A stretch of 64,000 nucleotides of DNA from Calditrichia bacterium (GTDB lineage Bacteria; Calditrichota; Calditrichia; JAJRVZ01). The position numbers were made by a program, and so were the translations under genes. Location of the stretch: contig CAVZSQ010000013.1 in NCBI GenBank assembly GCA_963777955.1, forward strand, positions 480,001 to 544,000, written 5' to 3'. The stretch's first letter is position 1, and each line of letters starts with the position of its first letter. This document shows, one piece after another, positions 1 to 64,000 of the stretch. The notes under the pieces were generated by a model. The model was not told the DNA's origin and did no database searches. It saw only the letters and a program-made list of their open reading frames with translations.

Positions 1-17
1 AGAATTGTCAGCAAATA

Positions 18-932
18 TTATTTCATATTTGTTTTATATGACTGTTTTACTAAAGACAATATGTATTCTATGTTTTCATCATCGTTTATTTGTATTTCAT
101 AATCACCATTGCCCCAGTGTCCTACATTGGAGACATCTCTCATTAGTCCTTTCGGATCATCTAATTCGCCTTTTTTTAGGTTTATCCACAACTTTAAAGA
201 ATTTTTTTGAACATGTATATCAACAATATTTGAACCACTGACAAATGCTATATATAATTTTTTTGGTTTAATTTCAATCTGACCTATGTTTAAAATCATT
301 AATTTTATCTTTTCATACAGTTCAACCATTTCATCAGAAGCATCAGCAAGGTGTTCTTCTTCTGTATATACCTTAATTTCTTTACTGACTGCTTTTATAT
401 TTTCATCTTTGATTGTGATTGTTTTTATACTTGCTTGTGCTTTTGAAGACTGAATCTGCTCGTACCCGATTGTTTGATTAGAATACTTCTTTATTATCCA
501 TAATGAAATCGGTAAATCTTTAAAATTAATAGATTCATTCTGATAAGCAGTAAAGGAAGGTGATATAAATATTACTCTTGATTGTGACCACTCAATGTCA
601 TCTCGTTTAATTGTGCGATTCTTATTTTCATTATATTCTAAAATAAACTCCGCCTTATTATTGAGCATTAGAGCTAGATATGTATATCCCTGATCTATGA
701 CACTAAAATTCCTGTCTTTTTTATATTCAATTATTACAAATGATTTTGATTCACGATCAAAGGCCAATGTATCGATTCTAAAATTATTAATAAAACATTC
801 TGATTTCACAATTTCTAAACCAAATAGTAATTCTAAGTTTTCTTCTGTTAGTTTTTGTATATCTTTTTCATATTTAAAAAATTCTTCTTTAATAAATGTT
901 AATTTATTATCAGAATTTTGATATAAAGCCAT
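18..932 (-). CDS. PD-(D/E)XK (NucS/DUF91-like) nuclease-domain protein with C-terminal DUF5655-like domain
   Basis: 305-aa ORF with N-terminal RIDTLAFD...VIIEYKK nuclease-type motif and C-terminal RDVSNVGHWGNGDYEI typical of DUF5655 proteins. Visibly much more AT-rich than its neighbours. Confidence 0.7.
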   Translation of the reverse strand: MALYQNSDNKLTFIKEEFFKYEKDIQKLTEENLELLFGLEIVKSECFINNFRIDTLAFDRESKSFVIIEYKKDRNFSVIDQGYTYLALMLNNKAEFILEYNENKNRTIKRDDIEWSQSRVIFISPSFTAYQNESINFKDLPISLWIIKKYSNQTIGYEQIQSSKAQASIKTITIKDENIKAVSKEIKVYTEEEHLADASDEMVELYEKIKLMILNIGQIEIKPKKLYIAFVSGSNIVDIHVQKNSLKLWINLKKGELDDPKGLMRDVSNVGHWGNGDYEIQINDDENIEYILSLVKQSYKTNMK

Positions 933-1146
933 CAAATCCTCTCTTTATTATTGCTCTAGCAATCAACATGAATGAAAAACCTACGATATATTATGAACTT
1001 TTATTTAATGGAAGAATCAAGGAATCTCGATTTGAATTTGTACTGATCTATTGATAGATATAATATAATCAGTATTTTCAAGGCACATACTGAAAATATT
1101 CCTTTACCAGTCATACGCTATCTTTGATTTGCTTAAACTAATTGAC

Positions 1147-1184
1147 AAAAAAAATCCCAAATTATTTTACAACAATTTGGGATT
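1147..1184 (-). terminator. Rho-independent terminator ending the minus-strand operon
   Basis: Stem AATCCCAAATT (1153-1163) / AATTTGGGATT (1174-1184), followed on the minus strand by a T8 run, ~20 nt after the DUF456 stop codon. Confidence 0.8.
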
Positions 1185-1205
1185 CCATAGTTGGCCTGTC
1201 TATAA

Positions 1206-1709
1206 TTAATAGATTGTATACCCGATCATAATCAGCATGGTGACCGCAGCGCAGGTCTTGACCGACAATCCCCCGATTTTACCGATGAACGAACCGATTC
1301 CGGAGTTCAGTGCTGCGCGCAAATTATAGGACTTGAAGAATTCCAGCAAGGTGCCCCCTAAAAAGACTCCCAGCACAGACCCGATTATGGCACCGATGAC
1401 CGGGGTGACAAAGGCGCCGCTGATGGCTCCGGCTATTCCCCCGATAATGCTGCCGCTGATGCCCCACTTGGATGCGCCGTATCTCCTGGCTGCTACAATG
1501 ATCAGAAAATATTCTAAAGACTCGGAAATCAATACTATCAGAAAGAGGGTTAATACAAATGTGAAGGTAAAACTATTGAAACTCGTGATCAGACCATAAA
1601 CCAGTGAATCCAGGGCTATCAGTAAATTACCAGGCAGACCGAAAAAATTCGAAAAGAATGAACCCAGTACTGCGGTTAAAAAAACAATTTCAACGATCAG
1701 ATCCAACAT
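1206..1709 (-). CDS. DUF456 (YqgC-like) membrane protein
   Basis: 167 aa, hydrophobic. Motifs GLPGN and ARRYGASKWG...GSIIGGIAG...PVIGAIIG are characteristic of DUF456. Confidence 0.8.
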   Translation of the reverse strand: MLDLIVEIVFLTAVLGSFFSNFFGLPGNLLIALDSLVYGLITSFNSFTFTFVLTLFLIVLISESLEYFLIIVAARRYGASKWGISGSIIGGIAGAISGAFVTPVIGAIIGSVLGVFLGGTLLEFFKSYNLRAALNSGIGSFIGKIGGLSVKTCAAVTMLIMIGYTIY

Positions 1710-1721
1710 CGGCTGCTACAC

Positions 1722-2447
1722 CTATTTGTTTGAACCAGAGGCAAAGGCATAACGACGGGTTTTACTGTTTAATCCCAGTCTTTGCAATTCACCCCGCACC
1801 ATCAGCCAGCCAACCTTCATAAAACCATAATCTATGGTATTCAGTTGCTTCTTTATTTTATAGGCTCCGTATTCCGGATTTTTTCTGACAATCATCTTTA
1901 TTTTTTCTATTAACGATAAATCAGCAGTGGCCATTTCACCTCTTTCGATAATTGTCTCCGTTACTCCGGTCGCAGCCGCTGTTTTAGAAGCACCTGTTCC
2001 CGTAGCAGCAGTTGCTGCCGTCTCTTTACCGGCAACCACTTCCGGCTTCTTGAAACTGACTTCTTTGGCTACAGGTTTGCCCGCCGATTCCAAAACTTCG
2101 AACTTGTTGATAGCTTCGTCAACTGTGTCGTATACATCCAGAATATGATGGAATTCCAGCAACTCAAATATTTCATATACATCCGGTACCATTCGTACTA
2201 ATTTCAGATCTCCACCATTTTCCCTGATGGATTTAATTTCACTGATAAAGATACCCCAGCCCGCGCTGCTGATATAATCCACATTTCCCAGATCCACCAC
2301 AATAAAGAATCGCCCCTGTTTTAATAAAGAATCTAAAGCTCGCTCCAATTCTGAAGACGTAGTGGTATCAATGTAGCCACCCACTTTAATTATTGAAATC
2401 TGATTTCTGCTCCCGGCAACTTCTGCTGATACCTGAATGCCTTCCAT
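1722..2447 (-). CDS. STAS anti-sigma-factor antagonist (RsbV/SpoIIAA-like) with Ala/Thr linker and C-terminal HTH-like domain
   Basis: N-terminal STAS with GYID...VDLGNVDYISSAGWG (phospho-acceptor Ser motif), low-complexity linker and a ~55-aa C-terminal helical domain. GGAGG RBS upstream. Confidence 0.85.
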   Translation of the reverse strand: MEGIQVSAEVAGSRNQISIIKVGGYIDTTTSSELERALDSLLKQGRFFIVVDLGNVDYISSAGWGIFISEIKSIRENGGDLKLVRMVPDVYEIFELLEFHHILDVYDTVDEAINKFEVLESAGKPVAKEVSFKKPEVVAGKETAATAATGTGASKTAAATGVTETIIERGEMATADLSLIEKIKMIVRKNPEYGAYKIKKQLNTIDYGFMKVGWLMVRGELQRLGLNSKTRRYAFASGSNK

Positions 2448-2477
2448 TCAACTCCTCCTTAATCTGATTGGGACAAT

Positions 2478-5400
2478 CTAACCTTGGTTAGATTTCGATA
2501 GTAAATCGAGTATTGCCTTGTTCTTCAATAAATTTTTATTGGCAATTTTTTTACGTACTGCATCCAGATCAGATTGACCAGCTGAAACATCTTTGCTCGC
2601 CTTTTCTCTGATCTGCAGATTTTTTATCCCGACTTCGTTAATCTGTTCTAGTATTGTATTCAATAATATATTTTCTTTTTTTATGTATATCAACACTTCT
2701 TTAGCATTTTCAATAACAAACTGTTCTTCCAACTCCGCACTGTTCTCTGACAAAAATTCAATTACACTGATGACCTGGGTGAACAGTTGCCTTACATTCA
2801 GCATATCTTTTAAAAGATGGTGGGTGGATATAATTTTCAGGGATAGTACAATTTTTATAAAATCTTCCTTCTTAAAATTTCCGTCCGTCCAGTTTAAAAC
2901 GACATCATCGATTAATTTTAAATCATCCTGTATCGTATCGTAAAAAGTATCCAGTTTTTCCGGAGTGATTAGCTGAACAGGTGCAGCCAGCGTGGGCACT
3001 GTTTCTGCTTTCGGTTCTTCCGGAAGCGCCTGGAAAACATTTATCGGTACTGCCACCGAAGGTATTTTAGGCGGTGGAGTTGTTTCGACTTTGGATTCAA
3101 TACTCGCTTCCTTAACCGGTGCTGCAGGCGCTTTGAGTTTGCGGAGCCGCGGCGGAGTTATTTTAGCCTCTTTCGGCTTGTAAGTTTCTGTCTTGGTTTT
3201 AAAGTCAATCCTTGGTTCAGGAAGTTTTTCCTTGACCGGCGGTTTTTCGCTGACTGGTTGAATTGCATCTGCCGCAGGTATGCCCGCCTCAGCTGTTGCC
3301 GGTTCTTCAATTCTCTTTGAAACTAATTGTTTATCAGCAAACCTTTTTTCTGATTCCAGCGGCGGGGGCGGCATGAATTCAGCCGGTGCTTTGGTCCCGC
3401 GTTTTTCCGAAATAACTTTTTCTGCCGATTCATAATTCAGGATGACCTGGCCATCCAGGGTTAACAACGGTGTTCCGGGCAGTTTGATCCGCTTACGGCC
3501 GCCCCGCTTGATAAACGCTTCACGTTTTTCGGCAGTGGTCAGACGGGCATGTTTGAGTTCTTCGTAAATACGACGGGGTTCCAACAATGTAAAACTATAC
3601 TTTTCGGTATTCAATTCATCACTGATCCGCTTGGGCCCAAATTCAGGATTATTGCGTACTACTTCAAATAACTTGGTTTTATCTTCAATACTGATATGTT
3701 TTTTCTCGATATAATCTGTCTCATATAAAGCTTCCTTCAGTCCTTCCCAGCCAACTTCTTCTTTAATACGCTTGTACTTGCGGTACATATAAGGGGATAC
3801 CAGCATCTGCTCGCAGGCTTCTTTTACCGGAACCTTGACCTCTTCAATCAACCGGAACAGTTCCTTTTGAATGGCATATATGACTTCACCCTGCATTAAC
3901 TTTTCTTTGATCGCTACAAAAGTGATGTCATCGTTCTGAGGATATCCCTGGGTATGGTGTTTGATGTCGTCTTTCACCCGCTGGATGAATTCCGATACAT
4001 CATAGTTGGAAAACCGGCGAATTACATCCAGAAAGCGTTCTTCCCGGTATAATTCACGCTTGGGATTCATGGCTTCGGTAACACCATCGGTGTACAGAAC
4101 CAGCAGATCATCTTCCCGTAAACGTATTGTATCTGCCTGTATTTTCTGATCAAACAGGGTCAGATCCGGTAATTGAATACCTACCGGAAATCCGGATGGA
4201 TTTAAATAATAGGTCTGCTTGGTGCTGCCGCGATATAAGATCATCGGATTGTGGCCGGCACTGGCATAATGAATAATACGGTTACGGCTGTCCAGCACCA
4301 GATAAAACATGGTCACGAACATACCCCGCTTCATGTCATCGGTCACGAAACGGTTGACCTTGCTCAGTACATCGGCCGGATTTTTATTGCCGCGTGCTTC
4401 CAGACGCAGAGCAGTACGGATCATGGTCATGATCAACGATCCCGGTACGCCCTTTCCGGCCACATCGGCTACGCAGATACCGATCGTATCATTATCGACT
4501 TCCACGAAGTCGAACAGGTCTCCGCCCACTTCTTTGGCCGCTTCATAATAGGAGGCCAGTTCATACCCTTTTACCTGCGGGAAGTCGCTGGGCAATAACA
4601 TCTGCTGAATTTCCTGGGCAACCTGTAATTCTTTTTGCAGACGCTGCTGCTCGATCAGGTTAACCTGGGCCTCGCGGAACTTATTGGTCATCAGGTTAAA
4701 GGCCTGGGCAATTTCACCCAATTCGTCGGAAGCATCGATATCAATTTCGTCCTCATCGATGGTACCCTGGCCGACTTCCTTGACCCAATCAGCAAGGGAA
4801 TGGAAGGGGGTAACAATGCGGTCGATCAGAAAATAACTGCCTACATAACTGATTAAAAGAATTATTATAAGGTAAATGATCAGATTGGTTTTACTCTGAC
4901 TGGCCCGTGATTGGATATAATCGTCCGGGATCCAGATATGTGCCCAGCCGATTAATTCCCCCTGGCCGCGCAAACCGGTATGGATTTCGGCGGCAAAATC
5001 ATATAAGGTCAGAGTATCCTCAGCGGTATATTTATATACGCTCAGGTAGCGCAGAGTATCTCCGGTATCCACCACAGACTTCTTTTCGGGATAGTTATAA
5101 ATCCCCTGTGATTTTAGCGGTGTACTGCCGCTGACGATCTCCCGGGCCGAGTCGACAATGAATGTCTCATAAATCAGATCAGGATTATTTTTTTTGAGTG
5201 AATGAGCAAGGGAAAACAGATCCAGATACTGGTCTTTTTGTAAATATTCGGAACTATTATCGGCCAGCGAGAGGGACTGCACTTTGATGGTCTGGATTGC
5301 CTCATTCAGATTAGTTTCATCAACCTGAAAATACAATAATGAAAAGATGACTAAAGCTAAAAAGGTAATTATCACCGAAGCTGTAATGGTATGCCGTGTG

Positions 5401-5873
5401 CGCAGGGTCAGATCTTCCCAAAGGGCTTGCGGTTTGGTCTGCGGTATGACTTCACGCTGTTTGGTCAGACGTAATTCGTTGCCGCGGCTGGTAATATTGT
5501 ACTGGACATCATCCATCAACTTGCGCATCATGAAAATGCCCAGTCCACCCTTTTTACCGATCTGGATATATTTTTCCAGGTCCGGCGTGGAAGCCTGCCG
5601 CGGATCGTAACTGATACCCTGGTCGACGACAACGATGGTCAAACTCTGCCGGCGGACAATCGCCTTGATGGTGATCTCGCCGCCCTTGATATCACGGTAG
5701 CCATGGCGGATAATGTTCGTACAGGCTTCTTCGATAACCAGTTTGAAGGAGTTGATCAGGCGGTCTTCATATCTGTACTTTTTGCCGATGTGATCGATAA
5801 AATCCCTTACCTGGCCCAGATAACTCATCTGTGCCGGTATGGCGATCAATTCCTTTCTGACATTTCGAAACAT
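2478..5873 (-). CDS. Membrane-bound partner-switching sensor: RsbW-like Ser kinase (HATPase_c_2) - TM - periplasmic domain - TM - HAMP - SpoIIE/PP2C phosphatase - tandem HTH - Pro-rich linker - helical bundle
   Basis: Kinase motifs EEACTNIIRHGY, VDQGISYDP, GGLGIFMMRKLMD. Two TM segments. HAMP DELGEIAQAFNLM. PP2C motifs EVGGDLFD, ADVAGKG, SAGHNP, LYTDGVTEA, DDIT. Confidence 0.9.
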   Translation of the reverse strand: MFRNVRKELIAIPAQMSYLGQVRDFIDHIGKKYRYEDRLINSFKLVIEEACTNIIRHGYRDIKGGEITIKAIVRRQSLTIVVVDQGISYDPRQASTPDLEKYIQIGKKGGLGIFMMRKLMDDVQYNITSRGNELRLTKQREVIPQTKPQALWEDLTLRTRHTITASVIITFLALVIFSLLYFQVDETNLNEAIQTIKVQSLSLADNSSEYLQKDQYLDLFSLAHSLKKNNPDLIYETFIVDSAREIVSGSTPLKSQGIYNYPEKKSVVDTGDTLRYLSVYKYTAEDTLTLYDFAAEIHTGLRGQGELIGWAHIWIPDDYIQSRASQSKTNLIIYLIIILLISYVGSYFLIDRIVTPFHSLADWVKEVGQGTIDEDEIDIDASDELGEIAQAFNLMTNKFREAQVNLIEQQRLQKELQVAQEIQQMLLPSDFPQVKGYELASYYEAAKEVGGDLFDFVEVDNDTIGICVADVAGKGVPGSLIMTMIRTALRLEARGNKNPADVLSKVNRFVTDDMKRGMFVTMFYLVLDSRNRIIHYASAGHNPMILYRGSTKQTYYLNPSGFPVGIQLPDLTLFDQKIQADTIRLREDDLLVLYTDGVTEAMNPKRELYREERFLDVIRRFSNYDVSEFIQRVKDDIKHHTQGYPQNDDITFVAIKEKLMQGEVIYAIQKELFRLIEEVKVPVKEACEQMLVSPYMYRKYKRIKEEVGWEGLKEALYETDYIEKKHISIEDKTKLFEVVRNNPEFGPKRISDELNTEKYSFTLLEPRRIYEELKHARLTTAEKREAFIKRGGRKRIKLPGTPLLTLDGQVILNYESAEKVISEKRGTKAPAEFMPPPPLESEKRFADKQLVSKRIEEPATAEAGIPAADAIQPVSEKPPVKEKLPEPRIDFKTKTETYKPKEAKITPPRLRKLKAPAAPVKEASIESKVETTPPPKIPSVAVPINVFQALPEEPKAETVPTLAAPVQLITPEKLDTFYDTIQDDLKLIDDVVLNWTDGNFKKEDFIKIVLSLKIISTHHLLKDMLNVRQLFTQVISVIEFLSENSAELEEQFVIENAKEVLIYIKKENILLNTILEQINEVGIKNLQIREKASKDVSAGQSDLDAVRKKIANKNLLKNKAILDLLSKSNQG

Positions 5874-5882
5874 TTAATTGTC

Positions 5883-7783
5883 CTATTTATTTTGGCTGCG
5901 TTTCAGACGATCTTCCGCACCGCTGATCGCTTCCAGTACTTTTTTATTATAGGGGTGCTGTTTTAATATTTCCTGCCAGATCTCGATGGCTTCATTATAT
6001 CGTCCTAATAAAAACTTGTCCACCCCTTCCAGATAGCGGCGTTCGGCTTCCGGTTCCATTTTTTCCGTTTCGGCCAGTGCTTCAATCTTGGATTTGGTAT
6101 AATACTGGCGGATAAACTGATTGCCCGGATCCTGCGACAATACGTCCTCAAATATTTTCAAGGCGTCTTCGTATTGCCCGATATCAAATAACATCAAACC
6201 TTTCTGGATATTTTCCTGTAATTTAACTCTTTCAACTAATGTGTCAACCTCTTTTTTCACCTGCGAGTCATCGCTGCTGAGCAGGCGGGCTTCAGACAGC
6301 AGGCGCAGTGCTTCCGAATAATTTTCCTTCTCGAATTCCTGACGGGCCCGCAAGACCAGGGCATTGATATCCTCCCTCATCCGGCGCTGGGTGGTATTGA
6401 TCGCATCCCTGATCGGCTTATTCTCAGGATCACGTTCCAGCGCCTGATTAAAAGCAATTAAAGCCTCGGTGTACTGTTTTTTATCTAAGTATAATCGGCC
6501 TTTCTGGTACTGATCTTCAATAAATTTTTTATCAACTTCGGCGCGATTTTTATCGATGGCCGCTAAGATGGCCTGGTTCTGCCGATCGTCAATTTCCCGG
6601 CTCAATAAGACATTGGCCGAATCAAGCATGATCCTGGCTTGTTGATGGAAAGGCTCCTGGTTGATCACCTCGCGGTATTCAACCACGGCATCAAGATACT
6701 TCTTTTCCCTGAAATATGCATCTGCTTTCTGTAAATGGTCGGCAATGGATTTTTGTTTATCCGCTTCGCGAATTTCAGTAATGATGCGCTCCTCCTCCAA
6801 CCGTCTTCAATTCCTGTACGATGGCAAACATTTCATCGCGATTCATGCCAAAATTGGCCGTGAGTGAAATCCGGTGAATGGAAGACAACATGCCTTCGCT
6901 ACTGGGATTACCAAAGGCATAATCGATCTGGAACATACTGTATTGCACCCCGGCACCAAAAGCGATACCATTATTGCTATAACCTAACCGGACCCTGCCC
7001 ATATCCATAAAACTGTATTCAGTTCCAAAACCTACAGCCATGTCGGTATCCACGCTTTTGTCCAGATCCAGCAGTACATTCAGCGAATTACCTTCACCAA
7101 AAAAGGGGATCTTACGGGCATATACCAAAACGGAATACCAGCGGCAGAACATCAGCTGAACCACCTTCGCCCACCTGTGGCGGAAATAGATTTTCCAGAT
7201 TGAGACCTAACGACCAGTCACGCATATACGGGGAGAGACTGAAAGTCGGCCGGTACATTAATCCTAAATCCATGCCCACACCAACGCCTACTGTCTTGCC
7301 ATAACCGGTCAGACCGGGCCAGGCCGAGCGGTTTACTTTGACGGATAAACCGCCTGCCAGATCCCAGGGAAGTTTCAGACCATATGAAAAATACACCTGA
7401 TATCTTTCCCGCGAAAAGGTAGCCAGATCCTCAAAATTTCGATTGGTTTGGGGAATATCCCCAATTCCTATCCGTGCAATACCTATGGCGAAGGTACCCA
7501 GATCCAGGGTTGGATAGGCATATCCTAGAAAGTCATAAGAGGCACCTTCGTACAGGGAAGCATGAAATAAGGTCACGCTCTGCTGGTAGATGTAATCCAG
7601 ACCGGCCGGATTCCAATAAACAGCAGTGGGATCATCGGCCAGTGCTGTAAAGGCATTGCCCATGCCCATGGCCCGGGCCCCAAAGCCAAAATCAAACAAA
7701 CTGCGCGTGCCGGCCTGCCCATTTCCATCCTGGGCCATCAATATGCCGGGCAAGAATATCAGAAGTAATAAAAATTTCTTCAT
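5883..7783 (-). CDS. PorV/PorQ-like outer-membrane beta-barrel fused to C-terminal TPR domain (reconstructed across two frameshifts, ~7115 and ~6800)
   Basis: Signal peptide MKKFLLLL and GARAMGMGNAFTALADDPTAVYWNPAGL (PorV/FadL-like N-terminus). Barrel continues in ORF 6775-7164 to HRISLTANFG. Removing one base gives VQELKRLEEERII, continuing into TPR ORF 5883-6800. Confidence 0.7.
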
Positions 7784-7835
7784 AGGCATACCCTGTATAT
7801 ACTTATAACTTTTAATTCTCATCTCGACAACTCAC

Positions 7836-10800
7836 TTATTTTAGATAAGCAATTTTTGTGATATAGGTCTGTGTCGCTCCACCGCCGACAGGTTTGATTT
7901 GCAACTGACACAGATATACATCATTAAGCACCGTTTTCCCGCGGTCATTTTTACCATCCCACTTGATATCATCATATGATCCACGAGATCTTCTATCCTT
8001 TTTCGTCCAGACCAATCCTCCGGTCAGAGTAAAGATACGTATTTCAATAGTCGGAATCCTGCTCCAGATATACCAGGATTATGGTTTCGTCTTCATTCCG
8101 GCCAAATGGATTAGGATAATTCCGGAATGCTTCTTTGGAATTATGGGGTACACGACTAATCACCCCCGATCTGCCACCCATCGCTTTGAGGCACTCTTCC
8201 ATCTGGACCCGCCACATCCAAGGACCATATGCGGGATTTACATCATAGGCATAAATATCGAGCAGTACACATCTGAAACTGCGATTGGTAGCGTCTAGAT
8301 TTAAATTTAGCCAGTACTATCACTGTATCCTCTAGTACCTGCAGCCATGACTGAATCACTCCGGTGAATGGGAAGGAATAATGGATTCCCACGTACTCAT
8401 TAGTAATGTCAAGCGAACCAAATTCTATTGCGTCCTTGGCCAGAGCCTGTAATTCATGGTAACGATCCAGATTAACCAGCGTCAAGGATTCAAACATATT
8501 GACCAAAGTTGAAGTCATCAACGTATCGTCACTGCTGGCACCAATAAAAGACAAGTTTTAAATTCTTAAGGGTCACATCATTCTGCAGCCCCGCTAAATC
8601 CAGCATTCGAAATTTCAAAAGCCAATAAGGGTGCATTATCGTCACCGCGTCTGGAACATTTGATTTTCGATCAGGGAATCGGTCAGATTGGTAACTATTA
8701 TACTTCTTTTTCTCAGTGCTGATTGAGAATGACCTGCTGCTGTTACTTGCATCAACATATGCAGGATCGCCACTGTTACGGTCATCCGGTACACCCGGAT
8801 CAGGGTAAAAGTTATAGTTTTGGCAAATACCGTGGTGTCTGGCGCCAGAACACTCCAGATTACCAGGGTATCATCAATGGCAAAGGTGCGAATACTAGTC
8901 TGGTGGTGTTAAAGTAAATATATCCGGCCGTGAGATCTTTACCTGGCATAGACCGGTAACATCAGCCATACCAGTAATACCGTTAAGATCCCTTTCTACC
9001 TTGGTACGGAATTCAATTGTCTGGCCCACTGAAACCAGGCCGTTCTTTGCGGTTTCCGGTGAACTAATTTCTGCCGTCAACATAACCCGGGCGTACGGCT
9101 GCACCAGAATAGAATCATTAACCGTCTGACTTTCTATCTCAGTTCCACTGTTATTATCTGTTACCCAGGCTGTTAGACTAAATCTTTGCATAATTGCACT
9201 GAGCAGAGTTTTTTCACTCCTGATATTCCAGGTGATTACCTTTGTATCCGGAATATATTGCACCGGATTGCTAACAATGAGTCCCGTACCAGGAGGCAAT
9301 GATATTACAGCACGCATATTTGTTACATTGGCGCTGAAATCGAAATAGCGGGTGTAGGTAAAAGTCTGCCCTGCCGATACAGTATCCGCAGGATTGCCGC
9401 CGAGAATTGATATTTCAGCTATGGTTTCCGTGGTAACCGGGATTAATACCTGCCGTACCGCAGCATTGGCCGGCCGCAAGGTATTTTCATCCAGCGGGGT
9501 TGTATCGATCCGGATAGCAATCGATCCGGCTCCCGTTGTCTCAGCCTGTTGTTTCAACGCAACCGAAAGTTCGTTCAGCAATCTCTGCTGTTCCGCTGCC
9601 GCTACGCTGTTCTGCTGGCCATAAGCGCTTCTGGAACTGGTGGCTCCAAGTTTGGACAGTATTTCACTGATCGGCGAGGCAGCATTTTTATTTATGGTAG
9701 TGGTATTGGCATCGATCCACCAGCTGACCGTATCACCGACTGTATAGGTTTTCTGAACAGCATTATCCGTACAACTGCTGCAAAGGCTGAACAGAGAATC
9801 ATCAACTTGTACTGAGATCAAACCCTGGCTGCCGGGAACAATATTGGCCGTACCGGCTCGACTGATATTAGCCCGGATCCTGAACTGCTGACCTTCGGAA
9901 ACACTGCCATCTCTTGCACCAACCGGTTCTACAATAGCCGCTGTAAATACAATACTGGCCTTGGTTATAGTTTGAATGGCCAGCGTGGCATTCGTACTGA
10001 CCGGTGTCAGATTTGCATCGGCATTGAAATTCGCTGAGGCCAACAGGTTCAGCACTGACCAGTCGCTGGCATCTTTCGGAGCCCGGATATACCAGGACAA
10101 ATCATAAACACTCTGCTGAACGTTCAGGAGCTGGCGAATTAAACTGCTATCCTGCGTGGAATAACCTTCTCCGACCGGCAATTGCAGTTTAACCTGGCGG
10201 TTATGGTCAAGCAAGGGATGAAAAGTCACCCGGGCATCTATCCGGATGGAATCCTGATCGGTCGAGACAGTAACACTGTCATTCGTAACGGGACTGCTGA
10301 ACTGTATGGAATTTATTACAATGGAGGCCTGGATCGCATTCACCAGTAACTGGCTGCCGAATGAGTTGATCACGGCATCCTGACCGGTGTTCTGGTCAAC
10401 AGGATAAATCAACTGTGATATCATCAGGGTATCATTAATACCAGCCGTCTGTGCCAGCGATTGTACCAGCCAGCTGACCGAGCGATTGCTAAATGTATAA
10501 GAAGTGTCGGCGGCGGATAAGATCTGGTAATTGGCGGGAACATTCAGGCGTAATAATCCCGGACTAAATGTTGCCGTGCCGCTACTGGTGACATTTAATC
10601 GTACATAGAACCGCTGTCCAACCGCCACGGTCGAATTTGTATCCCCGCTCAGCGTGGTGACTGTACTGCTCAAAGTCAGCACCGCCGGCATATCGGCATG
10701 AACCTGCGCGGTATTTTGAAGTCGGTTGCCCTATACTGATCGGTTGGCCGGTGGTGGCATCAATCGCTGAAACAATTCTGGCCAGGTAAGTATAATCACC

Positions 10801-13800
10801 AGCAAGCGGAATGCTATCCCGGTAGGTATATATGTATTGAGAAGCGGGGGATATATTCTCCGCCAGGACTATCTGGCTTAGCAGATTATTATTGCGAAGT
10901 ATATCGAAAGTCACACTCTTGGCTGTATCGGTTCCGCTGTTGGTTATAAACAACTGCAACTGGAAGGGACGATTTACGTTGACTTTTGGCTTATTGGGTG
11001 CAAGACTATTCCGGACCATGATCAGGCTGTCAATTTTCAGAGCAGCAGGTAATACCACCAGCACGGTATCGGGGCTGCCGGTAAAATTAAATGTATCGAC
11101 CAGAGCCGGAGTACGCTGATCACTGTACCAGACACCCGGTTGCATTACGATTACTCCCGTATCAGCCTGGGCATTCAGCGTAAATGCAGCAGAATAAGGC
11201 CGGCTGTTCCCGGCCGGCAGGATATCCGGTAATGTCGGACTCAATGCGGATGAAATCCAGTTGGCCGATACATCCTTGTTATCACTGGTCCTGCGAAAAT
11301 AAGGTATGATATTTTTTATATCTGCAGTAGAATTACCGCTATTCTGCAGGGTATAAGATACCTGGATATTTTCCTGTCCCTGCCGGACCATATCAGGTAA
11401 CAGATTGAAACTGGTAACCGTAATGGTTGCCGGCTGCAGAATCCGGATGGTGTTCAGACTTACCGTTTCGCGCAGGGTATCTCCGCTGATCTGGATTCCG
11501 ACAACACGCAGGGTAACCGCATAGTCGCTGTTGACCGCCTCGCCCGCCGGAATCATCAATGGTTGAAATTCGATCCAACTGGAATCCTGCGCCAACAGCA
11601 CATAATTGGCCGAAGGATATGTACGCTGGGGTGTGGAAAACCCAAATTCCAGGTAAGAAAGTTCCTTCACGATGGACAGCGAAGCGGTACCCGAATCGTA
11701 CAAACTGATGGTGAATGGGACATTCTGTCTGGGCACCACGCTGGCCGGAGTCAGGGTATTACTCATGTATGTAACCCTGGCGCCGATCAGTACTCTGAAA
11801 CTGGTTATCGGCTGCAGAGATGTTTTAATGATATTTCCGCTGTTCAGGCTCAGCCGGGCAAAAACATTAATCCGTCCAAGCGGAAAATCCTGCGGAACAT
11901 CAAAGACAAAACGTAATTCATTATTGGGTATAGTCTGCAATACTGTAAGCGAATCGGCCCGGCTAATTGTAGATACCAGCAATTCATTTTGTGCCTCATC
12001 CTTAAAAATCAATCTGGTACCGAGTGAATCGATTGGTATTGGAGCTCCATTATTTTCAACCTGCATGATCACCGTGACATTTGACTGACCCTGCAAAACG
12101 TACCCGGGGGAAACCCGTGCCGGGCCGAAGATAATTTGCCCGCCGATCGTGATCTGCCCGGCCTCGATTTGCTGAACATATGAACTGCCATTGCTCCAGC
12201 CGGCTAAAGTAATTGTAACCGGATAATCACCCGCCGGGACGCCGGTTATTAAAGTTTGTCTGAATGCAAGTAAAGTACTGTCAAGCCCGTTCAGAGTTTG
12301 ATCGGAGGTACCGGCCAGCGGAATAGCATAGACCGTCCCGTTAATACTTAAAGTAGTCCGGGCTGAATCAAGAGCAATACCTGCCTGACCGTTGTTATAA
12401 AATCGGGCTGTGAGTTGAACTGTTGTATCGACTCCGAATCCCGCCGGTTGAATGTTAAGCCAGAGAGGATCCGCCGGAGTCTGCAGAAAAATATTGTGCT
12501 GGGCGCCGGCAGAAATCGGAGCCTGGGAATTTACATCTATACCGGAGACCGAAACGCTGGCCTGCACATCCCCAAGAATACCATTGGCCGCGATAATGTA
12601 AAAACGAATGGTGTCGGAACTGTTTCCGGCAAGTATGTACGGCGTCGAACGATTATCCAGTATGTAACGCTGGAACCTTGAATCTGCCGTGCTGAACGTC
12701 ATGGAGATATTCTCGATCCTGGCCGGCGAAATACCGCCATTGCGGAATTGAATGACAGCCAGTACGCTGTCCTGATTCCAGCTGACCGTATCCGGAGTAA
12801 GGTCAAAGCTTAATATATTTAAAGCGGCAATATTTTGAACACTCAGAGTATCCCTGCTGGCTGCCGTGGTGATATTAAATGGCTGATAGTCATTAGCATC
12901 ACTGTAGGTAATAAAGCCGTCGACAAAATAACTACCAATCGTCGCCAGCGGGGAGACCGAAACATTATAGTCGATTACAGTGCTCTGTCCGGCTGTGAGA
13001 AATAATGGTATAGAAGGCGTTGATCTCCGGCTTATGACAAAGTTGCCATCGGCATTCGCCGCGCCTAACATCATATTCAGATCGACACTATCAAGTCGCG
13101 CCGTGGCGCCACTTTGATTGACAATGGTTAAACTGGCCGTCAGACCGGTTTGGCCGGTACTGGCCACATCAGGAGTAATCGCTGCCGACTGCAGTACCAC
13201 AACCGGACGTGTCTGCACCGTCCAATTGTCTGTAGTTACGGCTCCGCTCAGGAGAATAGTCTGGCCTGATGATATCTCCGTGGCCTGTATGCGGGCATCG
13301 ATTGTCTCCAGGCCCAGCATAGCCGTTGGCTGTACAGAAACCTGAATGGTGAAAATCTGTGAAGTGCCTGCATTCAGCACCACCGGTAATGCCGGTAATG
13401 CTTGTGCAGTCGTATAATTTGCCAGGCCATTGGCAAACATCAACAGCACGCTATCCACCCGGATGGCGGTACCCCCTAGATTCCGTAAAGTGACCGAAAC
13501 CGGAATGTCAGCCTGACCACGACTGACCAGTTGAGGAGTCGTGATCACGGACGCAATCTCCATATTCGATACTGATTGCACCTGCCAGATCCAATTTGCG
13601 CTGCTGGTAAATTCAGCACTCGCGCCGGAAACCTGGTTCGTGTAAGCAACCTGGGCCCGTAAAGTATCATACCCCACTGCTGAATTACCGGCTACATTGA
13701 TTGTATCTACCAGTATTCTCGTGCTGTTGCCATTCAGGATAATGGGTAATAATGGCCGGCGCTGGGTATACAGACCGATCTTACTGGTCAGGTTCAATGA

Positions 13801-16800
13801 GTTAACCTGCACGGCAGCCTGTCCGCTATTGACCATTCTGATATAAACCAGAATATCACTCTGACCCTGAACCACATATGGCAGCGAGTAGATCGAATCG
13901 ACGGTCACATTCGGCTGGGTGAGCAGGAACCAGTTGTCCGTCACAGCCCCGGATACATCCTGTACCCGCTGGTTGCTGTTGATATCATATCCGTAGACCT
14001 GTGCCGAGATTGTGGTGTTGCCGGCCGGAGCACTGCCCGGAATATGTACGCGCAAATCAAAAGCCCTCGTTCCGCCGCCGTTTACTGTAAACGGCAAGGC
14101 GGGAGTAACTGCCAGGGGATCTCCGTAAGGAATCGTCCGTAATGTATCTATAACCACAGATGCCTGTCCGGTATTACCAATCGTTACCGTCAGGGTTGTA
14201 TCCATATTTTGAGTTACCGTATCAGTACTGACCACCAAACCCTGGACAATTGTGTTTGCCACCGTTTGAATACGCAATGAATCACCCAGGATGATGGTAC
14301 GATCAAAACTTGAACTATTTTCATGTCCGACCAGCCGGAGTGAGTATGGGTATATACCCGCTGCTGCGGTCATGGCCGCCTGGTTAAATTGCAGGTTCGG
14401 AGTACTATTCCCGGGAATGACTGTAAAATTCTGAACAGGGAAACTTTGTCCGTCAACCTGCAACCTGGTCAAACTTGTATCCAGATCCAAATCTGCCTGG
14501 CCGGTGTTCTGCAATTGCACTTCCGGTTGAATTAACTGATTCCGGGAGATCAATGTGGGAGTAACAGCACTGTAAACTATATTTACGGCACGCTGGATCA
14601 GCCAGCTGTCAGTGGTATCAGCACCAACATCGGAAACCGGGGAGTCTGTAAAAGTATCCCGGCCATATACCGACGCATTGATCATTTCCACACCGCTCGG
14701 AGAGGCAGCATTCAGTTGAACCAGGAATTGAATGGCAGTGGTCGACGCACTGTCCAGAGTAATAGCCGGTTGTTGAAAAACCGTAGCCGGAATATATAAT
14801 CCGCGAATTGTATTTAACCGCACGGAATCGATTACCACAGAATTATTTCCGGAATTGGCCACCCGGAGCAGAACCCGGATGCTATCCTGGCCGGTACTCA
14901 CAGTATCCAGATCAGCCTGTACGGCAAGGATATTCACCCCTCCTGAACCAAAAACCTGCCAGGCCGAAAGATACGCGGATGTATGCGTTCCGTCCTGAGT
15001 GCGGTTTACTTCCTGGAATTGCACTCCGCCGCGCAAAGAATCAACACCAAGGGGTGCCGTAGTAAGCACATCCACATCGTAGGTGATCGTGTCCTGTTGA
15101 CCGCCATCGATGAAGAATGGAAAAGTCGGCGCGATTAATTCACGATTATAATAAGTATTACCATTTCTGAAATTAAGCGTAACCGAATTCAGCTGAGCAC
15201 GGGCTTGTCCATAATTGCGTACCGCCAGCGTTGTGGCAATATCATTTTGACCCTGGCGGACTGAAGCAGGATTGGTAATAGCAAACACGCGGACATCAGC
15301 AGGTGTCTGCAGCAGAATTGAATCGGTTTGTACACTTCCCAGGACATTCACACTTGAACCTGTAATCTGATCGGTTCCAAATGCATTCAGATTCAAAGTA
15401 ATGTAACCACTGTCTAGCGGCGTTGCACTGGCAGTCAACCGGAACTGAGCAGTAATCCTTTGGCCGGCATTCAGCAGATAAGGTATATTAGGCGCCATTA
15501 ATTGAGCGGATAGTATCGGATGAATAACTATACCATCAAAAGTCATTTGCAAAGTATTCAGTTGAACCGCTGCGTCCCCGGTATTGCCGATTACCGCATA
15601 GGCCAATACGCCGGTTTGACCCAGAGTCATGCTCGTGGTTGCCGTATAAACACTGTCGATCACCAATGCGGCCTGATTGCCAATCCTCCAGGTCTTGGGA
15701 GTGACTGCACCACTGTCCACATAACTGGCGGTCAGATTATTGGCATCCCGGTATCTGACAAAACCATCCACCCATATCGTATCACCAATTACTGAATTTG
15801 ATATATCCACATTATAAAATATGGTATCTCTCTCCCCTCCGGACAGTGAATCTTTTAGTGTGGCGATCAGGATCGAATCAATTATGGAACCTGCCGGTAC
15901 GCCATACAGGCCGGTGGTATCCATGTAAGCAGTAGCCAATCCCTGATTGCGAATTTGCATTTCCACCAGCAGATTCTGCTGACCCCGGTTGACCTGCGGA
16001 TAACTGTTGCGGATTGACGTGATCACGATCTGGGGTGCTGACTGAACCAGCCAGGCATCAAGGTAAGCACTCTGGTCTGCTGCGATTGCCCCGGTACGCT
16101 GATTGCGGCCGATAACAAATCCGCGAATGGAATCGATCCCTGTCGCAGCAAAGGTGTTTATGGTTACCGTAAAATCAAACTGCTGCGTCGATAACGGAGC
16201 AATGGTAAACGGCAGTACGGGCGCAGTTAATGTTACCAGATTATTATTGTTCAAAAATTGCAATCCGATGCTGTCAGCGGCGCCGATGCGTGCTCCCACC
16301 TGGCCGGTATTAGTAATCTGCATCTGAATAGTTAAACCGGCCTGGCCCTGACTGACCCTGCTGGCAATGGCATTAATAGACATAATATCAAGATTGGCCC
16401 GGCTCAAGACCGTCCAGGTATCATAAATAACAGGATTATTCAGCACATAAGTACTGCCGCTATTCTGATCCTGATAAGTGACCGCTACCCGGAAAGTATC
16501 TAATCCGGTGGCAGCATTCTCAGCAATATCTATTGTATAGTTAATAAGTGCCGAATCACCGCCATTGATTGTTAGTGGGAAAATAATTCCGGACGGTGCC
16601 AGGGTATATGTAGAGTTATAGTCAAAGACTATATCAGCGGCACTATTGATCCGTGCCGTCGCATTACCGCTATTCCGAACCCGAACCGCAATACTTTGAT
16701 CCTGTTCACCCTGACTCACATTGATATCACTTAACAGGATGGAAGAAAGAATTAAACTGCTTGGTGATTGAACCTCAAGTTCATCTCCCGGAGCTGTAAG

Positions 16801-19800
16801 CAGAGTACCGCTGTAAGGCACCCCATTCTCAGTTCCGTTCAGGATCAACGTACCGGAATAACTTCCCTGTGCCAGGCTGATATTTGCGGCAGCGAACCGC
16901 AGGATAGAATTAGTAGCTGCGGTAATTGCCTGATCTCCGTTGAGAGTAAAAGTCTGCGTACCGAAAGTCAGCGTTGTTTGCGCCTGCTGGAGCAGGACAT
17001 TCGCATCTCCGGTGTTGTTTACTGTAACCTCGAATGAGGCCGGCTGCCCGTTTGATACGGTTTGTGGTGTGTAACTGACCAGGGCAACTTGTGCAGCATT
17101 AATGATTGTAAACGAGTCCGTGGTAATAGACGAATTGTCATACACAAAATTGCCATTGACCGCCAGTGTCCCGGAGATATATCCATCCACCTGCACATTA
17201 CCGAGAGTAGCACTGACCGGTACTGCCACACGGAACGAAAAACTCGCCTGGGCTTTTGCCGGGATATTAACCGGATTGGCCGGAGCGGGTATTAAGGTAA
17301 AACCTAACTCCGGATTAAAAACCAGCGCAGGATTCAGGTTCTGCAGAAGATAAGCGCTATTATTTTGAACTACCATGGTGATATCGGGTATGGTATCACC
17401 CAGACTTACAATATTACCCGCTAAACCAATAATGGTAACAGAGCGAATAACCAGCGGCTCGATTGCTAATTCAGCCGGCGATGAGTTTAACGTACCATTT
17501 ATCGTTTCTCCGCCTGACGTAGCATCAAAAGTGAATGCCGGGGTATAATCACCCATAATAAAATTATCCGCGATAATTCCATCAATAAATTTAAGCCGGA
17601 CTGTATTCGATCGTGCAGGCATCGCCGCCGGTGAATCCAGTTGCGCCGTGGTAGTATTGATGCCATCCGAGAAACTTAAATATGTATTAGCCAGGTTTAA
17701 ATTGACAACATCCGGACCTGGATTGGAAAAATCTGCATAAAAAGTTAATGTATCACCCGGTAAACCGACCTTGGGATTAAGTGAATTACTATTATATCTG
17801 ACAGCATAGACATTGAATGTGGTGGTATCGTTTGCTCCGATGATATAAGCGCGGGCAATACTCGAATCTAAATTAGCCGGTGGAAAATATACACTCTGGG
17901 CCAGGCCCGAACTATTCGTGCTGGTTATCGGATTGGATACACGCGTTGCCGGTAAAAATCCGACTGAACGGTTGGCCACCAGATTATTATACTGATCCCT
18001 GACTTCGGCCTGCAAAAGCCGTCCGCTGCCGGCAAAGGTTGTCCGGTTATTGCCGGTAATTGAAGTAATATTAACTGCCGCACCTGGTATAACAGTTGCC
18101 CGGAATAAAGCAGGATCCGCACCTGAAGAAGTGGCTCTGAGCGTATCATAACCAGCCTGGGTTCTCAGGACCCAATTCGCCTGAGCATAGCCGCCGGAAT
18201 TAGTCAGCAAGCCGGCATTGACTGTATCACCATCAGCAGTGTTAGTCCAGTCGATCGTTGCACCTGAAACCGGATTCATATACTGATCAACAAGCCGGAT
18301 CCTCACCGCTAAAGCCAACTGGGTTCCGGCCACACCTGACTGCTGATTGCCGGAGTACAGGATAAGCGAATCCCCTACATCGGCCAGTGCTGTGGCTTGA
18401 AACAGAATCTGACCGGGATCGAGTGTATTATTCATCGCCACAACAACATAATTTCCAATTTTGGATCCCATGGTAAAAGTAGTTTGAGCCAAACCACTGG
18501 CGTTGGTCTGTGTTTGAATCGGATTGAGCGAGTAATCCCCGCCTCCATCCGGTAAAGCTAACATACCAAAGGCAATGGTAACTCCGGATACCGGATTACC
18601 CAGACTATCCGCAACCCTGACCACCATAGGCAGGGGTAAATTAGTTCCAACAACACCCGTTTGATTGTTACCTGAAACTAAGATCAGACTATCGGCAGAT
18701 GACGAACCTACAATTGCATAAAATGCCGCTGTAGCGGGTATACTGGCCACAGTGGCATAAGCAGTATCGGCACCCAGGCTGCTGCGCAAACGCCAGTTAG
18801 CACCGGCATAACCTGAATTATCAGTAATATTTATTGCCGGAATCGAGCTGGCCGCTGGACGAAGGAGTAGTCCAGTTTACGGTAATATTTGGCACCGGAT
18901 TGGTAAAACGATCGATAACCCGTATCCGCGGCGGATCGGAGACGAATGAACTGGCCGAACCGGTCTGCACAAAACCGCCGCCGACAATTATTATTGAGTC
19001 GGGATTTGCCGGACGTACCCGGATCAAACCTGAAATATCGCCTAATACAGTATGACGAGCTCTGAAAATTGCAGAATTGACCGTCCGGAAATAAAACCGG
19101 TTAAATGTCGCTGAATCTGAGTTGGCAAAGAAACCGATCGGATCGCCATCGGTTGACCATAAAACTCTCTGGTCACCTAAATAATTATTTTCCAGATCAT
19201 AACCGGCGGCATAAAGGGCAACCGAATCGCCGGCAATCCGGGTTAAAGTGTCCAGTTCGATCCCGCCGCCGCCAGGCCCTGTGCGGATGATCAGTTTTGT
19301 CAAACCGCCGGGCTGGATGACGATTGTTCCGGTTGAATCATTATTCCAACCTGAACTGTTGGTTGTATAAATAAATCCGTTGCCTGGTGCAATCGGGAAA
19401 ATATTCAAGTTAGAGGTATTGGTGCTGTCGGTAAATCCTGATATTGTTCCGGTCTTTTGCCAGTCTACATTTACATCCGATACATAATTGCTGTTTACAT
19501 CGTAGCCGGCGGAATAGAAATGAAGATTATCGCCGACGACGATCGTATCAGCAGCAAACTCTGCTCCGGCACCGTCAGGTGCATCACGTATGACTAGTGA
19601 GGCCACGGTACCTGTCCCAACCGTAATTAAACCTGTATAATCAAGAATACTTGGATTGCTTGTACTTATGGCCCGGATCAGACCTGAACCAAGTGTTGTT
19701 GCATCGAATACAATGCTGTCCAGTAAATTAGCAGTTATGAATTGTCCGATCGGGGCATTTAAAAACCAGTTTGCATTCCTGGTGCCTAGATAATTACCAT

Positions 19801-22800
19801 AAAGATCATAACCGACCGCATACAATGTTAAAGTCTGATCCGTGGTCAGTGTCGTGTCATCAAACGCCTGACCTGCCGTGCGTATTGTCTGTATTTTTAA
19901 TTCTGCCAATGTCCCGCTAGTAATTGTAATAGTACCTGTTGAATCAGGAGTTACACCGCCAATAGAACTGGTGGCGATGATCCGCCCGGCATCGGGTGCG
20001 ATACTCGGAGAAAAGACATAAGAACTTCCGGAACCTGAAACTGAATTGGCTAATCCGATCTCCGACCAATTGACTGTAACATTGCCCGTGTAATTTGCAT
20101 ACTGGTCGTATCCCGCTGCATAGAATACAATTGAACTTGTGACAGTAATGGTTGAATCAGCAAATTCTACTCCCTGATTATTATTTGCTGTTCGTATGCG
20201 CACATAATCAAGACTATTGGACGTAATCGTGATTAGCCCGCTCACCCCCTGCTTGGCGTGATCTGACTGGCTCCAGCCGGTCAGCGTAAAACTCTCCGCG
20301 GTATTGTCATATACCTGAAACGTCGCTACTCCCGCCGTTAAACTCTGACTCGCCGGCGTCTCTATAACATTGGCACTGCTGCCGATTAATTCCACCACCG
20401 TGCTGTTATCGCTGCTTACTAAATTGTTATTGCCGTCATAGGCACGGACCACTACGTTTATATTCACCCCGGCCAGCGCACTGTATACCGCCGGCGTCAC
20501 CGTGTAGTACGATATGCCTCCCGCTGTTCCCGTCACCGTGAACACTATACTATCCGCAGGACTGCTCACTATCACCGCCGCCACCAGGTTCGCACCCGCT
20601 ACCGCTCCGGTCGTTAACGTCGCCTCCGCTATGCCATTGGCACCGCTGCTTACCGTGCGCACTCCCAAACCACCTAAATTTCCGCCGCCGCTTATTACCC
20701 GGTATCTGATACTCTCATTATTCACTACATTACCATACGCATCCGTCACCAATGAACGCAGTAACTGATCCGTTCCTGCCACCACGCTCACTCCGCTACC
20801 GCTCGATACCGACAGGTTCGTCGCCGCATTCGAACTGACCGTCACTACCCCGCTAACCCCCTGCTTGGCGTGATCTGACTGGCTCCAGCCGGTCAGCGTA
20901 AAACTCTCCGCGGTATTGTCATATACCTGAAACGTCGCTACTCCCGCCGTTAAACTCTGACTCGCCGGCGTCTCTATAACATTGGCACTGCTGCCGATTA
21001 ATTCCACCACCGTGCTGTTATCGCTGCTTACTAAATTGTTATTGCCGTCATAGGCACGGACCACTACGTTTATATTCACCCCGGCCAGAGCACTGTATAC
21101 CGCCGGCGTCACCGTGTAGTACGATATGCCTCCCGCTGTTCCCGTCACCGTGAACACTATACTATCCGCAGGACTGCTCACTATCACCGCCGCCACCAGG
21201 TTCGCACCCGCTACCGCTCCGGTCGTTAACGTCGCCTCCGCTATGCCATTGGCACCGCTGCTCACCGTGCGCACTCCCAAACCACCTAAATTTCCGCCGC
21301 CGCTTATTACCCGGTATCTGATACTCTCATTATTCACTACATTACCATACGCATCCGTCACCAATGAACGCAGTAACTGATCCGTTCCTGCCACCACGCT
21401 CACTCCGCTACCGCTCGATACCGACAGGTTCGTCGCCGCATTCGAACTGACCGTCACTACCCCGCTAACCCCCTGCTTGGCGTGATCTGACTGGCTCCAG
21501 CCGGTCAGCGTAAAACTCTCCGCGGTATTGTCATATACCTGAAACGTCGCTACTCCCGCCGTTAAACTCTGACTCGCCGGCGTCTCTATAACATTGGCAC
21601 TGCTGCCGATTAATTCCACCACCGTGCTGTTATCGCTGCTTACTAAATTGTTATTGCCGTCATAGGCACGGACCACTACGTTTATATTCACCCCGGCCAG
21701 CGCACTGTATACCGCCGGCGTCACCGTGTAGTACGATATGCCTCCCGCTGTTCCCGTCACCGTGAACACTATACTATCCGCAGGACTGCTCACTATCACC
21801 GCCGCCACCAGGTTCGCACCCGCTACCGCTCCGGTCGTTAACGTCGCCTCCGCTATGCCATTGGCACCGCTGCTCACCGTGCGCACTCCCAAACCACCTA
21901 AATTTCCGCCGCCGCTTATTACCCGGTATCTGATACTCTCATTATTCACTACATTACCATACGCATCCGTCACCAATGAACGCAGTAACTGATCCGTTCC
22001 CGCCACCACGCTCACTCCGCTACCGCTCGATACCGACAGGTTCGTCGCCGCATTCGAACTGACCGTCACTACCCCGCTAACCCCCTGCTTGGCGTGATCT
22101 GACTGGCTCCAGCCGGTCAGCGTAAAACTCTCCGCTGTATTGTCATATACCTGAAACGTCGCTACTCCCGCCGTTAAACTCTGACTCGCCGGCGTCTCTA
22201 TAACATTCGCACTGCTGCCGATTAATTCCACCACCGTGCTGTTATCGCTGCTCACTAAATTGTTATTGCCGTCATAGGCACGTACCACTACGTTTATATT
22301 CACCCCGGCCAGCGCACTGTATACCGCCGGCGTCACCGTGTAGTACGATATGCCTCCCGCTGTTCCCGTCACCGTGAACACTATACTATCCGCAGGACTG
22401 CTCACTATCACCGCCGCCACCAGGTTCGCACCCGCTACCGCTCCGGTCGTTAACGTCGCCTCCGCTATGCCATTGGCACCGCTGCTCACCGTGCGCACTC
22501 CCAAACCACCTAAATTTCCGCCGCCGCTTATTACCCGGTATCTGATACTCTCATTATTCACTACATTACCATACGCATCCGTCACCAATGAACGCAGTAA
22601 CTGATCCGTTCCTGCCACCACGCTCACTCCGCTACCGCTCGATACCGACAGGTTCGTCGCCGCATTCGAACTGACCGTCACTACCCCGCTAACCCCCTGC
22701 TTGGCGTGATCTGACTGGCTCCAGCCGGTCAGCGTAAAACTCTCCGCGGTATTGTCATATACCTGAAACGTCGCTACTCCCGCCGTTAAACTCTGACTCG

Positions 22801-25340
22801 CCGGCGTCTCTATAACATTCGCACTGCTGCCGATTAATTCCACCACCGTGCTGTTATCGCTGCTCACTAAATTGTTATTGCCGTCATAGGCACGTACCAC
22901 TACGTTTATATTCACCCCGGCCAGCGCACTGTATACCGCCGGCGTCACCGTGTAGTACGATATGCCTCCCGCTGTTCCCGTCACCGTGAACACTATACTA
23001 TCCGCAGGACTGCTCACTATCACCGCCGCCACCAGGTTCGCACCCGCTACCGCTCCGGTCGTTAACGTCGCCTCCGCTATGCCATTGGCACCGCTGCTCA
23101 CCGTGCGCACTCCCAAACCACCTAAATTTCCGCCGCCGCTTATTACCCGGTATCTGATACTCTCATTATTCACTACATTACCATACGCATCCGTCACCAA
23201 TGAACGCAGTAACTGATCCGTTCCGGCCACCACGCTCACTCCGCTACCGCTCGATACCGACAGGTTCGTCGCCGCATTCGAACTGACCGTCACTACCCCG
23301 CTAACCCCCTGCTTGGCGTGATCTGACTGGCTCCAGCCGGTCAGCGTAAAACTCTCCGCGGTATTGTCATATACCTGAAACGTCGCTACTCCCGCCGTTA
23401 AACTCTGACTCGCCGGCGTCTCTATAACATTGGCACTGCTGCCGATTAATTCCACCACCGTGCTGTTATCGCTGCTCACTAAATTGTTATTGCCGTCATA
23501 GGCACGTACCACTACGTTTATATTCACCCCGGCCAGCGCACTGTATACCGCCGGCGTCACCGTGTAGTACGATATGCCTCCCGGTATCCCCGTTATCGTA
23601 AAACGAAATGAGTCAGACGGGCTGCTGACCAGGATAGCGGTAACCTGGTTCGTACCGGCCGTGGAGCCGGTAGTGAATGTCGCTTCTGCCAAACCATTGA
23701 CATTGGTGATCTTAAAAACGTTGGATGCTCCCTCCAGGTTTCCATTCCCGCTGCGTACAATGAAATTGACAGTTTGGCTGCTTTTAGCGTTACCGAAAGT
23801 ATCCGTAACGGCGACCCGTAAAAGTTGATTTGTACCTGCAATGACAGAACCATTACCGCTCTGGTACAAAAGGGTATCAGCGCCGCCGGCAGCGACTGTT
23901 ACCAGCGCGCTGGTTCCGCTGACCGAGGTATTATATTTACTGCGGGCTGTAAAAGTAAGATTTTCCGCTGCAGAATCTGCAAAAGTAAAACTGGCTACTC
24001 CTGCGCTAAGATTATCTTCCGTCGCACTGAGACGTACGCGGGATCCGGTAGTTAAAAATTCAACGGTTGTGGTATCATCCCAGCTGACCAGGTTATCTCC
24101 GGCATCATAGGCACTGACCGTGACAGACACATTTGTTCCCGCTGTTGTACTCAGCACCGCCGGGACAACAGTATAATAAGCGATCAACTCCGGTAAAACG
24201 GTTACGCTGTATCCGCCATTAGTAGTGTTGACCGCAGAACTGGTACCGATAGCAGCGTCGATAGTGGATGTGAAATTACCTGAGCCGGTCTGCGCTGAAC
24301 CATTTTCCAGAAAAGTAACTACCACGGAATCTTTGATAGCAAAATATGATGTCTTAATTACCAGACTATCACCGGTGGGATAGTACCACCACGAGGCAAA
24401 TTGCGGCGCGGTCGGCCGGCTTTGACTGCGTTGAATAAAATAACTGGAACCGTCAATATTAACGGATACTACAGAAATGGATTCATCCGTAAAAGGGTTG
24501 TTAATCACCACATGATCGGCTTTACCCATATTCGAAGTCGAGGAAGAAATACTGGTAATTCTGTATACATATTCATTGGAAGATGATGCCCGCAGTACCG
24601 TATCCGGGTTTATACTCGCTGTCGCGGAATTTACATCGTCGCCATACCAGATGATAGACATGGAATCCAGAACAGCCGGTGTGTCATTATTGGCGAATTG
24701 CAGACCTATCGTACCATCACTGTTTTCTGTTCCAATCGTGGCTGCCCCGAGTGAATCGTCCATTGCGGCCAGATAGTTGAAAACAAATTCATTGGTGGAT
24801 TCAGATAAAATTATTTGAAAATAATATGAACCGGCCTGAGTGATGTCAACACAGAAGTCGTTCCATTGAACGATAAACTTGCGGTAAGGAGCAGTACCGA
24901 TCGTTTGATAATAAACGTCAGAAAACGCAGTCTCCGCTGCGGAATCTTATTGCACTCCAGCCAGCTGCCATGATATTATTAGGTACATTAACATTTGGAA
25001 CGCCGTCATCATTCTGGTCCTCATAACTGGTGGCGATAGAAGTGAAATCGATGAATCCACCTGTACTGATCCACACCTGAGAATAATCTGTGCCATAATA
25101 ATTAAAGTTAAAACCGATCGATATGGGGCCCCTGAAGTCATCCGAGACTACAAAATCTGCCTGTGATCCCGCCAGCACATCTTGCCAGGTGAAAGGTATT
25201 GTAGCACCACTGGCCAGCGAGGTTTTCCAGCGGTAACCATAACTATCCGGGCCTCCGCTGGGCGATGTAGCCAGTTGGGCAATTGCAGCAGTACTGAGTG
25301 AAAGTACTATCAGAATTGATAATATCTTCGCAAGTTTCAT
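7836..25340 (-). CDS. Giant (~5,800 aa) secreted Ig-like repeat surface protein/adhesin with C-terminal FlgD-Ig/T9SS-type sorting domain (reconstructed across several frameshifts)
   Basis: Sec signal MKLAKILSIL...AIA and GGPDSYGY/nidogen-like N-domain continuing across ~24930 (VYYQTIGTAPYRKFIVQW). ORFs 18821-24763, 10582-18789, 8895-10691 and 8243-8554 are consecutive pieces; the junctions I checked (~24930, ~18820, ~10700) read through on a shifted frame. C-terminus reads FRNYPNPF...IEIRIFTLTGGLVW...KWDGKNDRG...KIAYLK-stop (stop at 7836). Confidence 0.75.
20237..23583 (-). repeat. Intragenic tandem array: ~5.5 near-identical copies of a 612-bp (204-aa, two Ig-like/Big_1 domains) unit
   Basis: Exact 612-bp period, also shown by identical antisense ORFs at 20514, 21126, 21738, 22350 and 22962. 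A diverged extra unit lies at ~23584-24190. Confidence 0.97.
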
Positions 25341-25352
25341 AGTTATATCTCA

Positions 25353-25877
25353 CTACTTGTTAAGCGTTATTATATTTCCCCTGCCGGTCACGGTTGCTGC
25401 AAAAACGCCATTGGGCAGCAGGGTTTCGACCATAACCGAATTTTGCTGGTTTGCTTCGGAAATTTGTTTTTCATTTAAATTCAACTGTATTTCCAGCGTC
25501 AGAGCATAAGGATCTGTATAGACAAAAGGATATACCCGCAGGGTGCCGGTGGAGTCCGTATAATTCCAGGCCAGCACATTATCGCGGGCAGCATTTTCCA
25601 TCGACTGGATCAGCCAGAGTGCCTCTCCGGATTTTTCCGCGTAGAGCAGGGTAAGTTTCCCCGGAATACCTTCCAACCGTATATCGATATTTTCTACAGT
25701 GGTTACGCCGGTGGTATTAATACGCAGGCGTAATGATTGCGGTTCTGGATTGGACTGGAGATCTGTAGTCAGAACTTCATATTCAACCAGAGCTGTGGAC
25801 GGAATCTGATTTTGTGCAGGTAGGACATTGTATAAAAACAAAAAAATTATCCCTACGAATAATACTCTGGACGACAT
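25353..25877 (-). CDS. Secreted hypothetical protein, first gene of the giant-protein operon
   Basis: 174 aa with N-terminal signal-like segment and beta-rich body. GGAG RBS, and the stop is 12 nt before the giant gene start. Confidence 0.65.
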   Translation of the reverse strand: MSSRVLFVGIIFLFLYNVLPAQNQIPSTALVEYEVLTTDLQSNPEPQSLRLRINTTGVTTVENIDIRLEGIPGKLTLLYAEKSGEALWLIQSMENAARDNVLAWNYTDSTGTLRVYPFVYTDPYALTLEIQLNLNEKQISEANQQNSVMVETLLPNGVFAATVTGRGNIITLNK

Positions 25878-26091
25878 TATGTTGTACTCCTTATTTTTAT
25901 AAAAAATACAATACTTGATAAAGCAATTTTACATATTCGTGTCATCGTAGTGGTGATAAAAAGCACATTTCACAGTCAGGATTATTTACTGAGATTCGGC
26001 ATTGTTTTCATTAAGTTTAACGAATATTTCACTTAAAAAACAGAAGCGAAAGAAAAAACCACCTTTTTACAGGTTTTTAGGAGGGTGATGT

Positions 26092-27240
26092 TTATTTTAA
26101 TATGGCACGGAGCAGGATCAGGAATTCTTTCCCGTCATTTTCAACCAGTTTTTTATTTTTTATAGCTTTATCAAAATCAGGATTGATTTCCAGTGCCCGG
26201 TTAAATTCATTCAGCGCCTGCAGAAACAGATTCCGGCATTGAATAAGATGGACTACCCCCAGATTATTCCACAGATCGGCATATTCGGCATTCTGCTCGA
26301 TGGCGGATTTCAAGCGGTACTCGTAACGCTTAATAGTTTCCATATCGAGTCCCTTACCGCCGTACATAAATTTTAAATAAAAATTGGTAGAAATAAGATT
26401 GCTGACATCTTTCAGGAAAATTCTTTTGCGGTTTTCTTCCAGTAACTGAATAATCTGTTCGACTTTATTCTGATTGACCAGTTTCAGGGCTTTATCATAA
26501 ACCACATCGAATATTTTTATATTTTTATCCTTTAACTGATCAAGATGCTCCATCGCCCGTTGAATACGGATGGAAGGGGGGGGCAGAAAATGGTTATCAT
26601 TGGAGTTTAAAGTACTGCGCAGATACAGCGAGGCAATATTATAATGTGCCTCCAGATAATTTTTATTCTGTTTGATCGCTTTCTTGAACTCGCGCAGAGC
26701 CGCCTCATACTGATTATCCATCATCAGGGCAAACCCGTAATTATTCAACATATCCGTGAAATGTTCCCCTTTCAGCATACCCTGGCGCAGGATCTCTACA
26801 GCCTTGGTATGATTTCCTGACTGAGTATAAGCCTGGCCGAGGTTATTATATCCCTCCAGGTTATGCGGATTGATTTCAATAGCCAGTTGAAAATGCTTGA
26901 TGGCATCTTCGGCCAGATTATTCTGCAGGAATAAAATCCCGATTTTATTGTGTGAACTGCAATGCCTGATCTGCATAACTTTTTCTGAAATTTTGAACAA
27001 GAGATCAACTTCATTGATCATCTCATTATGCATCGATTCGACAATAACTTTCAGGCGGTCTTCCACCGAATCACGGCGATCACCTTTACGTCTTTCAAAA
27101 TCTACCGTGGTAGCCGTAATTACACGTCCGTCTTCATACACTTCACAACGGATTTTCCCCTTGCTGGAGTTGGTGGAAGTTTGAAAGTGGAATTTTCGTC
27201 CGAACACTTCCAGATTATCATTAAATCCTATCTCTGACAT
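26092..27240 (-). CDS. Cytoplasmic TPR-repeat protein with uncharacterised N-terminal domain
   Basis: 382 aa with multiple TPR motifs (EGYNNLGQAY, EAHYNIASLY, ADLWNNLGVVH, ALEINPDF) and no signal peptide. Confidence 0.8.
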   Translation of the reverse strand: MSEIGFNDNLEVFGRKFHFQTSTNSSKGKIRCEVYEDGRVITATTVDFERRKGDRRDSVEDRLKVIVESMHNEMINEVDLLFKISEKVMQIRHCSSHNKIGILFLQNNLAEDAIKHFQLAIEINPHNLEGYNNLGQAYTQSGNHTKAVEILRQGMLKGEHFTDMLNNYGFALMMDNQYEAALREFKKAIKQNKNYLEAHYNIASLYLRSTLNSNDNHFLPPPSIRIQRAMEHLDQLKDKNIKIFDVVYDKALKLVNQNKVEQIIQLLEENRKRIFLKDVSNLISTNFYLKFMYGGKGLDMETIKRYEYRLKSAIEQNAEYADLWNNLGVVHLIQCRNLFLQALNEFNRALEINPDFDKAIKNKKLVENDGKEFLILLRAILK

Positions 27241-27303
27241 GCTCTGTTATCCTAAAATTCGAATTTGAACCTTTTATGGTATACGGATACTATTTATGAT
27301 TCC

Positions 27304-28971
27304 CTACTGGGTTATCACTCGGGTAATTTCTTTCTGCAAGTCAACATCCCGACGGGCCGAATTCAGATACAAGCGCATTTGATTGCGGCCCATATTCTTG
27401 GCTTCATACAGAGCCTGATCGGCGCGCTGAATCAATTCATCCGGATTACGGGCGTCATCCGGAAAAGTCGCACCGCCCAGGCTGACGGTCAGTTTACCAT
27501 CAGGTTGTACTCGTTCTTTATAAAACACATGACTTTCAATTTTCTGTCGCAGACGTTCGCCCAGAATCTCCATGCTGCTTTTCGAGATCCCCGGCAGGAT
27601 AATGCAGAATTCTTCCCCGCCGTACCGGGAGACAATATCTTCATCACGTACGGCTGCTTTTAAAACTTTACCCAGGCTGCGCAGGGCCTCATCTCCGGCC
27701 TGGTGTCCCAGGGTATCATTATAATTTTTAAAATGATCAATATCAATAATCAGCAGGGACACCTTGGATTTATTACGGCGACCCCGGTTTAATTCTTCCT
27801 TTAAGCGGATCGAGAAATAACGGTAATTATGCAAATTAGTCATCGCATCGGTCAGGGATAAGTTTTTAACTTCTTCATAATGCAGGGCATTCTCGATCGA
27901 GATGGAAATAATGTTTATCAGTACATGAAATAATTCGTAATCACTCTGGGAAAATGAATGCCCGTATAATTTCTCACCGATTCCGATAATCCCCTGCAGA
28001 CGTCCCTGGATAAGGATAGGAGCAATCAGGTATAAACCAATTCTTTTAAGTTTTTTGGTATAGGCGTTCAGCACATATTCTTTTTCTAAATCTTCGACAA
28101 ACAGAGGGGTTCCCCTTTTTAGCAGATATTTGGCTATGGGTGTTTCAATCTTAAATTTAAGAATTTCCACATCCCGTTCTTTGAACCCTTTCTGAAAATT
28201 ATGACTGAAAGTATGCGTGCCGGCTTCATACATCAAGGCCAGCGCATTCTGGATACCCAGTTGGCCGATTATGGTCAGCAAGGCAGAGTTAATCAACTGT
28301 TTAAAATTTAAGATGGAATAGATCTCATTGCTGGCTTCGACCAGGTTGTGCAGATCATATACTTTTCGTTTTACTGCTTTTTCCGCAATCTGCAGCGAGT
28401 TTGCGCTCTCCAGCAGGGATTTATGCAGAATCGCGATTTGTTCCTTTAAACCTGCTCTGGCCACTGATTCCTGATGGGACTTGAGCAAACGGGAAATAAT
28501 GAGATAAAAAAGGTTATAATAATTCGCACGGTACTTTTTATTTGCAATTCTTAAAATATAATAAAATTCGTCCTGTAACTGAAAATAAAGAAATTCACTC
28601 TGGAACTCATTCTCCGGATTGGATTTTTCGGCTCCGTCATAAATACCCAGCTGATTCGTGAAAATATCATTAAAATGCCGGATAAAATAACCTGACTTTT
28701 TCAGATGCAGCGGTTTTTTCGCCAGCAGGTCCAGCCAATGCTCCGGAGTATCTTTGCGGACACCGTATAGATCAAGGCTGAGCGATGTGAATTTTGAAAT
28801 CTTTTCGAAGGCCCGGATCAGATGAATATTCAGATCAATGTTAGAGATCACATTTTGATCCGGCAGAGCCAGATAAGTATCGCTGAGAATAAAATCGTTA
28901 AATAGATGCGCCTGCTGATTCAGCAAGGGCAGGAAATCAAAACGTAGAATTTTTTTAAAAATACTTTTCAT
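27304..28971 (-). CDS. GAF-GGDEF diguanylate cyclase
   Basis: TDAMTNLHNYRY, DIDHFKNYNDTLGHQAGD, RxxD I-site (RDED) followed by RYGGEEF, ADQALYEAK..GRN. GAF-like segment upstream. Confidence 0.92.
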   Translation of the reverse strand: MKSIFKKILRFDFLPLLNQQAHLFNDFILSDTYLALPDQNVISNIDLNIHLIRAFEKISKFTSLSLDLYGVRKDTPEHWLDLLAKKPLHLKKSGYFIRHFNDIFTNQLGIYDGAEKSNPENEFQSEFLYFQLQDEFYYILRIANKKYRANYYNLFYLIISRLLKSHQESVARAGLKEQIAILHKSLLESANSLQIAEKAVKRKVYDLHNLVEASNEIYSILNFKQLINSALLTIIGQLGIQNALALMYEAGTHTFSHNFQKGFKERDVEILKFKIETPIAKYLLKRGTPLFVEDLEKEYVLNAYTKKLKRIGLYLIAPILIQGRLQGIIGIGEKLYGHSFSQSDYELFHVLINIISISIENALHYEEVKNLSLTDAMTNLHNYRYFSIRLKEELNRGRRNKSKVSLLIIDIDHFKNYNDTLGHQAGDEALRSLGKVLKAAVRDEDIVSRYGGEEFCIILPGISKSSMEILGERLRQKIESHVFYKERVQPDGKLTVSLGGATFPDDARNPDELIQRADQALYEAKNMGRNQMRLYLNSARRDVDLQKEITRVITQ

Positions 28972-29047
28972 CCAGGCTATGTTATTCCGTTTAGGTAATG
29001 TCCTGCCTCTGGCCCACGCTCGAAGATTTTCTTCGGACTAATCTGCG

Positions 29048-29066
29048 GTATCAATTGAATTGATAC
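29048..29066. promoter_or_regulatory. Perfect 9-1-9 palindrome upstream of the diguanylate cyclase (possible operator)
   Basis: GTATCAATT-G-AATTGATAC, ~77 nt upstream of the start codon at 28971. Confidence 0.4.
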
Positions 29067-29273
29067 AAATATATTTAAATGTATATCACTGTCCTAAATA
29101 TACTACCAAAATCAGTCCAGTTAAAGTACAAACTCGTAGTCCTTACAATACACTCATTTAGTATCGGCATTTAAAAACAGTAAGATTAATAATTTAATTT
29201 AACTTTCGGCAGGCAGTGATATTTTAAAGAATTGAATTTACGTGTCTTCGCTGCGGAAAACCGGACACGATTG

Positions 29274-30563
29274 TCAATTAAAAGTAACGTGGTATACCAC
29301 CGGGATTTCTTTTCTCAGTTTTTCCATCCATTTAACATATTCCAGTTCAATTTTATGATTAAGAGCAATTTGTTGTATTTGATCCCAATCGTTTTCCAGG
29401 GTGAGCTGCCGCGGTTCTTTCCGCCAGTTCAGCCTGAGGATATGATAACCGTAATCCGTTTTAAATGGCGTACTTACTTCGCCGGGGGTCAATTTATCTA
29501 TAATTTCCTTAAAAGCCGGGATTGCCAGTTTGTCAGTTTCCCAGTCACCCAGATTCCCTTTGTCTTTTTCAACATTCTCATCCTCTGAATACAGCACCGC
29601 CAGGCTATCAAAACTGGCACCGGCTAAAATTTCCTGCCGGAGCGTATTCAGGAAATCGACAACTTTTTGCGCATCTTCGACTCCCGGGCGAACCTGTAAC
29701 AGAATATGACTTGTACGGATTTGCTCACCGCGACGTTCATTCAGTTTGATAATATGAAATCCGAATTGAGTTTGTACGATATCGGATATCTGGCCGACGC
29801 TCAGGGCGAACGCTGCTTCTTCAAATTCTTTAACAAAATCACCCCGTTTGGTGAATCCCAGGTCTCCGTCTCTTTTCGCCGTGGCCGGATCTTCAGAATA
29901 TTCTTTGGCCAGTTCTGCGAAGTTACCCCCTTCGTCCAATTTTCTTTTAATCTCGCGCATTCTGACCAGCGCTGCCTGTGTGCTGCTTTCTCCCGGTTTA
30001 ACCTGCCTGAGAATATGGCTGATATTGACTGTTTCCTTCAGAACCGGCAGGCTGTCGCGATACGATTGATAAAATTTTTCTATTTCCCGGCGTGAAACCT
30101 TGACTTCCTGGAATTTCGTACGCCGCAGCATTTCGATTTTCATGCGCTCAATGGTTTCCTTGCGCAAATCCTTGCGGATCTTGCGCATGGGACTTTGAAA
30201 AGATTCTTCTAATTTACCTTCGGAACCGACCTGCTGGATCAGATAAGCGATATGTTCCTCAACCCTCTTGTCAACATCCCGGTCATCCACTTTAACAGTA
30301 TCTTCGTCTGCTTTGGCCAGCATAATTTTTTGTTCGATCATTTTCTCCAATACCTGTTTTTGCAGATCCTGCAGGAGTTTTATATCGCCGCGAATGTTCA
30401 ACTTATTCTGCAGCGCATAATTCTGCACAAATTGTTCAATTTCCGATCTTAAAATTATCTCCTGGCCGACCGTAGCAGCGATCCCTTCGATCGTTTGCTG
30501 GGCCAAACCGCTGCTGCTGAATAACATAAGCAGACCGAGAAGCCTGTAGATTAGTCGTGTCAT
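29274..30563 (-). CDS. surA: SurA-like periplasmic chaperone/peptidyl-prolyl isomerase with two parvulin domains
   Basis: Signal peptide, SurA N-domain (IAATVGQEIILRSE) and two rotamase motifs (FAELAKEYSED...GDLG...TQFGFHII; FDSLAVLYSED...TDYGYHIL). Confidence 0.85.
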   Translation of the reverse strand: MTRLIYRLLGLLMLFSSSGLAQQTIEGIAATVGQEIILRSEIEQFVQNYALQNKLNIRGDIKLLQDLQKQVLEKMIEQKIMLAKADEDTVKVDDRDVDKRVEEHIAYLIQQVGSEGKLEESFQSPMRKIRKDLRKETIERMKIEMLRRTKFQEVKVSRREIEKFYQSYRDSLPVLKETVNISHILRQVKPGESSTQAALVRMREIKRKLDEGGNFAELAKEYSEDPATAKRDGDLGFTKRGDFVKEFEEAAFALSVGQISDIVQTQFGFHIIKLNERRGEQIRTSHILLQVRPGVEDAQKVVDFLNTLRQEILAGASFDSLAVLYSEDENVEKDKGNLGDWETDKLAIPAFKEIIDKLTPGEVSTPFKTDYGYHILRLNWRKEPRQLTLENDWDQIQQIALNHKIELEYVKWMEKLRKEIPVVYHVTFN

Positions 30564-30573
30564 GTTCGAATCA

Positions 30574-31443
30574 TTACTCCTGTTGATTTAATTTGCTGAG
30601 ATCGGTTTGGATGGTAAATTTGGGCTGAAGATTTTGTTTTAGTTTTTCTATCTCTTTCAACCGCTGCTCGATTTTTAAGCGCATCACGATCTCAGCTTTG
30701 ACTACTTCCAGCTCCTGCTGAGCGCCTGCGGGCTGGAGATCGATAACCTGGATATAGTGATACCCATAGTCCGTTTTAATCGGTCCGCGGATGGCGCCGG
30801 TTGGAGCCTGTTTGATGGTCTGGACTAAACGCGGCGGCAATTCGCTTAATTTTATATAACCCAGGTCACCAATCGGCCGCCAGGCACTTGACTGCTGGTC
30901 CATGAAGTTGTTTTTAATGACCTCAATTAAATTTACGCTCTTGCTGATTTCTTCCTTGATAGTCTGATCATCGGTATCCAGGATAAGATGAATCAGATGT
31001 GCGTACTCATCCTGCCACACGAATTCCCGGCGGTGTTGATTATAATAATTCTCGATTTCCTGATCCAGCGGCCGGTAATTCAGATTTACATATTTATCCA
31101 GGTATTTTCCAACCAGCAGGCTGCGGCGGTAATTCTCAACCTGTTGTACTTCATCATCACTTAAAGATATACCTTCGTTCATGGCCGTCTGATAGAATAT
31201 TTCGTCTTCAATCCATTTTTCCACCAATTTGCGCTTGAGTGCGGCCGCAACCTCAACCGTGACAGTTTGTGGTATGGCTATTTCCAAATCCCTGGTCGTC
31301 ATCCGGGCCAGATTGACCTGGGCAACAACATCAGCCTTCATTTGTTCTTTTTTTGAACAGGAGATAAAGCCGCAGGTGGCTAGCCCCAGTGCCAGCGCTA
31401 GCACCGCCGCTAAAAATATTTTTATTGGTATTTTTATCCGCAT
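30574..31443 (-). CDS. PpiC-type peptidyl-prolyl isomerase, probable lipoprotein
   Basis: Hydrophobic N-terminus with FISC lipobox-like site, and GDLGY...GPIKTDYGYHYI parvulin motif. Confidence 0.75.
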   Translation of the reverse strand: MRIKIPIKIFLAAVLALALGLATCGFISCSKKEQMKADVVAQVNLARMTTRDLEIAIPQTVTVEVAAALKRKLVEKWIEDEIFYQTAMNEGISLSDDEVQQVENYRRSLLVGKYLDKYVNLNYRPLDQEIENYYNQHRREFVWQDEYAHLIHLILDTDDQTIKEEISKSVNLIEVIKNNFMDQQSSAWRPIGDLGYIKLSELPPRLVQTIKQAPTGAIRGPIKTDYGYHYIQVIDLQPAGAQQELEVVKAEIVMRLKIEQRLKEIEKLKQNLQPKFTIQTDLSKLNQQE

Positions 31444-31452
31444 GTCGAACTT

Positions 31453-33162
31453 TTACACCTGTTTTAATACATCATCCTTGATAACAGGTTTAAACTTTTT
31501 CTCCAGATTTTGTTCCCACTGTACACGGTTTGCTTTAATCCTGTCAGTACGCATTATACTGCGGGCTTGATTTTCAACTTCCTTGAAAGGCCGTAACATT
31601 TTTTCGTTTTTCTTTCCTGTTTTAAAGATTGTCCAGCCAGATTGGGTTTTTACCGGACCACCGATTTTATTTGGTCCCAGTTTGAAGGCTTCCTGACCGA
31701 CGGCTCCTAACGCGCTCGCTGAACGAAATCCAACATATCCGCCTTTGCCAGATGAAGAACGTTCTTGCGAATACTTCTTGGCCAGAGCGCCGAAATCGCT
31801 TCCTGCGCGGACCTTGGCCGCAATTGTCCTGGCCAGTTTATCGTCTTTAACATAAATCTGCCAGATTTCCATTTCTTCATTTTTCGTGAACCTGTTGGGA
31901 TTGTTCTCGTAGTATTTAAGCACTTCGTCATCCGTTACGGTGACATTTTCATCAACTTCTTTTTTCTCGATAAGTTGAATTAAACGGTCTTCTAAAAACG
32001 TATCTAACTGTTTTTCTATATCCGCATCGTCGGGGATATCATCAGCTCATCCGCATTTTGAACCACGAGTTCCATGTTGGTGTAACTTTCAACTTCCTGT
32101 TTTAATACATTCGCCTGGCGGAACCGGCCAATTACCCTGCTCAGGCGATCGCCATATTGATTAAGCAGGGATTCCCAGGTGGTAGATCCCCCTTTCCACT
32201 TGGCCAGAACCATTTTCTTTTGCTGCGGGCTGAAACTTTCTGCCGTGGCCACTTCATTTTTCATCTTATCAGTCAATAACGCCGCCAGTTCTTTGATAGC
32301 AACAGTATCGGTCACTGCCCGGTATTTTTCCCTTAACTCGAGCAGATGTTTGTTGGCAATAATAGTACCTGAATCACCCTTGGCCCTGAATAAAGTACGT
32401 TTGATCTCGGTAATCCTTTCCTTGGACATATCTGGTTTAAAATCTGGCAGTTCCCGGCGATCATCCAAACGAAAAATAAAGTATCCATACCTGGTCTCCA
32501 CCGGAGCGGAGATTTCGCCCACCTTTAAGTTCCAGGCTGCTTCCTGATAGGGTCCCACTCTCTCTCCCCATTTAAAATAATTGGTACCCCCTTTGCTTTC
32601 TTTAGCACTCGGTTCATCCGAATATTTTAACACCAGTTCCGTAAAATCGGCTCCGCTTTTAACCTGTTGCGCCACCTGCTCTGCTAATAATTTCGCTTCC
32701 TCCTGAGAACGTTCTATGTTCGGATTTGCACCTTTAAAACCGATCAGGATCTGGGTAGTTTTCATTTCTACCCCCTGCCGCTGCAAATATTCATCAATTA
32801 CTTTGGTCGGAATAAGTCTGTTCAACGATGACCTTTTCATAATATTCATTGATGATGATGCGTTTACGGTACGTTTCAATAGAATTAACTATTTCTTTAT
32901 CATCGTCCAGGTCTGCGTCATACGCTTCCAGCAGTTTCAGTTTGCGTTTAATCATAGTGTTCAGAATGGTTTTCTTACGCTCCAGATCCACATCCTGATA
33001 ATTCGGTTTTTCTCCATGATATCGTATCATTTCTTTCATAAATTGTGATTTGGTTATATCCAAATTCCCGACCGTAGCCACGGTTTCCTCTTTCGTTCCG
33101 CAATAGGCCAGAAACAACGCCAGCAGCACCACCGCTACGAGCACGCTTAGTAATTTCTTCAT
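31453..33162 (-). CDS. Two-parvulin-domain PPIase/foldase lipoprotein (three frameshifted fragments: 32794-33162, 32016-32879, 31453-31923)
   Basis: LAYC lipobox and VATVG N-domain. Rotamase motifs FTELVLKYSDEP...ETRYGYFIF and FGALAKKYSQE...KTQSGWTIF lie in consecutive fragments. Confidence 0.7.
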
Positions 33163-33216
33163 AAACCATCTCCTTTTTATTCAGTTGGAAAATATACGAA
33201 TTTAGAATTTATACTG

Positions 33217-36200
33217 CTATATTAAATCTTTCAAGATATTTCTGGCAAAGTTAACCTGATCTGCTTTGGTATCACCCGATAACTGCAACTGGATACCCAA
33301 TCCCTGCTTTTGTTTAAGAAATTGTACACGGAGTTTTTTCTGCTGCAGCAAATTCGTTACAATTTTATGAACATAATCCGGGCCATCATTTCCGGGCTCG
33401 TTAAAATTCATAATTAACACATTCTTTTTCCAGATCACCTGAGCTGCATACAGTTCACTGGCTAAGATTTTCATTTGAATCGCCTGGATCAAATTGTCGA
33501 CAGCTGCCGGTACAGGGCCAAATCGATCGGCGAGTTCGGCCGTTATTTTTTCCAGATCGGTACTCGAATGATAATTCACCATTTTGTGGTACAGGGCTAT
33601 ACGTTCCTGCTCGCTGCTGATATAATCAGCCGGGATTACCAGATCAAAATCGACATCCAACTTAGGATCAGAACCGTGATCACCGAAGCCTGACGGGAGT
33701 ATCTCGGTTGTTGACGATTTTATTTTTTTAACCGCACTATCCAGAATGCGGCAATATAAATCGAATCCGACTGCCTGAATATTTCCGCTCTGCTCCTTGC
33801 CCAGAATGTTGCCGATCCCGCGGATTTCCATATCGCGCAGGGCTAATCTGAATCCTGACCCCAGTTCGGTGAAATCCTGAATAGCCTTTAATCTTTTCTG
33901 GGCCAGGGTGGTCAGCCGGGCCACCGGCGGAATTAATAAATAGGCATAGGCCTGCTCGGTAGAGCGGCCTACCCTCCCCCGCAACTGATACAGTTGAGCC
34001 AGGCCAAACTTATCAGCACGGTTAATGATGACCGTGTTGACATTGGGTATATCCAGGCCATTTTCAATAATCATACTGGACACCAGCACATCATATTTTT
34101 TTTTAATGAAATCCAGCATAACTTGTTCCAATTTTTTTTCGGGAAGTTGGCCATGAGCAACCGCGAACCGCGCTTCAGGTACGATCTGTTGCAGAGCAGC
34201 ACGGATCCCTTCAATAGTCTCTACCCGGTTGTGAACAAAATAAACCTGCCCATGCCGCTGCAGTTCCCTTTTTATAGCCCGGTGAATCTGCTGATCATCC
34301 CATTCCAGCAATTCTGTGATGACCGGTAAACGATTACGCGGAGGGGTTTCGATGTGCGATAAATCCCTTGCTCCCATCAATGACAGGTGCAGGGTCCTCG
34401 GTATGGGTGTGGCCGTCATGGTCAGGATGTCCACACTGGCCCTTAATTTTTTCAGGTATTCTTTATGCTTTACTCCAAAACGTTGTTCTTCATCTATGAT
34501 CAGCAGGCCCAGATCCTTAAATATTACATCTGCGGACAGCAGGCGGTGGGTTCCGATTATGATATCGATTTCCCCGGCAGCCAGCCGCGCTATTATCTGT
34601 TTTTGTTCCCTGTCGGAGCGGAAACGCGACAGCATCTCGATGTGGACGGGAAATTCATTCAGCCTGTCTTTAAAAGTCTGAAAATGCTGATAAGCCAGGA
34701 TGGTGGTGGGAACAAGAATTGCTACCTGCTTGCCGTCCATGTTCACTTTAAAGGCGGAACGCAGGGCAACTTCGGTTTTACCGTAACCGACATCACCACA
34801 TAACAAACGGTCCATCGGTGCAGCGGACTCCAGGTCGCGTTTCACATCTGTAATTGCCCGTAACTGATCTTCGGTTTCATCATAAGGAAAGGAGGCTTCC
34901 AGTTCCCTCTGCCAGTGAGTATCGGGGGTATAGGCAAAAGCCGGCATGGTCCGGCGGGCCACCTGCAACTGGATTAGTTCTGCCGCAATTTTTTCAATCG
35001 ATTCCCTGGTACGTATTTTGGTCCGTTCCCATTCTCCGCTGCCTAACTTGGTTAACTGGGGAGCGGCACCTTCTTCACCGGAATATTTCTGCACCCGATT
35101 CAAACGGTCGACACTTACATATAAGATATCCTCATCGGCATATTGAATGCGCAGACACTCCCGCCTGGTCTGGCCTGTTTCCAGCATGATGACTCCGGTA
35201 TACTGGCCGATGCCATAATCAATGTGCACCACATAATCATTAAGATTCAACGAATTTAAACTTCGCAGGTATTCGCCATTTTTAAACCGCCGGTAAGTCC
35301 GCCGGCGCTTAAATCGCCCAAAAATCTCATGGTCGGTCAGTATTTGCAGGCCTCCGGCCGCAGCTCCGGCCGGGAAGATAAATCCGTAATGAAAGGACCC
35401 GGTGCTGACCACAGCCGTCCGTTCCAACTCCTCCTCTTCCAGTATTTCCCTAAAACGTTCCGCCTGGGCGTTAGATTCGCATTGAATATAGACCTGTTGT
35501 TTTTCCAAATAGACCTTCCGCAGATAGGCGAACAAACGGTTAAGTTGCCCGGCAAAAGAAGGGGGTACCATACTGTCAAAGGCGTAAGCGGAAGCCTGCG
35601 CAGGTACCAGCAGATCCAGACGCAAAGTCGGCAGAGCAGACTAACTTTTTTTCCAGTTCTGCCCAGATCAAGTAATGCTGTTGCGGAGGATCGACCTGCT
35701 GTTTCTGTTCTTTCAGACTCCTGATAACGGGATTGAGTTTCAATAAAAAAATCCCGGGCCTGCGCCCTGATCAAATCCAGATCCTCATAGACAACTATGA
35801 TATTTTTTTGCAGGTATTCCAATAAACTGCCACCCGGCCGCTCAAGAATCAAATTGGGAATTACTTCAATCCGGTCAATTTCTGCAATTGATCGTTGCGT
35901 GATCACATTAAAAGTCCTGATGGACTCGATGGTATTGCCAAAAAATTCCAATCTGACGGCATCATCCTGGGTCCAGGGATAAATATCGACAATGCCGCCG
36001 CGAACGCTGAAATGCCCTACGCTTTCTACGAATTCAACCCTTTCATAACCGCCTTGCTGCAACTGCTGGATAAAACCATCAAAATCCACGGCCTGATTTT
36101 TAGATAATAACAGGCAGTGGTCAAGGAACAGCGCAGGTTCCGGAACCTTCTGCAGCATTCCTTTCAATGTGGTGACTACAATCCCGTTTTTTGCCGAGAT

Positions 36201-36533
36201 AATATTTCGCAGGGTTTCCCAGCGCAGGCGTACTAAACTCGGATTGGGTTCATGTTCTTCATAGGGAATGATTTCCGCAGCCGGGAAAAAGGATACCTGC
36301 GTAGCAGTTGCCCCCTTTAGCAGCTCCAGATCATCACGCAGGCATTCGGCACCGTCGGCAGCTGCGGCCAGATATAGTATCGACCGTTCATACTTTTCCA
36401 CCAGGTAAGTTAAAAAAACAGCTGGTAAGGATCCTTTAAGTCCGGATACATGTACATCCGGAGCCTGCGGGTGCAGGCAATTTAAAATCTGCGAACGGAC
36501 TGGCCTGGAGTAGTATTCGTTTGAGATTATCAA
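33217..36533 (-). CDS. mfd: Transcription-repair coupling factor (frameshift near 35640)
   Basis: UvrB-like N-part (FSVRGGIVDIYP), CarD/RID (VVHIDYGIG), helicase motifs CGDVGYGKTEVA, DEEQRFG, TATPIPRTL, QLRGRVGRS, and TRCF C-domain. Confidence 0.93.
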
Positions 36534-36558
36534 TCATCCGTTAAACTATATTGAGAAG

Positions 36559-37419
36559 TTAGGATTTTTCCTGCGCTTGCGGTTGATCGGTAGCCGGATT
36601 GACCTTACTCATCTTATTCAATTCTTCCTGGTAGCGCCCCTGTGGATAAGATTTAACCATCTGTTTATAATACTCCAGAAATATATCGTTACGGCCCAGA
36701 TGGTAATAAGATGCTGCCGTGAGAAATCCAACGGTCTCTTTGTCAAAAAAGTTCCGATCCAGATTTATAATTTTTTCACATAAACTGATAACATTCAAGT
36801 AGTTCCGGTCATTGAATTCCAGGAAGGCCAGACCATAAAAGGCGGAACTCTGTCTTTCGGTTGAACACTGCTGGGCCAGGATCTGCTCAAAATTTTCTCT
36901 GGCTTTACTATAATTTTTCAAATAATAATGAATAAAACCCAGATAAAATAAAACCGCTAGATAATAATCAAAACCGGTTTCTTTAAAATGCGGAACAATA
37001 TCTATAAAATACGGATAGGCCAGGTCATAATTACCCTGGACAAACAGCATTTTACCCAATTCATATTTTACAAACTGCTGTTTATCTGAGTTCGGATCAT
37101 ATTCCAGCGATTGCTGCAGATACTTTTCAGCCAGTGTATTATTTTTAAGACCCAGATATGAATAACCAAGCAGACGGCTTAGATCCTCCCTGGCCAGGTA
37201 AGCGGGATTACATTCAAGTACCTGTGCTGCAGCTTCGACAACTGCCTGAAAATTATGCAGATAATAGTATACCCAACTCAGCTCGGCCCAGATCATCGCC
37301 TGGTTAACAGAATCATCGGTCAGCTTTAGAGCCTGAATGTATTTATCGCGGGAAGTCTCATAATCACCGGCCGTAAGTGCCGCCCGGGCCTGTCGTAGAA
37401 TATCAAAAATATCATTCAT
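36559..37419 (-). CDS. TPR-repeat protein
   Basis: 286 aa of consecutive TPR-like helical repeats (LLGYSYLGLK, YELGKMLF, FYLGFIHYY). Confidence 0.75.
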   Translation of the reverse strand: MNDIFDILRQARAALTAGDYETSRDKYIQALKLTDDSVNQAMIWAELSWVYYYLHNFQAVVEAAAQVLECNPAYLAREDLSRLLGYSYLGLKNNTLAEKYLQQSLEYDPNSDKQQFVKYELGKMLFVQGNYDLAYPYFIDIVPHFKETGFDYYLAVLFYLGFIHYYLKNYSKARENFEQILAQQCSTERQSSAFYGLAFLEFNDRNYLNVISLCEKIINLDRNFFDKETVGFLTAASYYHLGRNDIFLEYYKQMVKSYPQGRYQEELNKMSKVNPATDQPQAQEKS

Positions 37420-37580
37420 AATAACTGCTCGCTGTTAAGCACCGGCCAGGCCGGAAAATGCCTGTCGGCTGCGCCAATGATCTGCTTTCACTCTCAAAGC
37501 GACTTGACTTTTAATCTAAGAGAATTAAATTTAACGCATTATTTCTTCAGGTGCTAATCATTCTAATCAGGCAGGGGGGT

Positions 37581-38978
37581 ATGATGGAACAAAGATACGA
37601 TTTAGCAGTGATCGGGTCCGGCCCGGGTGGATACGTGGCCGCAATCCGGGCATCTCAATTAAAATTAAAAACCGTACTGATTGAACAGGATAAATTGGGA
37701 GGGATCTGCTTAAACTGGGGTTGTATCCCCACCAAAGCATTGCTGAAAAGCGCTGAAACTTATTCGCTGCTGCGCCATGCAGATGAATTCGGTATTCATG
37801 CTGAAAAGATCTCTTTTGATTTTACCAAAATTATCGAGCGCAGCCGGAAAGTAGCAGATTTGAATTCAAAAGGGGTTGAATTCCTGATGAAGAAGAACAA
37901 GATCGATGTCGTTTATGGCCGGGCCAGAATATTAAACAGCTCGACCATCGAAGTCAGCCCTGAAGATGGTAAAAAAACATCGCTGTCCTGCAAAAATATT
38001 ATTATCGCCACGGGCGGCCGACCCCGTACGATTCCCGGAATTGATTTCGATGGCCAGACTGTCATCGATTATCGCCGGGCCATGTCTCTGGATAAACAAC
38101 CAAAATCGATGGTTATAATTGGTGCCGGGGCGATCGGAATTGAATTTGCCTATTTTTATAACGAATTGGGAACACAGGTAACCATCCTTGAGATGCTGGA
38201 CTCTATTCTGCCCATCGAGGATAAAGAAATCACCTCTATTCTGGCTAAAAGTTTTAAAAAGAATAATATAGAAATCCACACCTCGGCGAAAGTCGAAAAG
38301 TTAAAGAATACCAGAGAGGGCCTGGAAGTCAATTTTTCCAAAGAAGGTAAACAGGAAATTGTCAAGGCTGAATTAGCCTTGCTGGCAATCGGGATTCAGG
38401 GCAATGTCGAAAATCTCGGACTGGAAGAACAGGACATTAAAATTGAACGTGGATTCATTAAGGTTAATCAGTGGTATGAAACCAGCGTCCCGGGAATATA
38501 TGCAATCGGTGACATCATCGGTCCACCCCTGCTGGCTCATGTTGCCTCGCACGAAGGTATCATCTGCGTGGAAAAAATAGCCGGGGTGCCGACTCAGCCG
38601 CTCAACTATAATAATGTTCCCGGTTGTACATACTGCCAGCCGCAGGTTGCCAGCCTTGGTCTGACCGAAGACAAGGCCAGGGCCATGGGGCATGAGCTGA
38701 ACATCGGCCGCTTTCCTTACAGCGCTTCAGGCAAGGCCAGGGCCATCGGCGAACGGGAAGGTCTGGTAAAACTGATTTTTGATAAAAAATACGGTGAATT
38801 GCTGGGTGCGCATATCATCGGAGCCGATGCCACCGAACTTATTGCTGAACCCGGTCTGGCCAAATCCCTGGAGAGCACAGCCGTCGAATTAAACCGGACT
38901 ATGCATGCACATCCTACTCTGGCCGAGATGATTATGGAAGCAGCTGGTGCCGCTTCAGGGGAAGCCATTCATATCTAA
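37581..38978 (+). CDS. lpdA: Dihydrolipoyl dehydrogenase (E3)
   Basis: GSGPGGYVAA, GGICLNWGCIPTK redox-active disulfide, GAGAIG, HAHPTLAE. Confidence 0.96.
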   Translation: MMEQRYDLAVIGSGPGGYVAAIRASQLKLKTVLIEQDKLGGICLNWGCIPTKALLKSAETYSLLRHADEFGIHAEKISFDFTKIIERSRKVADLNSKGVEFLMKKNKIDVVYGRARILNSSTIEVSPEDGKKTSLSCKNIIIATGGRPRTIPGIDFDGQTVIDYRRAMSLDKQPKSMVIIGAGAIGIEFAYFYNELGTQVTILEMLDSILPIEDKEITSILAKSFKKNNIEIHTSAKVEKLKNTREGLEVNFSKEGKQEIVKAELALLAIGIQGNVENLGLEEQDIKIERGFIKVNQWYETSVPGIYAIGDIIGPPLLAHVASHEGIICVEKIAGVPTQPLNYNNVPGCTYCQPQVASLGLTEDKARAMGHELNIGRFPYSASGKARAIGEREGLVKLIFDKKYGELLGAHIIGADATELIAEPGLAKSLESTAVELNRTMHAHPTLAEMIMEAAGAASGEAIHI

Positions 38979-39007
38979 TCCGGTATCACTTAAAACAAAG
39001 TGTAATT

Positions 39008-39727
39008 TTGAAACAAGTTCAATTAATCCAAACCGGAATTTCAAACTACGACCAGATCTGGAAACTGCAACAACACCTGTTTCAACAGGTGAGCAGGGAA
39101 CACACCGATAATTACCTGATCCTGACCGAACATCATCCGGTCGTAACCATCGGTCAAAAAAGCAATCCTGCGCATCTGCTGGCCGATCAAGCATACCTGC
39201 ATCAGCAGGGCATAGAATTATTTCATATCGACCGGGGTGGTGATATTACCTTTCATGGTCCCGGTCAGTTGGTAGGTTATCCGGTATTAAACCTGCTCGA
39301 CTTCAAACCGGATATTCACTGGTATTTGCGCAATCTGGAAGAAGTCATCATCCGTACCTTAACTGAGTTTGGACTCCCGGCCGGGCGGATCAAAAATTTG
39401 ACCGGTGTCTGGAGCGGAGATAAAAAGATCTGTGCCATCGGTGTCAAAATTACACGCTGGGTAACTATGCATGGTTTTGCCCTGAACGTGTCCACAGACC
39501 TTAATTACTTTAATTATATAATTCCTTGCGGGATCGACGGGAAAGGGGTGACGTCAATTTTCGAACAAATCGGAAATATCACCGAACTAAATGATGTTTC
39601 AAGCAGAGTGTGTGCAAATTTTGCAGAGATTTTCAATGTTTCCTTAATGCCTGTGCAGAGTGCAGAAATCAAATCCCTGATTGAGCAAGCCAATGCGAAT
39701 CAAGAAGAACAAAAATCACCCGCCTAA
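39008..39727 (+). CDS. lipB: Lipoyl(octanoyl) transferase
   Basis: EHHPVVTIG, DRGGDITFHGPGQLVGYP, KICAIG, HGFALNV, IIPCG. TTG start. Confidence 0.93.
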   Translation: MKQVQLIQTGISNYDQIWKLQQHLFQQVSREHTDNYLILTEHHPVVTIGQKSNPAHLLADQAYLHQQGIELFHIDRGGDITFHGPGQLVGYPVLNLLDFKPDIHWYLRNLEEVIIRTLTEFGLPAGRIKNLTGVWSGDKKICAIGVKITRWVTMHGFALNVSTDLNYFNYIIPCGIDGKGVTSIFEQIGNITELNDVSSRVCANFAEIFNVSLMPVQSAEIKSLIEQANANQEEQKSPA

Positions 39728-39743
39728 CTTAAAGGAATCAATT

Positions 39744-39941
39744 ATGGTTCACAAAAAGCAAGCCATGTGCCCATTGTTCCCTGAAAATACCTGTCCGCAG
39801 GGGAAAAAATCCAGTAATGCCTGTAAAGTTCGTATTAACGGTGATTTCGATCCCGTCGCTTATTTCAAAGATCTGCTGGTAATGCATTGTGCCATAAATA
39901 TCAGACAGCGCCAGAAAGAAAACCGGCCAAGAGTACGATAA
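39744..39941 (+). CDS. Small Cys-rich hypothetical protein (65 aa)
   Basis: AAGGA RBS, then ATG at 39744. Fills the lipB-E1 gap and has four Cys (CPLFPENTCP...C...HC). Confidence 0.5.
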   Translation: MVHKKQAMCPLFPENTCPQGKKSSNACKVRINGDFDPVAYFKDLLVMHCAINIRQRQKENRPRVR

Positions 39942-39953
39942 AGTTCATAACGC

Positions 39954-41990
39954 ATGACTGCCAAAACCAAAAAAACTTCGCGGGATCCCATTTTAAACAA
40001 ACCTGATTTAATCAAACTCTATCACAACATGCTGCGCACCCGTTACCTGGACGACAAGATGTTGACTATGGTGAAACAGGGTAAGAGTTCCATCCATATC
40101 GGGGGTTCCGGGCATGAAGCGATCCAGACCGCCGTAGCCTTTTCATTAAAACCCGCGTCAGATTGGGCATATCCTTATTACCGCGACCTGGCCTTCGTAT
40201 TGCAGTATGGTGTTACTCCGCAGGAAGTGCTGTTGAATTTTTTGGGCCGGGCTGACGATCCCAGTTCCGGGGGACGGCAAATGCCCCACCATTATGGCCA
40301 CAGGTCTCTGCGCATCGTTACTCAATCGAGTCCCACCGGTACACAATTTCTGCAGGCGGTTGGCTGCGCGCTGGGCGCCCGGCGTGAAAATAAGAATGAA
40401 ATAATTTATGTTTCATCCGGGGAAGGTACTACCGCCCAGGGGGATTTTTATGAAGCGTTGAACTGGGCCGCCCGGGATGCTTTACCGGTACTTTTCGTTA
40501 TTCAAAATAATAAATATGCCATTTCTGTACCGGTCGCGACACAAATTGCCGGCGGCTCAATCCACAGTTTAACTTCCGGTTATACCGGCCTGAACCGTTT
40601 CATGGTAGATGGAACTGATTTGCTGGAATCATTGCGGACAGCACAACAGGCTGTCAAAATGGTGCGCGGCGGCCGGGGACCTGCGCTAATCGAGGCCAGT
40701 ACTGTTCGCCTGTTAGCCCACTCCAGTTCCGATGCCGATAAAAAATACCGCAGCGAGCAGGATATCAAAAAAGACCGGTTGTTGGACCCAATCCCTAAAC
40801 TGGAAACATGGCTGCTTAAACAGAAAATGCTCAATGACCGGGAGATTGCAGACATCCGCTTAACGGTAAAAAATGAGATCGACCAGGCAGCCGAAGAAGC
40901 TGAACAGATGCCGCTGCCACAGAAAGAAACTGTCACTCATTTTATCTTTAATCCGGAGCCCCTCAAAAATACAGATAACAATCCCCGTCCCGTTGGCTCT
41001 GCGCAGAACATTGTCCTGGTCGACGCAATTAATCATGCCCTCAAAGAGGAGATGTCCAGAAATGATCGGATGTTTATTTTTGGGCAGGACGTAGCGGATG
41101 GCAAGGGGGGAGTTTTTACCGCCACCAGCGGGCTGTCTACGAAATTCGGACCGCTGCGTTGTTTTAATGCTCCCCTGGCCGAATCCAGTATTGTAGGCGT
41201 GGCTATCGGTATGGCTGTGCGCGGACTCAAACCTGTTATCGAGATTCAATTCGGAGATTACATCTGGACCGCCATGATGCAAATACGCAACGAACTGACC
41301 ACCATTCGCTGGCGTAGTAATAATAGCTGGACCTGCCCGGTGGTGATCCGGGTTCCGGTGGGGGGCTATATTCACGGCGGTTTATGTCACTCGCAGAATA
41401 TCGAAGGCTTTTTCAGTCATATGCCCGGACTTAAAATCGCTTATCCGGCCATGGCTGACGATGCCAAAGGATTACTAAAATACGCGATTCGCAGTGAGGA
41501 TCCGGTATTATTCCTGGAACACAAAGGACTTTACCGGCAAAGTTATGCGGCAGCCCCGGAACCGGCTGAGGATTACCTGCTGCCCTTCGGCCAGGCAAAA
41601 ATCTGTCTGGCAGGAAAGGATGCTACGCTGGTCACCTATGGAGCCCTGGTGCAAAAATCACTCGAAGCAGCCAGGATATTAAAACAGCAAGGACCTGAAA
41701 TTGAAGTAATTGATATCCGCACGATAGTTCCGCTGGATCTGGAAACAATCCGGCTATCCGTAAAAAAAACCAGTAAGGTTTTAGTCGCTCACGAAGACAG
41801 TTTATTTCAGGGTTTTGGAGCGGAAATCGCGGCGCAAATTGCAGAATCTTCCTTTGAACATCTGGATGCACCGGTCAAACGCCTGGCCGGTAAGGATACA
41901 CCCATTGGATTCAGTCCGGTTCTGGAAAATACAATTCTGCCGCAAACAGCAGATATTGTGACTGCCCTGCAAAACTTACTGGCGTATTAG
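39954..41990 (+). CDS. Fused 2-oxoacid (branched-chain-type) dehydrogenase E1 alpha+beta
   Basis: TPP motif GEGTTAQGDFYEALN...NNKYAIS, HSSSD loop, and beta-domain GQDVA..GGVF, APLAE, EIQFGDY, HSQ. Confidence 0.9.
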   Translation: MTAKTKKTSRDPILNKPDLIKLYHNMLRTRYLDDKMLTMVKQGKSSIHIGGSGHEAIQTAVAFSLKPASDWAYPYYRDLAFVLQYGVTPQEVLLNFLGRADDPSSGGRQMPHHYGHRSLRIVTQSSPTGTQFLQAVGCALGARRENKNEIIYVSSGEGTTAQGDFYEALNWAARDALPVLFVIQNNKYAISVPVATQIAGGSIHSLTSGYTGLNRFMVDGTDLLESLRTAQQAVKMVRGGRGPALIEASTVRLLAHSSSDADKKYRSEQDIKKDRLLDPIPKLETWLLKQKMLNDREIADIRLTVKNEIDQAAEEAEQMPLPQKETVTHFIFNPEPLKNTDNNPRPVGSAQNIVLVDAINHALKEEMSRNDRMFIFGQDVADGKGGVFTATSGLSTKFGPLRCFNAPLAESSIVGVAIGMAVRGLKPVIEIQFGDYIWTAMMQIRNELTTIRWRSNNSWTCPVVIRVPVGGYIHGGLCHSQNIEGFFSHMPGLKIAYPAMADDAKGLLKYAIRSEDPVLFLEHKGLYRQSYAAAPEPAEDYLLPFGQAKICLAGKDATLVTYGALVQKSLEAARILKQQGPEIEVIDIRTIVPLDLETIRLSVKKTSKVLVAHEDSLFQGFGAEIAAQIAESSFEHLDAPVKRLAGKDTPIGFSPVLENTILPQTADIVTALQNLLAY

Positions 41991-42076
41991 GCAATAAATA
42001 TGCCTGTCATCTGACTGATTTGCATATTAGATTATAAACAACTTCAATTTCAGGTAATTAAGGATAAGAGGTCCAC

Positions 42077-43351
42077 ATGAAACACGACATGGTTATGCCC
42101 AAAATGGGAGAGAGTATTACCGAAGGAACCATTGTCAAATGGTTAAAAAAAACAGGTGATATCGTTGCCAAGGATGAGATTATCCTGGAAATAAGTACCG
42201 ATAAAGTCGACTCTGAAATTCCTACTCCGGTTGCCGGAAAAATTGCAGAGATTCTGGCCAAAGAGGGGGAAACTGTTGCTGTAGGAAAAGTGATCGCCCG
42301 GATTGACAGCGAAACTGCTGTGGCTGCGGCGGATAGTCCAAAACCGGTTGCCGCCAAAACTGTTCCCGAATCAGCAAAAGCAGATAAAGTTATTCCAGCA
42401 CCGGTGACAGTTCCTGAAACACCTGTTGAAAAAACACCAGGCAGCCGCTTCTATTCCCCGGTGGTTCTGAATATTGCCCGCAGCGAAGGCCTTCGGCCTG
42501 CGGAACTGGAATCGATCACCGGTACGGGCATCAGCGGAAGGGTGACCAAAAAAGACGTATTGGAATTTATCGAGAAGAAAAAAGTCGTTACCCCTGCGGC
42601 CAGACCGGTTATACCGGTTCAGGCGACAATCGGTGCAGCGCCCGGAACTTTTGTTGATGGGCTTGAGGTCGTGCCAATGGACCACATTCGTAAAAAAATT
42701 GCCGAGCACATGGTATTGACCGTTCATACATCACCGCATGTGGGAATATTTATTGAAGTTGACCTGAGCAATGTGGTTTCCATCCGTGAAAAAAATAAAA
42801 CTGCTTTCCAGCAAAAAGAAGGGATCAGTTTAACCTATATGCCTTTTATCAGCGAAGCCTGCAGCCGGGCCTTAAAAGAATATCCTCTGGTTAATTCCTC
42901 CATCGCAGGGGACAATATCCAGATTAAACATTTTGTCAATCTGGGTATTGCCGTTGCCACCGAACAGGGTTTGATTGTTCCGGTGATCAAACATGCCGAC
43001 AGTTTAAACCTGGTCGGATTTGCCCGGGCCATTCAGGATTTAGCCCTGCGCGCCCGCAGCCGCAAACTCAAACCGGATGAAGTGAGTGGCGGTACCTTTT
43101 CCATATCCAATTTCGGACTCTATGGAACCAGTATTGGTTTCCCGCTGATCAATCAACCGCAGGTCGCAATTCTGGGGGTCGGGATTCTTAAAAAACGGGC
43201 TGTGGTTGTGCATGATGCCATCGCCATCCGGCCGATCATGTACCTTTCTTTAACCTTTGACCACCGCATAGTCGATGGCGAGCTGGGTTCGCTTTTCCTG
43301 AAGCGGGTAGGCGAACACTTAGAGAATTATGATCCGGAGTTAAGATTATAG
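42077..43351 (+). CDS. Dihydrolipoamide acyltransferase (E2)
   Basis: Lipoyl domain MPKMGESITEG...STDKVDSEIP, E3-binding GTGISGRVTKKD, catalytic DHRIVDG. Confidence 0.93.
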   Translation: MKHDMVMPKMGESITEGTIVKWLKKTGDIVAKDEIILEISTDKVDSEIPTPVAGKIAEILAKEGETVAVGKVIARIDSETAVAAADSPKPVAAKTVPESAKADKVIPAPVTVPETPVEKTPGSRFYSPVVLNIARSEGLRPAELESITGTGISGRVTKKDVLEFIEKKKVVTPAARPVIPVQATIGAAPGTFVDGLEVVPMDHIRKKIAEHMVLTVHTSPHVGIFIEVDLSNVVSIREKNKTAFQQKEGISLTYMPFISEACSRALKEYPLVNSSIAGDNIQIKHFVNLGIAVATEQGLIVPVIKHADSLNLVGFARAIQDLALRARSRKLKPDEVSGGTFSISNFGLYGTSIGFPLINQPQVAILGVGILKKRAVVVHDAIAIRPIMYLSLTFDHRIVDGELGSLFLKRVGEHLENYDPELRL

Positions 43352-43362
43352 AAGATACTTCG

Positions 43363-43412
43363 CCACACACCCCGTCCGGCTATCGCCGGACACCCCTCTC
43401 CAGAGGGGAAAA
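43363..43412 (+). repeat. REP-like double-hairpin repeat, left arm flanking DUF559 gene
   Basis: CCACACACCCCG-TCCGGC tatc GCCGGA-CACCCCTCT cc AGAGGGGAAAA. An inverted copy lies at 43838-43894. Confidence 0.85.
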
Positions 43413-43415
43413 AAA

Positions 43416-43788
43416 TTAACCACATATTTTTTCATTTATAATAGCAATAATGCTTAGTAGTACATCACTAATCTTCTTTTGTACTTCGTATTCTGTGTAT
43501 CTCAGAATTTTAAAGCCGAGATTTTCAAGTTTCTTCTGACGTTTTTTATCATATTCGACTTTTTCATTATGACTTATACCATCTATCTCGATAATTAATT
43601 TTAATTTTGGACAATAAAAATCGACTATATATTTGTCAATCGGTTTCTGTCGATGAAAATCATATCCCAATAATTGTTTATTCTTCAATCTTTTGCCATA
43701 ACAGGATTTCCGCCAGGGTACTTTTCTTTCTTAAAATTCTGGCTTTTTTTGTCAAGGCTGGATTATAATATATTATTTTCCCCTTCAT
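43416..43788 (-). CDS. DUF559 (very-short-patch-repair-like) endonuclease, one frameshift near 43690
   Basis: MKGKIIYYNPALTKKARILRKKSTLAEILLW joined to LKNKQLLGYDFHRQKPIDKYIVDFYC...IIEIDGISH...YDKKRQKKLENLGFKILR. AT-rich. Confidence 0.85.
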
Positions 43789-43837
43789 AAATTAGGTCCT
43801 TAAAATTAATTCTTTAGTGATGCAATTAATGTACCAA

Positions 43838-43894
43838 TTTTCCCCTCTTGAGAGGGGTGGCTTCCCGCCAATGGCGGGAAGACGGGGTGTGTGG
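43838..43894 (-). repeat. REP-like double-hairpin repeat, right (inverted) arm flanking DUF559 gene
   Basis: Reverse complement reads CCACACACCCCGT-CTTCCCGCCA t TGGCGGGAAG-CCACCCCTCT ca AGAGGGGAAAA. Confidence 0.85.
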
Positions 43895-43980
43895 AAATAT
43901 GCAAATATCATTTCCATTCTGATACCCTACCCTGTAAATTCCACACAGGTTATTTATGGAGGACAGCAGTACATCTAATA

Positions 43981-44943
43981 ATGAAACTCGGCAATCTTGA
44001 AATAAACCAGGGCATATTCCTGGCACCGATGGAGAATGTGACCGATTACCCCTTCCGCATGGTCTGTAAAAAACTGGGCGTCGATTTGGTTTATTCTGAA
44101 TTTATCAGTTCAGAAGCTCTGATCCGTGAAGTCCGGAAATCATTCCAGAAAATGACGATCCATCCTGAAGAACATCCCATTGGCATACAGATTTATGGTA
44201 ACCGGGTGGAAGCCATGATCAGGGCAGCTCAGCTGGCCGAGGAAAAAGGTCCAGATTTCATCGATATTAATTTCGGCTGTCCGGTAAAAAAGATTGCTCT
44301 CAAAGGTGCCGGGGCCGGTTTATTAAAAGATATTCCCCTGATGATAAAAATTTGCGCTGAAGTGGTAAAACATGCTGCTCTGCCGGTCACGGCTAAAACC
44401 CGTCTGGGTTGGGATACCGACTCCATTGCGATCGAAGAGATCGCCCGGCAGATGGAGTCGGTGGGTATAACCGCGATCGCCATTCATGCCCGTACCCGGG
44501 CGCAGGGATTTAAAGGCGATGCCGACTGGCAGTGGATCAGAAAAGTGAAAGAGACGGTAGGCATCCCGGTGATCGGTAATGGCGATGTAACGACTCCCCT
44601 GCAGGTTAAACAGATGTTTGAGGAAACCGGTTGTGATGCTGTCATGATCGGGCGCGGTGCCGTGCATAATCCCTGGATCTTCAAACATTCTAAAGAATTC
44701 CTGAGCAGCGGAAAAATTTCAGCCGAGCCCGCTCTGACAGAAAAAATCCAGATTCTAAAGGAACACCTGCGCTACAGTGTCGAATACAAGGGGGAGCCAA
44801 AAGGGGTGATTGAGATGCGCAAACACTATGCCGGTTACCTGCGTGGCTTGCCCAATATTGCCCGGCACCGCATGGAATTGATGCAGTTTACTTTATTGTC
44901 CGAGGTAAACACTAAATTAGAGGAACTGATACGGATGTATTAA
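43981..44943 (+). CDS. dusB: tRNA-dihydrouridine synthase B
   Basis: LAPMENVTD, DINFGCPVKKI, GAGAGLL, TAKTRLGW, HARTR, GNGDV, MIGRG. Confidence 0.93.
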   Translation: MKLGNLEINQGIFLAPMENVTDYPFRMVCKKLGVDLVYSEFISSEALIREVRKSFQKMTIHPEEHPIGIQIYGNRVEAMIRAAQLAEEKGPDFIDINFGCPVKKIALKGAGAGLLKDIPLMIKICAEVVKHAALPVTAKTRLGWDTDSIAIEEIARQMESVGITAIAIHARTRAQGFKGDADWQWIRKVKETVGIPVIGNGDVTTPLQVKQMFEETGCDAVMIGRGAVHNPWIFKHSKEFLSSGKISAEPALTEKIQILKEHLRYSVEYKGEPKGVIEMRKHYAGYLRGLPNIARHRMELMQFTLLSEVNTKLEELIRMY

Positions 44944-44948
44944 TAAAT

Positions 44949-45008
44949 TGACCTATCCCCTCACTCCCCTTCCCTTATATATAAGGGAAGGGGATGGGGG
45001 ATGGGTCA
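44949..45008. repeat. Long palindromic REP-like element / bidirectional terminator between convergent genes
   Basis: TGACCTATCCCCTCAC-TCCCCTTCCCTTATA/TATAAGGGAAGGGGA-TGGGGGATGGGTCA. Confidence 0.75.
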
Positions 45009-45010
45009 GG

Positions 45011-46592
45011 TTATTTTATAAAAACCAATTTCTTGGTAAACTGCCCTTCAGCTGTCTCCAGACAGTACAGGTATACTCCCGCAGCCAGTTGCGCAGGTTG
45101 CCAGGTAATTCTATGGATACCGGCATTTTGCCTGGAATTTACCAGGACGGTCATCACCTGTCCTAATAAATTATAGACTGTTAATTTAACCTGGCCGGCT
45201 TTGGCTAATCCATATTCAATCCGGGTACTGGGATTGAAAGGATTAGGATAATTTTGACTCAAGTACATCTTTTGTGGCACAATTTTTTGTTCATCATTTA
45301 CTGCAGAGGCAGGTACTAAATTAAGACGTACCGTATCACCCGGCTGGTGTTGCTGCCAATCTCCTCCGCTGATGACATACCCTTCCGGTAAAGGCGTACC
45401 CCATTCCGGATCAGTATTTATACCTATATAATAATCGCTGCCGGTGCGTACATGTAATTCAAAATAGCCATTACCGGCATCGGACATGGCCCGGGTATAC
45501 CCTACTTCCGTGGTGGCCATCAGTTGATAACTTTGCGAAGGGGGTCCCGACTGCTCAGTGATATACCCATAAATCAGACTATTAGTCTCATAAACCGTAA
45601 TAATCCTCTCCACGCTGTCACCAAAACTGACCGGAAATGAATCGTCGTGTAATTGCGGCGCTAAATAATCCGGGAAAAATATTTCGTCATTTATATCCAG
45701 GTAAAAATAATTGGTCGAGTCCTGGCCCTGCGGAGTGACGGAAACAGGTAAATTGAAATGGCCGTCTACTATCTGATACTCAGCTTCTTCACCGTTAGTA
45801 TTATTCCTCCAATTGATCCAGCTATTAATCATGACCTGCGCTCCTGCCTGATTTTTTATATCTCCATAAATCCATGAGGCGGCTGCAGTATAATAAAAAT
45901 CGATGGAACTGACTCCAGAGGCCGGAACCTGTAACTCATAGGTCGGGGTGGTCCCGATGTAATTGGCAAGATTGGGTTCAAAAAGAACTTCAATCCGCCA
46001 GGTTGAATCGGCTACAGGTAGATTAATAATATAAGACCCCTGGTTGTCCGTTAAACCTGAAAACATACCCAGGTTCCGTCCGGAAGCATTAATCATTGTA
46101 TTTGCATAAAGTGCGTTTGGTGCTGACACTCCCTCGATATGGATATTTCCGCTGATTTGGGCCGCGGGACTGGGCATCGCATTGATAGTAAACCAGGTTG
46201 TGAAGGAGTCTTTGATCCGCATCAACTACCTTCATTACATAATTTTGAGGATGGAAACCGAAAGGTCCAAATTCAATATAAACGATCCCATCCGGGACAG
46301 AACTGGAGTCGGATGGTCCGTCTTGCTCCACCTGCCCATCAGTCAATTCAAATTGCTGCAATAAAAAATCACCATCGTCGAGCGTCTTTGAATTGTCCAA
46401 ATCCAGATACAATTCAGCTAAGGCAGTACTCCCCGGTGTTTCCACATCAAACTCCCAGGCGTACATATCTCCCTGCGTCAGCACATGCGAGGTATCACCA
46501 TTCACCCAGGCATAGATGTAAGTAATTGCCGGAAGATCGCTGACCGGATAAATAAAAAAGAATAAGATAAATAAAAGTAAAAATTTCTTCAT
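45011..46592 (-). CDS. Secreted protein with C-terminal T9SS type A-like sorting domain (frameshift near 46215)
   Basis: Signal peptide MKKFLLLFILFFF in ORF 46089-46592. ORF 45011-46225 ends LSQNYPNPFNPSTRIEY...VYNLLGQ...AAGVYLY...KKLVFIK. Confidence 0.75.
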
Positions 46593-46804
46593 TTGAATCC
46601 CCCTGTGGTAAGTTATTTTAGTCTTATTCTCGGTATATATATGTAATCCTTTAATAGACCGGTATATTTATGCTCATACAAGTATGTTCCAACCAGAGGG
46701 AAATAATTGCAGTTTAGATTTTAGTATTCATTTTTTTAATATACATTTCCGGTGTTACATGTCAGAAGTAAATTTATAATACCAGATTATTTCAGAGAGA
46801 TCTT

Positions 46805-47803
46805 ATGAAGACCATTAAATGGGGTATCATCGGCTGCGGAGATGTTACTGAAGTAAAAAGCGGGCCGGCACTGCAGAAGGTAAAAAATTCCAGATTGCAG
46901 GCGGTAATGCGCCGGAATACCGCCAAAGCTGAAGATTACGCCCGCCGGCACCAGGTTCCCAAATGGTACGATCAGGCCGATGCTCTCATCCATGACCCGG
47001 ATGTGGATATTGTCTATATCGCCACCCCGCCGGATTCCCACCATGACTATACATTGAAAGTTGCTGCCGCAGGTAAACCGGTCTACGTCGAAAAACCGCT
47101 GGCGCGGAACTATACGGAATGCCTGGAAATGATCGAAGCCTGTCAGCAGGCCAAAATACCTCTATTTACCGCCTATTACCGGCGCAGCCTGCCCCTGTTT
47201 TTAAAAATCAAAGAATCGCTGGAGCAGCATAAAATAGGTGAGGTGCGCTTTATCAATATAGTACTCTGCCAACCGCCCTATCAAAAGGATTACGATTCTA
47301 CTCAACTGCCCTGGCGGGTAATTCCCGAAATCGCCGGCGGAGGATACTTTATCGACCTGGCCAGCCATACTCTCGATCTGCTGGATTATTACTTCGGGCC
47401 GGTCACAGAAGTAAACGGACTGGCCAGCAATCAGGCTAGACTTTATCCGGCTGAAGACACCGTCGTGGCGGATTTACGATTCAAATCCGGAATACTGGCC
47501 TCAGCTGTCTGGTGCTTCTGCTCCTCGGTCCGGGAGGATAAGGTTACCATCATGGGTACGGAAGGTGAAATATCCTTCTCGACATTTATGGAACATGATG
47601 CGATCATGGAAAACAGAGACGGACGTACCTCCTGGCCTTTCAACAAACCAGAACATATTCAGCAGCCGCATATCCAGTCTATTGTCGATCAACTCAACGG
47701 TAGCGGCCGCTGCCCCAGCGATGGCCTGAGTGCCGCACGCACCAGTTGGGTGATGGACCAGATACTGGCGGATTGGAGAAAGAAGAACGGGATACTATTG
47801 TAG
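46805..47803 (+). CDS. Gfo/Idh/MocA family NAD(P)-dependent oxidoreductase
   Basis: WGIIGCG, VYIATPPDSH, VYVEKP, GGGYFIDLASH. Confidence 0.9.
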   Translation: MKTIKWGIIGCGDVTEVKSGPALQKVKNSRLQAVMRRNTAKAEDYARRHQVPKWYDQADALIHDPDVDIVYIATPPDSHHDYTLKVAAAGKPVYVEKPLARNYTECLEMIEACQQAKIPLFTAYYRRSLPLFLKIKESLEQHKIGEVRFINIVLCQPPYQKDYDSTQLPWRVIPEIAGGGYFIDLASHTLDLLDYYFGPVTEVNGLASNQARLYPAEDTVVADLRFKSGILASAVWCFCSSVREDKVTIMGTEGEISFSTFMEHDAIMENRDGRTSWPFNKPEHIQQPHIQSIVDQLNGSGRCPSDGLSAARTSWVMDQILADWRKKNGILL

Positions 47804-47804
47804 T

Positions 47805-47895
47805 TTTGCGTCCTTGGCGTCGAACTTAGCGTACTTTGCGTTATGCTTTTTCCAACGCAAAGGGCGCAAAGGTCTGCGACGCAGAGGTCGCTAAG
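47805..47895. repeat. Inverted array of ~9-nt units (YTTNGCGT / ACGCAAAG-like)
   Basis: tttgcgtcc ttggcgtc..ttagcgtac tttgcgtt, then aacgcaaag ggcgcaaag..gacgcagag gtcgctaag, immediately after the oxidoreductase stop. Confidence 0.6.
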
Positions 47896-48024
47896 AATAC
47901 TCATTAAATAATAGTGATCTTTGTCCATCTGCGGTAAATTAAACAATTGATACTTTTTGTAATATCACTTATTTTTATCCGACCCGTATAATTTCTTTTT
48001 AACCTGGAGTCATATGAGGATAAA

Positions 48025-49999
48025 ATGCCCCAGAATTTAACAGAAAAAATTGTACAGAAATTCGCTTATGGACTGGAGCGGGGTCACCTGGTTCATAGTG
48101 GCGACTATATAATGATCCAGCCGGCGTATGTTATGACTCATGATAACACCGGAGCCGTGATCCCTAAATTTAAATCCAGCGGTGCTACCAGAATGGCAAA
48201 TCCGCGACAGGTGGTACATACTCTCGATCACAACATTCAGGACCGCAGCGAAAAAAACCTGGAAAAATATTCTAAAATTGAATCGTTCTCCCGCTCGATG
48301 GGCGTGGACTTCTACCCGGCCGGACGGGGTATCGGCCACCAGATCATCTGCGAGGAAGGGTATGCCTGGCCAGGCACCTTCGTGGTCGCCTCGGACAGCC
48401 ATTCGAATATGTATGGCGGATTGGGCTGCCTGGGTACACCAATTGTACGCACCGATGCTGCCGCCATCTGGGCTACCGGAAAAACCTGGTGGCAGGTCCC
48501 GCCGGTGGCTAAGGTTGAATTACGCGGCAAACTCAAACCCGGTGTCAGCGGCAAAGACGTAATTATAACCCTGTGCGGTTTTTTTAATCATGATGAAGTG
48601 CTAAACCATGCGATTGAGTTCAGCGGAACCGGTATCGCAGAACTTTCGATCGAACAACGCCTGACCATTGCCAACATGTCCACCGAGTGGGGTGCCCTGG
48701 CGGGTCTATTCCCGATCGATGAAATTACCATTACCTGGTTGCGCCAGCGGGTAAAGTTCATAGAAAAGAGGGGGCTTGCGGGAGTACCCTCGGATACCGA
48801 TGGTCAGGGTGAACACCCCCGTATCAATTCCCAGCGTATTCAGAAACTGAAAAAAAATATACCTGTGGCCGATAGGAATGCTTTTTATGCTAAAAAGTTG
48901 GTATTGGATCTTGCCACTGTCCAGCCTTATGTCTCCGGTCCTAATTCGGTGAAGGTAATGACTTCAATTAAGGAGCTTGACCGGAAGAATATAAAAATCA
49001 ATAAAGCCTATCTGGTTTCCTGCGTTAACAGCCGGGTAGATGACCTTGCCGCAGCGGCTGAAATTGTACGCGGGAAGCAAGTGGCGAGCGGAGTCGAATT
49101 TTATATAGCAGCTGCTTCCAGCGAAGTACAGCAGGAAAGTGAAGCACGTGGCGACTGGCAGGTCCTGCTGAAATCAGGAGCTGATTCCCCTGCCGCCGGG
49201 ATGCGGACCGTGCATAGGTCTGGGTGCAGGTCTTTTGCAGGATGGCGAAGTAGGAATTTCAGCCACGAACCGGAATTTTAAAGGACGCATGGGCTCGCGC
49301 AACGCCGATGCCTATCTGGCTTCACCGGCGGTAGTAGCCGCTTCGGCACTGGCCGGAAAAATAACTTTTCCCGATCAGGGCAAAGCATCGAAAATAAAAG
49401 GCACACTGACTACAACTAAAACCAGAAGTAAAGACAAATCCCCGGTCAAAATTATAGCAGGTTTTCCGGAAACTTTGCAGGGTGAACTATTGTTCTGTTA
49501 CCAGGACAATCTGAATACCGATGGTATTTATCCTGGTAAATATACCTACCTGGATGATTTTACTCCCCGGCAGCAGGCTGAGGTGGTAATGGAAAATTAC
49601 GATCCCGAATTTAAAACCCTGGTCAGAGAGGGGGATCTGCTGGCCGGTGGTTTCAATTTCGGTACAGGCAGTTCGCGGGAACAGGCGGCTACTGCTCTGA
49701 AATACCGCGGCTTGCAACTGGTCATTGCCGGATCTTTTAACGAAACATATAAACGCAATGCCCTGAATAACGGTTTTCTGGTGATTGAAGCGCCGGAATT
49801 AGTCAAAGATCTGAAGAAAAAATTTGGTGACAGAAATCTGACCGTACGCACCGGAATCAAGGCAACCATAAACTTTAGTCTGTCTGAAATCCAGACCGCG
49901 GTTAAAACCTATTCCATCGATCCGGTAGGGATAGCCGCACAGGATTTAATCATCAGTGCAGGACTGGAAAACTGGGTCAAACGTCAACTTTTTTCATGA
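48025..49999 (+). CDS. lysF: Single-chain homoaconitase (fungal Lys4/LysF-type), frameshift near 49184
   Basis: [60 protein letters not shown]. The shifted frame gives [10 protein letters not shown]...[13 protein letters not shown], then swivel domain [14 protein letters not shown] and [12 protein letters not shown]. Confidence 0.85.
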
Positions 50000-50008
50000 G
50001 GAGGTATA

Positions 50009-52026
50009 ATGGAGCAGCATCAACAGCAGGAGCAGGGCGCAAAACTTCCGGAAAATGCTTATCGCAAACTAAAACCGGGAGAGGAATACCTTCCCATTGT
50101 ACCAAGTTCCACAATTGTGCCCGAACTAACCCCCTATTCACTGTTATCGGGAATTTTTTATTCTATTCTGTTTTCGATGGCAGCCGCTTATCTGGGTTTG
50201 AAAATCGGCCAGGTGTTCGAAGCAGCCATACCTATCGCCATTCTGGCTGTGGGCGGTTCAGCTTTACTTGGACGGAAAAAGGCCCTGCAGCAGAATGTTA
50301 TTATTCAATCGATCGGTGCTGCCTCCGGTGTGATCGTGGCCGGTGCGATTTTCACCATCCCCGGTCTCTATATTTTAGGACTGAATGCTAGTTTTTTGCA
50401 GATATTCCTGGCCTCATTTCTGGGCGGTTGCCTGGGCATTCTTTTCCTGATCCCTTTCCGTAAATATTTCGTGAAAGACATGCACGGGGAATTTCCTTTC
50501 CCGGAAGCAACCGCCACCACGGAAGTGCTGATCGCCGGAGAATCGGGTGGTCAACAGGCCAGGGTCCTGATTTCTGCAGCAGCGGTGGGTGGAATCTACG
50601 ATTTCTTTATTGCCGGATTCGGCTTCTGGAAAGAAGTTGTCGCTACCACGGCATTTCAATGGGGCCAGGTTCTGGCCGACAAAGCAAAACTCCTGTTTAA
50701 AATTAATATCGGAGCAGCTGTAACCGGTCTGGGTTATATCGTTGGTCTGCGTTATTCCCTGATCATCGCTGCCGGATCATTTTTGTCCTGGTGGGTTTTG
50801 ATACCTCTGGTATATTCGGTCGGTCAATATCTCACAGTTCCTATTCTGCAATCGGTCAAACCCATCGCCGAAATGGGCCCTAATGAAATCTTCAGCGATT
50901 ATGTCCGTCATGTCGGCATTGGTGCCATTGCGGCTGCCGGTATTATCGGTATTCTCAAATCATCCAAAATAATTGCCGGAGCTTTTAAACTGGCCGTGAA
51001 TGAAATAATGGGTAAAACCGGCTCACAGACGACCAAACAGGTTGAAAGAACGCAATTGGATATTAAAATGAAATGGGTCGCTATTTTGCTGATCCTGGTT
51101 TTCATTTCAATCTTTTTCTTTTTCTATTTTGGAGTAGTAGAGCAGAATCTGATGTATTCCATAGTTGGTCTGGTCATCGTTGGTGTTATAGCTTTTCTAT
51201 TCACCACTGTTGCAGCACGTGCTATTGCGATCGTCGGTACCAATCCGGTATCGGGTATGACCCTGATGACCCTGATAATCTCTTCCTTTATCCTGGTCCG
51301 CATCGGATTATCCGGTGATTTCGGTATGCTGGCCGCGTTGATTATCGGCGGAGCAGTCTGTACAGCCCTTTCCATGGCTGGTGGATTTATAACTGATTTG
51401 AAGATTGGATACTGGCTGGGTACCACTCCGCGTACTCAGGAAAGATGGAAATTTCTTGGTACTCTGCTTGCCTCGGCATCTGTCGGACTGGTAATACTGG
51501 TTCTGTACCAGACATACGGTTTTGGTCCAGGCGGATTGGAAGCTCCCCAGGCTTCGGCCATGGCAGCAGTACTTAAACCTTTGATGTCTAACCAACCGGC
51601 ACCGTGGTTTGCTTACCTGGCCGGTATTTTTATAGCCATCATTCTGGAATTACTGAAAATCCCGCCCCTGGCATTTGCCCTGGGTATGTATCTGCCACTG
51701 CATTTGAATACTCCCCTCCTGGTTGGCGGATTAATTGCTCATTTTGTTGAAAAAAGCACCAAAGATCGAAGACTTGTCCATACAAAGAAGAGACCGTGGT
51801 ACCCTGATTGCTTCAGGATTTATCGCCGGTGGTGCAATCATGGGTGTACTTGGCAGCCTTTATCGTATATTTTGGACAGCAATTTTTCGGTGACGGCTGG
51901 ACAATTATGCGGGCCCTCGGAACCGAACACTGGGTGGAATCATCAGGTTCCGAGATCCTGGGATTCGGTATGTATATACTTCTTTGTATTTATATGTACT
52001 GGGATTCGCTGCGGGTGAAGAAATAA
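50009..52026 (+). CDS. OPT family oligopeptide transporter (frameshifts near 51785-51850)
   Basis: YLGLKIG, FPFPEATATTEVL, NPVSGM, DLKIGYWLG, APQA, FALGMYLP. GTLIASGFIAGG is found in the shifted frame. Confidence 0.88.
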
Positions 52027-52061
52027 GATTCCTCTCCGCCTGACGGCGGATCGGAATGACA
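52026..52061. repeat. REP-like hairpin (AGATTCCTC...CGGAATGACA type) between convergent genes
   Basis: AGATTCCTC-TCCGCC tgac GGCGGA-TCGGAATGACA. Confidence 0.55.
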
Positions 52062-52083
52062 AGTTGTAGGTTATACTTTTCAA

Positions 52084-52989
52084 TTACGCTTTCTGTTTCA
52101 CCATCTGCACCGGATGATAATGAACATGCACCCGCTGCAGCAGATCGATCTCGCGTGATAATATATGCTCGACCTGCGTGGCGATCTGATCACCGCGGGT
52201 TACACTCATTCCCCCGTCAACACCGATAGTAATATTGATAACCAGGTACGGTCCGAAACGATGGGCCTTGATTTCTTCAATCTGCTGGATTGCGGAAATA
52301 CCGCTCAGCAGGCGGACGATTCTCTGTTCTAATTCTTTTCCCGGCACCGTATCCATCAGGTTGGCCGAAGATTCTCGCAGGATTTCAATACCGGTGCGCA
52401 ATATTACCAGAGCCACCAGCGCTCCGGCCAGCGGATCCACCGAGGGATAACCCAACCGCCCTAGAGCGATACCCACCCCGGCAGCTGTAGCGGCAAAAAT
52501 ATCGTTGCGGTGATCATAGGCTAAGGCAAATATTGCAGGATTATTCGTTTGCTGGCCGATCCGGCGGGTAATATATGTCAATGCTATCTTAAGGCAGACA
52601 GTGAAAATCGCGACTAGCAGGGCTCCTAAAGCTGCTCCGCCGTAATTACCCGAGCCCGACCACAAATCGTATACTTTATTGATTGAATCCCAGAAAATCG
52701 TGACACCAGTAGTAAGCACAAAAGCACCTACTACCAGGGCCGCAATGCTCTCCAGCTGCTGATGACCGTAAGGATGTTCATCATCGGCCGGTTTATGCGC
52801 CAAACCGACAAAAATTCGTACAACCACATAGTAGGCCACATCGGAAGTAGAGTTAATACCATCAGCCAGCAGGGCAGGACTATGCCCTATCATTCCCATG
52901 ACGGTTTTAAGCACAGCCAGCAGGATATTGGCAATAAGTCCCAGATTGATAGCAAACAGGCTGCGCGTTTCGCGATGTTCAAATTCCAT
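52084..52989 (-). CDS. Cation diffusion facilitator (FieF-like) transporter
   Basis: SPALLADGINSTSD, KPADDEHPYGH, AYDHRND, C-terminal dimerisation domain ending VHVHYHP. Confidence 0.9.
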   Translation of the reverse strand: MEFEHRETRSLFAINLGLIANILLAVLKTVMGMIGHSPALLADGINSTSDVAYYVVVRIFVGLAHKPADDEHPYGHQQLESIAALVVGAFVLTTGVTIFWDSINKVYDLWSGSGNYGGAALGALLVAIFTVCLKIALTYITRRIGQQTNNPAIFALAYDHRNDIFAATAAGVGIALGRLGYPSVDPLAGALVALVILRTGIEILRESSANLMDTVPGKELEQRIVRLLSGISAIQQIEEIKAHRFGPYLVINITIGVDGGMSVTRGDQIATQVEHILSREIDLLQRVHVHYHPVQMVKQKA

Positions 52990-53017
52990 TTCCAAATCAG
53001 ACTCTATTTATATACTG

Positions 53018-54208
53018 TCAGCGGTTAATCAGATTGATTGACGCATCTAATTTAGGATCGTTCAGCGGGATCAGCGCTTTTTTAAGATAGATATATATAA
53101 ATGCTGAAACAAATATGCCAGCTATCGCCAGAAAAATAATCAGATCGATAGCGGAGAGATAGAATTCGTATACTTTAAAATTGGGCATGACAATCCAGTA
53201 CAGATCAAAAAAATGCATGAGCAGAATCCAGACAGAAATACAGGCCAGAAAAGTCGGACTCCGTTTGGCGGCCCGGGTCATCAAACCTAAAAACGGTATC
53301 AGAAATTGACCGAATACCAGCAGCAGTGAAATATATTTCCAGCTCCCTTCCCAGCGGTGGCGGAAAAAGATCGTCTCCTCCGGTATGTTGGCATACCAGA
53401 TCAGAAAATACTGCGAAAAGGCCATGTAGCCCCAGAAAATGGTAAATGAAAACATCAGTTTGGCCAGGTCATGATAGTGTTCTATCGTAATTACATCCCG
53501 CAGCAGATTTTTCCTGCGCAGAAATAATCCGGTCAGCGTAATAAAGGCCAGGGCCGCCAGAAAACTGCCGGCAAAAATATAGAGTCCGAAAATTGTCGAA
53601 TACCAGTGCGGATCAAGGGACATTAGCCAGTCGAAAGCTGCAAAGGTGATAGTGATGGCAAACAGGATTATCCCCGGCGCACTGACTGTACGGAAAATCC
53701 TGGTCTGGGCGGAAGTATAATTCTGATCCTGTTTTAAGGAGGTCCTGTATAATATTAATGCCAGCACCGTCCAGATAATAAAATACAGTATCGAGCGGAT
53801 GATGAAAAATGGTACATTCAGATAAGCCGATTTGGCTTGCAGCAACTGATCAGCGGCAACTGCTTCGGCATGACTCCAGTGATACAAGTTATGAATTCCG
53901 CCAGCCAGGGGAATAAACAGTACGGCCAGAACCGGCACAGTCATAGCCAGCGATTCAGTAATACGCCGCAGCACGGTACTCCACACGGCATTGCTGACAT
54001 GGTGCAGCAGGGTCAGGAAGAGCGCACCGAGCATGATCGAAACCCAGAAGACATAAGCTACCAGGTATGCAGGATAAAATTCTGTGGGAAAGAAGTAATA
54101 AATAACAATAGTCAACAGCGAGCATAGCAAGGTGATGATTGAAACCGACCAGTAAAATGACCTGCGCTTCTTGGAATAATATGTCCTGATATTTTCCATA
54201 TCCCTCAT
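53018..54208 (-). CDS. actF: Alternative complex III membrane subunit ActF
   Basis: Multi-TM protein with DWLMSLDPHWYSTIFG, HYHDLAK, FSQYFLIWYANIPEET. ATG at 54208 overlaps the actE stop. Confidence 0.85.
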   Translation of the reverse strand: MRDMENIRTYYSKKRRSFYWSVSIITLLCSLLTIVIYYFFPTEFYPAYLVAYVFWVSIMLGALFLTLLHHVSNAVWSTVLRRITESLAMTVPVLAVLFIPLAGGIHNLYHWSHAEAVAADQLLQAKSAYLNVPFFIIRSILYFIIWTVLALILYRTSLKQDQNYTSAQTRIFRTVSAPGIILFAITITFAAFDWLMSLDPHWYSTIFGLYIFAGSFLAALAFITLTGLFLRRKNLLRDVITIEHYHDLAKLMFSFTIFWGYMAFSQYFLIWYANIPEETIFFRHRWEGSWKYISLLLVFGQFLIPFLGLMTRAAKRSPTFLACISVWILLMHFFDLYWIVMPNFKVYEFYLSAIDLIIFLAIAGIFVSAFIYIYLKKALIPLNDPKLDASINLINR

Positions 54209-54813
54209 TGCCTGGTTGAATCCTGCCCTGGCAGAATATCTGTTGCCCCGGCATTCTGATCGCGCTGCAGTTTCCGTACATATGCCACAATCGCCCAGCG
54301 ATCGGCCACGCTGATCTGGTGCCGGTATGACGGCATGTTGCGTATACCGTTGCGGATCACTTCGTAAATATGCCCGTCTTCTACCTCCCGTAAACGCGGT
54401 TGGTGGAATGTCGGCGGTGGTAAAAATCCTTTCTTGATCACAAGGCCCTGGCCGCTGCCTGTTTGATCGTGGCAGGGGGAACAATAGATATTAAAACGCT
54501 CATGTCCCCTGTTTAGTAATTCCGTGCCGACCGGCACTGGTATTTTTTTGACCAGCAGGCTATCAGCAGTCCGGCCATAATAATATTCAACGTTCGCCTG
54601 CAATTGCCCCTGCGCAATCGTCCCGGTCACCGGAGCACGCATTTCGGAGCCATCCGCAAAAAACTGACTGGATTCCTGGGCATCATACCTGGGCTGATCA
54701 TCCATATTTGGATTCAGCTGCAGCGGCGGATCTTCAGACGGCTTGCCGCGGTAACAAGCGATTATCAGCATGGCCAGCAGTAATACGCCGGTTCTGGTAA
54801 AAATAGTATTCAT
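54205..54813 (-). CDS. actE: Alternative complex III monoheme cytochrome c lipoprotein ActE
   Basis: IIAC lipobox, NMDDQPRY, CSPCH heme motif, MPSY...DRWAIVAYVR. Confidence 0.85.
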   Translation of the reverse strand: MNTIFTRTGVLLLAMLIIACYRGKPSEDPPLQLNPNMDDQPRYDAQESSQFFADGSEMRAPVTGTIAQGQLQANVEYYYGRTADSLLVKKIPVPVGTELLNRGHERFNIYCSPCHDQTGSGQGLVIKKGFLPPPTFHQPRLREVEDGHIYEVIRNGIRNMPSYRHQISVADRWAIVAYVRKLQRDQNAGATDILPGQDSTRQ

Positions 54814-55364
54814 TCTGCCTGAATGACCTCTATATTTTTCGCGCCGATACTGTTCAGAAAATTTCCGGTTTGCTGCTGATCGAAATTCGGATCAGTGCTG
54901 TCAACCGATATGAAAAAACCATCATTCATCGCTCTTTCCAGATTCCGCGAATGAAATAGTTTATGAAAATATTTAGGTAAGCGATTCAAGGCCAGCATAC
55001 CAAGAACCGCCGTGAAAGCGGAACATAAAACCATGATCGCAAAAGCGACGGGTCCATAAGCCTGATAACTGAAAAACGGTTTTCCCGAGATCACCAGCGG
55101 ATAAGCGACAGTACTGGTCCACCACTCCAGCGTCACACCCGCCGTCAAAGCCACCGCAGCAACGGCGAAAACAATATACCCCAGCGGTGAGCGCCGCAGG
55201 CCCATGGCCTGATCCATGCCATGAATGGGGAAAGGTGAATGGCAATCGAATTTCCGGTATCCCGCTTCCCGCACCTTTGCGGCGGCCGCCAGCAGGGCGG
55301 CTGGATTCTCAAATTCAGCCAGCAGACCGTGAATGACTTCATTTTTATTTTTTAATTCATCCAT
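54810..55364 (-). CDS. actD: Alternative complex III subunit ActD (DUF3341)
   Basis: GLLAEF, HSPFPIHGMDQAMG, YPLVISGKP, two TM helices. Confidence 0.85.
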   Translation of the reverse strand: MDELKNKNEVIHGLLAEFENPAALLAAAAKVREAGYRKFDCHSPFPIHGMDQAMGLRRSPLGYIVFAVAAVALTAGVTLEWWTSTVAYPLVISGKPFFSYQAYGPVAFAIMVLCSAFTAVLGMLALNRLPKYFHKLFHSRNLERAMNDGFFISVDSTDPNFDQQQTGNFLNSIGAKNIEVIQAE

Positions 55365-55374
55365 TTGCCAACCC

Positions 55375-56727
55375 TCAGTGATGCTGCTCATGCTGCGCAT
55401 CCGCCTGCGGTAAAACCCCTTTTACTTCCGAAATGGCAATGATCGGTATAAAACGCAGGAAAATCAGGAACAGGGTAAAAAACAATCCGAAGGAACCTAC
55501 AAAAGTACCGATATCAAAAATGGTCGGAGAATAATAAGCCCAGCTGGAAGGCAGAAAGTCCCTGGACAATGTCGAGACGACAATCACGAACCGCTCAAAC
55601 CACATACCGATATTTATAAAGATCGCGATGGTAAACATCAGCGGAATACTGCGCCGTATTTTTTTAAACCAGAACAATTGCGGAATTATTACATTACAAC
55701 TGATCATGGTCCAGTAAGCCCAGGCGTAAGGTCCAAAAGCCCGGTTCATAAAAGCGAACCGCTCATACAGGTTCCCGCTGTACCAGGCAATAAAAAATTC
55801 ACACCCATAGGCATAACCCACCATCATACCGGTCACCATCATAATCTTATTCATTTTTTCCAGGTGATTTATGGTGATATAATTTTCCAGGCCATAAATT
55901 TTCCGGACGATGATGGCCAGGATTGATACCATGGCAAATCCCGAAAATATCGCGCCGGCCACAAAATAGGGCGGAAAGATCGTAGTATGCCAGCCGGGTA
56001 AAATGCTGGTGGCAAAGTCGGTGCTGACCACGCTGTGCACGGACAAGACCAGCGGTGTTGACAAACCCGCCAGTAGCAGATAAGCGATTTCATAATGCTG
56101 CCATTGCCGGTTGCCGCCCTGCCAGCCCAGAGAAAATATTCCCAGTACAATCTTGCGCAGCCTGTTTTTAGCCCGGTCGCGCAGCGCGGCCAGGTCCGGA
56201 ATTAATCCGGTGTACCAGAATAACACGGAAACCGTGAAATAGGTACCGACGGCAAAAATATCCCATAACAGCGGGCTGCGAAAGTTGGGCCACATCAGCA
56301 TTTGATTGGGCAGCGGAGCCATCCAGTAAGCCACCCAGATACGGCCAACATGAATGCCGGGAAAAATCAGGGCACAGATAACCGCGAATAAAGTCATCGC
56401 TTCAGCAAAACGGTTGATCGATGTGCGCCAGCGCTGCCGGAATAAGAAAAGAATTGCCGAGATCAGGGTACCGGCATGACCGATTCCAACCCAGAAAACG
56501 AAATTCACAATCGCCCAACCCCAGCCCACCGGTATACTCACACCCCAGATACCGATACCCTCCCAGACCAGGTATGCGATCAATACAAACATCATGACCA
56601 TCAAACTGCTGGATATGGTTATCGCCACGTACCACAACCTGGGAGTCCTGGCTTCAGTGATTGTACTGACCTTTTCAGTTACATCCGCAAAAGACGGATT
56701 CCCCTCGATCAGTATCTCTTTCTGCAA
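55375..56727 (-). CDS. actC: Alternative complex III NrfD-like quinol-binding subunit ActC
   Basis: [66 protein letters not shown]. Exact start uncertain. Confidence 0.9.
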
Positions 56728-56961
56728 TTCTAATGTTTCAGTGATTAGTCATATTTACTCAAAATTACAGTGACTTATTCTATGGAATCCTATATCTTAT
56801 ATCAACTCTCTATTCGACCCCTCCGGGTGCACTTATACAGGGAGATCTGTCTGGTTATAACATTTGATGCCTGCGGCATCATTACGCCATAACCGCTTGA
56901 TTCTTAAATTATTCTCTTTAATCTCATCTTAGTGCCTTAGTGCCTTTTTAGCCTTTATGCC

Positions 56962-59956
56962 TTACTTCCCTTTGTCTAAATCCGGATTAATATTCCTTAC
57001 TTTCGCCAGATACGACGTCCGCGGTTGAATATTCAGTTCAGCTAACAATTCATAATTACGTTCAGATTTTTTCATCTTATTTACCTGGCTCTCAGGATCA
57101 TTGATATTGCCAAAATAGATGGCCCGGGTCGGACAGGCTTGTTGACAGGCAGATTGCACCTCGCCATCCTGCAAGGTTCTGTTCTCCATTTTAGCCTTGA
57201 GTTTACTTTCATTCAGTCGCTGCAAACAGTATGTACATTTTTCCATAACACCGCGGGAACGTACTGTTACATCCGGATTCTGCATCATCTGTATGATCTC
57301 CGGGTAATCTTTGGTGTAATTAAAGAAATTAAAACGGCGGACTTTATAAGGACAGTTATTGGAACAGTATCGTGTACCGATGCAGCGGTTATAGACCATC
57401 AGATTCAATCCTTCACTGTCATGGACAGTAGCGGCTACCGGACAGACCTGCTCGCAGGGGGCGTTTTCGCAATGCTGGCAGGCCATCGGCTGATAAACCA
57501 GTTGGGGAGCTTCGACCTCTCCGCTGAAATAACGATCCAGACGCAACCAGTGCATCTCCCGGCCGTTATGCACCTGTTGTTTACCGACTATGGGGATATT
57601 GTTTTCACTCTGACAGGCTATGGTACAGGCATTGCAGCCGATACAGCGGTTCAGATCAATGACCATACCCCATTGATACCCTTTGTCATAAGAGTGCTCT
57701 TCCCATAATGAAATCAGCGGAGGGTGTTCCACCATTTCCCCGGCAAACTGCGGGTGCCGGCGGTATTCTTCCAGAGAAGCCTCGCGGATGATCGGTCTTC
57801 CTTCCATCGATCCATGGTGCTGGGTATTGGCCAGTTTATAAGTGTCAGTGGTCCTGCGCAGCCGGGCATTCGTGTCGAAATAAAGCGCATTACTGCTGCG
57901 CAAGGTGTAAGCGTTGAATCCGGTCTGATTGCCGATCCTGCCGGCTGCAGTGCGACCAAAGCCTAAATCCAGAGCAATTGAAAAATCCACAGTACCGGGG
58001 ACAATCCATACCGGGAACGGTTGTTCCTTTCCTTTATTTTCAATGACAATCAGATCTTCATTTTTAATTCCCAACCGGCGGGCAGTATTTTCACTCATCA
58101 GTGCAGCATTATCCCAGGCCAGTTTGGTTACCGGATCAGGCAATTCCTGCAACCAGCCGTTATTGGCAAAGCGGCCGTCAAAGACCGAATACGAAGGCTG
58201 AAACAGGATCTCCAGGTGCTCGGCATCTAATTTGTGATTCAGCAAAGGATAATCAATCGCCAGTTTTTTAAGGCCGTTCAGATCGAGTTTGGGATTGATC
58301 AACGGATATTCGCTGTTTTCCAGATAGCCCTGGTGAAGTATTCTGCGCCACTCCTGCTCAAACTCAGAGGTTTTCAATAATCCTCGCCAGGTTTCACGGA
58401 CCAGGTCATAGCCACTGATCTGTTTAGCCCCTGTGATCACAGCCAGCATCTCGATTACGCCGAAACTTTTATATAACGGTTCGATCAATGGCTGCACAAT
58501 ACTGGCGGTACCGGCAGAGGAACGGGCATCCGACCATGATTCCAGGAAATGGCTTAGCGGAAGATGCCATTCCGTCAGGCGCGATGTTTCATCATAATAA
58601 TAACTGAGATGAACGGAGTGTTTAGCTTTTCCCAGAGCCGAACTGAAATCAAGATCGGCCGGTGCATTATAAACCGGATTTCCATCCAGAATTATCAGGG
58701 TGTCGATTTTATTCTGATTCAGTCCGGTCACCAGGTTATTCAGCTGGTCCTGTTCCGCCAGAATAACATCCATGCGGCTGGCGATAAAATACTGTATGAC
58801 CGATATTACCCAGAGCAGCATTAATCAGATTCACCAGAGCATGAACCAGGGGATTTTGTTGCCTGCCGGCGATAATAACACTGCGTCCGGTATTCCGGAT
58901 TAAGTCTTTGGCTAGCCACATCCAGCCAGTGCGGATCAAATTCCACTTCAGCTGCTGCTGCGCCGCCGCAGGTATTTCGCCAGCAGGTATTTTTATACCA
59001 GCATTACGTAAGGTCTGAATCAAAGCCAGCAGGAAGTCTGGTATCCGGCAGCGGGCTAATTTTTGGCGGTGATCGGCCATGGCTCCGGTGAGAGTGAACA
59101 GCGGTTCGACCACATATAACCGGTTCATCCCCTGTTCAGGAGATTTAAGTTCCCGTCCGCTGACAAACTGCCGGGCCGCCAGGATACTTTCATTTTCCAA
59201 ACCGAGAAAATCAGCATCTACAGCCAGTATCACCCGGGCCTGGTTAAAATCATATTCAGGGATCAGTACGGATCCATTAAGCGCCCGGATACCATGATAG
59301 ATATTTTCATCAGATACCGGTTCATAACAATACCAGCCGGCCTGGGGAAATTTTTTATGGAATATTTCTTTCAGACGATTCAGGGTCGGGGCTGCAAATG
59401 ATCCGGATAATACGGCCAGACCATTACCCTTATTACCGGCGAAATCTGCAGCGAGTTTTTGCCAGAACAGCACAAAATCATCCGGGCTTTTCTCCAGCCC
59501 CTGCTGCAGAACCGTCTGGGAACGGTCAGGATCGTACAACTCCAGGATGGCGGATTGTATGAATGCATTTGTACCGCCGCGGTTGGCCGGATGGCCGGGA
59601 TTCCCTTCAATTTTAGTTGGGCGTCCCTCATGACTCTCCACGATCAAGCCATAAGCGCCGGTGCGGAAAGGCATGGTTGTGGCATAATATTGCGGAATAC
59701 CCGGGATGATATCTTCAGGGGCCTTTACATAAGGTACGATTTTTTCCACCGGGCGCCGGCAGGAGGTCAAACCGGCCAGGGCCAGCGAGGCGCCCATCAG
59801 AGTCAGAAAATTCCGGCGGTTCATCTGTGCCGGCAGATCGGTAGTTCCTTCCGGAAATTCACGGTGCAGGAATTCAGTAAATTCCCGCTTACCGGCCAGT
59901 TGGTCCAGGCTGCGCCAGTATTCTTTTCCACTTATATTCAATTTCTTGTCGTTCAT
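56962..59956 (-). CDS. actB: Alternative complex III subunit ActB (TAT-exported molybdopterin-fold + Fe-S domains), frameshift near 58770
   Basis: YWRSLDQL, TAT motif MNRRNFLTLMGASLALAG, EGRPTKIEGNP, and Fe-S motifs CIGCNAC, CQHCENAPC, CIGTRYCSNNCPY, KCTYC. Confidence 0.88.
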
Positions 59957-60600
59957 CGGTGACATCCTGAGCATTCTACCGGCGGGACAATATTCTTTCC
60001 CTGCTTCACCTTGCGGGCAAATTCAAGTTGATCGGCCGCAGGGGTCCATTTCATGCTGGTAATATCAGTTACTGCCCGTAAATGCATATCGGGATTACGG
60101 TGACAGTTTAAGCACCAGCCCATACTTAGCGGCTCCACCTGCATTATTTCTTCCATTTCAGTTACTGTACCGTGACAACTCTGGCAGCCTATACCGGCAT
60201 GCAGATGAATACTATGATTAAAGAAAACATAATCCGGCAGTTTATGTACCCGTATCCATTCGATTGGTTTGCCGCTGCTCCAACTCTCCCGTACAGCAGT
60301 CAGTTTTTCGCTGTCCGTTTTGATCAGGGTATGGCAGTTCATGCAGGTCTGGGTGGGAGGAATATTGGCCTTGGCCGATACTTCGACAAAATTATGGCAA
60401 TACCGGCAATCCATACCAAGGTCGCCGGCATGCAGTTTATGACTGTAAGGAACAGGCTGTTTGGGGCGATAACCCACATCGGTATATTTGGGTGAGCCAA
60501 AGTACCAGAAGAATCCCACCACTGCCAGAAGGGTACCGGTAATAATAAAGATTAATATAATCGGTAATTTATTGGTCCATTGCGGAAAAATCTGAGCCAA
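59953..60600 (-). CDS. actA: Alternative complex III pentaheme cytochrome c ActA
   Basis: N-terminal TM, QPVPYSHKLHAG, and five CxxCH motifs (CRYCH, CMNCH, CQSCH, CLNCH, CSGCH). TTG start. Confidence 0.9.
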   Translation of the reverse strand: MAQIFPQWTNKLPIILIFIITGTLLAVVGFFWYFGSPKYTDVGYRPKQPVPYSHKLHAGDLGMDCRYCHNFVEVSAKANIPPTQTCMNCHTLIKTDSEKLTAVRESWSSGKPIEWIRVHKLPDYVFFNHSIHLHAGIGCQSCHGTVTEMEEIMQVEPLSMGWCLNCHRNPDMHLRAVTDITSMKWTPAADQLEFARKVKQGKNIVPPVECSGCHR

Positions 60601-60686
60601 GAGTATATTCCTCTTAACTAATGGATCACTGTTTTCTGATCTGAGTAAATGATACTACTTTATTCAATAAACATTTATTCCTGGCG

Positions 60687-60708
60687 GTTTAAAATAAATA
60701 TTTTAAAC
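60687..60708. promoter_or_regulatory. 9-4-9 inverted repeat upstream of the act operon (possible operator)
   Basis: GTTTAAAAT-AAAT-ATTTTAAAC ~90 nt upstream of actA, in an AT-rich context. Confidence 0.3.
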
Positions 60709-60851
60709 ATATTCATCAATAGAGAATTTAAATACACTATTTATCTTTATTAAAATCAATTTGTTTATGGGAAGTAATAATAAATCGATTAAACTTACCT
60801 GATTTTGGGCATAGCAGTTTTGCAGGGTCGAGATGGATTATATTAATTCAA

Positions 60852-60896
60852 TCCCCTCCCTAATCTGGTTAGGGAGGGGACACAGGGGTGGGTCAG
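60852..60896 (-). repeat. REP-like hairpin, same family as 44949-45008
   Basis: Minus strand reads CTGACCCACCCCTGTG-TCCCCTCCCTAA ccaga TTAGGGAGGGGA, directly after a stop codon. Confidence 0.65.
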
Positions 60897-63387
60897 TTAC
60901 CGCAATAGCACCAACTTGCGCGATCGAGTGAATCCCTGGTCGGTAGTTAACTGGTACAAGTATACTCCGCTGGCAAAATTGGTCGCATCCCATTCTACCT
61001 TGTATGTTCCCGCCGGTTGTTTTTGCCGAAACCAGCGTGGCTACCTTTTGGCCGAGGATATTATATATTCCCAGTTCCACATATACTGGTAACTGGTAAT
61101 TGGTAACTGATAATTGTCTTCGGATTGAAGGGATTGGGGTAGTTCTGGCCAAGGGCAAATTGAGTGGGTACACTGTTGAAATTCTCAGCAATTCCGAGAG
61201 CAATTTTTGTGAAATCAAAAGAATCAGTCCAATAAGGATATTCATTACTATAAACAATTAAATCAAAGTGAATAGGATTTTTTATTGTACTGTCCGGATT
61301 ATAACCTTCCACAAAAATAAATGAATAATAGTTGTTGCTGGTATCAATTTCCCCGGCAACAAGGTCAGGAAATGTCAGATTGTTATTTAATATTTTTTCA
61401 ACTCTTGGATCGGTTGACTTGATATTTACATACAGATTTTCAGCTGCAGCATTAGTACCTTCATTTTTAAGTACCAGGTTTATAAATTGTTCTCTGTATT
61501 GTTCGTCGTAGAAATAATCAATAAACGGAGTATCGCCTAAACTGACGGGGCCGATAGAGGTAAATTTATTATCATCATGAAAATCCATCGTCGTTCCACG
61601 ACTTTCATTATCAATACTGAGAAAAATATTAAGCATGGCTTCGGTGGCAAATGGATTGAAAGTATCCTCCATAGATTCCGTCTCCAATCTCCTGATCGTT
61701 GTGAATCCCGTCATCATATAGTTCCACTGTGGAGAGAACCTCAGCACTGTCCGGGATCTGCAGATGGGAATAAACCTTTATATTTTCTCCCTGGGGATTG
61801 ATAATCTCCGTAGTGATAAACGGAGAGATCTGGTTTGGATTGATATATAAGCCGTCCCCATGGAATATCATATCTGATGGCCGGGGTTGGGCCATATGGG
61901 ACGATTCGTAAGCCCCCATATCTACATAGGGATCGATACTGTGCGGACGTGCATTTCCATCGAAATCATCATCCGGGGAATAATAGGTAACACCATTCAA
62001 TTCAATGGATGACTCGGCCTGTACCGATGCCCGGACTGGTGGCTGCTAAATGGTACAGGGTATCTGAAAAATCCGGATCAATATTCCAGACACTTTTATC
62101 AATATCCGCCCATCGATTTCCCTGCACGACCGAATTATACATCTCAACACCACCATACTTATTCCCCTCCACCCAGGAGAACCATGTGGGTTCATTACCC
62201 AAAAATATTTCTCCCCAGGCAGCATTGTCAGGATGATCATTCCATAAAATATTGTTCAGCAGAAAAGGTTTATCATTCATGATATAAAAAGCAGAACCGT
62301 CCGCAGGCCGAATTGTTAACAAAGGTATTATTAATGAAAGATGGTTTAGGAGTATAGTGTCCTGCGGAGCCAGACGGCCAGGCTCCGGACATCCGCCTTC
62401 CGGACAGTAAACCCGCCAGACCGCTATGGCTCCGCCCAGGTGATCGGAATGATTCCCCTCAAAAATATTATTATAAATAAAGGGACCCGGATCATTATCT
62501 ACCGCCCCGTCGGCGTTCGTTCTTCAAGTGACAATATACATGGCACCGCCGAAACTACTCGTGGCACAGGGCTTTATTGCCGCTGATTATATTGTTACGG
62601 ATAATCTGAGTACCACTGGTTGGCAGCACAAAATTCATAGCAATGCCACCACCCATTGCCTTCCATTCATCCGTATTTTGAATGATGTTATTACTGATAA
62701 TATTATTCTCGATGATATAACTGACTGTTGTTCACATAAAAATTGACTATGGCAATACCACCACCGCCCGTCATTTCACTTTCGACATAGTTATCCGCAA
62801 TTAAATTATTCCGTATAATAATCGAGAGATTTTCAGCTGTTAACGGATTAACAGCGATGCCGCCACCACTTGCTCCAGCAGTATAACTATCCGGAACCTT
62901 CGCCTGATTGATGACATTATTGATTATCCGGTTATCATGTATCATAATATTGGAAGCAGAAGCAGCCATACCGCCGCCAGCACGTGCAAATTCATTTCCA
63001 GAGGCCACCTTCATACCATATCCTCCGGTGATCGTCAATCCGCATATGACCGTTGTATCTTGACTAAAACTCACCATAATAACACTGGCCAGGTCGGTGT
63101 TAACCGGCTGGCTTCCATTTATGACCGTTTTGGAAATATGGCTGGTGTCGCCCGTCGATCAAAAAATGGCTGCCCAGGGTGATGGATTTTGAAGTGATCT
63201 GCAGATTCTCATAATAGGTACCTTCGGCCACCAGCACGGTGTCGCCATTAACCGCGACATCAATTGCCCCCTGAATGGTGGGGTAATCACCGGGAACGTG
63301 TATAATTTGGGAAGGAAGTAAATCTGGCGTTATACCAGTAATAATTAAAGTTGCCACGAATACGAAAATCAGTAAACGACTTTTCAT
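60897..63387 (-). CDS. Secreted beta-helix (pectin-lyase-like fold) protein with T9SS type A-like C-terminal domain; heavily frameshifted
   Basis: Signal peptide and IIHVPGDYPTIQGAID...DTVLVAEGTYYEN, Asn-rich GGG repeats, LAATSPGIGTG, DFDGNARP...VDMGAYE. C-terminus ALGQNYPNPFNP...IYNILGQKVATLV...RKLVLLR-stop, spread over at least six ORF fragments. Confidence 0.65.
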
Positions 63388-63575
63388 GACTATTCTCCTT
63401 TTATTGATAGTTTGATTTAAAAGATTTCAGGAAAATAGTATGAAATAATTCAGGCGGTGTCTAACACCCATTGCGCATTCTTTAACACTCAGATTGCATG
63501 GCGAGGGGTAAAATTACACGAAGTTCCACGAAGGATTCACGAAGAAAATAACTGAAAAGTAATGAAGCAAAATAT

Positions 63576-64000
63576 CTAGTGGATGTTATTTAGATACTCC
63601 GAAGGGAGTTGACCAAACTGTATTTTAAAACTGCGGGAAAAATAGGATAGATTATTGAATCCGCATTCAAAAGCAATCTGCGAAACTGTCCCGGTTTTTT
63701 GATCCAGTAACTGCCTGGCTCGCAACAGGCGATGGGCACGGATAAACAGGCTGGGGGTCAGGCCGGTTATACTTTCCAGTTTACGCACCAGTTGCGAATG
63801 ACTGAAACCAACTTCACGGACAAACTGTTCAATACTGTATTCCGCATCGGCCAGATGCCGGTCGATAATGCAATTGATTTTGGCCAGAAACGATTGATCG
63901 GCAGAGGCTACACCTGCCTTTTTCAGGTTCCAGTTTCAGCGTCTGCAAATAATGATTACGTAATTTCTCCCGCTGATCTATCAAATTCTTTATCCGCACC
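63576..64000 (-). CDS. C-terminal AraC-type HTH of a transcriptional regulator, probably a hybrid two-component system (partial)
   Basis: RKLESITGLTPSLFIR..RL..ARQLL...VSQIAFECGFNNLSYFSRSFK.QFGQLPSEY, with SADQSFLAKI-type linker upstream. Runs off the window end. Confidence 0.8.

What the first reader, a model, noticed from the sequence alone, without database searches (positions are those of the whole stretch)
1206..28971. Candidate undescribed adhesion-control system: c-di-GMP cyclase + giant surface protein + dedicated PorV-TPR barrel + partner-switching module
Seen: eight co-directional genes, with 25877 to 1206 separated by only ~10-50 nt and closed by one terminator. The order is DGC, TPR, secreted protein, ~5,800-aa Ig-repeat protein, PorV-TPR, kinase/phosphatase sensor, STAS-HTH, DUF456. 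Known analogues: Pseudomonas SiaABCD (HAMP-PP2C, kinase, switch protein, DGC controlling aggregation) and Vibrio fischeri SypE/SypA (RsbW-kinase/PP2C fusion acting on a STAS protein to control biofilm). Inference: a functionally convergent but architecturally different system built around T9SS-like export, with no sigma factor gene in the locus.
Basis: partly seen in the sequence, partly recalled or inferred. Interest (0 to 1): 0.85.

Follow-up and report, generated by a model that had tools for sequence, protein, structure and literature searches.

The report
Surface-attachment switch spanning the cell envelope
In several little-studied bacterial phyla, the genes for a giant surface protein, its likely outer-membrane carrier, a membrane enzyme predicted to add and remove a phosphate, and that enzyme's likely target stay together and keep turning up beside c-di-GMP and slime-sugar genes, which likely makes them an undescribed control switch for surface attachment.

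Summary
The gene order is real, but the giant gene and the PorV-TPR gene are frameshifted in this assembly; relatives carry them intact. The core (secreted protein, giant CTD-tailed protein, PorV-TPR, kinase-Cache-HAMP-PP2C-HTH sensor, STAS) holds across Calditrichota (PorV-TPR before kinase 51 of 52, STAS after it 56 of 56) and in three more phyla. This scan has reported that four-gene core at least nine times on other DNA. Not in the notes I retrieved: (1) the RomY-like TPR gene is a fifth member, linked in four phyla at different positions; (2) the cyclase is an accessory, present before TPR in 22 of 37 Calditrichota loci, yet found just after STAS in 15 of 20 Zixibacteria loci, followed by polysaccharide-export genes; (3) a second STAS-HTH sits inside an exopolysaccharide operon; (4) a CRP-type palindrome precedes the core in 32 of 36 loci and, in this family, the polysaccharide operon too. 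Best reading: a SypE/HsbR-like, sigma-independent partner switch, likely read out across the envelope, that coordinates adhesin and matrix. No binding or enzyme activity is shown.

The parts
27304..28971 (-). GAF-GGDEF diguanylate cyclase, 555 aa, intact GGEEF and RxxD I-site; accessory member
   Evidence: Pfam GGDEF 5e-50, GAF_2 4e-6; motif; before TPR in 22 of 37 class loci
26092..27240 (-). Cytoplasmic TPR protein with a RomY-like N-terminus, 382 aa; fifth conserved member
   Evidence: NF053858 1e-7, below cut-off; giant gene within four genes downstream in 35 of 36 class loci; linked in 17/20, 18/20 and 15/16 loci of three other phyla
25952..25967 (-). CRP-type palindrome (TGTG-N7-TCAC), followed after 20 nt by a -10-like TAAAAT at 25931-25926; likely activator site of the core operon's own promoter
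   Evidence: 32 of 36 loci, shuffles mean 0.23, max 2; single match in the window; control regions 0-2 hits
25353..25877 (-). Secreted 174-aa protein of no known family; a signal-peptide gene of similar size precedes the giant gene in relatives
   Evidence: no Pfam/NCBIfam hit; Atlas leads under 0.9; maps
7836..25340 (-). Giant secreted protein, about 5,830 aa read through: signal peptide, nidogen-like start, Big_1/CARDB Ig domains, T9SS-type C-terminal domain; frameshifted in this assembly
   Evidence: NIDO hits in 2 of 7 relatives' N-termini; conserved CTD
20522..23581 (-). Five near-identical 612-nt (204-aa) repeats, a likely stalk
   Evidence: 2-7 differences per 585 nt compared; 202-207-aa units repeated in several relatives' giants
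5883..7822 (-). PorV/PorQ-family beta-barrel fused to a ~300-aa TPR arm, predicted periplasmic; two frameshifts here, ~635 aa intact in relatives
   Evidence: NF033709 103.9 bits over cut-off 90
2478..5873 (-). Membrane sensor, 1131 aa: RsbW-type Ser kinase (12-138), TM, single Cache domain (~185-330), TM, HAMP, PP2C (461-656), bipartite IS481-like HTH (671-785), variable tail
   Evidence: catalytic motifs invariant in 39 sequences; sCache_3_2 in 32 of 70 homologs, DcuS 7e-5; HTH families in up to 52 of 71
1722..2447 (-). STAS protein with near-invariant STAS domain (Ser61 the predicted phospho-site), flexible linker and one HTH homologous to the sensor's second HTH
   Evidence: model pLDDT 80.8, SpoIIAA fold Z 17.7, rmsd 2.0, 116 aligned
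1206..1709 (-). DUF456 membrane protein; co-transcribed here but probably not part of the system
   Evidence: after STAS in 35 of 55 class loci; not seen in the loci
1151..1186 (-). Intrinsic-terminator-like hairpin closing the operon

Best explanation
This is a conserved gene cassette that likely works as a sigma-independent partner switch, predicted to read the state of a giant surface protein across the envelope and likely to coordinate adhesin and exopolysaccharide production. Shown by sequence and gene order: the parts, their intact catalytic motifs and their linkage. Inferred steps: (1) the giant protein leaves through Sec and the SprA translocon and is held by its own PorV-family barrel; (2) the barrel's TPR arm hangs in the periplasm and contacts the Cache domain of the inner-membrane sensor (idea taken from earlier scan notes); (3) the HAMP domain shifts the sensor between kinase and phosphatase, setting phosphorylation of STAS Ser61; (4) the STAS protein then acts on partners other than a sigma factor, most likely the RomY-like TPR protein, a GAF-GGDEF cyclase where present, and the polysaccharide export machinery, with the HTH domains as an optional DNA-binding branch; (5) a CRP-family activator switches on the core operon and, in some families, the polysaccharide operon.
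For: Linkage: PorV-TPR directly before the kinase in 51 of 52, STAS directly after in 56 of 56, giant before PorV-TPR in 46 of 46 class loci; PorV-TPR before the kinase in 20 of 20 KSB1-phylum and 19 of 20 Zixibacteria-phylum loci. The sensor domain travels with the TPR arm: a PorV-TPR or arm-like gene lies directly upstream in 27 of 36 sensor-bearing loci against 0 of 31 other PP2C loci, and in L143, L144, L148, L149 a barrel-less secreted TPR protein with a similar C-terminus precedes the sensor. A second giant > PorV-TPR > kinase copy exists in this genome. Matrix link: in Zixibacteria the cassette runs on into DGC (15 of 20 within two genes of STAS), Wza (16 of 20), chain-length protein, TPR (18 of 20) and tyrosine autokinase; in Calditrichota a second STAS-HTH (38 of 60 relatives) sits beside WcaJ in 23 of 25 loci; a GAF-HD-GYP gene follows TPR in 18 of 36 loci. 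The same CRP-type box with the same 20-nt spacing precedes the core (32 of 36) and this genome's polysaccharide operon. Export machinery: SprA, PorU and many PorV-family genes are present. Precedent: SypE/SypA and HsbR/HsbA/HsbD.
Against: No binding or activity is shown. The DGC is absent from 15 of 37 class loci and from the KSB1 and Latescibacterota-phylum stretches read; the Calditrichota and Zixibacteria cyclases form separate clades with unrelated N-termini (quick tree). Nine of 36 sensor-bearing loci have no arm gene directly upstream by script. Single Cache domains usually bind small molecules (DcuS is the best match). The box was found before the polysaccharide operon in only 5 of 23 short and 3 of 18 long upstream stretches (the second is not above shuffles, max 4), and after TPR in 0 of 17 KSB1 loci. 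Adhesin function rests on Ig repeats alone. Genomes within a phylum are not independent, and loci of other phyla were picked from the best-scoring long contigs.
Confidence: 0.47

Rival explanations
1. The Cache domain senses a small molecule, and the giant protein and its barrel are outputs of the switch, co-transcribed but not part of the signal path.
For: The sensor domain is a DcuS-like single Cache. It is variable (21% mean column identity). SypA and SypE also sit in the locus they control.
Against: The TPR arm's last repeat stays beside the sensor even without barrel or giant protein; other PorV-family barrels of this genome lack the arm.
Confidence: 0.25
2. The main output is transcription: the transposase-like HTH domains of sensor and STAS bind DNA, possibly the conserved palindrome, in place of a sigma factor.
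For: Bipartite HTH of IS481/IS3 type; best, though weak, fold matches are TnsB, MuA, Tc3 and Pax DNA-binding domains; conserved in all class members aligned.
Against: The HTH is missing from the kinase in 10 of 20 Zixibacteria loci and from the free STAS genes in all 16 Latescibacterota-phylum loci. The palindrome matches the CRP consensus (recalled) and two CRP-family genes are present. Fold hits have E above 0.08 and Z at most 6.4.
Confidence: 0.14
3. It is a canonical anti-sigma system whose sigma factor is encoded elsewhere.
For: RsbW-like kinase and SpoIIAA-fold STAS; a FliA/WhiG sigma gene exists on another contig; HsbA also controls sigma factors.
Against: No sigma gene in this locus and none among the neighbours I annotated in other phyla (many neighbours stayed unannotated). 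The recurring neighbours are TPR, cyclase and polysaccharide genes.
Confidence: 0.1
4. The genes are inherited neighbours without a shared function.
For: Other neighbours are also well kept within the class (DUF4159/DUF4175 downstream, SurA upstream).
Against: Those neighbours change between phyla while the core does not; TPR stays linked although it moves from upstream to downstream.
Confidence: 0.04

Closest known systems
SypE / SypA of Vibrio fischeri (PMC10120452, passages read; PMC8256260, parts 1-2 of 5)
   Same: N-terminal Ser kinase and C-terminal PP2C in one chain; STAS is the downstream output with an unknown non-sigma target; STAS gene in a polysaccharide locus.
   Different: SypE is switched by a central REC domain; here TM-Cache-TM-HAMP replaces it, HTH domains are added, and the neighbours are a T9SS-type cargo and barrel.
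HsbR / HsbA / HsbD of Pseudomonas aeruginosa (PMC5085249, abstract and passages)
   Same: Bifunctional kinase/phosphatase, STAS switch, and a neighbouring diguanylate cyclase that binds phosphorylated STAS; the cyclase is lineage-specific there too.
   Different: HsbR is a soluble response regulator fed by HptB, and HsbA also binds FlgM; no surface protein or barrel in the locus.
SiaABCD of P. aeruginosa (PMC7647112, abstract only; PMC8457831, search listing only)
   Same: PP2C phosphatase, kinase, STAS-like switch and DGC controlling aggregation; loci L144, L148, L149 have this four-gene order.
   Different: Kinase is separate, target residue is Thr68; SiaA and SiaD models score far below cut-off here (64.5/700, 152/290).
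T9SS cargo with cognate shuttle: type B CTD with PorP/SprF, type A CTD with PorV (PMC12618676, abstract and Introduction)
   Same: Shuttle barrel encoded directly behind a large CTD-tailed surface protein.
   Different: Here the barrel is PorV/PorQ-family with a 300-aa TPR arm, the CTD scores best with type A-like models, and the host is outside Bacteroidota, to which that paper confines the T9SS.
RomY of Myxococcus xanthus (PMC9481161, passages)
   Same: Weak match to the ~80-aa N-terminal domain.
   Different: RomY is 188 aa and stimulates the MglB GAP; this protein adds ~300 aa of TPR and its neighbours are not mglAB.

Membership tests
RsbW/RsbV/RsbU-type partner switch | GHKL Ser kinase with intact N, G1, G2 boxes | tested here: met
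   HATPase_c_2 2e-27; E49, N53, D84, G86, G109-G112 invariant in 39 sequences
RsbW/RsbV/RsbU-type partner switch | PP2C phosphatase with metal-binding aspartates | tested here: met
   SpoIIE 5e-50; D452, D470, D596, D648, D649 invariant
RsbW/RsbV/RsbU-type partner switch | STAS protein of SpoIIAA fold with the acceptor Ser | tested here: met
   S60-S61-A62-G63 invariant in 46 sequences; Y58/S61 spacing equals SypA F53/S56
RsbW/RsbV/RsbU-type partner switch | Cognate sigma factor in the locus | tested here: not met
   none among ORFs of 18-28971; an unlinked one is not excluded
RsbW/RsbV/RsbU-type partner switch | Phosphorylation and dephosphorylation of the STAS by the fusion | not testable with these tools
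   needs an in vitro assay
SypE/SypA and HsbR/HsbA | REC domain controlling the bifunctional enzyme | tested here: not met
   no REC hit; two TM helices, Cache and HAMP instead
SypE/SypA and HsbR/HsbA | STAS gene linked to polysaccharide or cyclase genes | tested here: met
HsbA-HsbD / SiaC-SiaD | STAS binds the cyclase | not tested
SiaABCD | Separate SiaB kinase; SiaA and SiaD family scores | tested here: not met
   kinase fused; both models below cut-off
T9SS cargo plus shuttle | Signal peptide and C-terminal sorting domain | tested here: met
   PorU-tail match 7e-9 in the window piece; TIGR04183 31.9 bits over cut-off 23 in 1 of 2 intact relatives scanned; conserved in 43 sequences
T9SS cargo plus shuttle | PorV-family barrel, SprA and PorU in the genome | tested here: met
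T9SS cargo plus shuttle | PorLM motor | tested here: inconclusive
   no GldM match, but the control genomes were silent too; PorK, L, N not searched
Active diguanylate cyclase | GG[DE]EF site and RxxD I-site | tested here: met
   window protein; 18 of 22 class orthologs keep GGEEF
RomY | RomY N-terminal domain and MglB partner | tested here: inconclusive
   32.3 bits against cut-off 50; roadblock genes exist but are unlinked
CRP-activated promoter | TGTGA-N6-TCACA-like site centred about 28-30 nt before a -10 element, and a CRP protein (consensus and spacing recalled) | tested here: met
   CRP-family genes; binding and start site untested

The most novel reading that the evidence does not exclude
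A T9SS-type shuttle barrel doubles as a signalling receptor: it holds a giant adhesin outside, reaches across the periplasm with a TPR arm to a Cache-domain kinase/phosphatase, and so lets surface contact or adhesin export set STAS phosphorylation, which through a RomY-like TPR adaptor drives c-di-GMP synthesis and polysaccharide export. This would be a trans-envelope surface-sensing pathway unlike known two-component, TonB/ECF or Rcs routes, shared by at least four phyla.
Probability: 0.4. Interest if true: 0.88.

Novelty: new variant of a known kind. Interest (0 to 1): 0.72.

Why it matters
How sediment bacteria of Calditrichota, KSB1 and Zixibacteria decide to attach is unstudied, and the target of sigma-independent STAS proteins such as SypA is an open question. 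This cassette is nearly universal in the class and names candidate targets (TPR adaptor, cyclase, polysaccharide co-polymerase) and a candidate input (the arm of a secretion barrel). It also shows T9SS-type cargo/shuttle pairs outside Bacteroidota tied to signalling. All parts can be expressed and assayed as soluble domains.

Tried and rejected
Complex prediction of TPR with STAS: no answer (0.30, mark 0.32), not used either way. Fold searches of the HTH region gave no match at E 0.001 and best Z 6.4. No RNA holder listed. No Rfam match at gathering threshold in the window, so no known c-di-GMP riboswitch. Sigma-70 scans were at chance level. The hairpins after TPR and after surA are not above shuffles. 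Tandem Repeats Finder missed the 612-nt unit (period limit 500). The self-BLAST repeat count returned zero for all relatives and was replaced by a k-mer count. The first palindrome pattern was off by one base and found 0 of 36; the pattern was chosen after a dyad excess, so it is post hoc. The one class exception, G036, breaks at runs of N in both genes and is uninformative. G003, G009 and G030 had neither kinase nor PorV-TPR match (67-92% complete). No conserved motif upstream of TPR. Literature: no paper held Calditrichota and type IX secretion together; listings showed none on this cassette; subscription journals and supplements were not searched. The profile search shows about 100 clusters at 50% identity spanning most of the sensor but gives no names.


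Full report
Observation. All named genes lie on the minus strand in the stated order. Two of them are broken in this assembly: the giant gene spans 25340-7836 in about eight frame pieces and PorV-TPR spans 7822-5883 in three. Contigs of near relatives in four short-read runs differ by one or two bases at six of the breaks within the 5.1 kb laid. Housekeeping genes of this genome are split as well, and 16 relatives give one ORF of 3,534-6,092 aa. I read the breaks as assembly indels. The host is most likely Calditrichota: the closest Atlas clusters and the best named records are of that phylum.

Anatomy. The giant protein has a signal peptide, a nidogen-like start in some relatives, Big_1 and CARDB Ig domains, five near-identical 204-aa repeats and a conserved T9SS-type tail. 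The barrel is PorV/PorQ-family with a 300-aa TPR extension; that the extension is periplasmic is inferred from beta-barrel topology. The 1131-aa sensor has an RsbW-type kinase, two TM helices around a DcuS-like single Cache domain, HAMP, PP2C and a two-part HTH like the DNA-binding region of IS481/IS3 transposases. Kinase and phosphatase motifs are invariant in 39 sequences. The STAS domain is nearly invariant across the class, folds like SpoIIAA, and carries a copy of the sensor's second HTH. The genome encodes SprA, PorU and many PorV-family barrels; GldM was not found but the control was silent.

Linkage in the class. The sensor was found in 57 of 60 relatives. Where contigs allow the test, PorV-TPR precedes it in 51 of 52, STAS follows in 56 of 56, the giant gene precedes PorV-TPR in 46 of 46, and the giant gene lies within four genes after TPR in 35 of 36 (maps). 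The DGC precedes TPR in 22 of 37, never in families f2, f4, f6, and has lost GGDEF in 4 of those 22. A GAF-HD-GYP gene follows TPR in 18 of 36, but not in this genome. DUF456 follows STAS in 35 of 55.

Linkage in other phyla. A scan of 5 of 64 parts of the genome collection gave the cassette in records labelled KSB1, Zixiibacteriota, Latescibacterota, Krumholzibacteriia, Eisenbacteria and FCPU426. Sampling the phyla of three such loci found the sensor in 40, 50 and 24 of 51 genomes. I read 20, 20 and 16 of these loci, chosen for score and contig length; one or two may repeat loci (counted by eye from the maps). KSB1 phylum: TPR upstream of the giant gene in 17 of 20, no cyclase in 15-20 kb upstream. 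Latescibacterota phylum: sensor fused to STAS domains, then ParA-like ATPase, TPR, STAS, STAS in 15 of 16. Zixibacteria phylum: a cyclase within two genes after STAS in 15 of 20, Wza in 16, TPR in 18, usually between chain-length protein and tyrosine autokinase. So TPR is a fifth member and the cyclase a recurrent accessory. A quick tree puts the Calditrichota and Zixibacteria cyclases in separate clades with unrelated N-termini, which suggests, weakly, separate recruitment. A barrel-TPR or arm-like gene lies directly before 27 of 36 sensor-bearing PP2C genes and 0 of 31 others; four loci keep a secreted arm-like TPR gene without barrel, three of them followed by STAS, kinase and cyclase.

A second locus and a shared box. 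This genome has a second STAS-HTH between WcaJ and Wza; it was found in 38 of 60 relatives and beside WcaJ in 23 of 25 loci read. The gap before the secreted gene holds TGTG-N7-TCAC at 25967-25952 in 32 of 36 loci (shuffles mean 0.23), 20-22 nt before an AT-rich element; seven control positions gave 0-2 hits. A matrix built from these sites ranks a site before this genome's polysaccharide operon joint second of 18 non-coding sites. That second site recurs with the same spacing in eight genomes (five of family f1, two of f7, one of f2) but was not found in f3, f4, f5 or f6. The consensus and spacing fit a class II CRP promoter (recalled), and two CRP-family genes are present. A GAF-GGDEF cyclase of Leptospira is activated by cAMP (PMC8846402, passages), a lead only.

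Mechanism. Shown: parts, motifs, linkage, box. Inferred: export and tethering of the giant protein; contact between TPR arm and Cache domain (idea from earlier scan notes; supported here by co-occurrence only); STAS Ser61 as substrate; output to TPR, cyclase and polysaccharide machinery. The HTH domains may bind DNA but are lost from 10 of 20 Zixibacteria kinases and from the free STAS genes of all 16 Latescibacterota-phylum loci, so they are unlikely to be the only output.

Comparison. It works like SypE/SypA and HsbR/HsbA/HsbD but is a member of neither: there is no REC domain, and the input side is a membrane Cache sensor beside a secretion barrel. It resembles cargo/shuttle pairs of the T9SS but with a PorV-type barrel and an arm. 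My searches found no paper on the cassette. The scan itself has noted the four-gene core at least nine times; two word searches found no note on the polysaccharide, RomY-TPR or CRP links.

Verdict. Real and conserved in at least four phyla, with no description found in the library searched; a new variant of the sigma-independent partner switch, with about a 40% chance of being a new trans-envelope pathway. Interest 0.72.

Noticed in passing
L100:5305-17444 (G000:C24): Second, frameshifted giant gene followed by an intact 643-aa PorV-TPR and a 162-aa kinase-only gene: a partial duplicate of the cassette.
   Followed up: partly
L103:11542-20000 (G000:C26): Exopolysaccharide operon WcaJ > STAS-HTH paralog > Wza-like > AsnB > acyl-CoA ligase > chain-length protein, with a REC-HD-GYP gene upstream.
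   Followed up: yes
window 18-935: A DUF5655 gene follows the terminator here and in G001, where nearly all other relatives have DUF4159 and DUF4175 genes.
   Followed up: partly
window 33217-36533 and 48025-49999: mfd and a homoaconitase-like gene are each split in two, a sign of indel errors in the assembly.
   Followed up: partly
window 29274-32879: SurA and further PpiC-type chaperone genes lie just upstream of the cyclase in families f1, f3, f5, f7, f8, often with a sigma-54 activator between.
   Followed up: no
L073, L093, L094, L072: In one genus the cyclase ortholog has lost its GGDEF motif while the HD-GYP gene is kept; possibly a c-di-GMP receptor.
   Followed up: no
L118-L120, L250-L264: Sensors of 1,380-1,900 aa end in fused STAS domains (three in L118-L120), followed by a ParA-like ATPase, TPR, two STAS genes and an unknown ~720-aa gene.
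   Followed up: partly
G000 whole genome: 23 PorV-family barrel starts, only 4 directly behind a CTD-ending ORF; over 100 CTD-like tails. A second RomY-like TPR gene occurs in most class genomes.
   Followed up: no
L266:1054-1731: CRP-family gene near an HD-GYP gene and porU on contig C15.
   Followed up: partly
window 37551-43351, 45011-46225, 53018-60600: 2-oxoacid dehydrogenase cluster, a type A CTD protein, and a Qrc/alternative complex III-like respiratory cluster; ordinary.
   Followed up: no

Follow-up and report, generated by a model that had tools for sequence, protein, structure and literature searches.

A membrane kinase/phosphatase and its probable STAS substrates carry related, apparently transposase-derived domains

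Introduction

What carries the output of a partner-switching module that has no visible sigma factor? Such modules are widespread, and without a sigma factor their outputs are often unknown; unphosphorylated SypA, for instance, acts on a target described, in the available text of a review, as yet unknown (PMC8256260). The question is raised again by two genes in the window, a 64,000-nucleotide stretch of DNA from a Calditrichia bacterium: one encoding a membrane protein that joins a kinase to a phosphatase (here the fusion), the other a small STAS protein with an additional C-terminal tail (STAS-HTH; Table 1). A likely output or wiring element can be read in the sequence, namely a small transposase-derived domain on the enzyme and on each substrate. 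The first-pass annotation of this DNA had proposed that exapted transposase helix-turn-helix (HTH) regions give the pair either a direct DNA-binding output or a homotypic docking module in place of a sigma factor. Three little-studied lineages, namely Calditrichota, one phylum labelled KSB1 and a third phylum, retain the set in almost all their genomes; it offers a testable case of a STAS phospho-switch acting sigma-free, of the means by which parallel STAS/kinase modules are kept apart in one cell, and of a mobile-element DNA-binding head domesticated for bacterial signalling.

Domain organization of the two proteins

Three parts of an RsbW/RsbU/RsbV-type system were detected with Pfam: a STAS domain with a conserved serine, a GHKL kinase and a PP2C/SpoIIE phosphatase. 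The fusion comprises, in order, an RsbW-like kinase, a transmembrane segment (TM), a periplasmic sensor, a second TM, HAMP, SpoIIE/PP2C, a tandem HTH module, a Pro/Lys/Glu-rich linker and a C-terminal domain. The NCBIfam RsbW equivalog models also matched the kinase domain (E = 4.9e-22), though far under their cut-offs, and two stretches of hydrophobic 19-mers, near residues 161-185 and 329-354, correspond to the TMs. Kinase (N-terminal) and phosphatase lie on one polypeptide, in the same order in the complete upstream ORFs of 80 loci. No Response_reg (REC) match to Pfam was obtained between them; the two TMs, the periplasmic region and HAMP occupy this position instead.

The tandem HTH module was modelled by AF2 with a pLDDT of 88.5: helices 3-20, 25-32 and 36-61 in the first sub-domain (pLDDT 84-98) and helices 71-83, 89-96, 108-117 and 123-131 in the second. 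In the basic extension behind it, G133, K139, P141 and G142 were (near-)invariant among 45 fusion sequences. The C-terminal domain had no Pfam or NCBIfam family match; it was present in Calditrichota forms of roughly 1060-1280 aa and absent from those of roughly 870-920 aa. It was also unmatched in forms of roughly 1225-1480 aa, and relatives of comparable length gave TPR matches.

STAS-HTH had 2135 relatives at E <= 0.001, and the best 120 of these 2135 spanned 96-100% of the query. Its predicted phospho-acceptor, Ser61 (codon 2265-2267), lies within the invariant motif Y-I-S-S-A-G-W-G and, in an alignment with TM1442 and RsbV, falls on their D-S motif serine; S60 and S61, like most of residues 1-123, were invariant in 52 STAS-HTH sequences. 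Linker residues 129-172 were modelled with pLDDT below 50, and the tail as helices 179-189, 195-202, 214-223 and 229-236 (pLDDT 81-89). An 11-residue loop separates tail helices 2 and 3, an arrangement which is not a canonical HTH; the Pfam name for the matching family, HTH_21, is "HTH-like".

Table 1. Positions of the genes and protein domains discussed, numbered from the first nucleotide of the window.
Feature	Position	Strand	Remarks
Fusion gene	2478..5873	minus	1131 aa ORF, intact
HATPase_c_2 (anti-sigma-type Ser kinase), residues 12-138	5460..5840	minus	PF13581 E = 2e-27, over cut-off
HAMP, residues 348-398	4680..4832	minus	PF00672 E = 9.5e-9; directly behind second TM
SpoIIE/PP2C phosphatase, residues 461-656	3906..4493	minus	PF07228 E = 4.7e-50
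First HTH sub-domain, residues about 661-719	3717..3893	minus	canonical HTH_23/HTH_28-type
Second HTH-like sub-domain, residues about 727-791	3501..3695	minus	homologue of STAS tail
Basic extension K-R-G-G-R-K-R-I-K-L-P-G, behind second sub-domain	3474..3509	minus	conserved; in fusion only
C-terminal domain, residues about 936-1131	2481..3068	minus	ORF region
STAS-HTH gene	1722..2447	minus	241 aa ORF, intact
STAS domain, residues 14-112	2112..2408	minus	PF01740 E = 4.5e-20
Acidic disordered linker, residues about 124-172	1932..2078	minus	length and sequence variable
HTH_21-like tail, residues about 176-236	1740..1922	minus	four short helices, strongly basic
DUF456 membrane protein gene, downstream of STAS-HTH	1206..1709	minus	PF04306 E = 4.4e-27
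Outer-membrane-like and TPR gene, upstream of fusion	5883..7822	minus	TPR matches, weak UPF0164 match
Giant Ig-like surface protein genes	8895..24763	minus	ORFs of 1980, 2735 and 598 aa; Big_1 and CARDB matches

Homology between the STAS tail and the fusion module

The ungapped identity of 18 of 49 positions, counted by hand in the first-pass annotation, was reproduced exactly between STAS residues 187-235 (1743-1889) and fusion residues 739-787 (3513-3659). The BLOSUM62 score of the two strings, 77, was reached by none of 100,000 shuffles (highest 22), and BLASTP of the two regions gave E = 1e-9 (22/69 identical). The similarity is a property of the families and not of one pair: hhalign of a 49-tail profile against a 45-fusion-module profile gave a probability of 98.7% (E = 2.7e-16, 69 columns), pairing tail columns 6-74 with fusion columns 63-133. 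On these sequence comparisons the tail and the segment behind SpoIIE are homologous. What is shared is the second sub-domain; the first, canonical HTH, to which the preceding string beginning ELFRLIEE belongs (fusion residues 671-714, 3732-3863), is found in the fusion alone, so the proposal of an HTH common to both proteins holds for the second half only.

The two copies differ in charge. Mean net charge was +7.8 for the tail (range +4 to +13, n=49), -11 for the STAS domain, -5 for the linker and +3.5 for the fusion HTH domain. Three tail-specific columns in helices 2 and 3 were K/R in 0.90, 0.96 and 0.98 of sequences, and D/E or Tyr occupied the same or neighbouring columns in the fusion (tail basic at columns 34, 45 and 52; fusion acidic at 12, 19, 34, 39, 53 and 54). 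Among orthologues, tail helix 3 is variable at its exposed positions.

Transposase origin of the module

The likeness to the N-terminal tandem HTHs of IS481 transposases, noted by pattern in the first-pass annotation, was borne out for the fusion by profile searches. Positions 4-114 of 284 in the NCBIfam IS481 transposase model (NF033577) matched fusion residues 671-785 (E = 3.5e-8). Among 45 orthologues of the 140-residue fusion module, the N-terminal part of this model matched all 45 (best E = 2.3e-14), and 41 were matched by the IS3 model (NF033516); the corresponding Pfam counts were 33 for HTH_23 and 25 each for HTH_28 and HTH_32. General HTH clan likeness was rejected as the whole explanation, since both sub-domains matched the IS481 model in order in 45/45 sequences. 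For the tail, the search returned HTH_21 (PF13276; E = 2.9e-4, 21.5 bits), which agrees with the expected family but lies below the gathering cut-off of 28.1 bits and covers the second sub-domain only; with the whole STAS-HTH protein as query the score was 18.1 bits. HTH_21 matched 24 of 52 STAS-HTH orthologues at E <= 0.01 (best 1.6e-5), and homology of the tail to this region finds support by way of the fusion module and the IS481/IS3 models. The profile evidence supports descent of both segments from the two-part HTH head found in transposases of the IS481/IS3 type.

Of the rest of a transposon nothing was found at the locus, in agreement with the first-pass annotation. The IS481 model was matched only as far as position 114-115 of 284, no rve/DDE core was detected at E <= 10 in the fusion or STAS-HTH, and the sole inverted repeat in positions 1-8000 was one AT-rich 16-nt pair. 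The families listed for 32 relatives examined (the best five families for most) did not include rve, and in a profile search of 1.84 billion proteins the closer relatives of the module were non-transposase proteins.

Structural comparisons gave weak matches. The top VIA-align rows were the end-binding domains of MuA (Z 6.6), TnsB and Tc3 (Z 5.1), and the first sub-domain alone aligned with MuA I-beta at Z 5.7 (rmsd 2.4 over 61 residues); all of these Z values (<= 6.6) are in the range of common helical arrangements. Foldseek of the two-domain model against the PDB gave nothing at E <= 0.001, and a PDB sequence search with the fusion-module profile nothing significant (best E 0.065). Foldseek ranked highest, without significance, TnsB, Pax paired domains and the DNA-binding domain of SETMAR. 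Look-alikes of residues 659-800 in the ESM Atlas (score <= 0.83, leads only) were all stand-alone HTH_28/HTH_32/HTH_23 clusters.

Conservation, gene context and the second STAS-HTH paralogue

The domain was present in 78/78 Calditrichota genomes, 61/61 of the KSB1-labelled phylum and 18/20 of the third phylum (157/159). The fusion and STAS-HTH genes, separated here by 30 nt, were adjacent in 76 of 80 loci; instead of several copies at varying sites, as expected of a mobile element, the same gene context recurs. The retention in orthologues on which the first-pass annotation depended was found in nearly all of these genomes, and the pair is an old, fixed exaptation.

This conservation also bears on the view that the similarity is fortuitous or marks a decaying, functionless IS remnant. 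The window's own Pfam HTH matches do lie under the curated cut-offs, and one broken IS481-like gene exists elsewhere in the genome. Against such a view, the module is in frame, intact and confidently modelled, neither a DDE domain nor IS ends accompany it, and the shuffling and hhalign results leave little room for coincidence. The conservation and the significance tests refute this explanation, which is almost certainly wrong.

Three domain matches were found in the genome of the window, and mostly three per genome in two of the phyla and two in the third. In most genomes the trio consists of the fusion, STAS-HTH and a second STAS-HTH in an exopolysaccharide locus. Here this paralogue lies between a priming sugar transferase gene (Bac_transf) and Wza/Wzc-type genes (Poly_export/Wzc), as it does in 7 of 8 other genomes; in its tail, the helix-3 column that is tail-specific holds Tyr in place of Arg. 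A conserved 20-nt element adjoins the paralogue and occurs once in the genome (33.8 bits, next best 18.4), the local copy having TAAC in place of TGAC. As a common operator for both loci this element was rejected: it is single in the genome, and its three matches in the window (<=3 mismatches) are not above the 3.9 expected by chance, so it provides no common site.

More distant relatives differ in architecture. "All-in-one" proteins carrying kinase, PP2C, HTH and three STAS domains retain the fusion-type HTH module and had no tail behind STAS in 4/4 examined. Of 32 proteins examined among the nearest relatives of the module outside fusions, 16 carry it at the N-terminus of a membrane GT2 glycosyltransferase, and those few whose source is named came from Patescibacteria and one Bathyarchaeia MAG. 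In one relative, STAS and tail are fused to a GH3 glycosyl hydrolase.

The neighbourhood is one of envelope genes. The DUF456 gene was kept in 42/80 loci. The outer-membrane-like/TPR gene, whose end lies 9 nt before the fusion gene, is here split into three ORFs (7112-7822, 6775-7164, 5883-6800), whereas many relatives have it undivided, at about 640-670 aa; counterparts of the three pieces were found in 55 to 61 of 80 loci, and several of these counterparts are undivided ORFs of that length. The giant Ig-like genes head the same-strand run containing fusion and STAS-HTH, and the 598-aa piece has relatives in 35/80 loci. No sigma factor gene was found among the conserved neighbours of the locus.

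Possible outputs of the system

The preferred reading, tentative and somewhat short of probable, is a phospho-switched DNA-binding output, with partner switching in the style of SypE/SypA and no visible sigma factor. The membrane-bound fusion would sense an extracytoplasmic signal through its periplasmic domain and HAMP, and its RsbW-like kinase and PP2C would set the phosphorylation of Ser61 on STAS-HTH and of the second paralogue. The STAS proteins would carry the output: their basic tail, the putative exapted second sub-domain of an IS481/IS3-type head, would bind DNA and so regulate genes for surface polysaccharide and adhesins. Depending on phosphorylation state, this tail would be masked or released by the acidic STAS domain and the linker, as in CapS. 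Helix 3 of the fusion's own copy is acidic, and this copy is more likely to hold or position tails than to read DNA.

Several lines are consistent with a DNA-binding output. The partner-switch domains with the invariant serine are in place, and the module's profile matches are to transposase DNA-binding regions. The charge pattern of the tail appears suited to a polyanion, the position of the paralogue in a polysaccharide locus with the adjoining 20-nt element suggests candidate targets, CapS offers a precedent by analogy, and the retention of the domain in the three phyla indicates constraint. Others argue against it. A recognition helix with a fixed operator does not usually have variable exposed positions, as tail helix 3 has, and the sub-domain, with an 11-residue loop between modelled helices 2 and 3, is no canonical HTH; the predicted disordered linker of 45-50 residues is likewise unlike the abutting domains of CapS. 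The Tyr of the paralogue, the tail-less all-in-one relatives and the GT2-borne relatives of the module also point away from DNA, as does the 20-nt element, which we take to resemble the ops/JUMPstart anti-termination element and not an operator.

A domain common to enzyme and substrates has, moreover, the look of a docking module and not of a DNA-binding output. The shared sub-domain may bind protein: either the tails would attach the STAS proteins to the fusion through its homologous domain, or a domain of this type would bind the invariant acidic STAS domain. Just these substrates would so be wired to this enzyme, with the output elsewhere; this is possible, though somewhat doubtful. The domain is limited to one enzyme and one or two presumed substrates per genome, and these partners co-occur even where unlinked (5/5 genomes). 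The genome of the window has 10 STAS genes and at least four good HATPase_c_2 genes, so that insulation between modules is needed. The complementary charges at homologous columns, the membrane anchoring of the fusion and the loss of tails where STAS is fused to the enzyme fit docking as well. A putative analogue is IS911, an IS3-family element, in whose transposase the region between leucine zipper and catalytic core is described as a multimerisation domain, M (PMC1636345); M would be the HTH_21 counterpart. Docking is disfavoured by the net positive charge of both domains and by the HTH module of the all-in-one forms, where it would be superfluous, and it leaves the first, canonical HTH of the fusion without a role. 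Complex prediction for fusion module and tail returned "no answer" (score 0.01, mark 0.32), which counts neither way for binding.

DNA binding and docking could be combined in a second partner-switch layer, in which basic tails would alternate between DNA at polysaccharide/adhesin genes and the acidic-faced domain of the fusion, a sigma-free membrane sequestration. As a whole this is unlikely; if true, the former synapsis module of transposon ends would now serve as wiring, both for directing substrates to the enzyme and for delivering the output, and partner switching by sigma-free membrane sequestration would be universal in at least two phyla.

Finally, STAS-HTH might act post-transcriptionally on the polysaccharide/secretion machinery, its basic tail binding some component of that machinery, or else an anionic lipid or sugar-phosphate polymer, instead of DNA. 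The location of the paralogue between Bac_transf and Poly_export/Wzc genes, the GH3 fusion and the 16 GT2 glycosyltransferases with N-terminal tandem-HTH modules favour such an effector. SypA and All4160 are precedents, and by analogy count against a DNA-binding output: the STAS output is described as post-transcriptional for SypE/SypA in the available text of PMC8256260, and for HenR/All4160 in that of a preprint (10.64898/2026.04.08.717354). The domain family is, however, otherwise known from DNA-binding regions, and the GT2 link consists of sequence similarity in other phyla only; an effector role is unlikely.

Literature searches for STAS-HTH or SpoIIE-HTH architectures found no description, and neither "helix-turn-helix" nor "DNA-binding" occurs in the available text of the STAS review PMC8256260. 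The idea that a STAS protein might itself have a DNA-binding output is nevertheless less novel than first assumed, because CapS, as described in the text at hand, is a STAS-wHTH repressor freed from DNA by phosphorylation (Chambers et al., EMBO J 2026, PMC13373217). Most likely, the case here is that of a membrane sensor with kinase and phosphatase which carries a transposase-derived domain related to that of its STAS substrates. Its links with giant surface proteins and with an exopolysaccharide locus suggest cell-surface control in these poorly known sediment bacteria.

Comparison with known systems

SypE is a soluble protein with a central receiver (REC) domain. The fusion differs in having two TMs, a periplasmic domain and HAMP between its enzymes. 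SypE, called a response regulator of several domains in its abstract (PMC3610818), and SypA of Vibrio fischeri otherwise resemble the pair studied here in the published text available: an RsbW-like Ser kinase and a PP2C on one polypeptide with a small STAS substrate (PMC8256260; PMC4517449; PMC10120452), control of surface polysaccharide/biofilm with no sigma factor known as target, and a STAS gene in the polysaccharide locus, as for the paralogue. Unlike the fusion and STAS-HTH, SypE and SypA have no HTH modules, SypA being a bare STAS domain.

CapK/CapS, from what the available text of PMC13373217 describes, shares a STAS domain that is N-terminal and has a conserved phospho-serine, a C-terminal DNA-binding-type domain, an anti-sigma-type kinase and an output that needs no sigma factor. 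In CapS an ArsR/MarR-like winged HTH abuts STAS; in STAS-HTH an HTH_21-like tail stands behind the disordered linker, and the tail matched HTH_21 and not a wHTH family. As described there, the kinase CapK is a soluble protein of its own that ssDNA activates and that lacks both phosphatase and HTH, and CapKS lies beside immune operons whereas the STAS-HTH system is near envelope genes. DNA binding is demonstrated for CapS; STAS-HTH is known here from its sequence.

In HenR/Alr3423/All4160 of Anabaena (bioRxiv 10.64898/2026.04.08.717354), as far as the available text extends, a PP2C and a kinase also set the state of a STAS protein in sigma-free control of polysaccharide synthesis. All4160 is a STAS-glycosyltransferase, so that STAS is tied to a sugar transferase by fusion there and by a neighbouring gene here; kinase and phosphatase are separate proteins and no HTH is described.

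In IS481/IS3 transposases the two halves of the helical module are the same and follow one another in the same order (HTH_28/HTH_23, then HTH_32/HTH_21). The fusion differs from them in having neither rve/DDE core nor inverted repeats and in carrying the module as a single copy, at a fixed site in a signalling protein, across phyla, and the STAS proteins retain only the second half of the head.

The fusion and STAS-HTH genes

The gene for the fusion, a membrane kinase/SpoIIE phosphatase with a tandem HTH module, and the gene for STAS-HTH, a STAS protein with an HTH_21-like C-terminal tail, were arranged head to tail, with 30 nt from the end of the first to the start of the second.

Positions of the gene pair, the parts of the fusion, the motif beside the paralogue and HTH-bearing glycosyltransferases
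Feature	Position	Strand	Remarks
Fusion gene	2478-5873	minus	intact ORF, 1131 aa
STAS-HTH gene	1722-2447	minus	intact ORF, 241 aa
Fusion HATPase_c_2 kinase	residues 12-138	minus	Pfam/NCBIfam
Fusion TM segment, first	residues ~161-185	minus	
Fusion periplasmic region	between the two TM segments	minus	
Fusion TM segment, second	residues ~329-354	minus	
Fusion HAMP	residues 348-398	minus	Pfam/NCBIfam
Fusion SpoIIE/PP2C	residues 461-656	minus	Pfam/NCBIfam
Fusion tandem HTH	residues 661-791	minus	
Fusion conserved basic motif	ends at residue 800	minus	C-terminal of tandem HTH
Fusion Pro/Lys/Glu-rich linker	between basic motif and C-terminal domain	minus	
Fusion C-terminal domain	window 2481-3068	minus	~195 residues
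~20-nt motif, own-genome copy	G000:C26:61419-61446 = L086:8420-8447		outside the window
GT2 proteins with HTH module			P0282, P0287, P0294, P0295, P0299, P0302, P0305, P0309, P0310, P0314, P0325, P0326, P0330, P0333, P0338, P0340

The C-terminal domain of the fusion gave no family match in Pfam or NCBIfam; it was absent in forms of ~870-920 aa and unmatched in forms of ~1225-1480 aa, and relatives of a length comparable to the latter carried TPR repeats in the protein search. An sCache_3_2 domain was present in the periplasmic part of fusion relatives. In an alignment with RsbV and TM1442, Ser61 of STAS-HTH fell at their phospho-serine. Residues 1-123 were mostly invariant in 52 STAS-HTH sequences that were overall only ~70% identical, the divergence being concentrated in the linker and tail. 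The STAS domain (window 2112-2447) was almost frozen, a conservation which suggests several simultaneous binding partners.

Homology and origin of the shared domain

The tail of STAS-HTH and the module of the fusion shared a homologous domain. The gapless 49-residue match described in the first-pass annotation was reproduced (STAS residues 187-235 against fusion residues 739-787, 18 of 49 identical); its BLOSUM62 score of 77 was equalled in none of 100,000 shuffles (top shuffle, 22), and BLASTP between the two regions gave E = 1e-9. The tail as query gave 81 domain hits among 83 collected long proteins, and with the fusion segment as query 121 domain rows, not de-duplicated, were obtained over 120 STAS-HTH proteins. 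Profiles of 49 tails and 45 fusion modules were aligned by hhalign with a probability of 98.7% (E = 2.7e-16), and since tail columns 6-74 mapped onto fusion columns 63-133, the tail corresponds to the second half of the module.

The first-pass annotation had also likened these segments to the DNA-binding region of IS481/IS3 transposases, with no DDE domain or IS ends in sight, and both statements held. Positions 4-114 of the 284 in the NCBIfam IS481 transposase model matched fusion residues 671-785 (E = 3.5e-8), while no rve/DDE match (Pfam) and no IS-like inverted repeat was detected. Among 45 orthologous modules, NCBIfam transposase models were matched by 45 (IS481, best E = 2.3e-14), 41 (IS3), 25 (ISNCY) and 14 (IS630). 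Pfam matches in the same modules were to HTH_23 (33), HTH_28 (25), HTH_32 (25), HTH_Tnp_1 (23) and HTH_29 (21); unlike many of these orthologues, the fusion module of the window had no Pfam HTH match at E <= 0.01. HTH_21 was matched by 24 of 52 STAS-HTH orthologues, and in the proteins of the window both HTH_21 (21.5 bits, below the cut-off of 28.1) and HTH_32 (E = 0.12) were sub-threshold. The sole other IS481 match in this genome was a broken IS481-like transposase gene on another contig (G000:C15:113097-113717), which matched positions 80-284 of the model and contained a single in-frame TAA; no other real remnant of IS481 type was found in the genome.

The AF2 model of the fusion module (pLDDT 88.5) consisted of two helical sub-domains with a weak hinge between them. 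The model of STAS-HTH contained a STAS fold, disordered residues 129-172 and then four helices, patterned like the second sub-domain of the fusion. The best rows of a structure search came from MuA (end-binding domains, Z 6.6; I-beta, Z 5.7 with an rmsd of 2.4 over 61 residues), TnsB and Tc3 (Z 5.1), alongside many generic HTH folds; Foldseek with the fusion module model gave no significant match. These predicted-structure matches are weak, yet they agree with a transposase-type DNA-binding origin.

Distribution and relatives of the module

Relatives were encoded in 510 stretches of species-representative genomes, the best 80 belonging to Calditrichota, to KSB1 and to MAGs that carry a Cytophagia or Bacteroidota label. 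A fusion-type ORF was directly upstream in 76 of these 80 loci, the exceptions being L062 (at a contig edge), L069, L072 and L074; the genomes of the last three encoded a fusion elsewhere, and together with two controls they showed co-occurrence of fusion and STAS-HTH in five of five genomes. Matches to the tail profile were found in 78/78 Calditrichota genomes that were at least 80% complete, in 61/61 genomes from the phylum of a KSB1-labelled MAG and in 18/20 from a third phylum. Most genomes of the first two phyla had three matches (two STAS-HTH and one fusion), and most of the third had two, which were unlinked. The genome studied here had exactly three, whereas its STAS genes numbered 10 in all and its good HATPase_c_2 genes at least 4.

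When 1.84 billion representative proteins were searched with the module profile, there were 728 matches at E <= 0.001, 185 at <= 1e-10 and 56 at <= 1e-30, and 32 of the 150 proteins listed were scanned with Pfam. Nine of the 32 were kinase/PP2C fusions, three of them with three STAS domains after the HTH; six were HTH-only and one was a STAS protein with two tails. The three all-in-one relatives (P0257, P0258 and P0270) comprised kinase, HAMP, PP2C, tandem HTH and three STAS domains; for P0258 and P0270 the five listed families did not include a kinase. Neither these nor P0259, an all-in-one form from outside the Pfam scan, had a tail after the STAS region (4/4). The other 16 were GT2 glycosyltransferases of 600 to 2950 aa with a near relative of the tandem HTH module at the N-terminus, in one or two copies; the sources named, for a few of them only, were Patescibacteria and one Bathyarchaeia MAG. 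These proteins pair a transposase-type HTH with membrane polysaccharide synthases. Rve was absent from the families listed for the 32 proteins (the best five per protein for most).

Gene neighbourhood

An outer-membrane-like/TPR gene ended 9 nt before the start of the fusion gene, with giant Big_1/CARDB surface proteins encoded upstream of it. It was split here into three overlapping ORFs (7112-7822, 6775-7164 and 5883-6800), which had matching ORFs in 55 to 61 of the 80 loci; in many relatives it was a single ORF of ~640-670 aa. Only short ORFs were present at 7836-8554, and a 598-aa ORF (8895-10691) overlapped a 2735-aa ORF (10582-18789); many relatives had single ORFs in the region corresponding to 5883-10691. 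The split ORFs of this region reflect either assembly frameshift errors or genuine decay; the neighbouring fusion and STAS genes were intact. Downstream of STAS-HTH there was a DUF456 gene, also seen in 42 of 80 loci. A 305-aa protein (18-935) that had a DUF5655 domain at its C-terminus and gave a weak HSDR_N-like match lies outside the conserved unit, because a relative occurred in only 1 of 80 loci.

The gene for the paralogue, STAS-HTH2, was flanked by those for a Bac_transf priming sugar transferase and for Poly_export, after which came AsnB, an AMP-binding enzyme and Wzz. Seven of eight other genomes had the order Bac_transf, STAS-HTH2, Poly_export, Wzc-like; in the eighth (Calditrichota, L102:5536-8268) the paralogue STAS and tail formed the C-terminus of a 910-aa protein with a GH3 glycosyl hydrolase. 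Beside the paralogue a ~20-nt motif, TTGAC-N2-GGCG(G/A)AGC(T/C)-N-TA, was conserved in sense orientation in this genome and in loci L099-L106. Four genomes had it immediately upstream of STAS-HTH2, and four more, this one among them, upstream of Bac_transf. A weight-matrix scan of the genome found it once (33.8 bits; next best, 18.4). We take its core to resemble the ops/JUMPstart element of polysaccharide operons; alternatively, it could be an operator.

Role of the shared domain

The mean charge of the tails was +7.8 (range +4 to +13), against -11 for the STAS domain, -5 for the linker, -1.4 for the first fusion HTH and +3.5 for the second. Tails were basic at columns where the fusion had Asp/Glu or Tyr, above all in helices 2 and 3. 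Helix 3 contained invariant acidic residues in the fusion only, which was also alone in having a basic C-terminal extension; the paralogue tail had Tyr at the Arg column. These complementary charges are among the points for a docking module, as are the presence of the domain in both the enzyme and its presumed substrates, its closed set in each genome and the fact that all-in-one forms have lost the tails. A further point for docking is the IS911 multimerisation domain M, which precedes the catalytic core (PMC1636345); we infer that M is the counterpart of HTH_21. Docking is a plausible but somewhat doubtful reading.

Tentatively, we favour DNA-binding output, by analogy with the STAS plus wHTH repressor CapS (PMC13373217); this paper tipped our preference away from docking. 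Further arguments for DNA binding are the origin of the domain, the basic character of the tail and the position of the paralogue inside a biosynthetic locus. A third role, in which the polysaccharide machinery itself is acted on, as for the STAS-glycosyltransferase All4160 (preprint 10.64898/2026.04.08.717354), also fits the data but seems unlikely.

Comparison with known systems

Domain architecture and gene context suggest that the pair forms a dual kinase-phosphatase system with STAS substrates, similar to SypE/SypA (PMC8256260, PMC4517449) and tied to the cell surface. A literature search found no description of an HTH of this kind on a STAS protein or on a SpoIIE protein, and within the literature searched there was no report of an exapted transposase module common to enzyme and substrates or of its phylum-wide fixation. 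The parts and the principle are already known: the fused kinase-phosphatase is shared with SypE, and the combination of STAS with a DNA-binding-type domain, found here in STAS-HTH, is shared with CapS.
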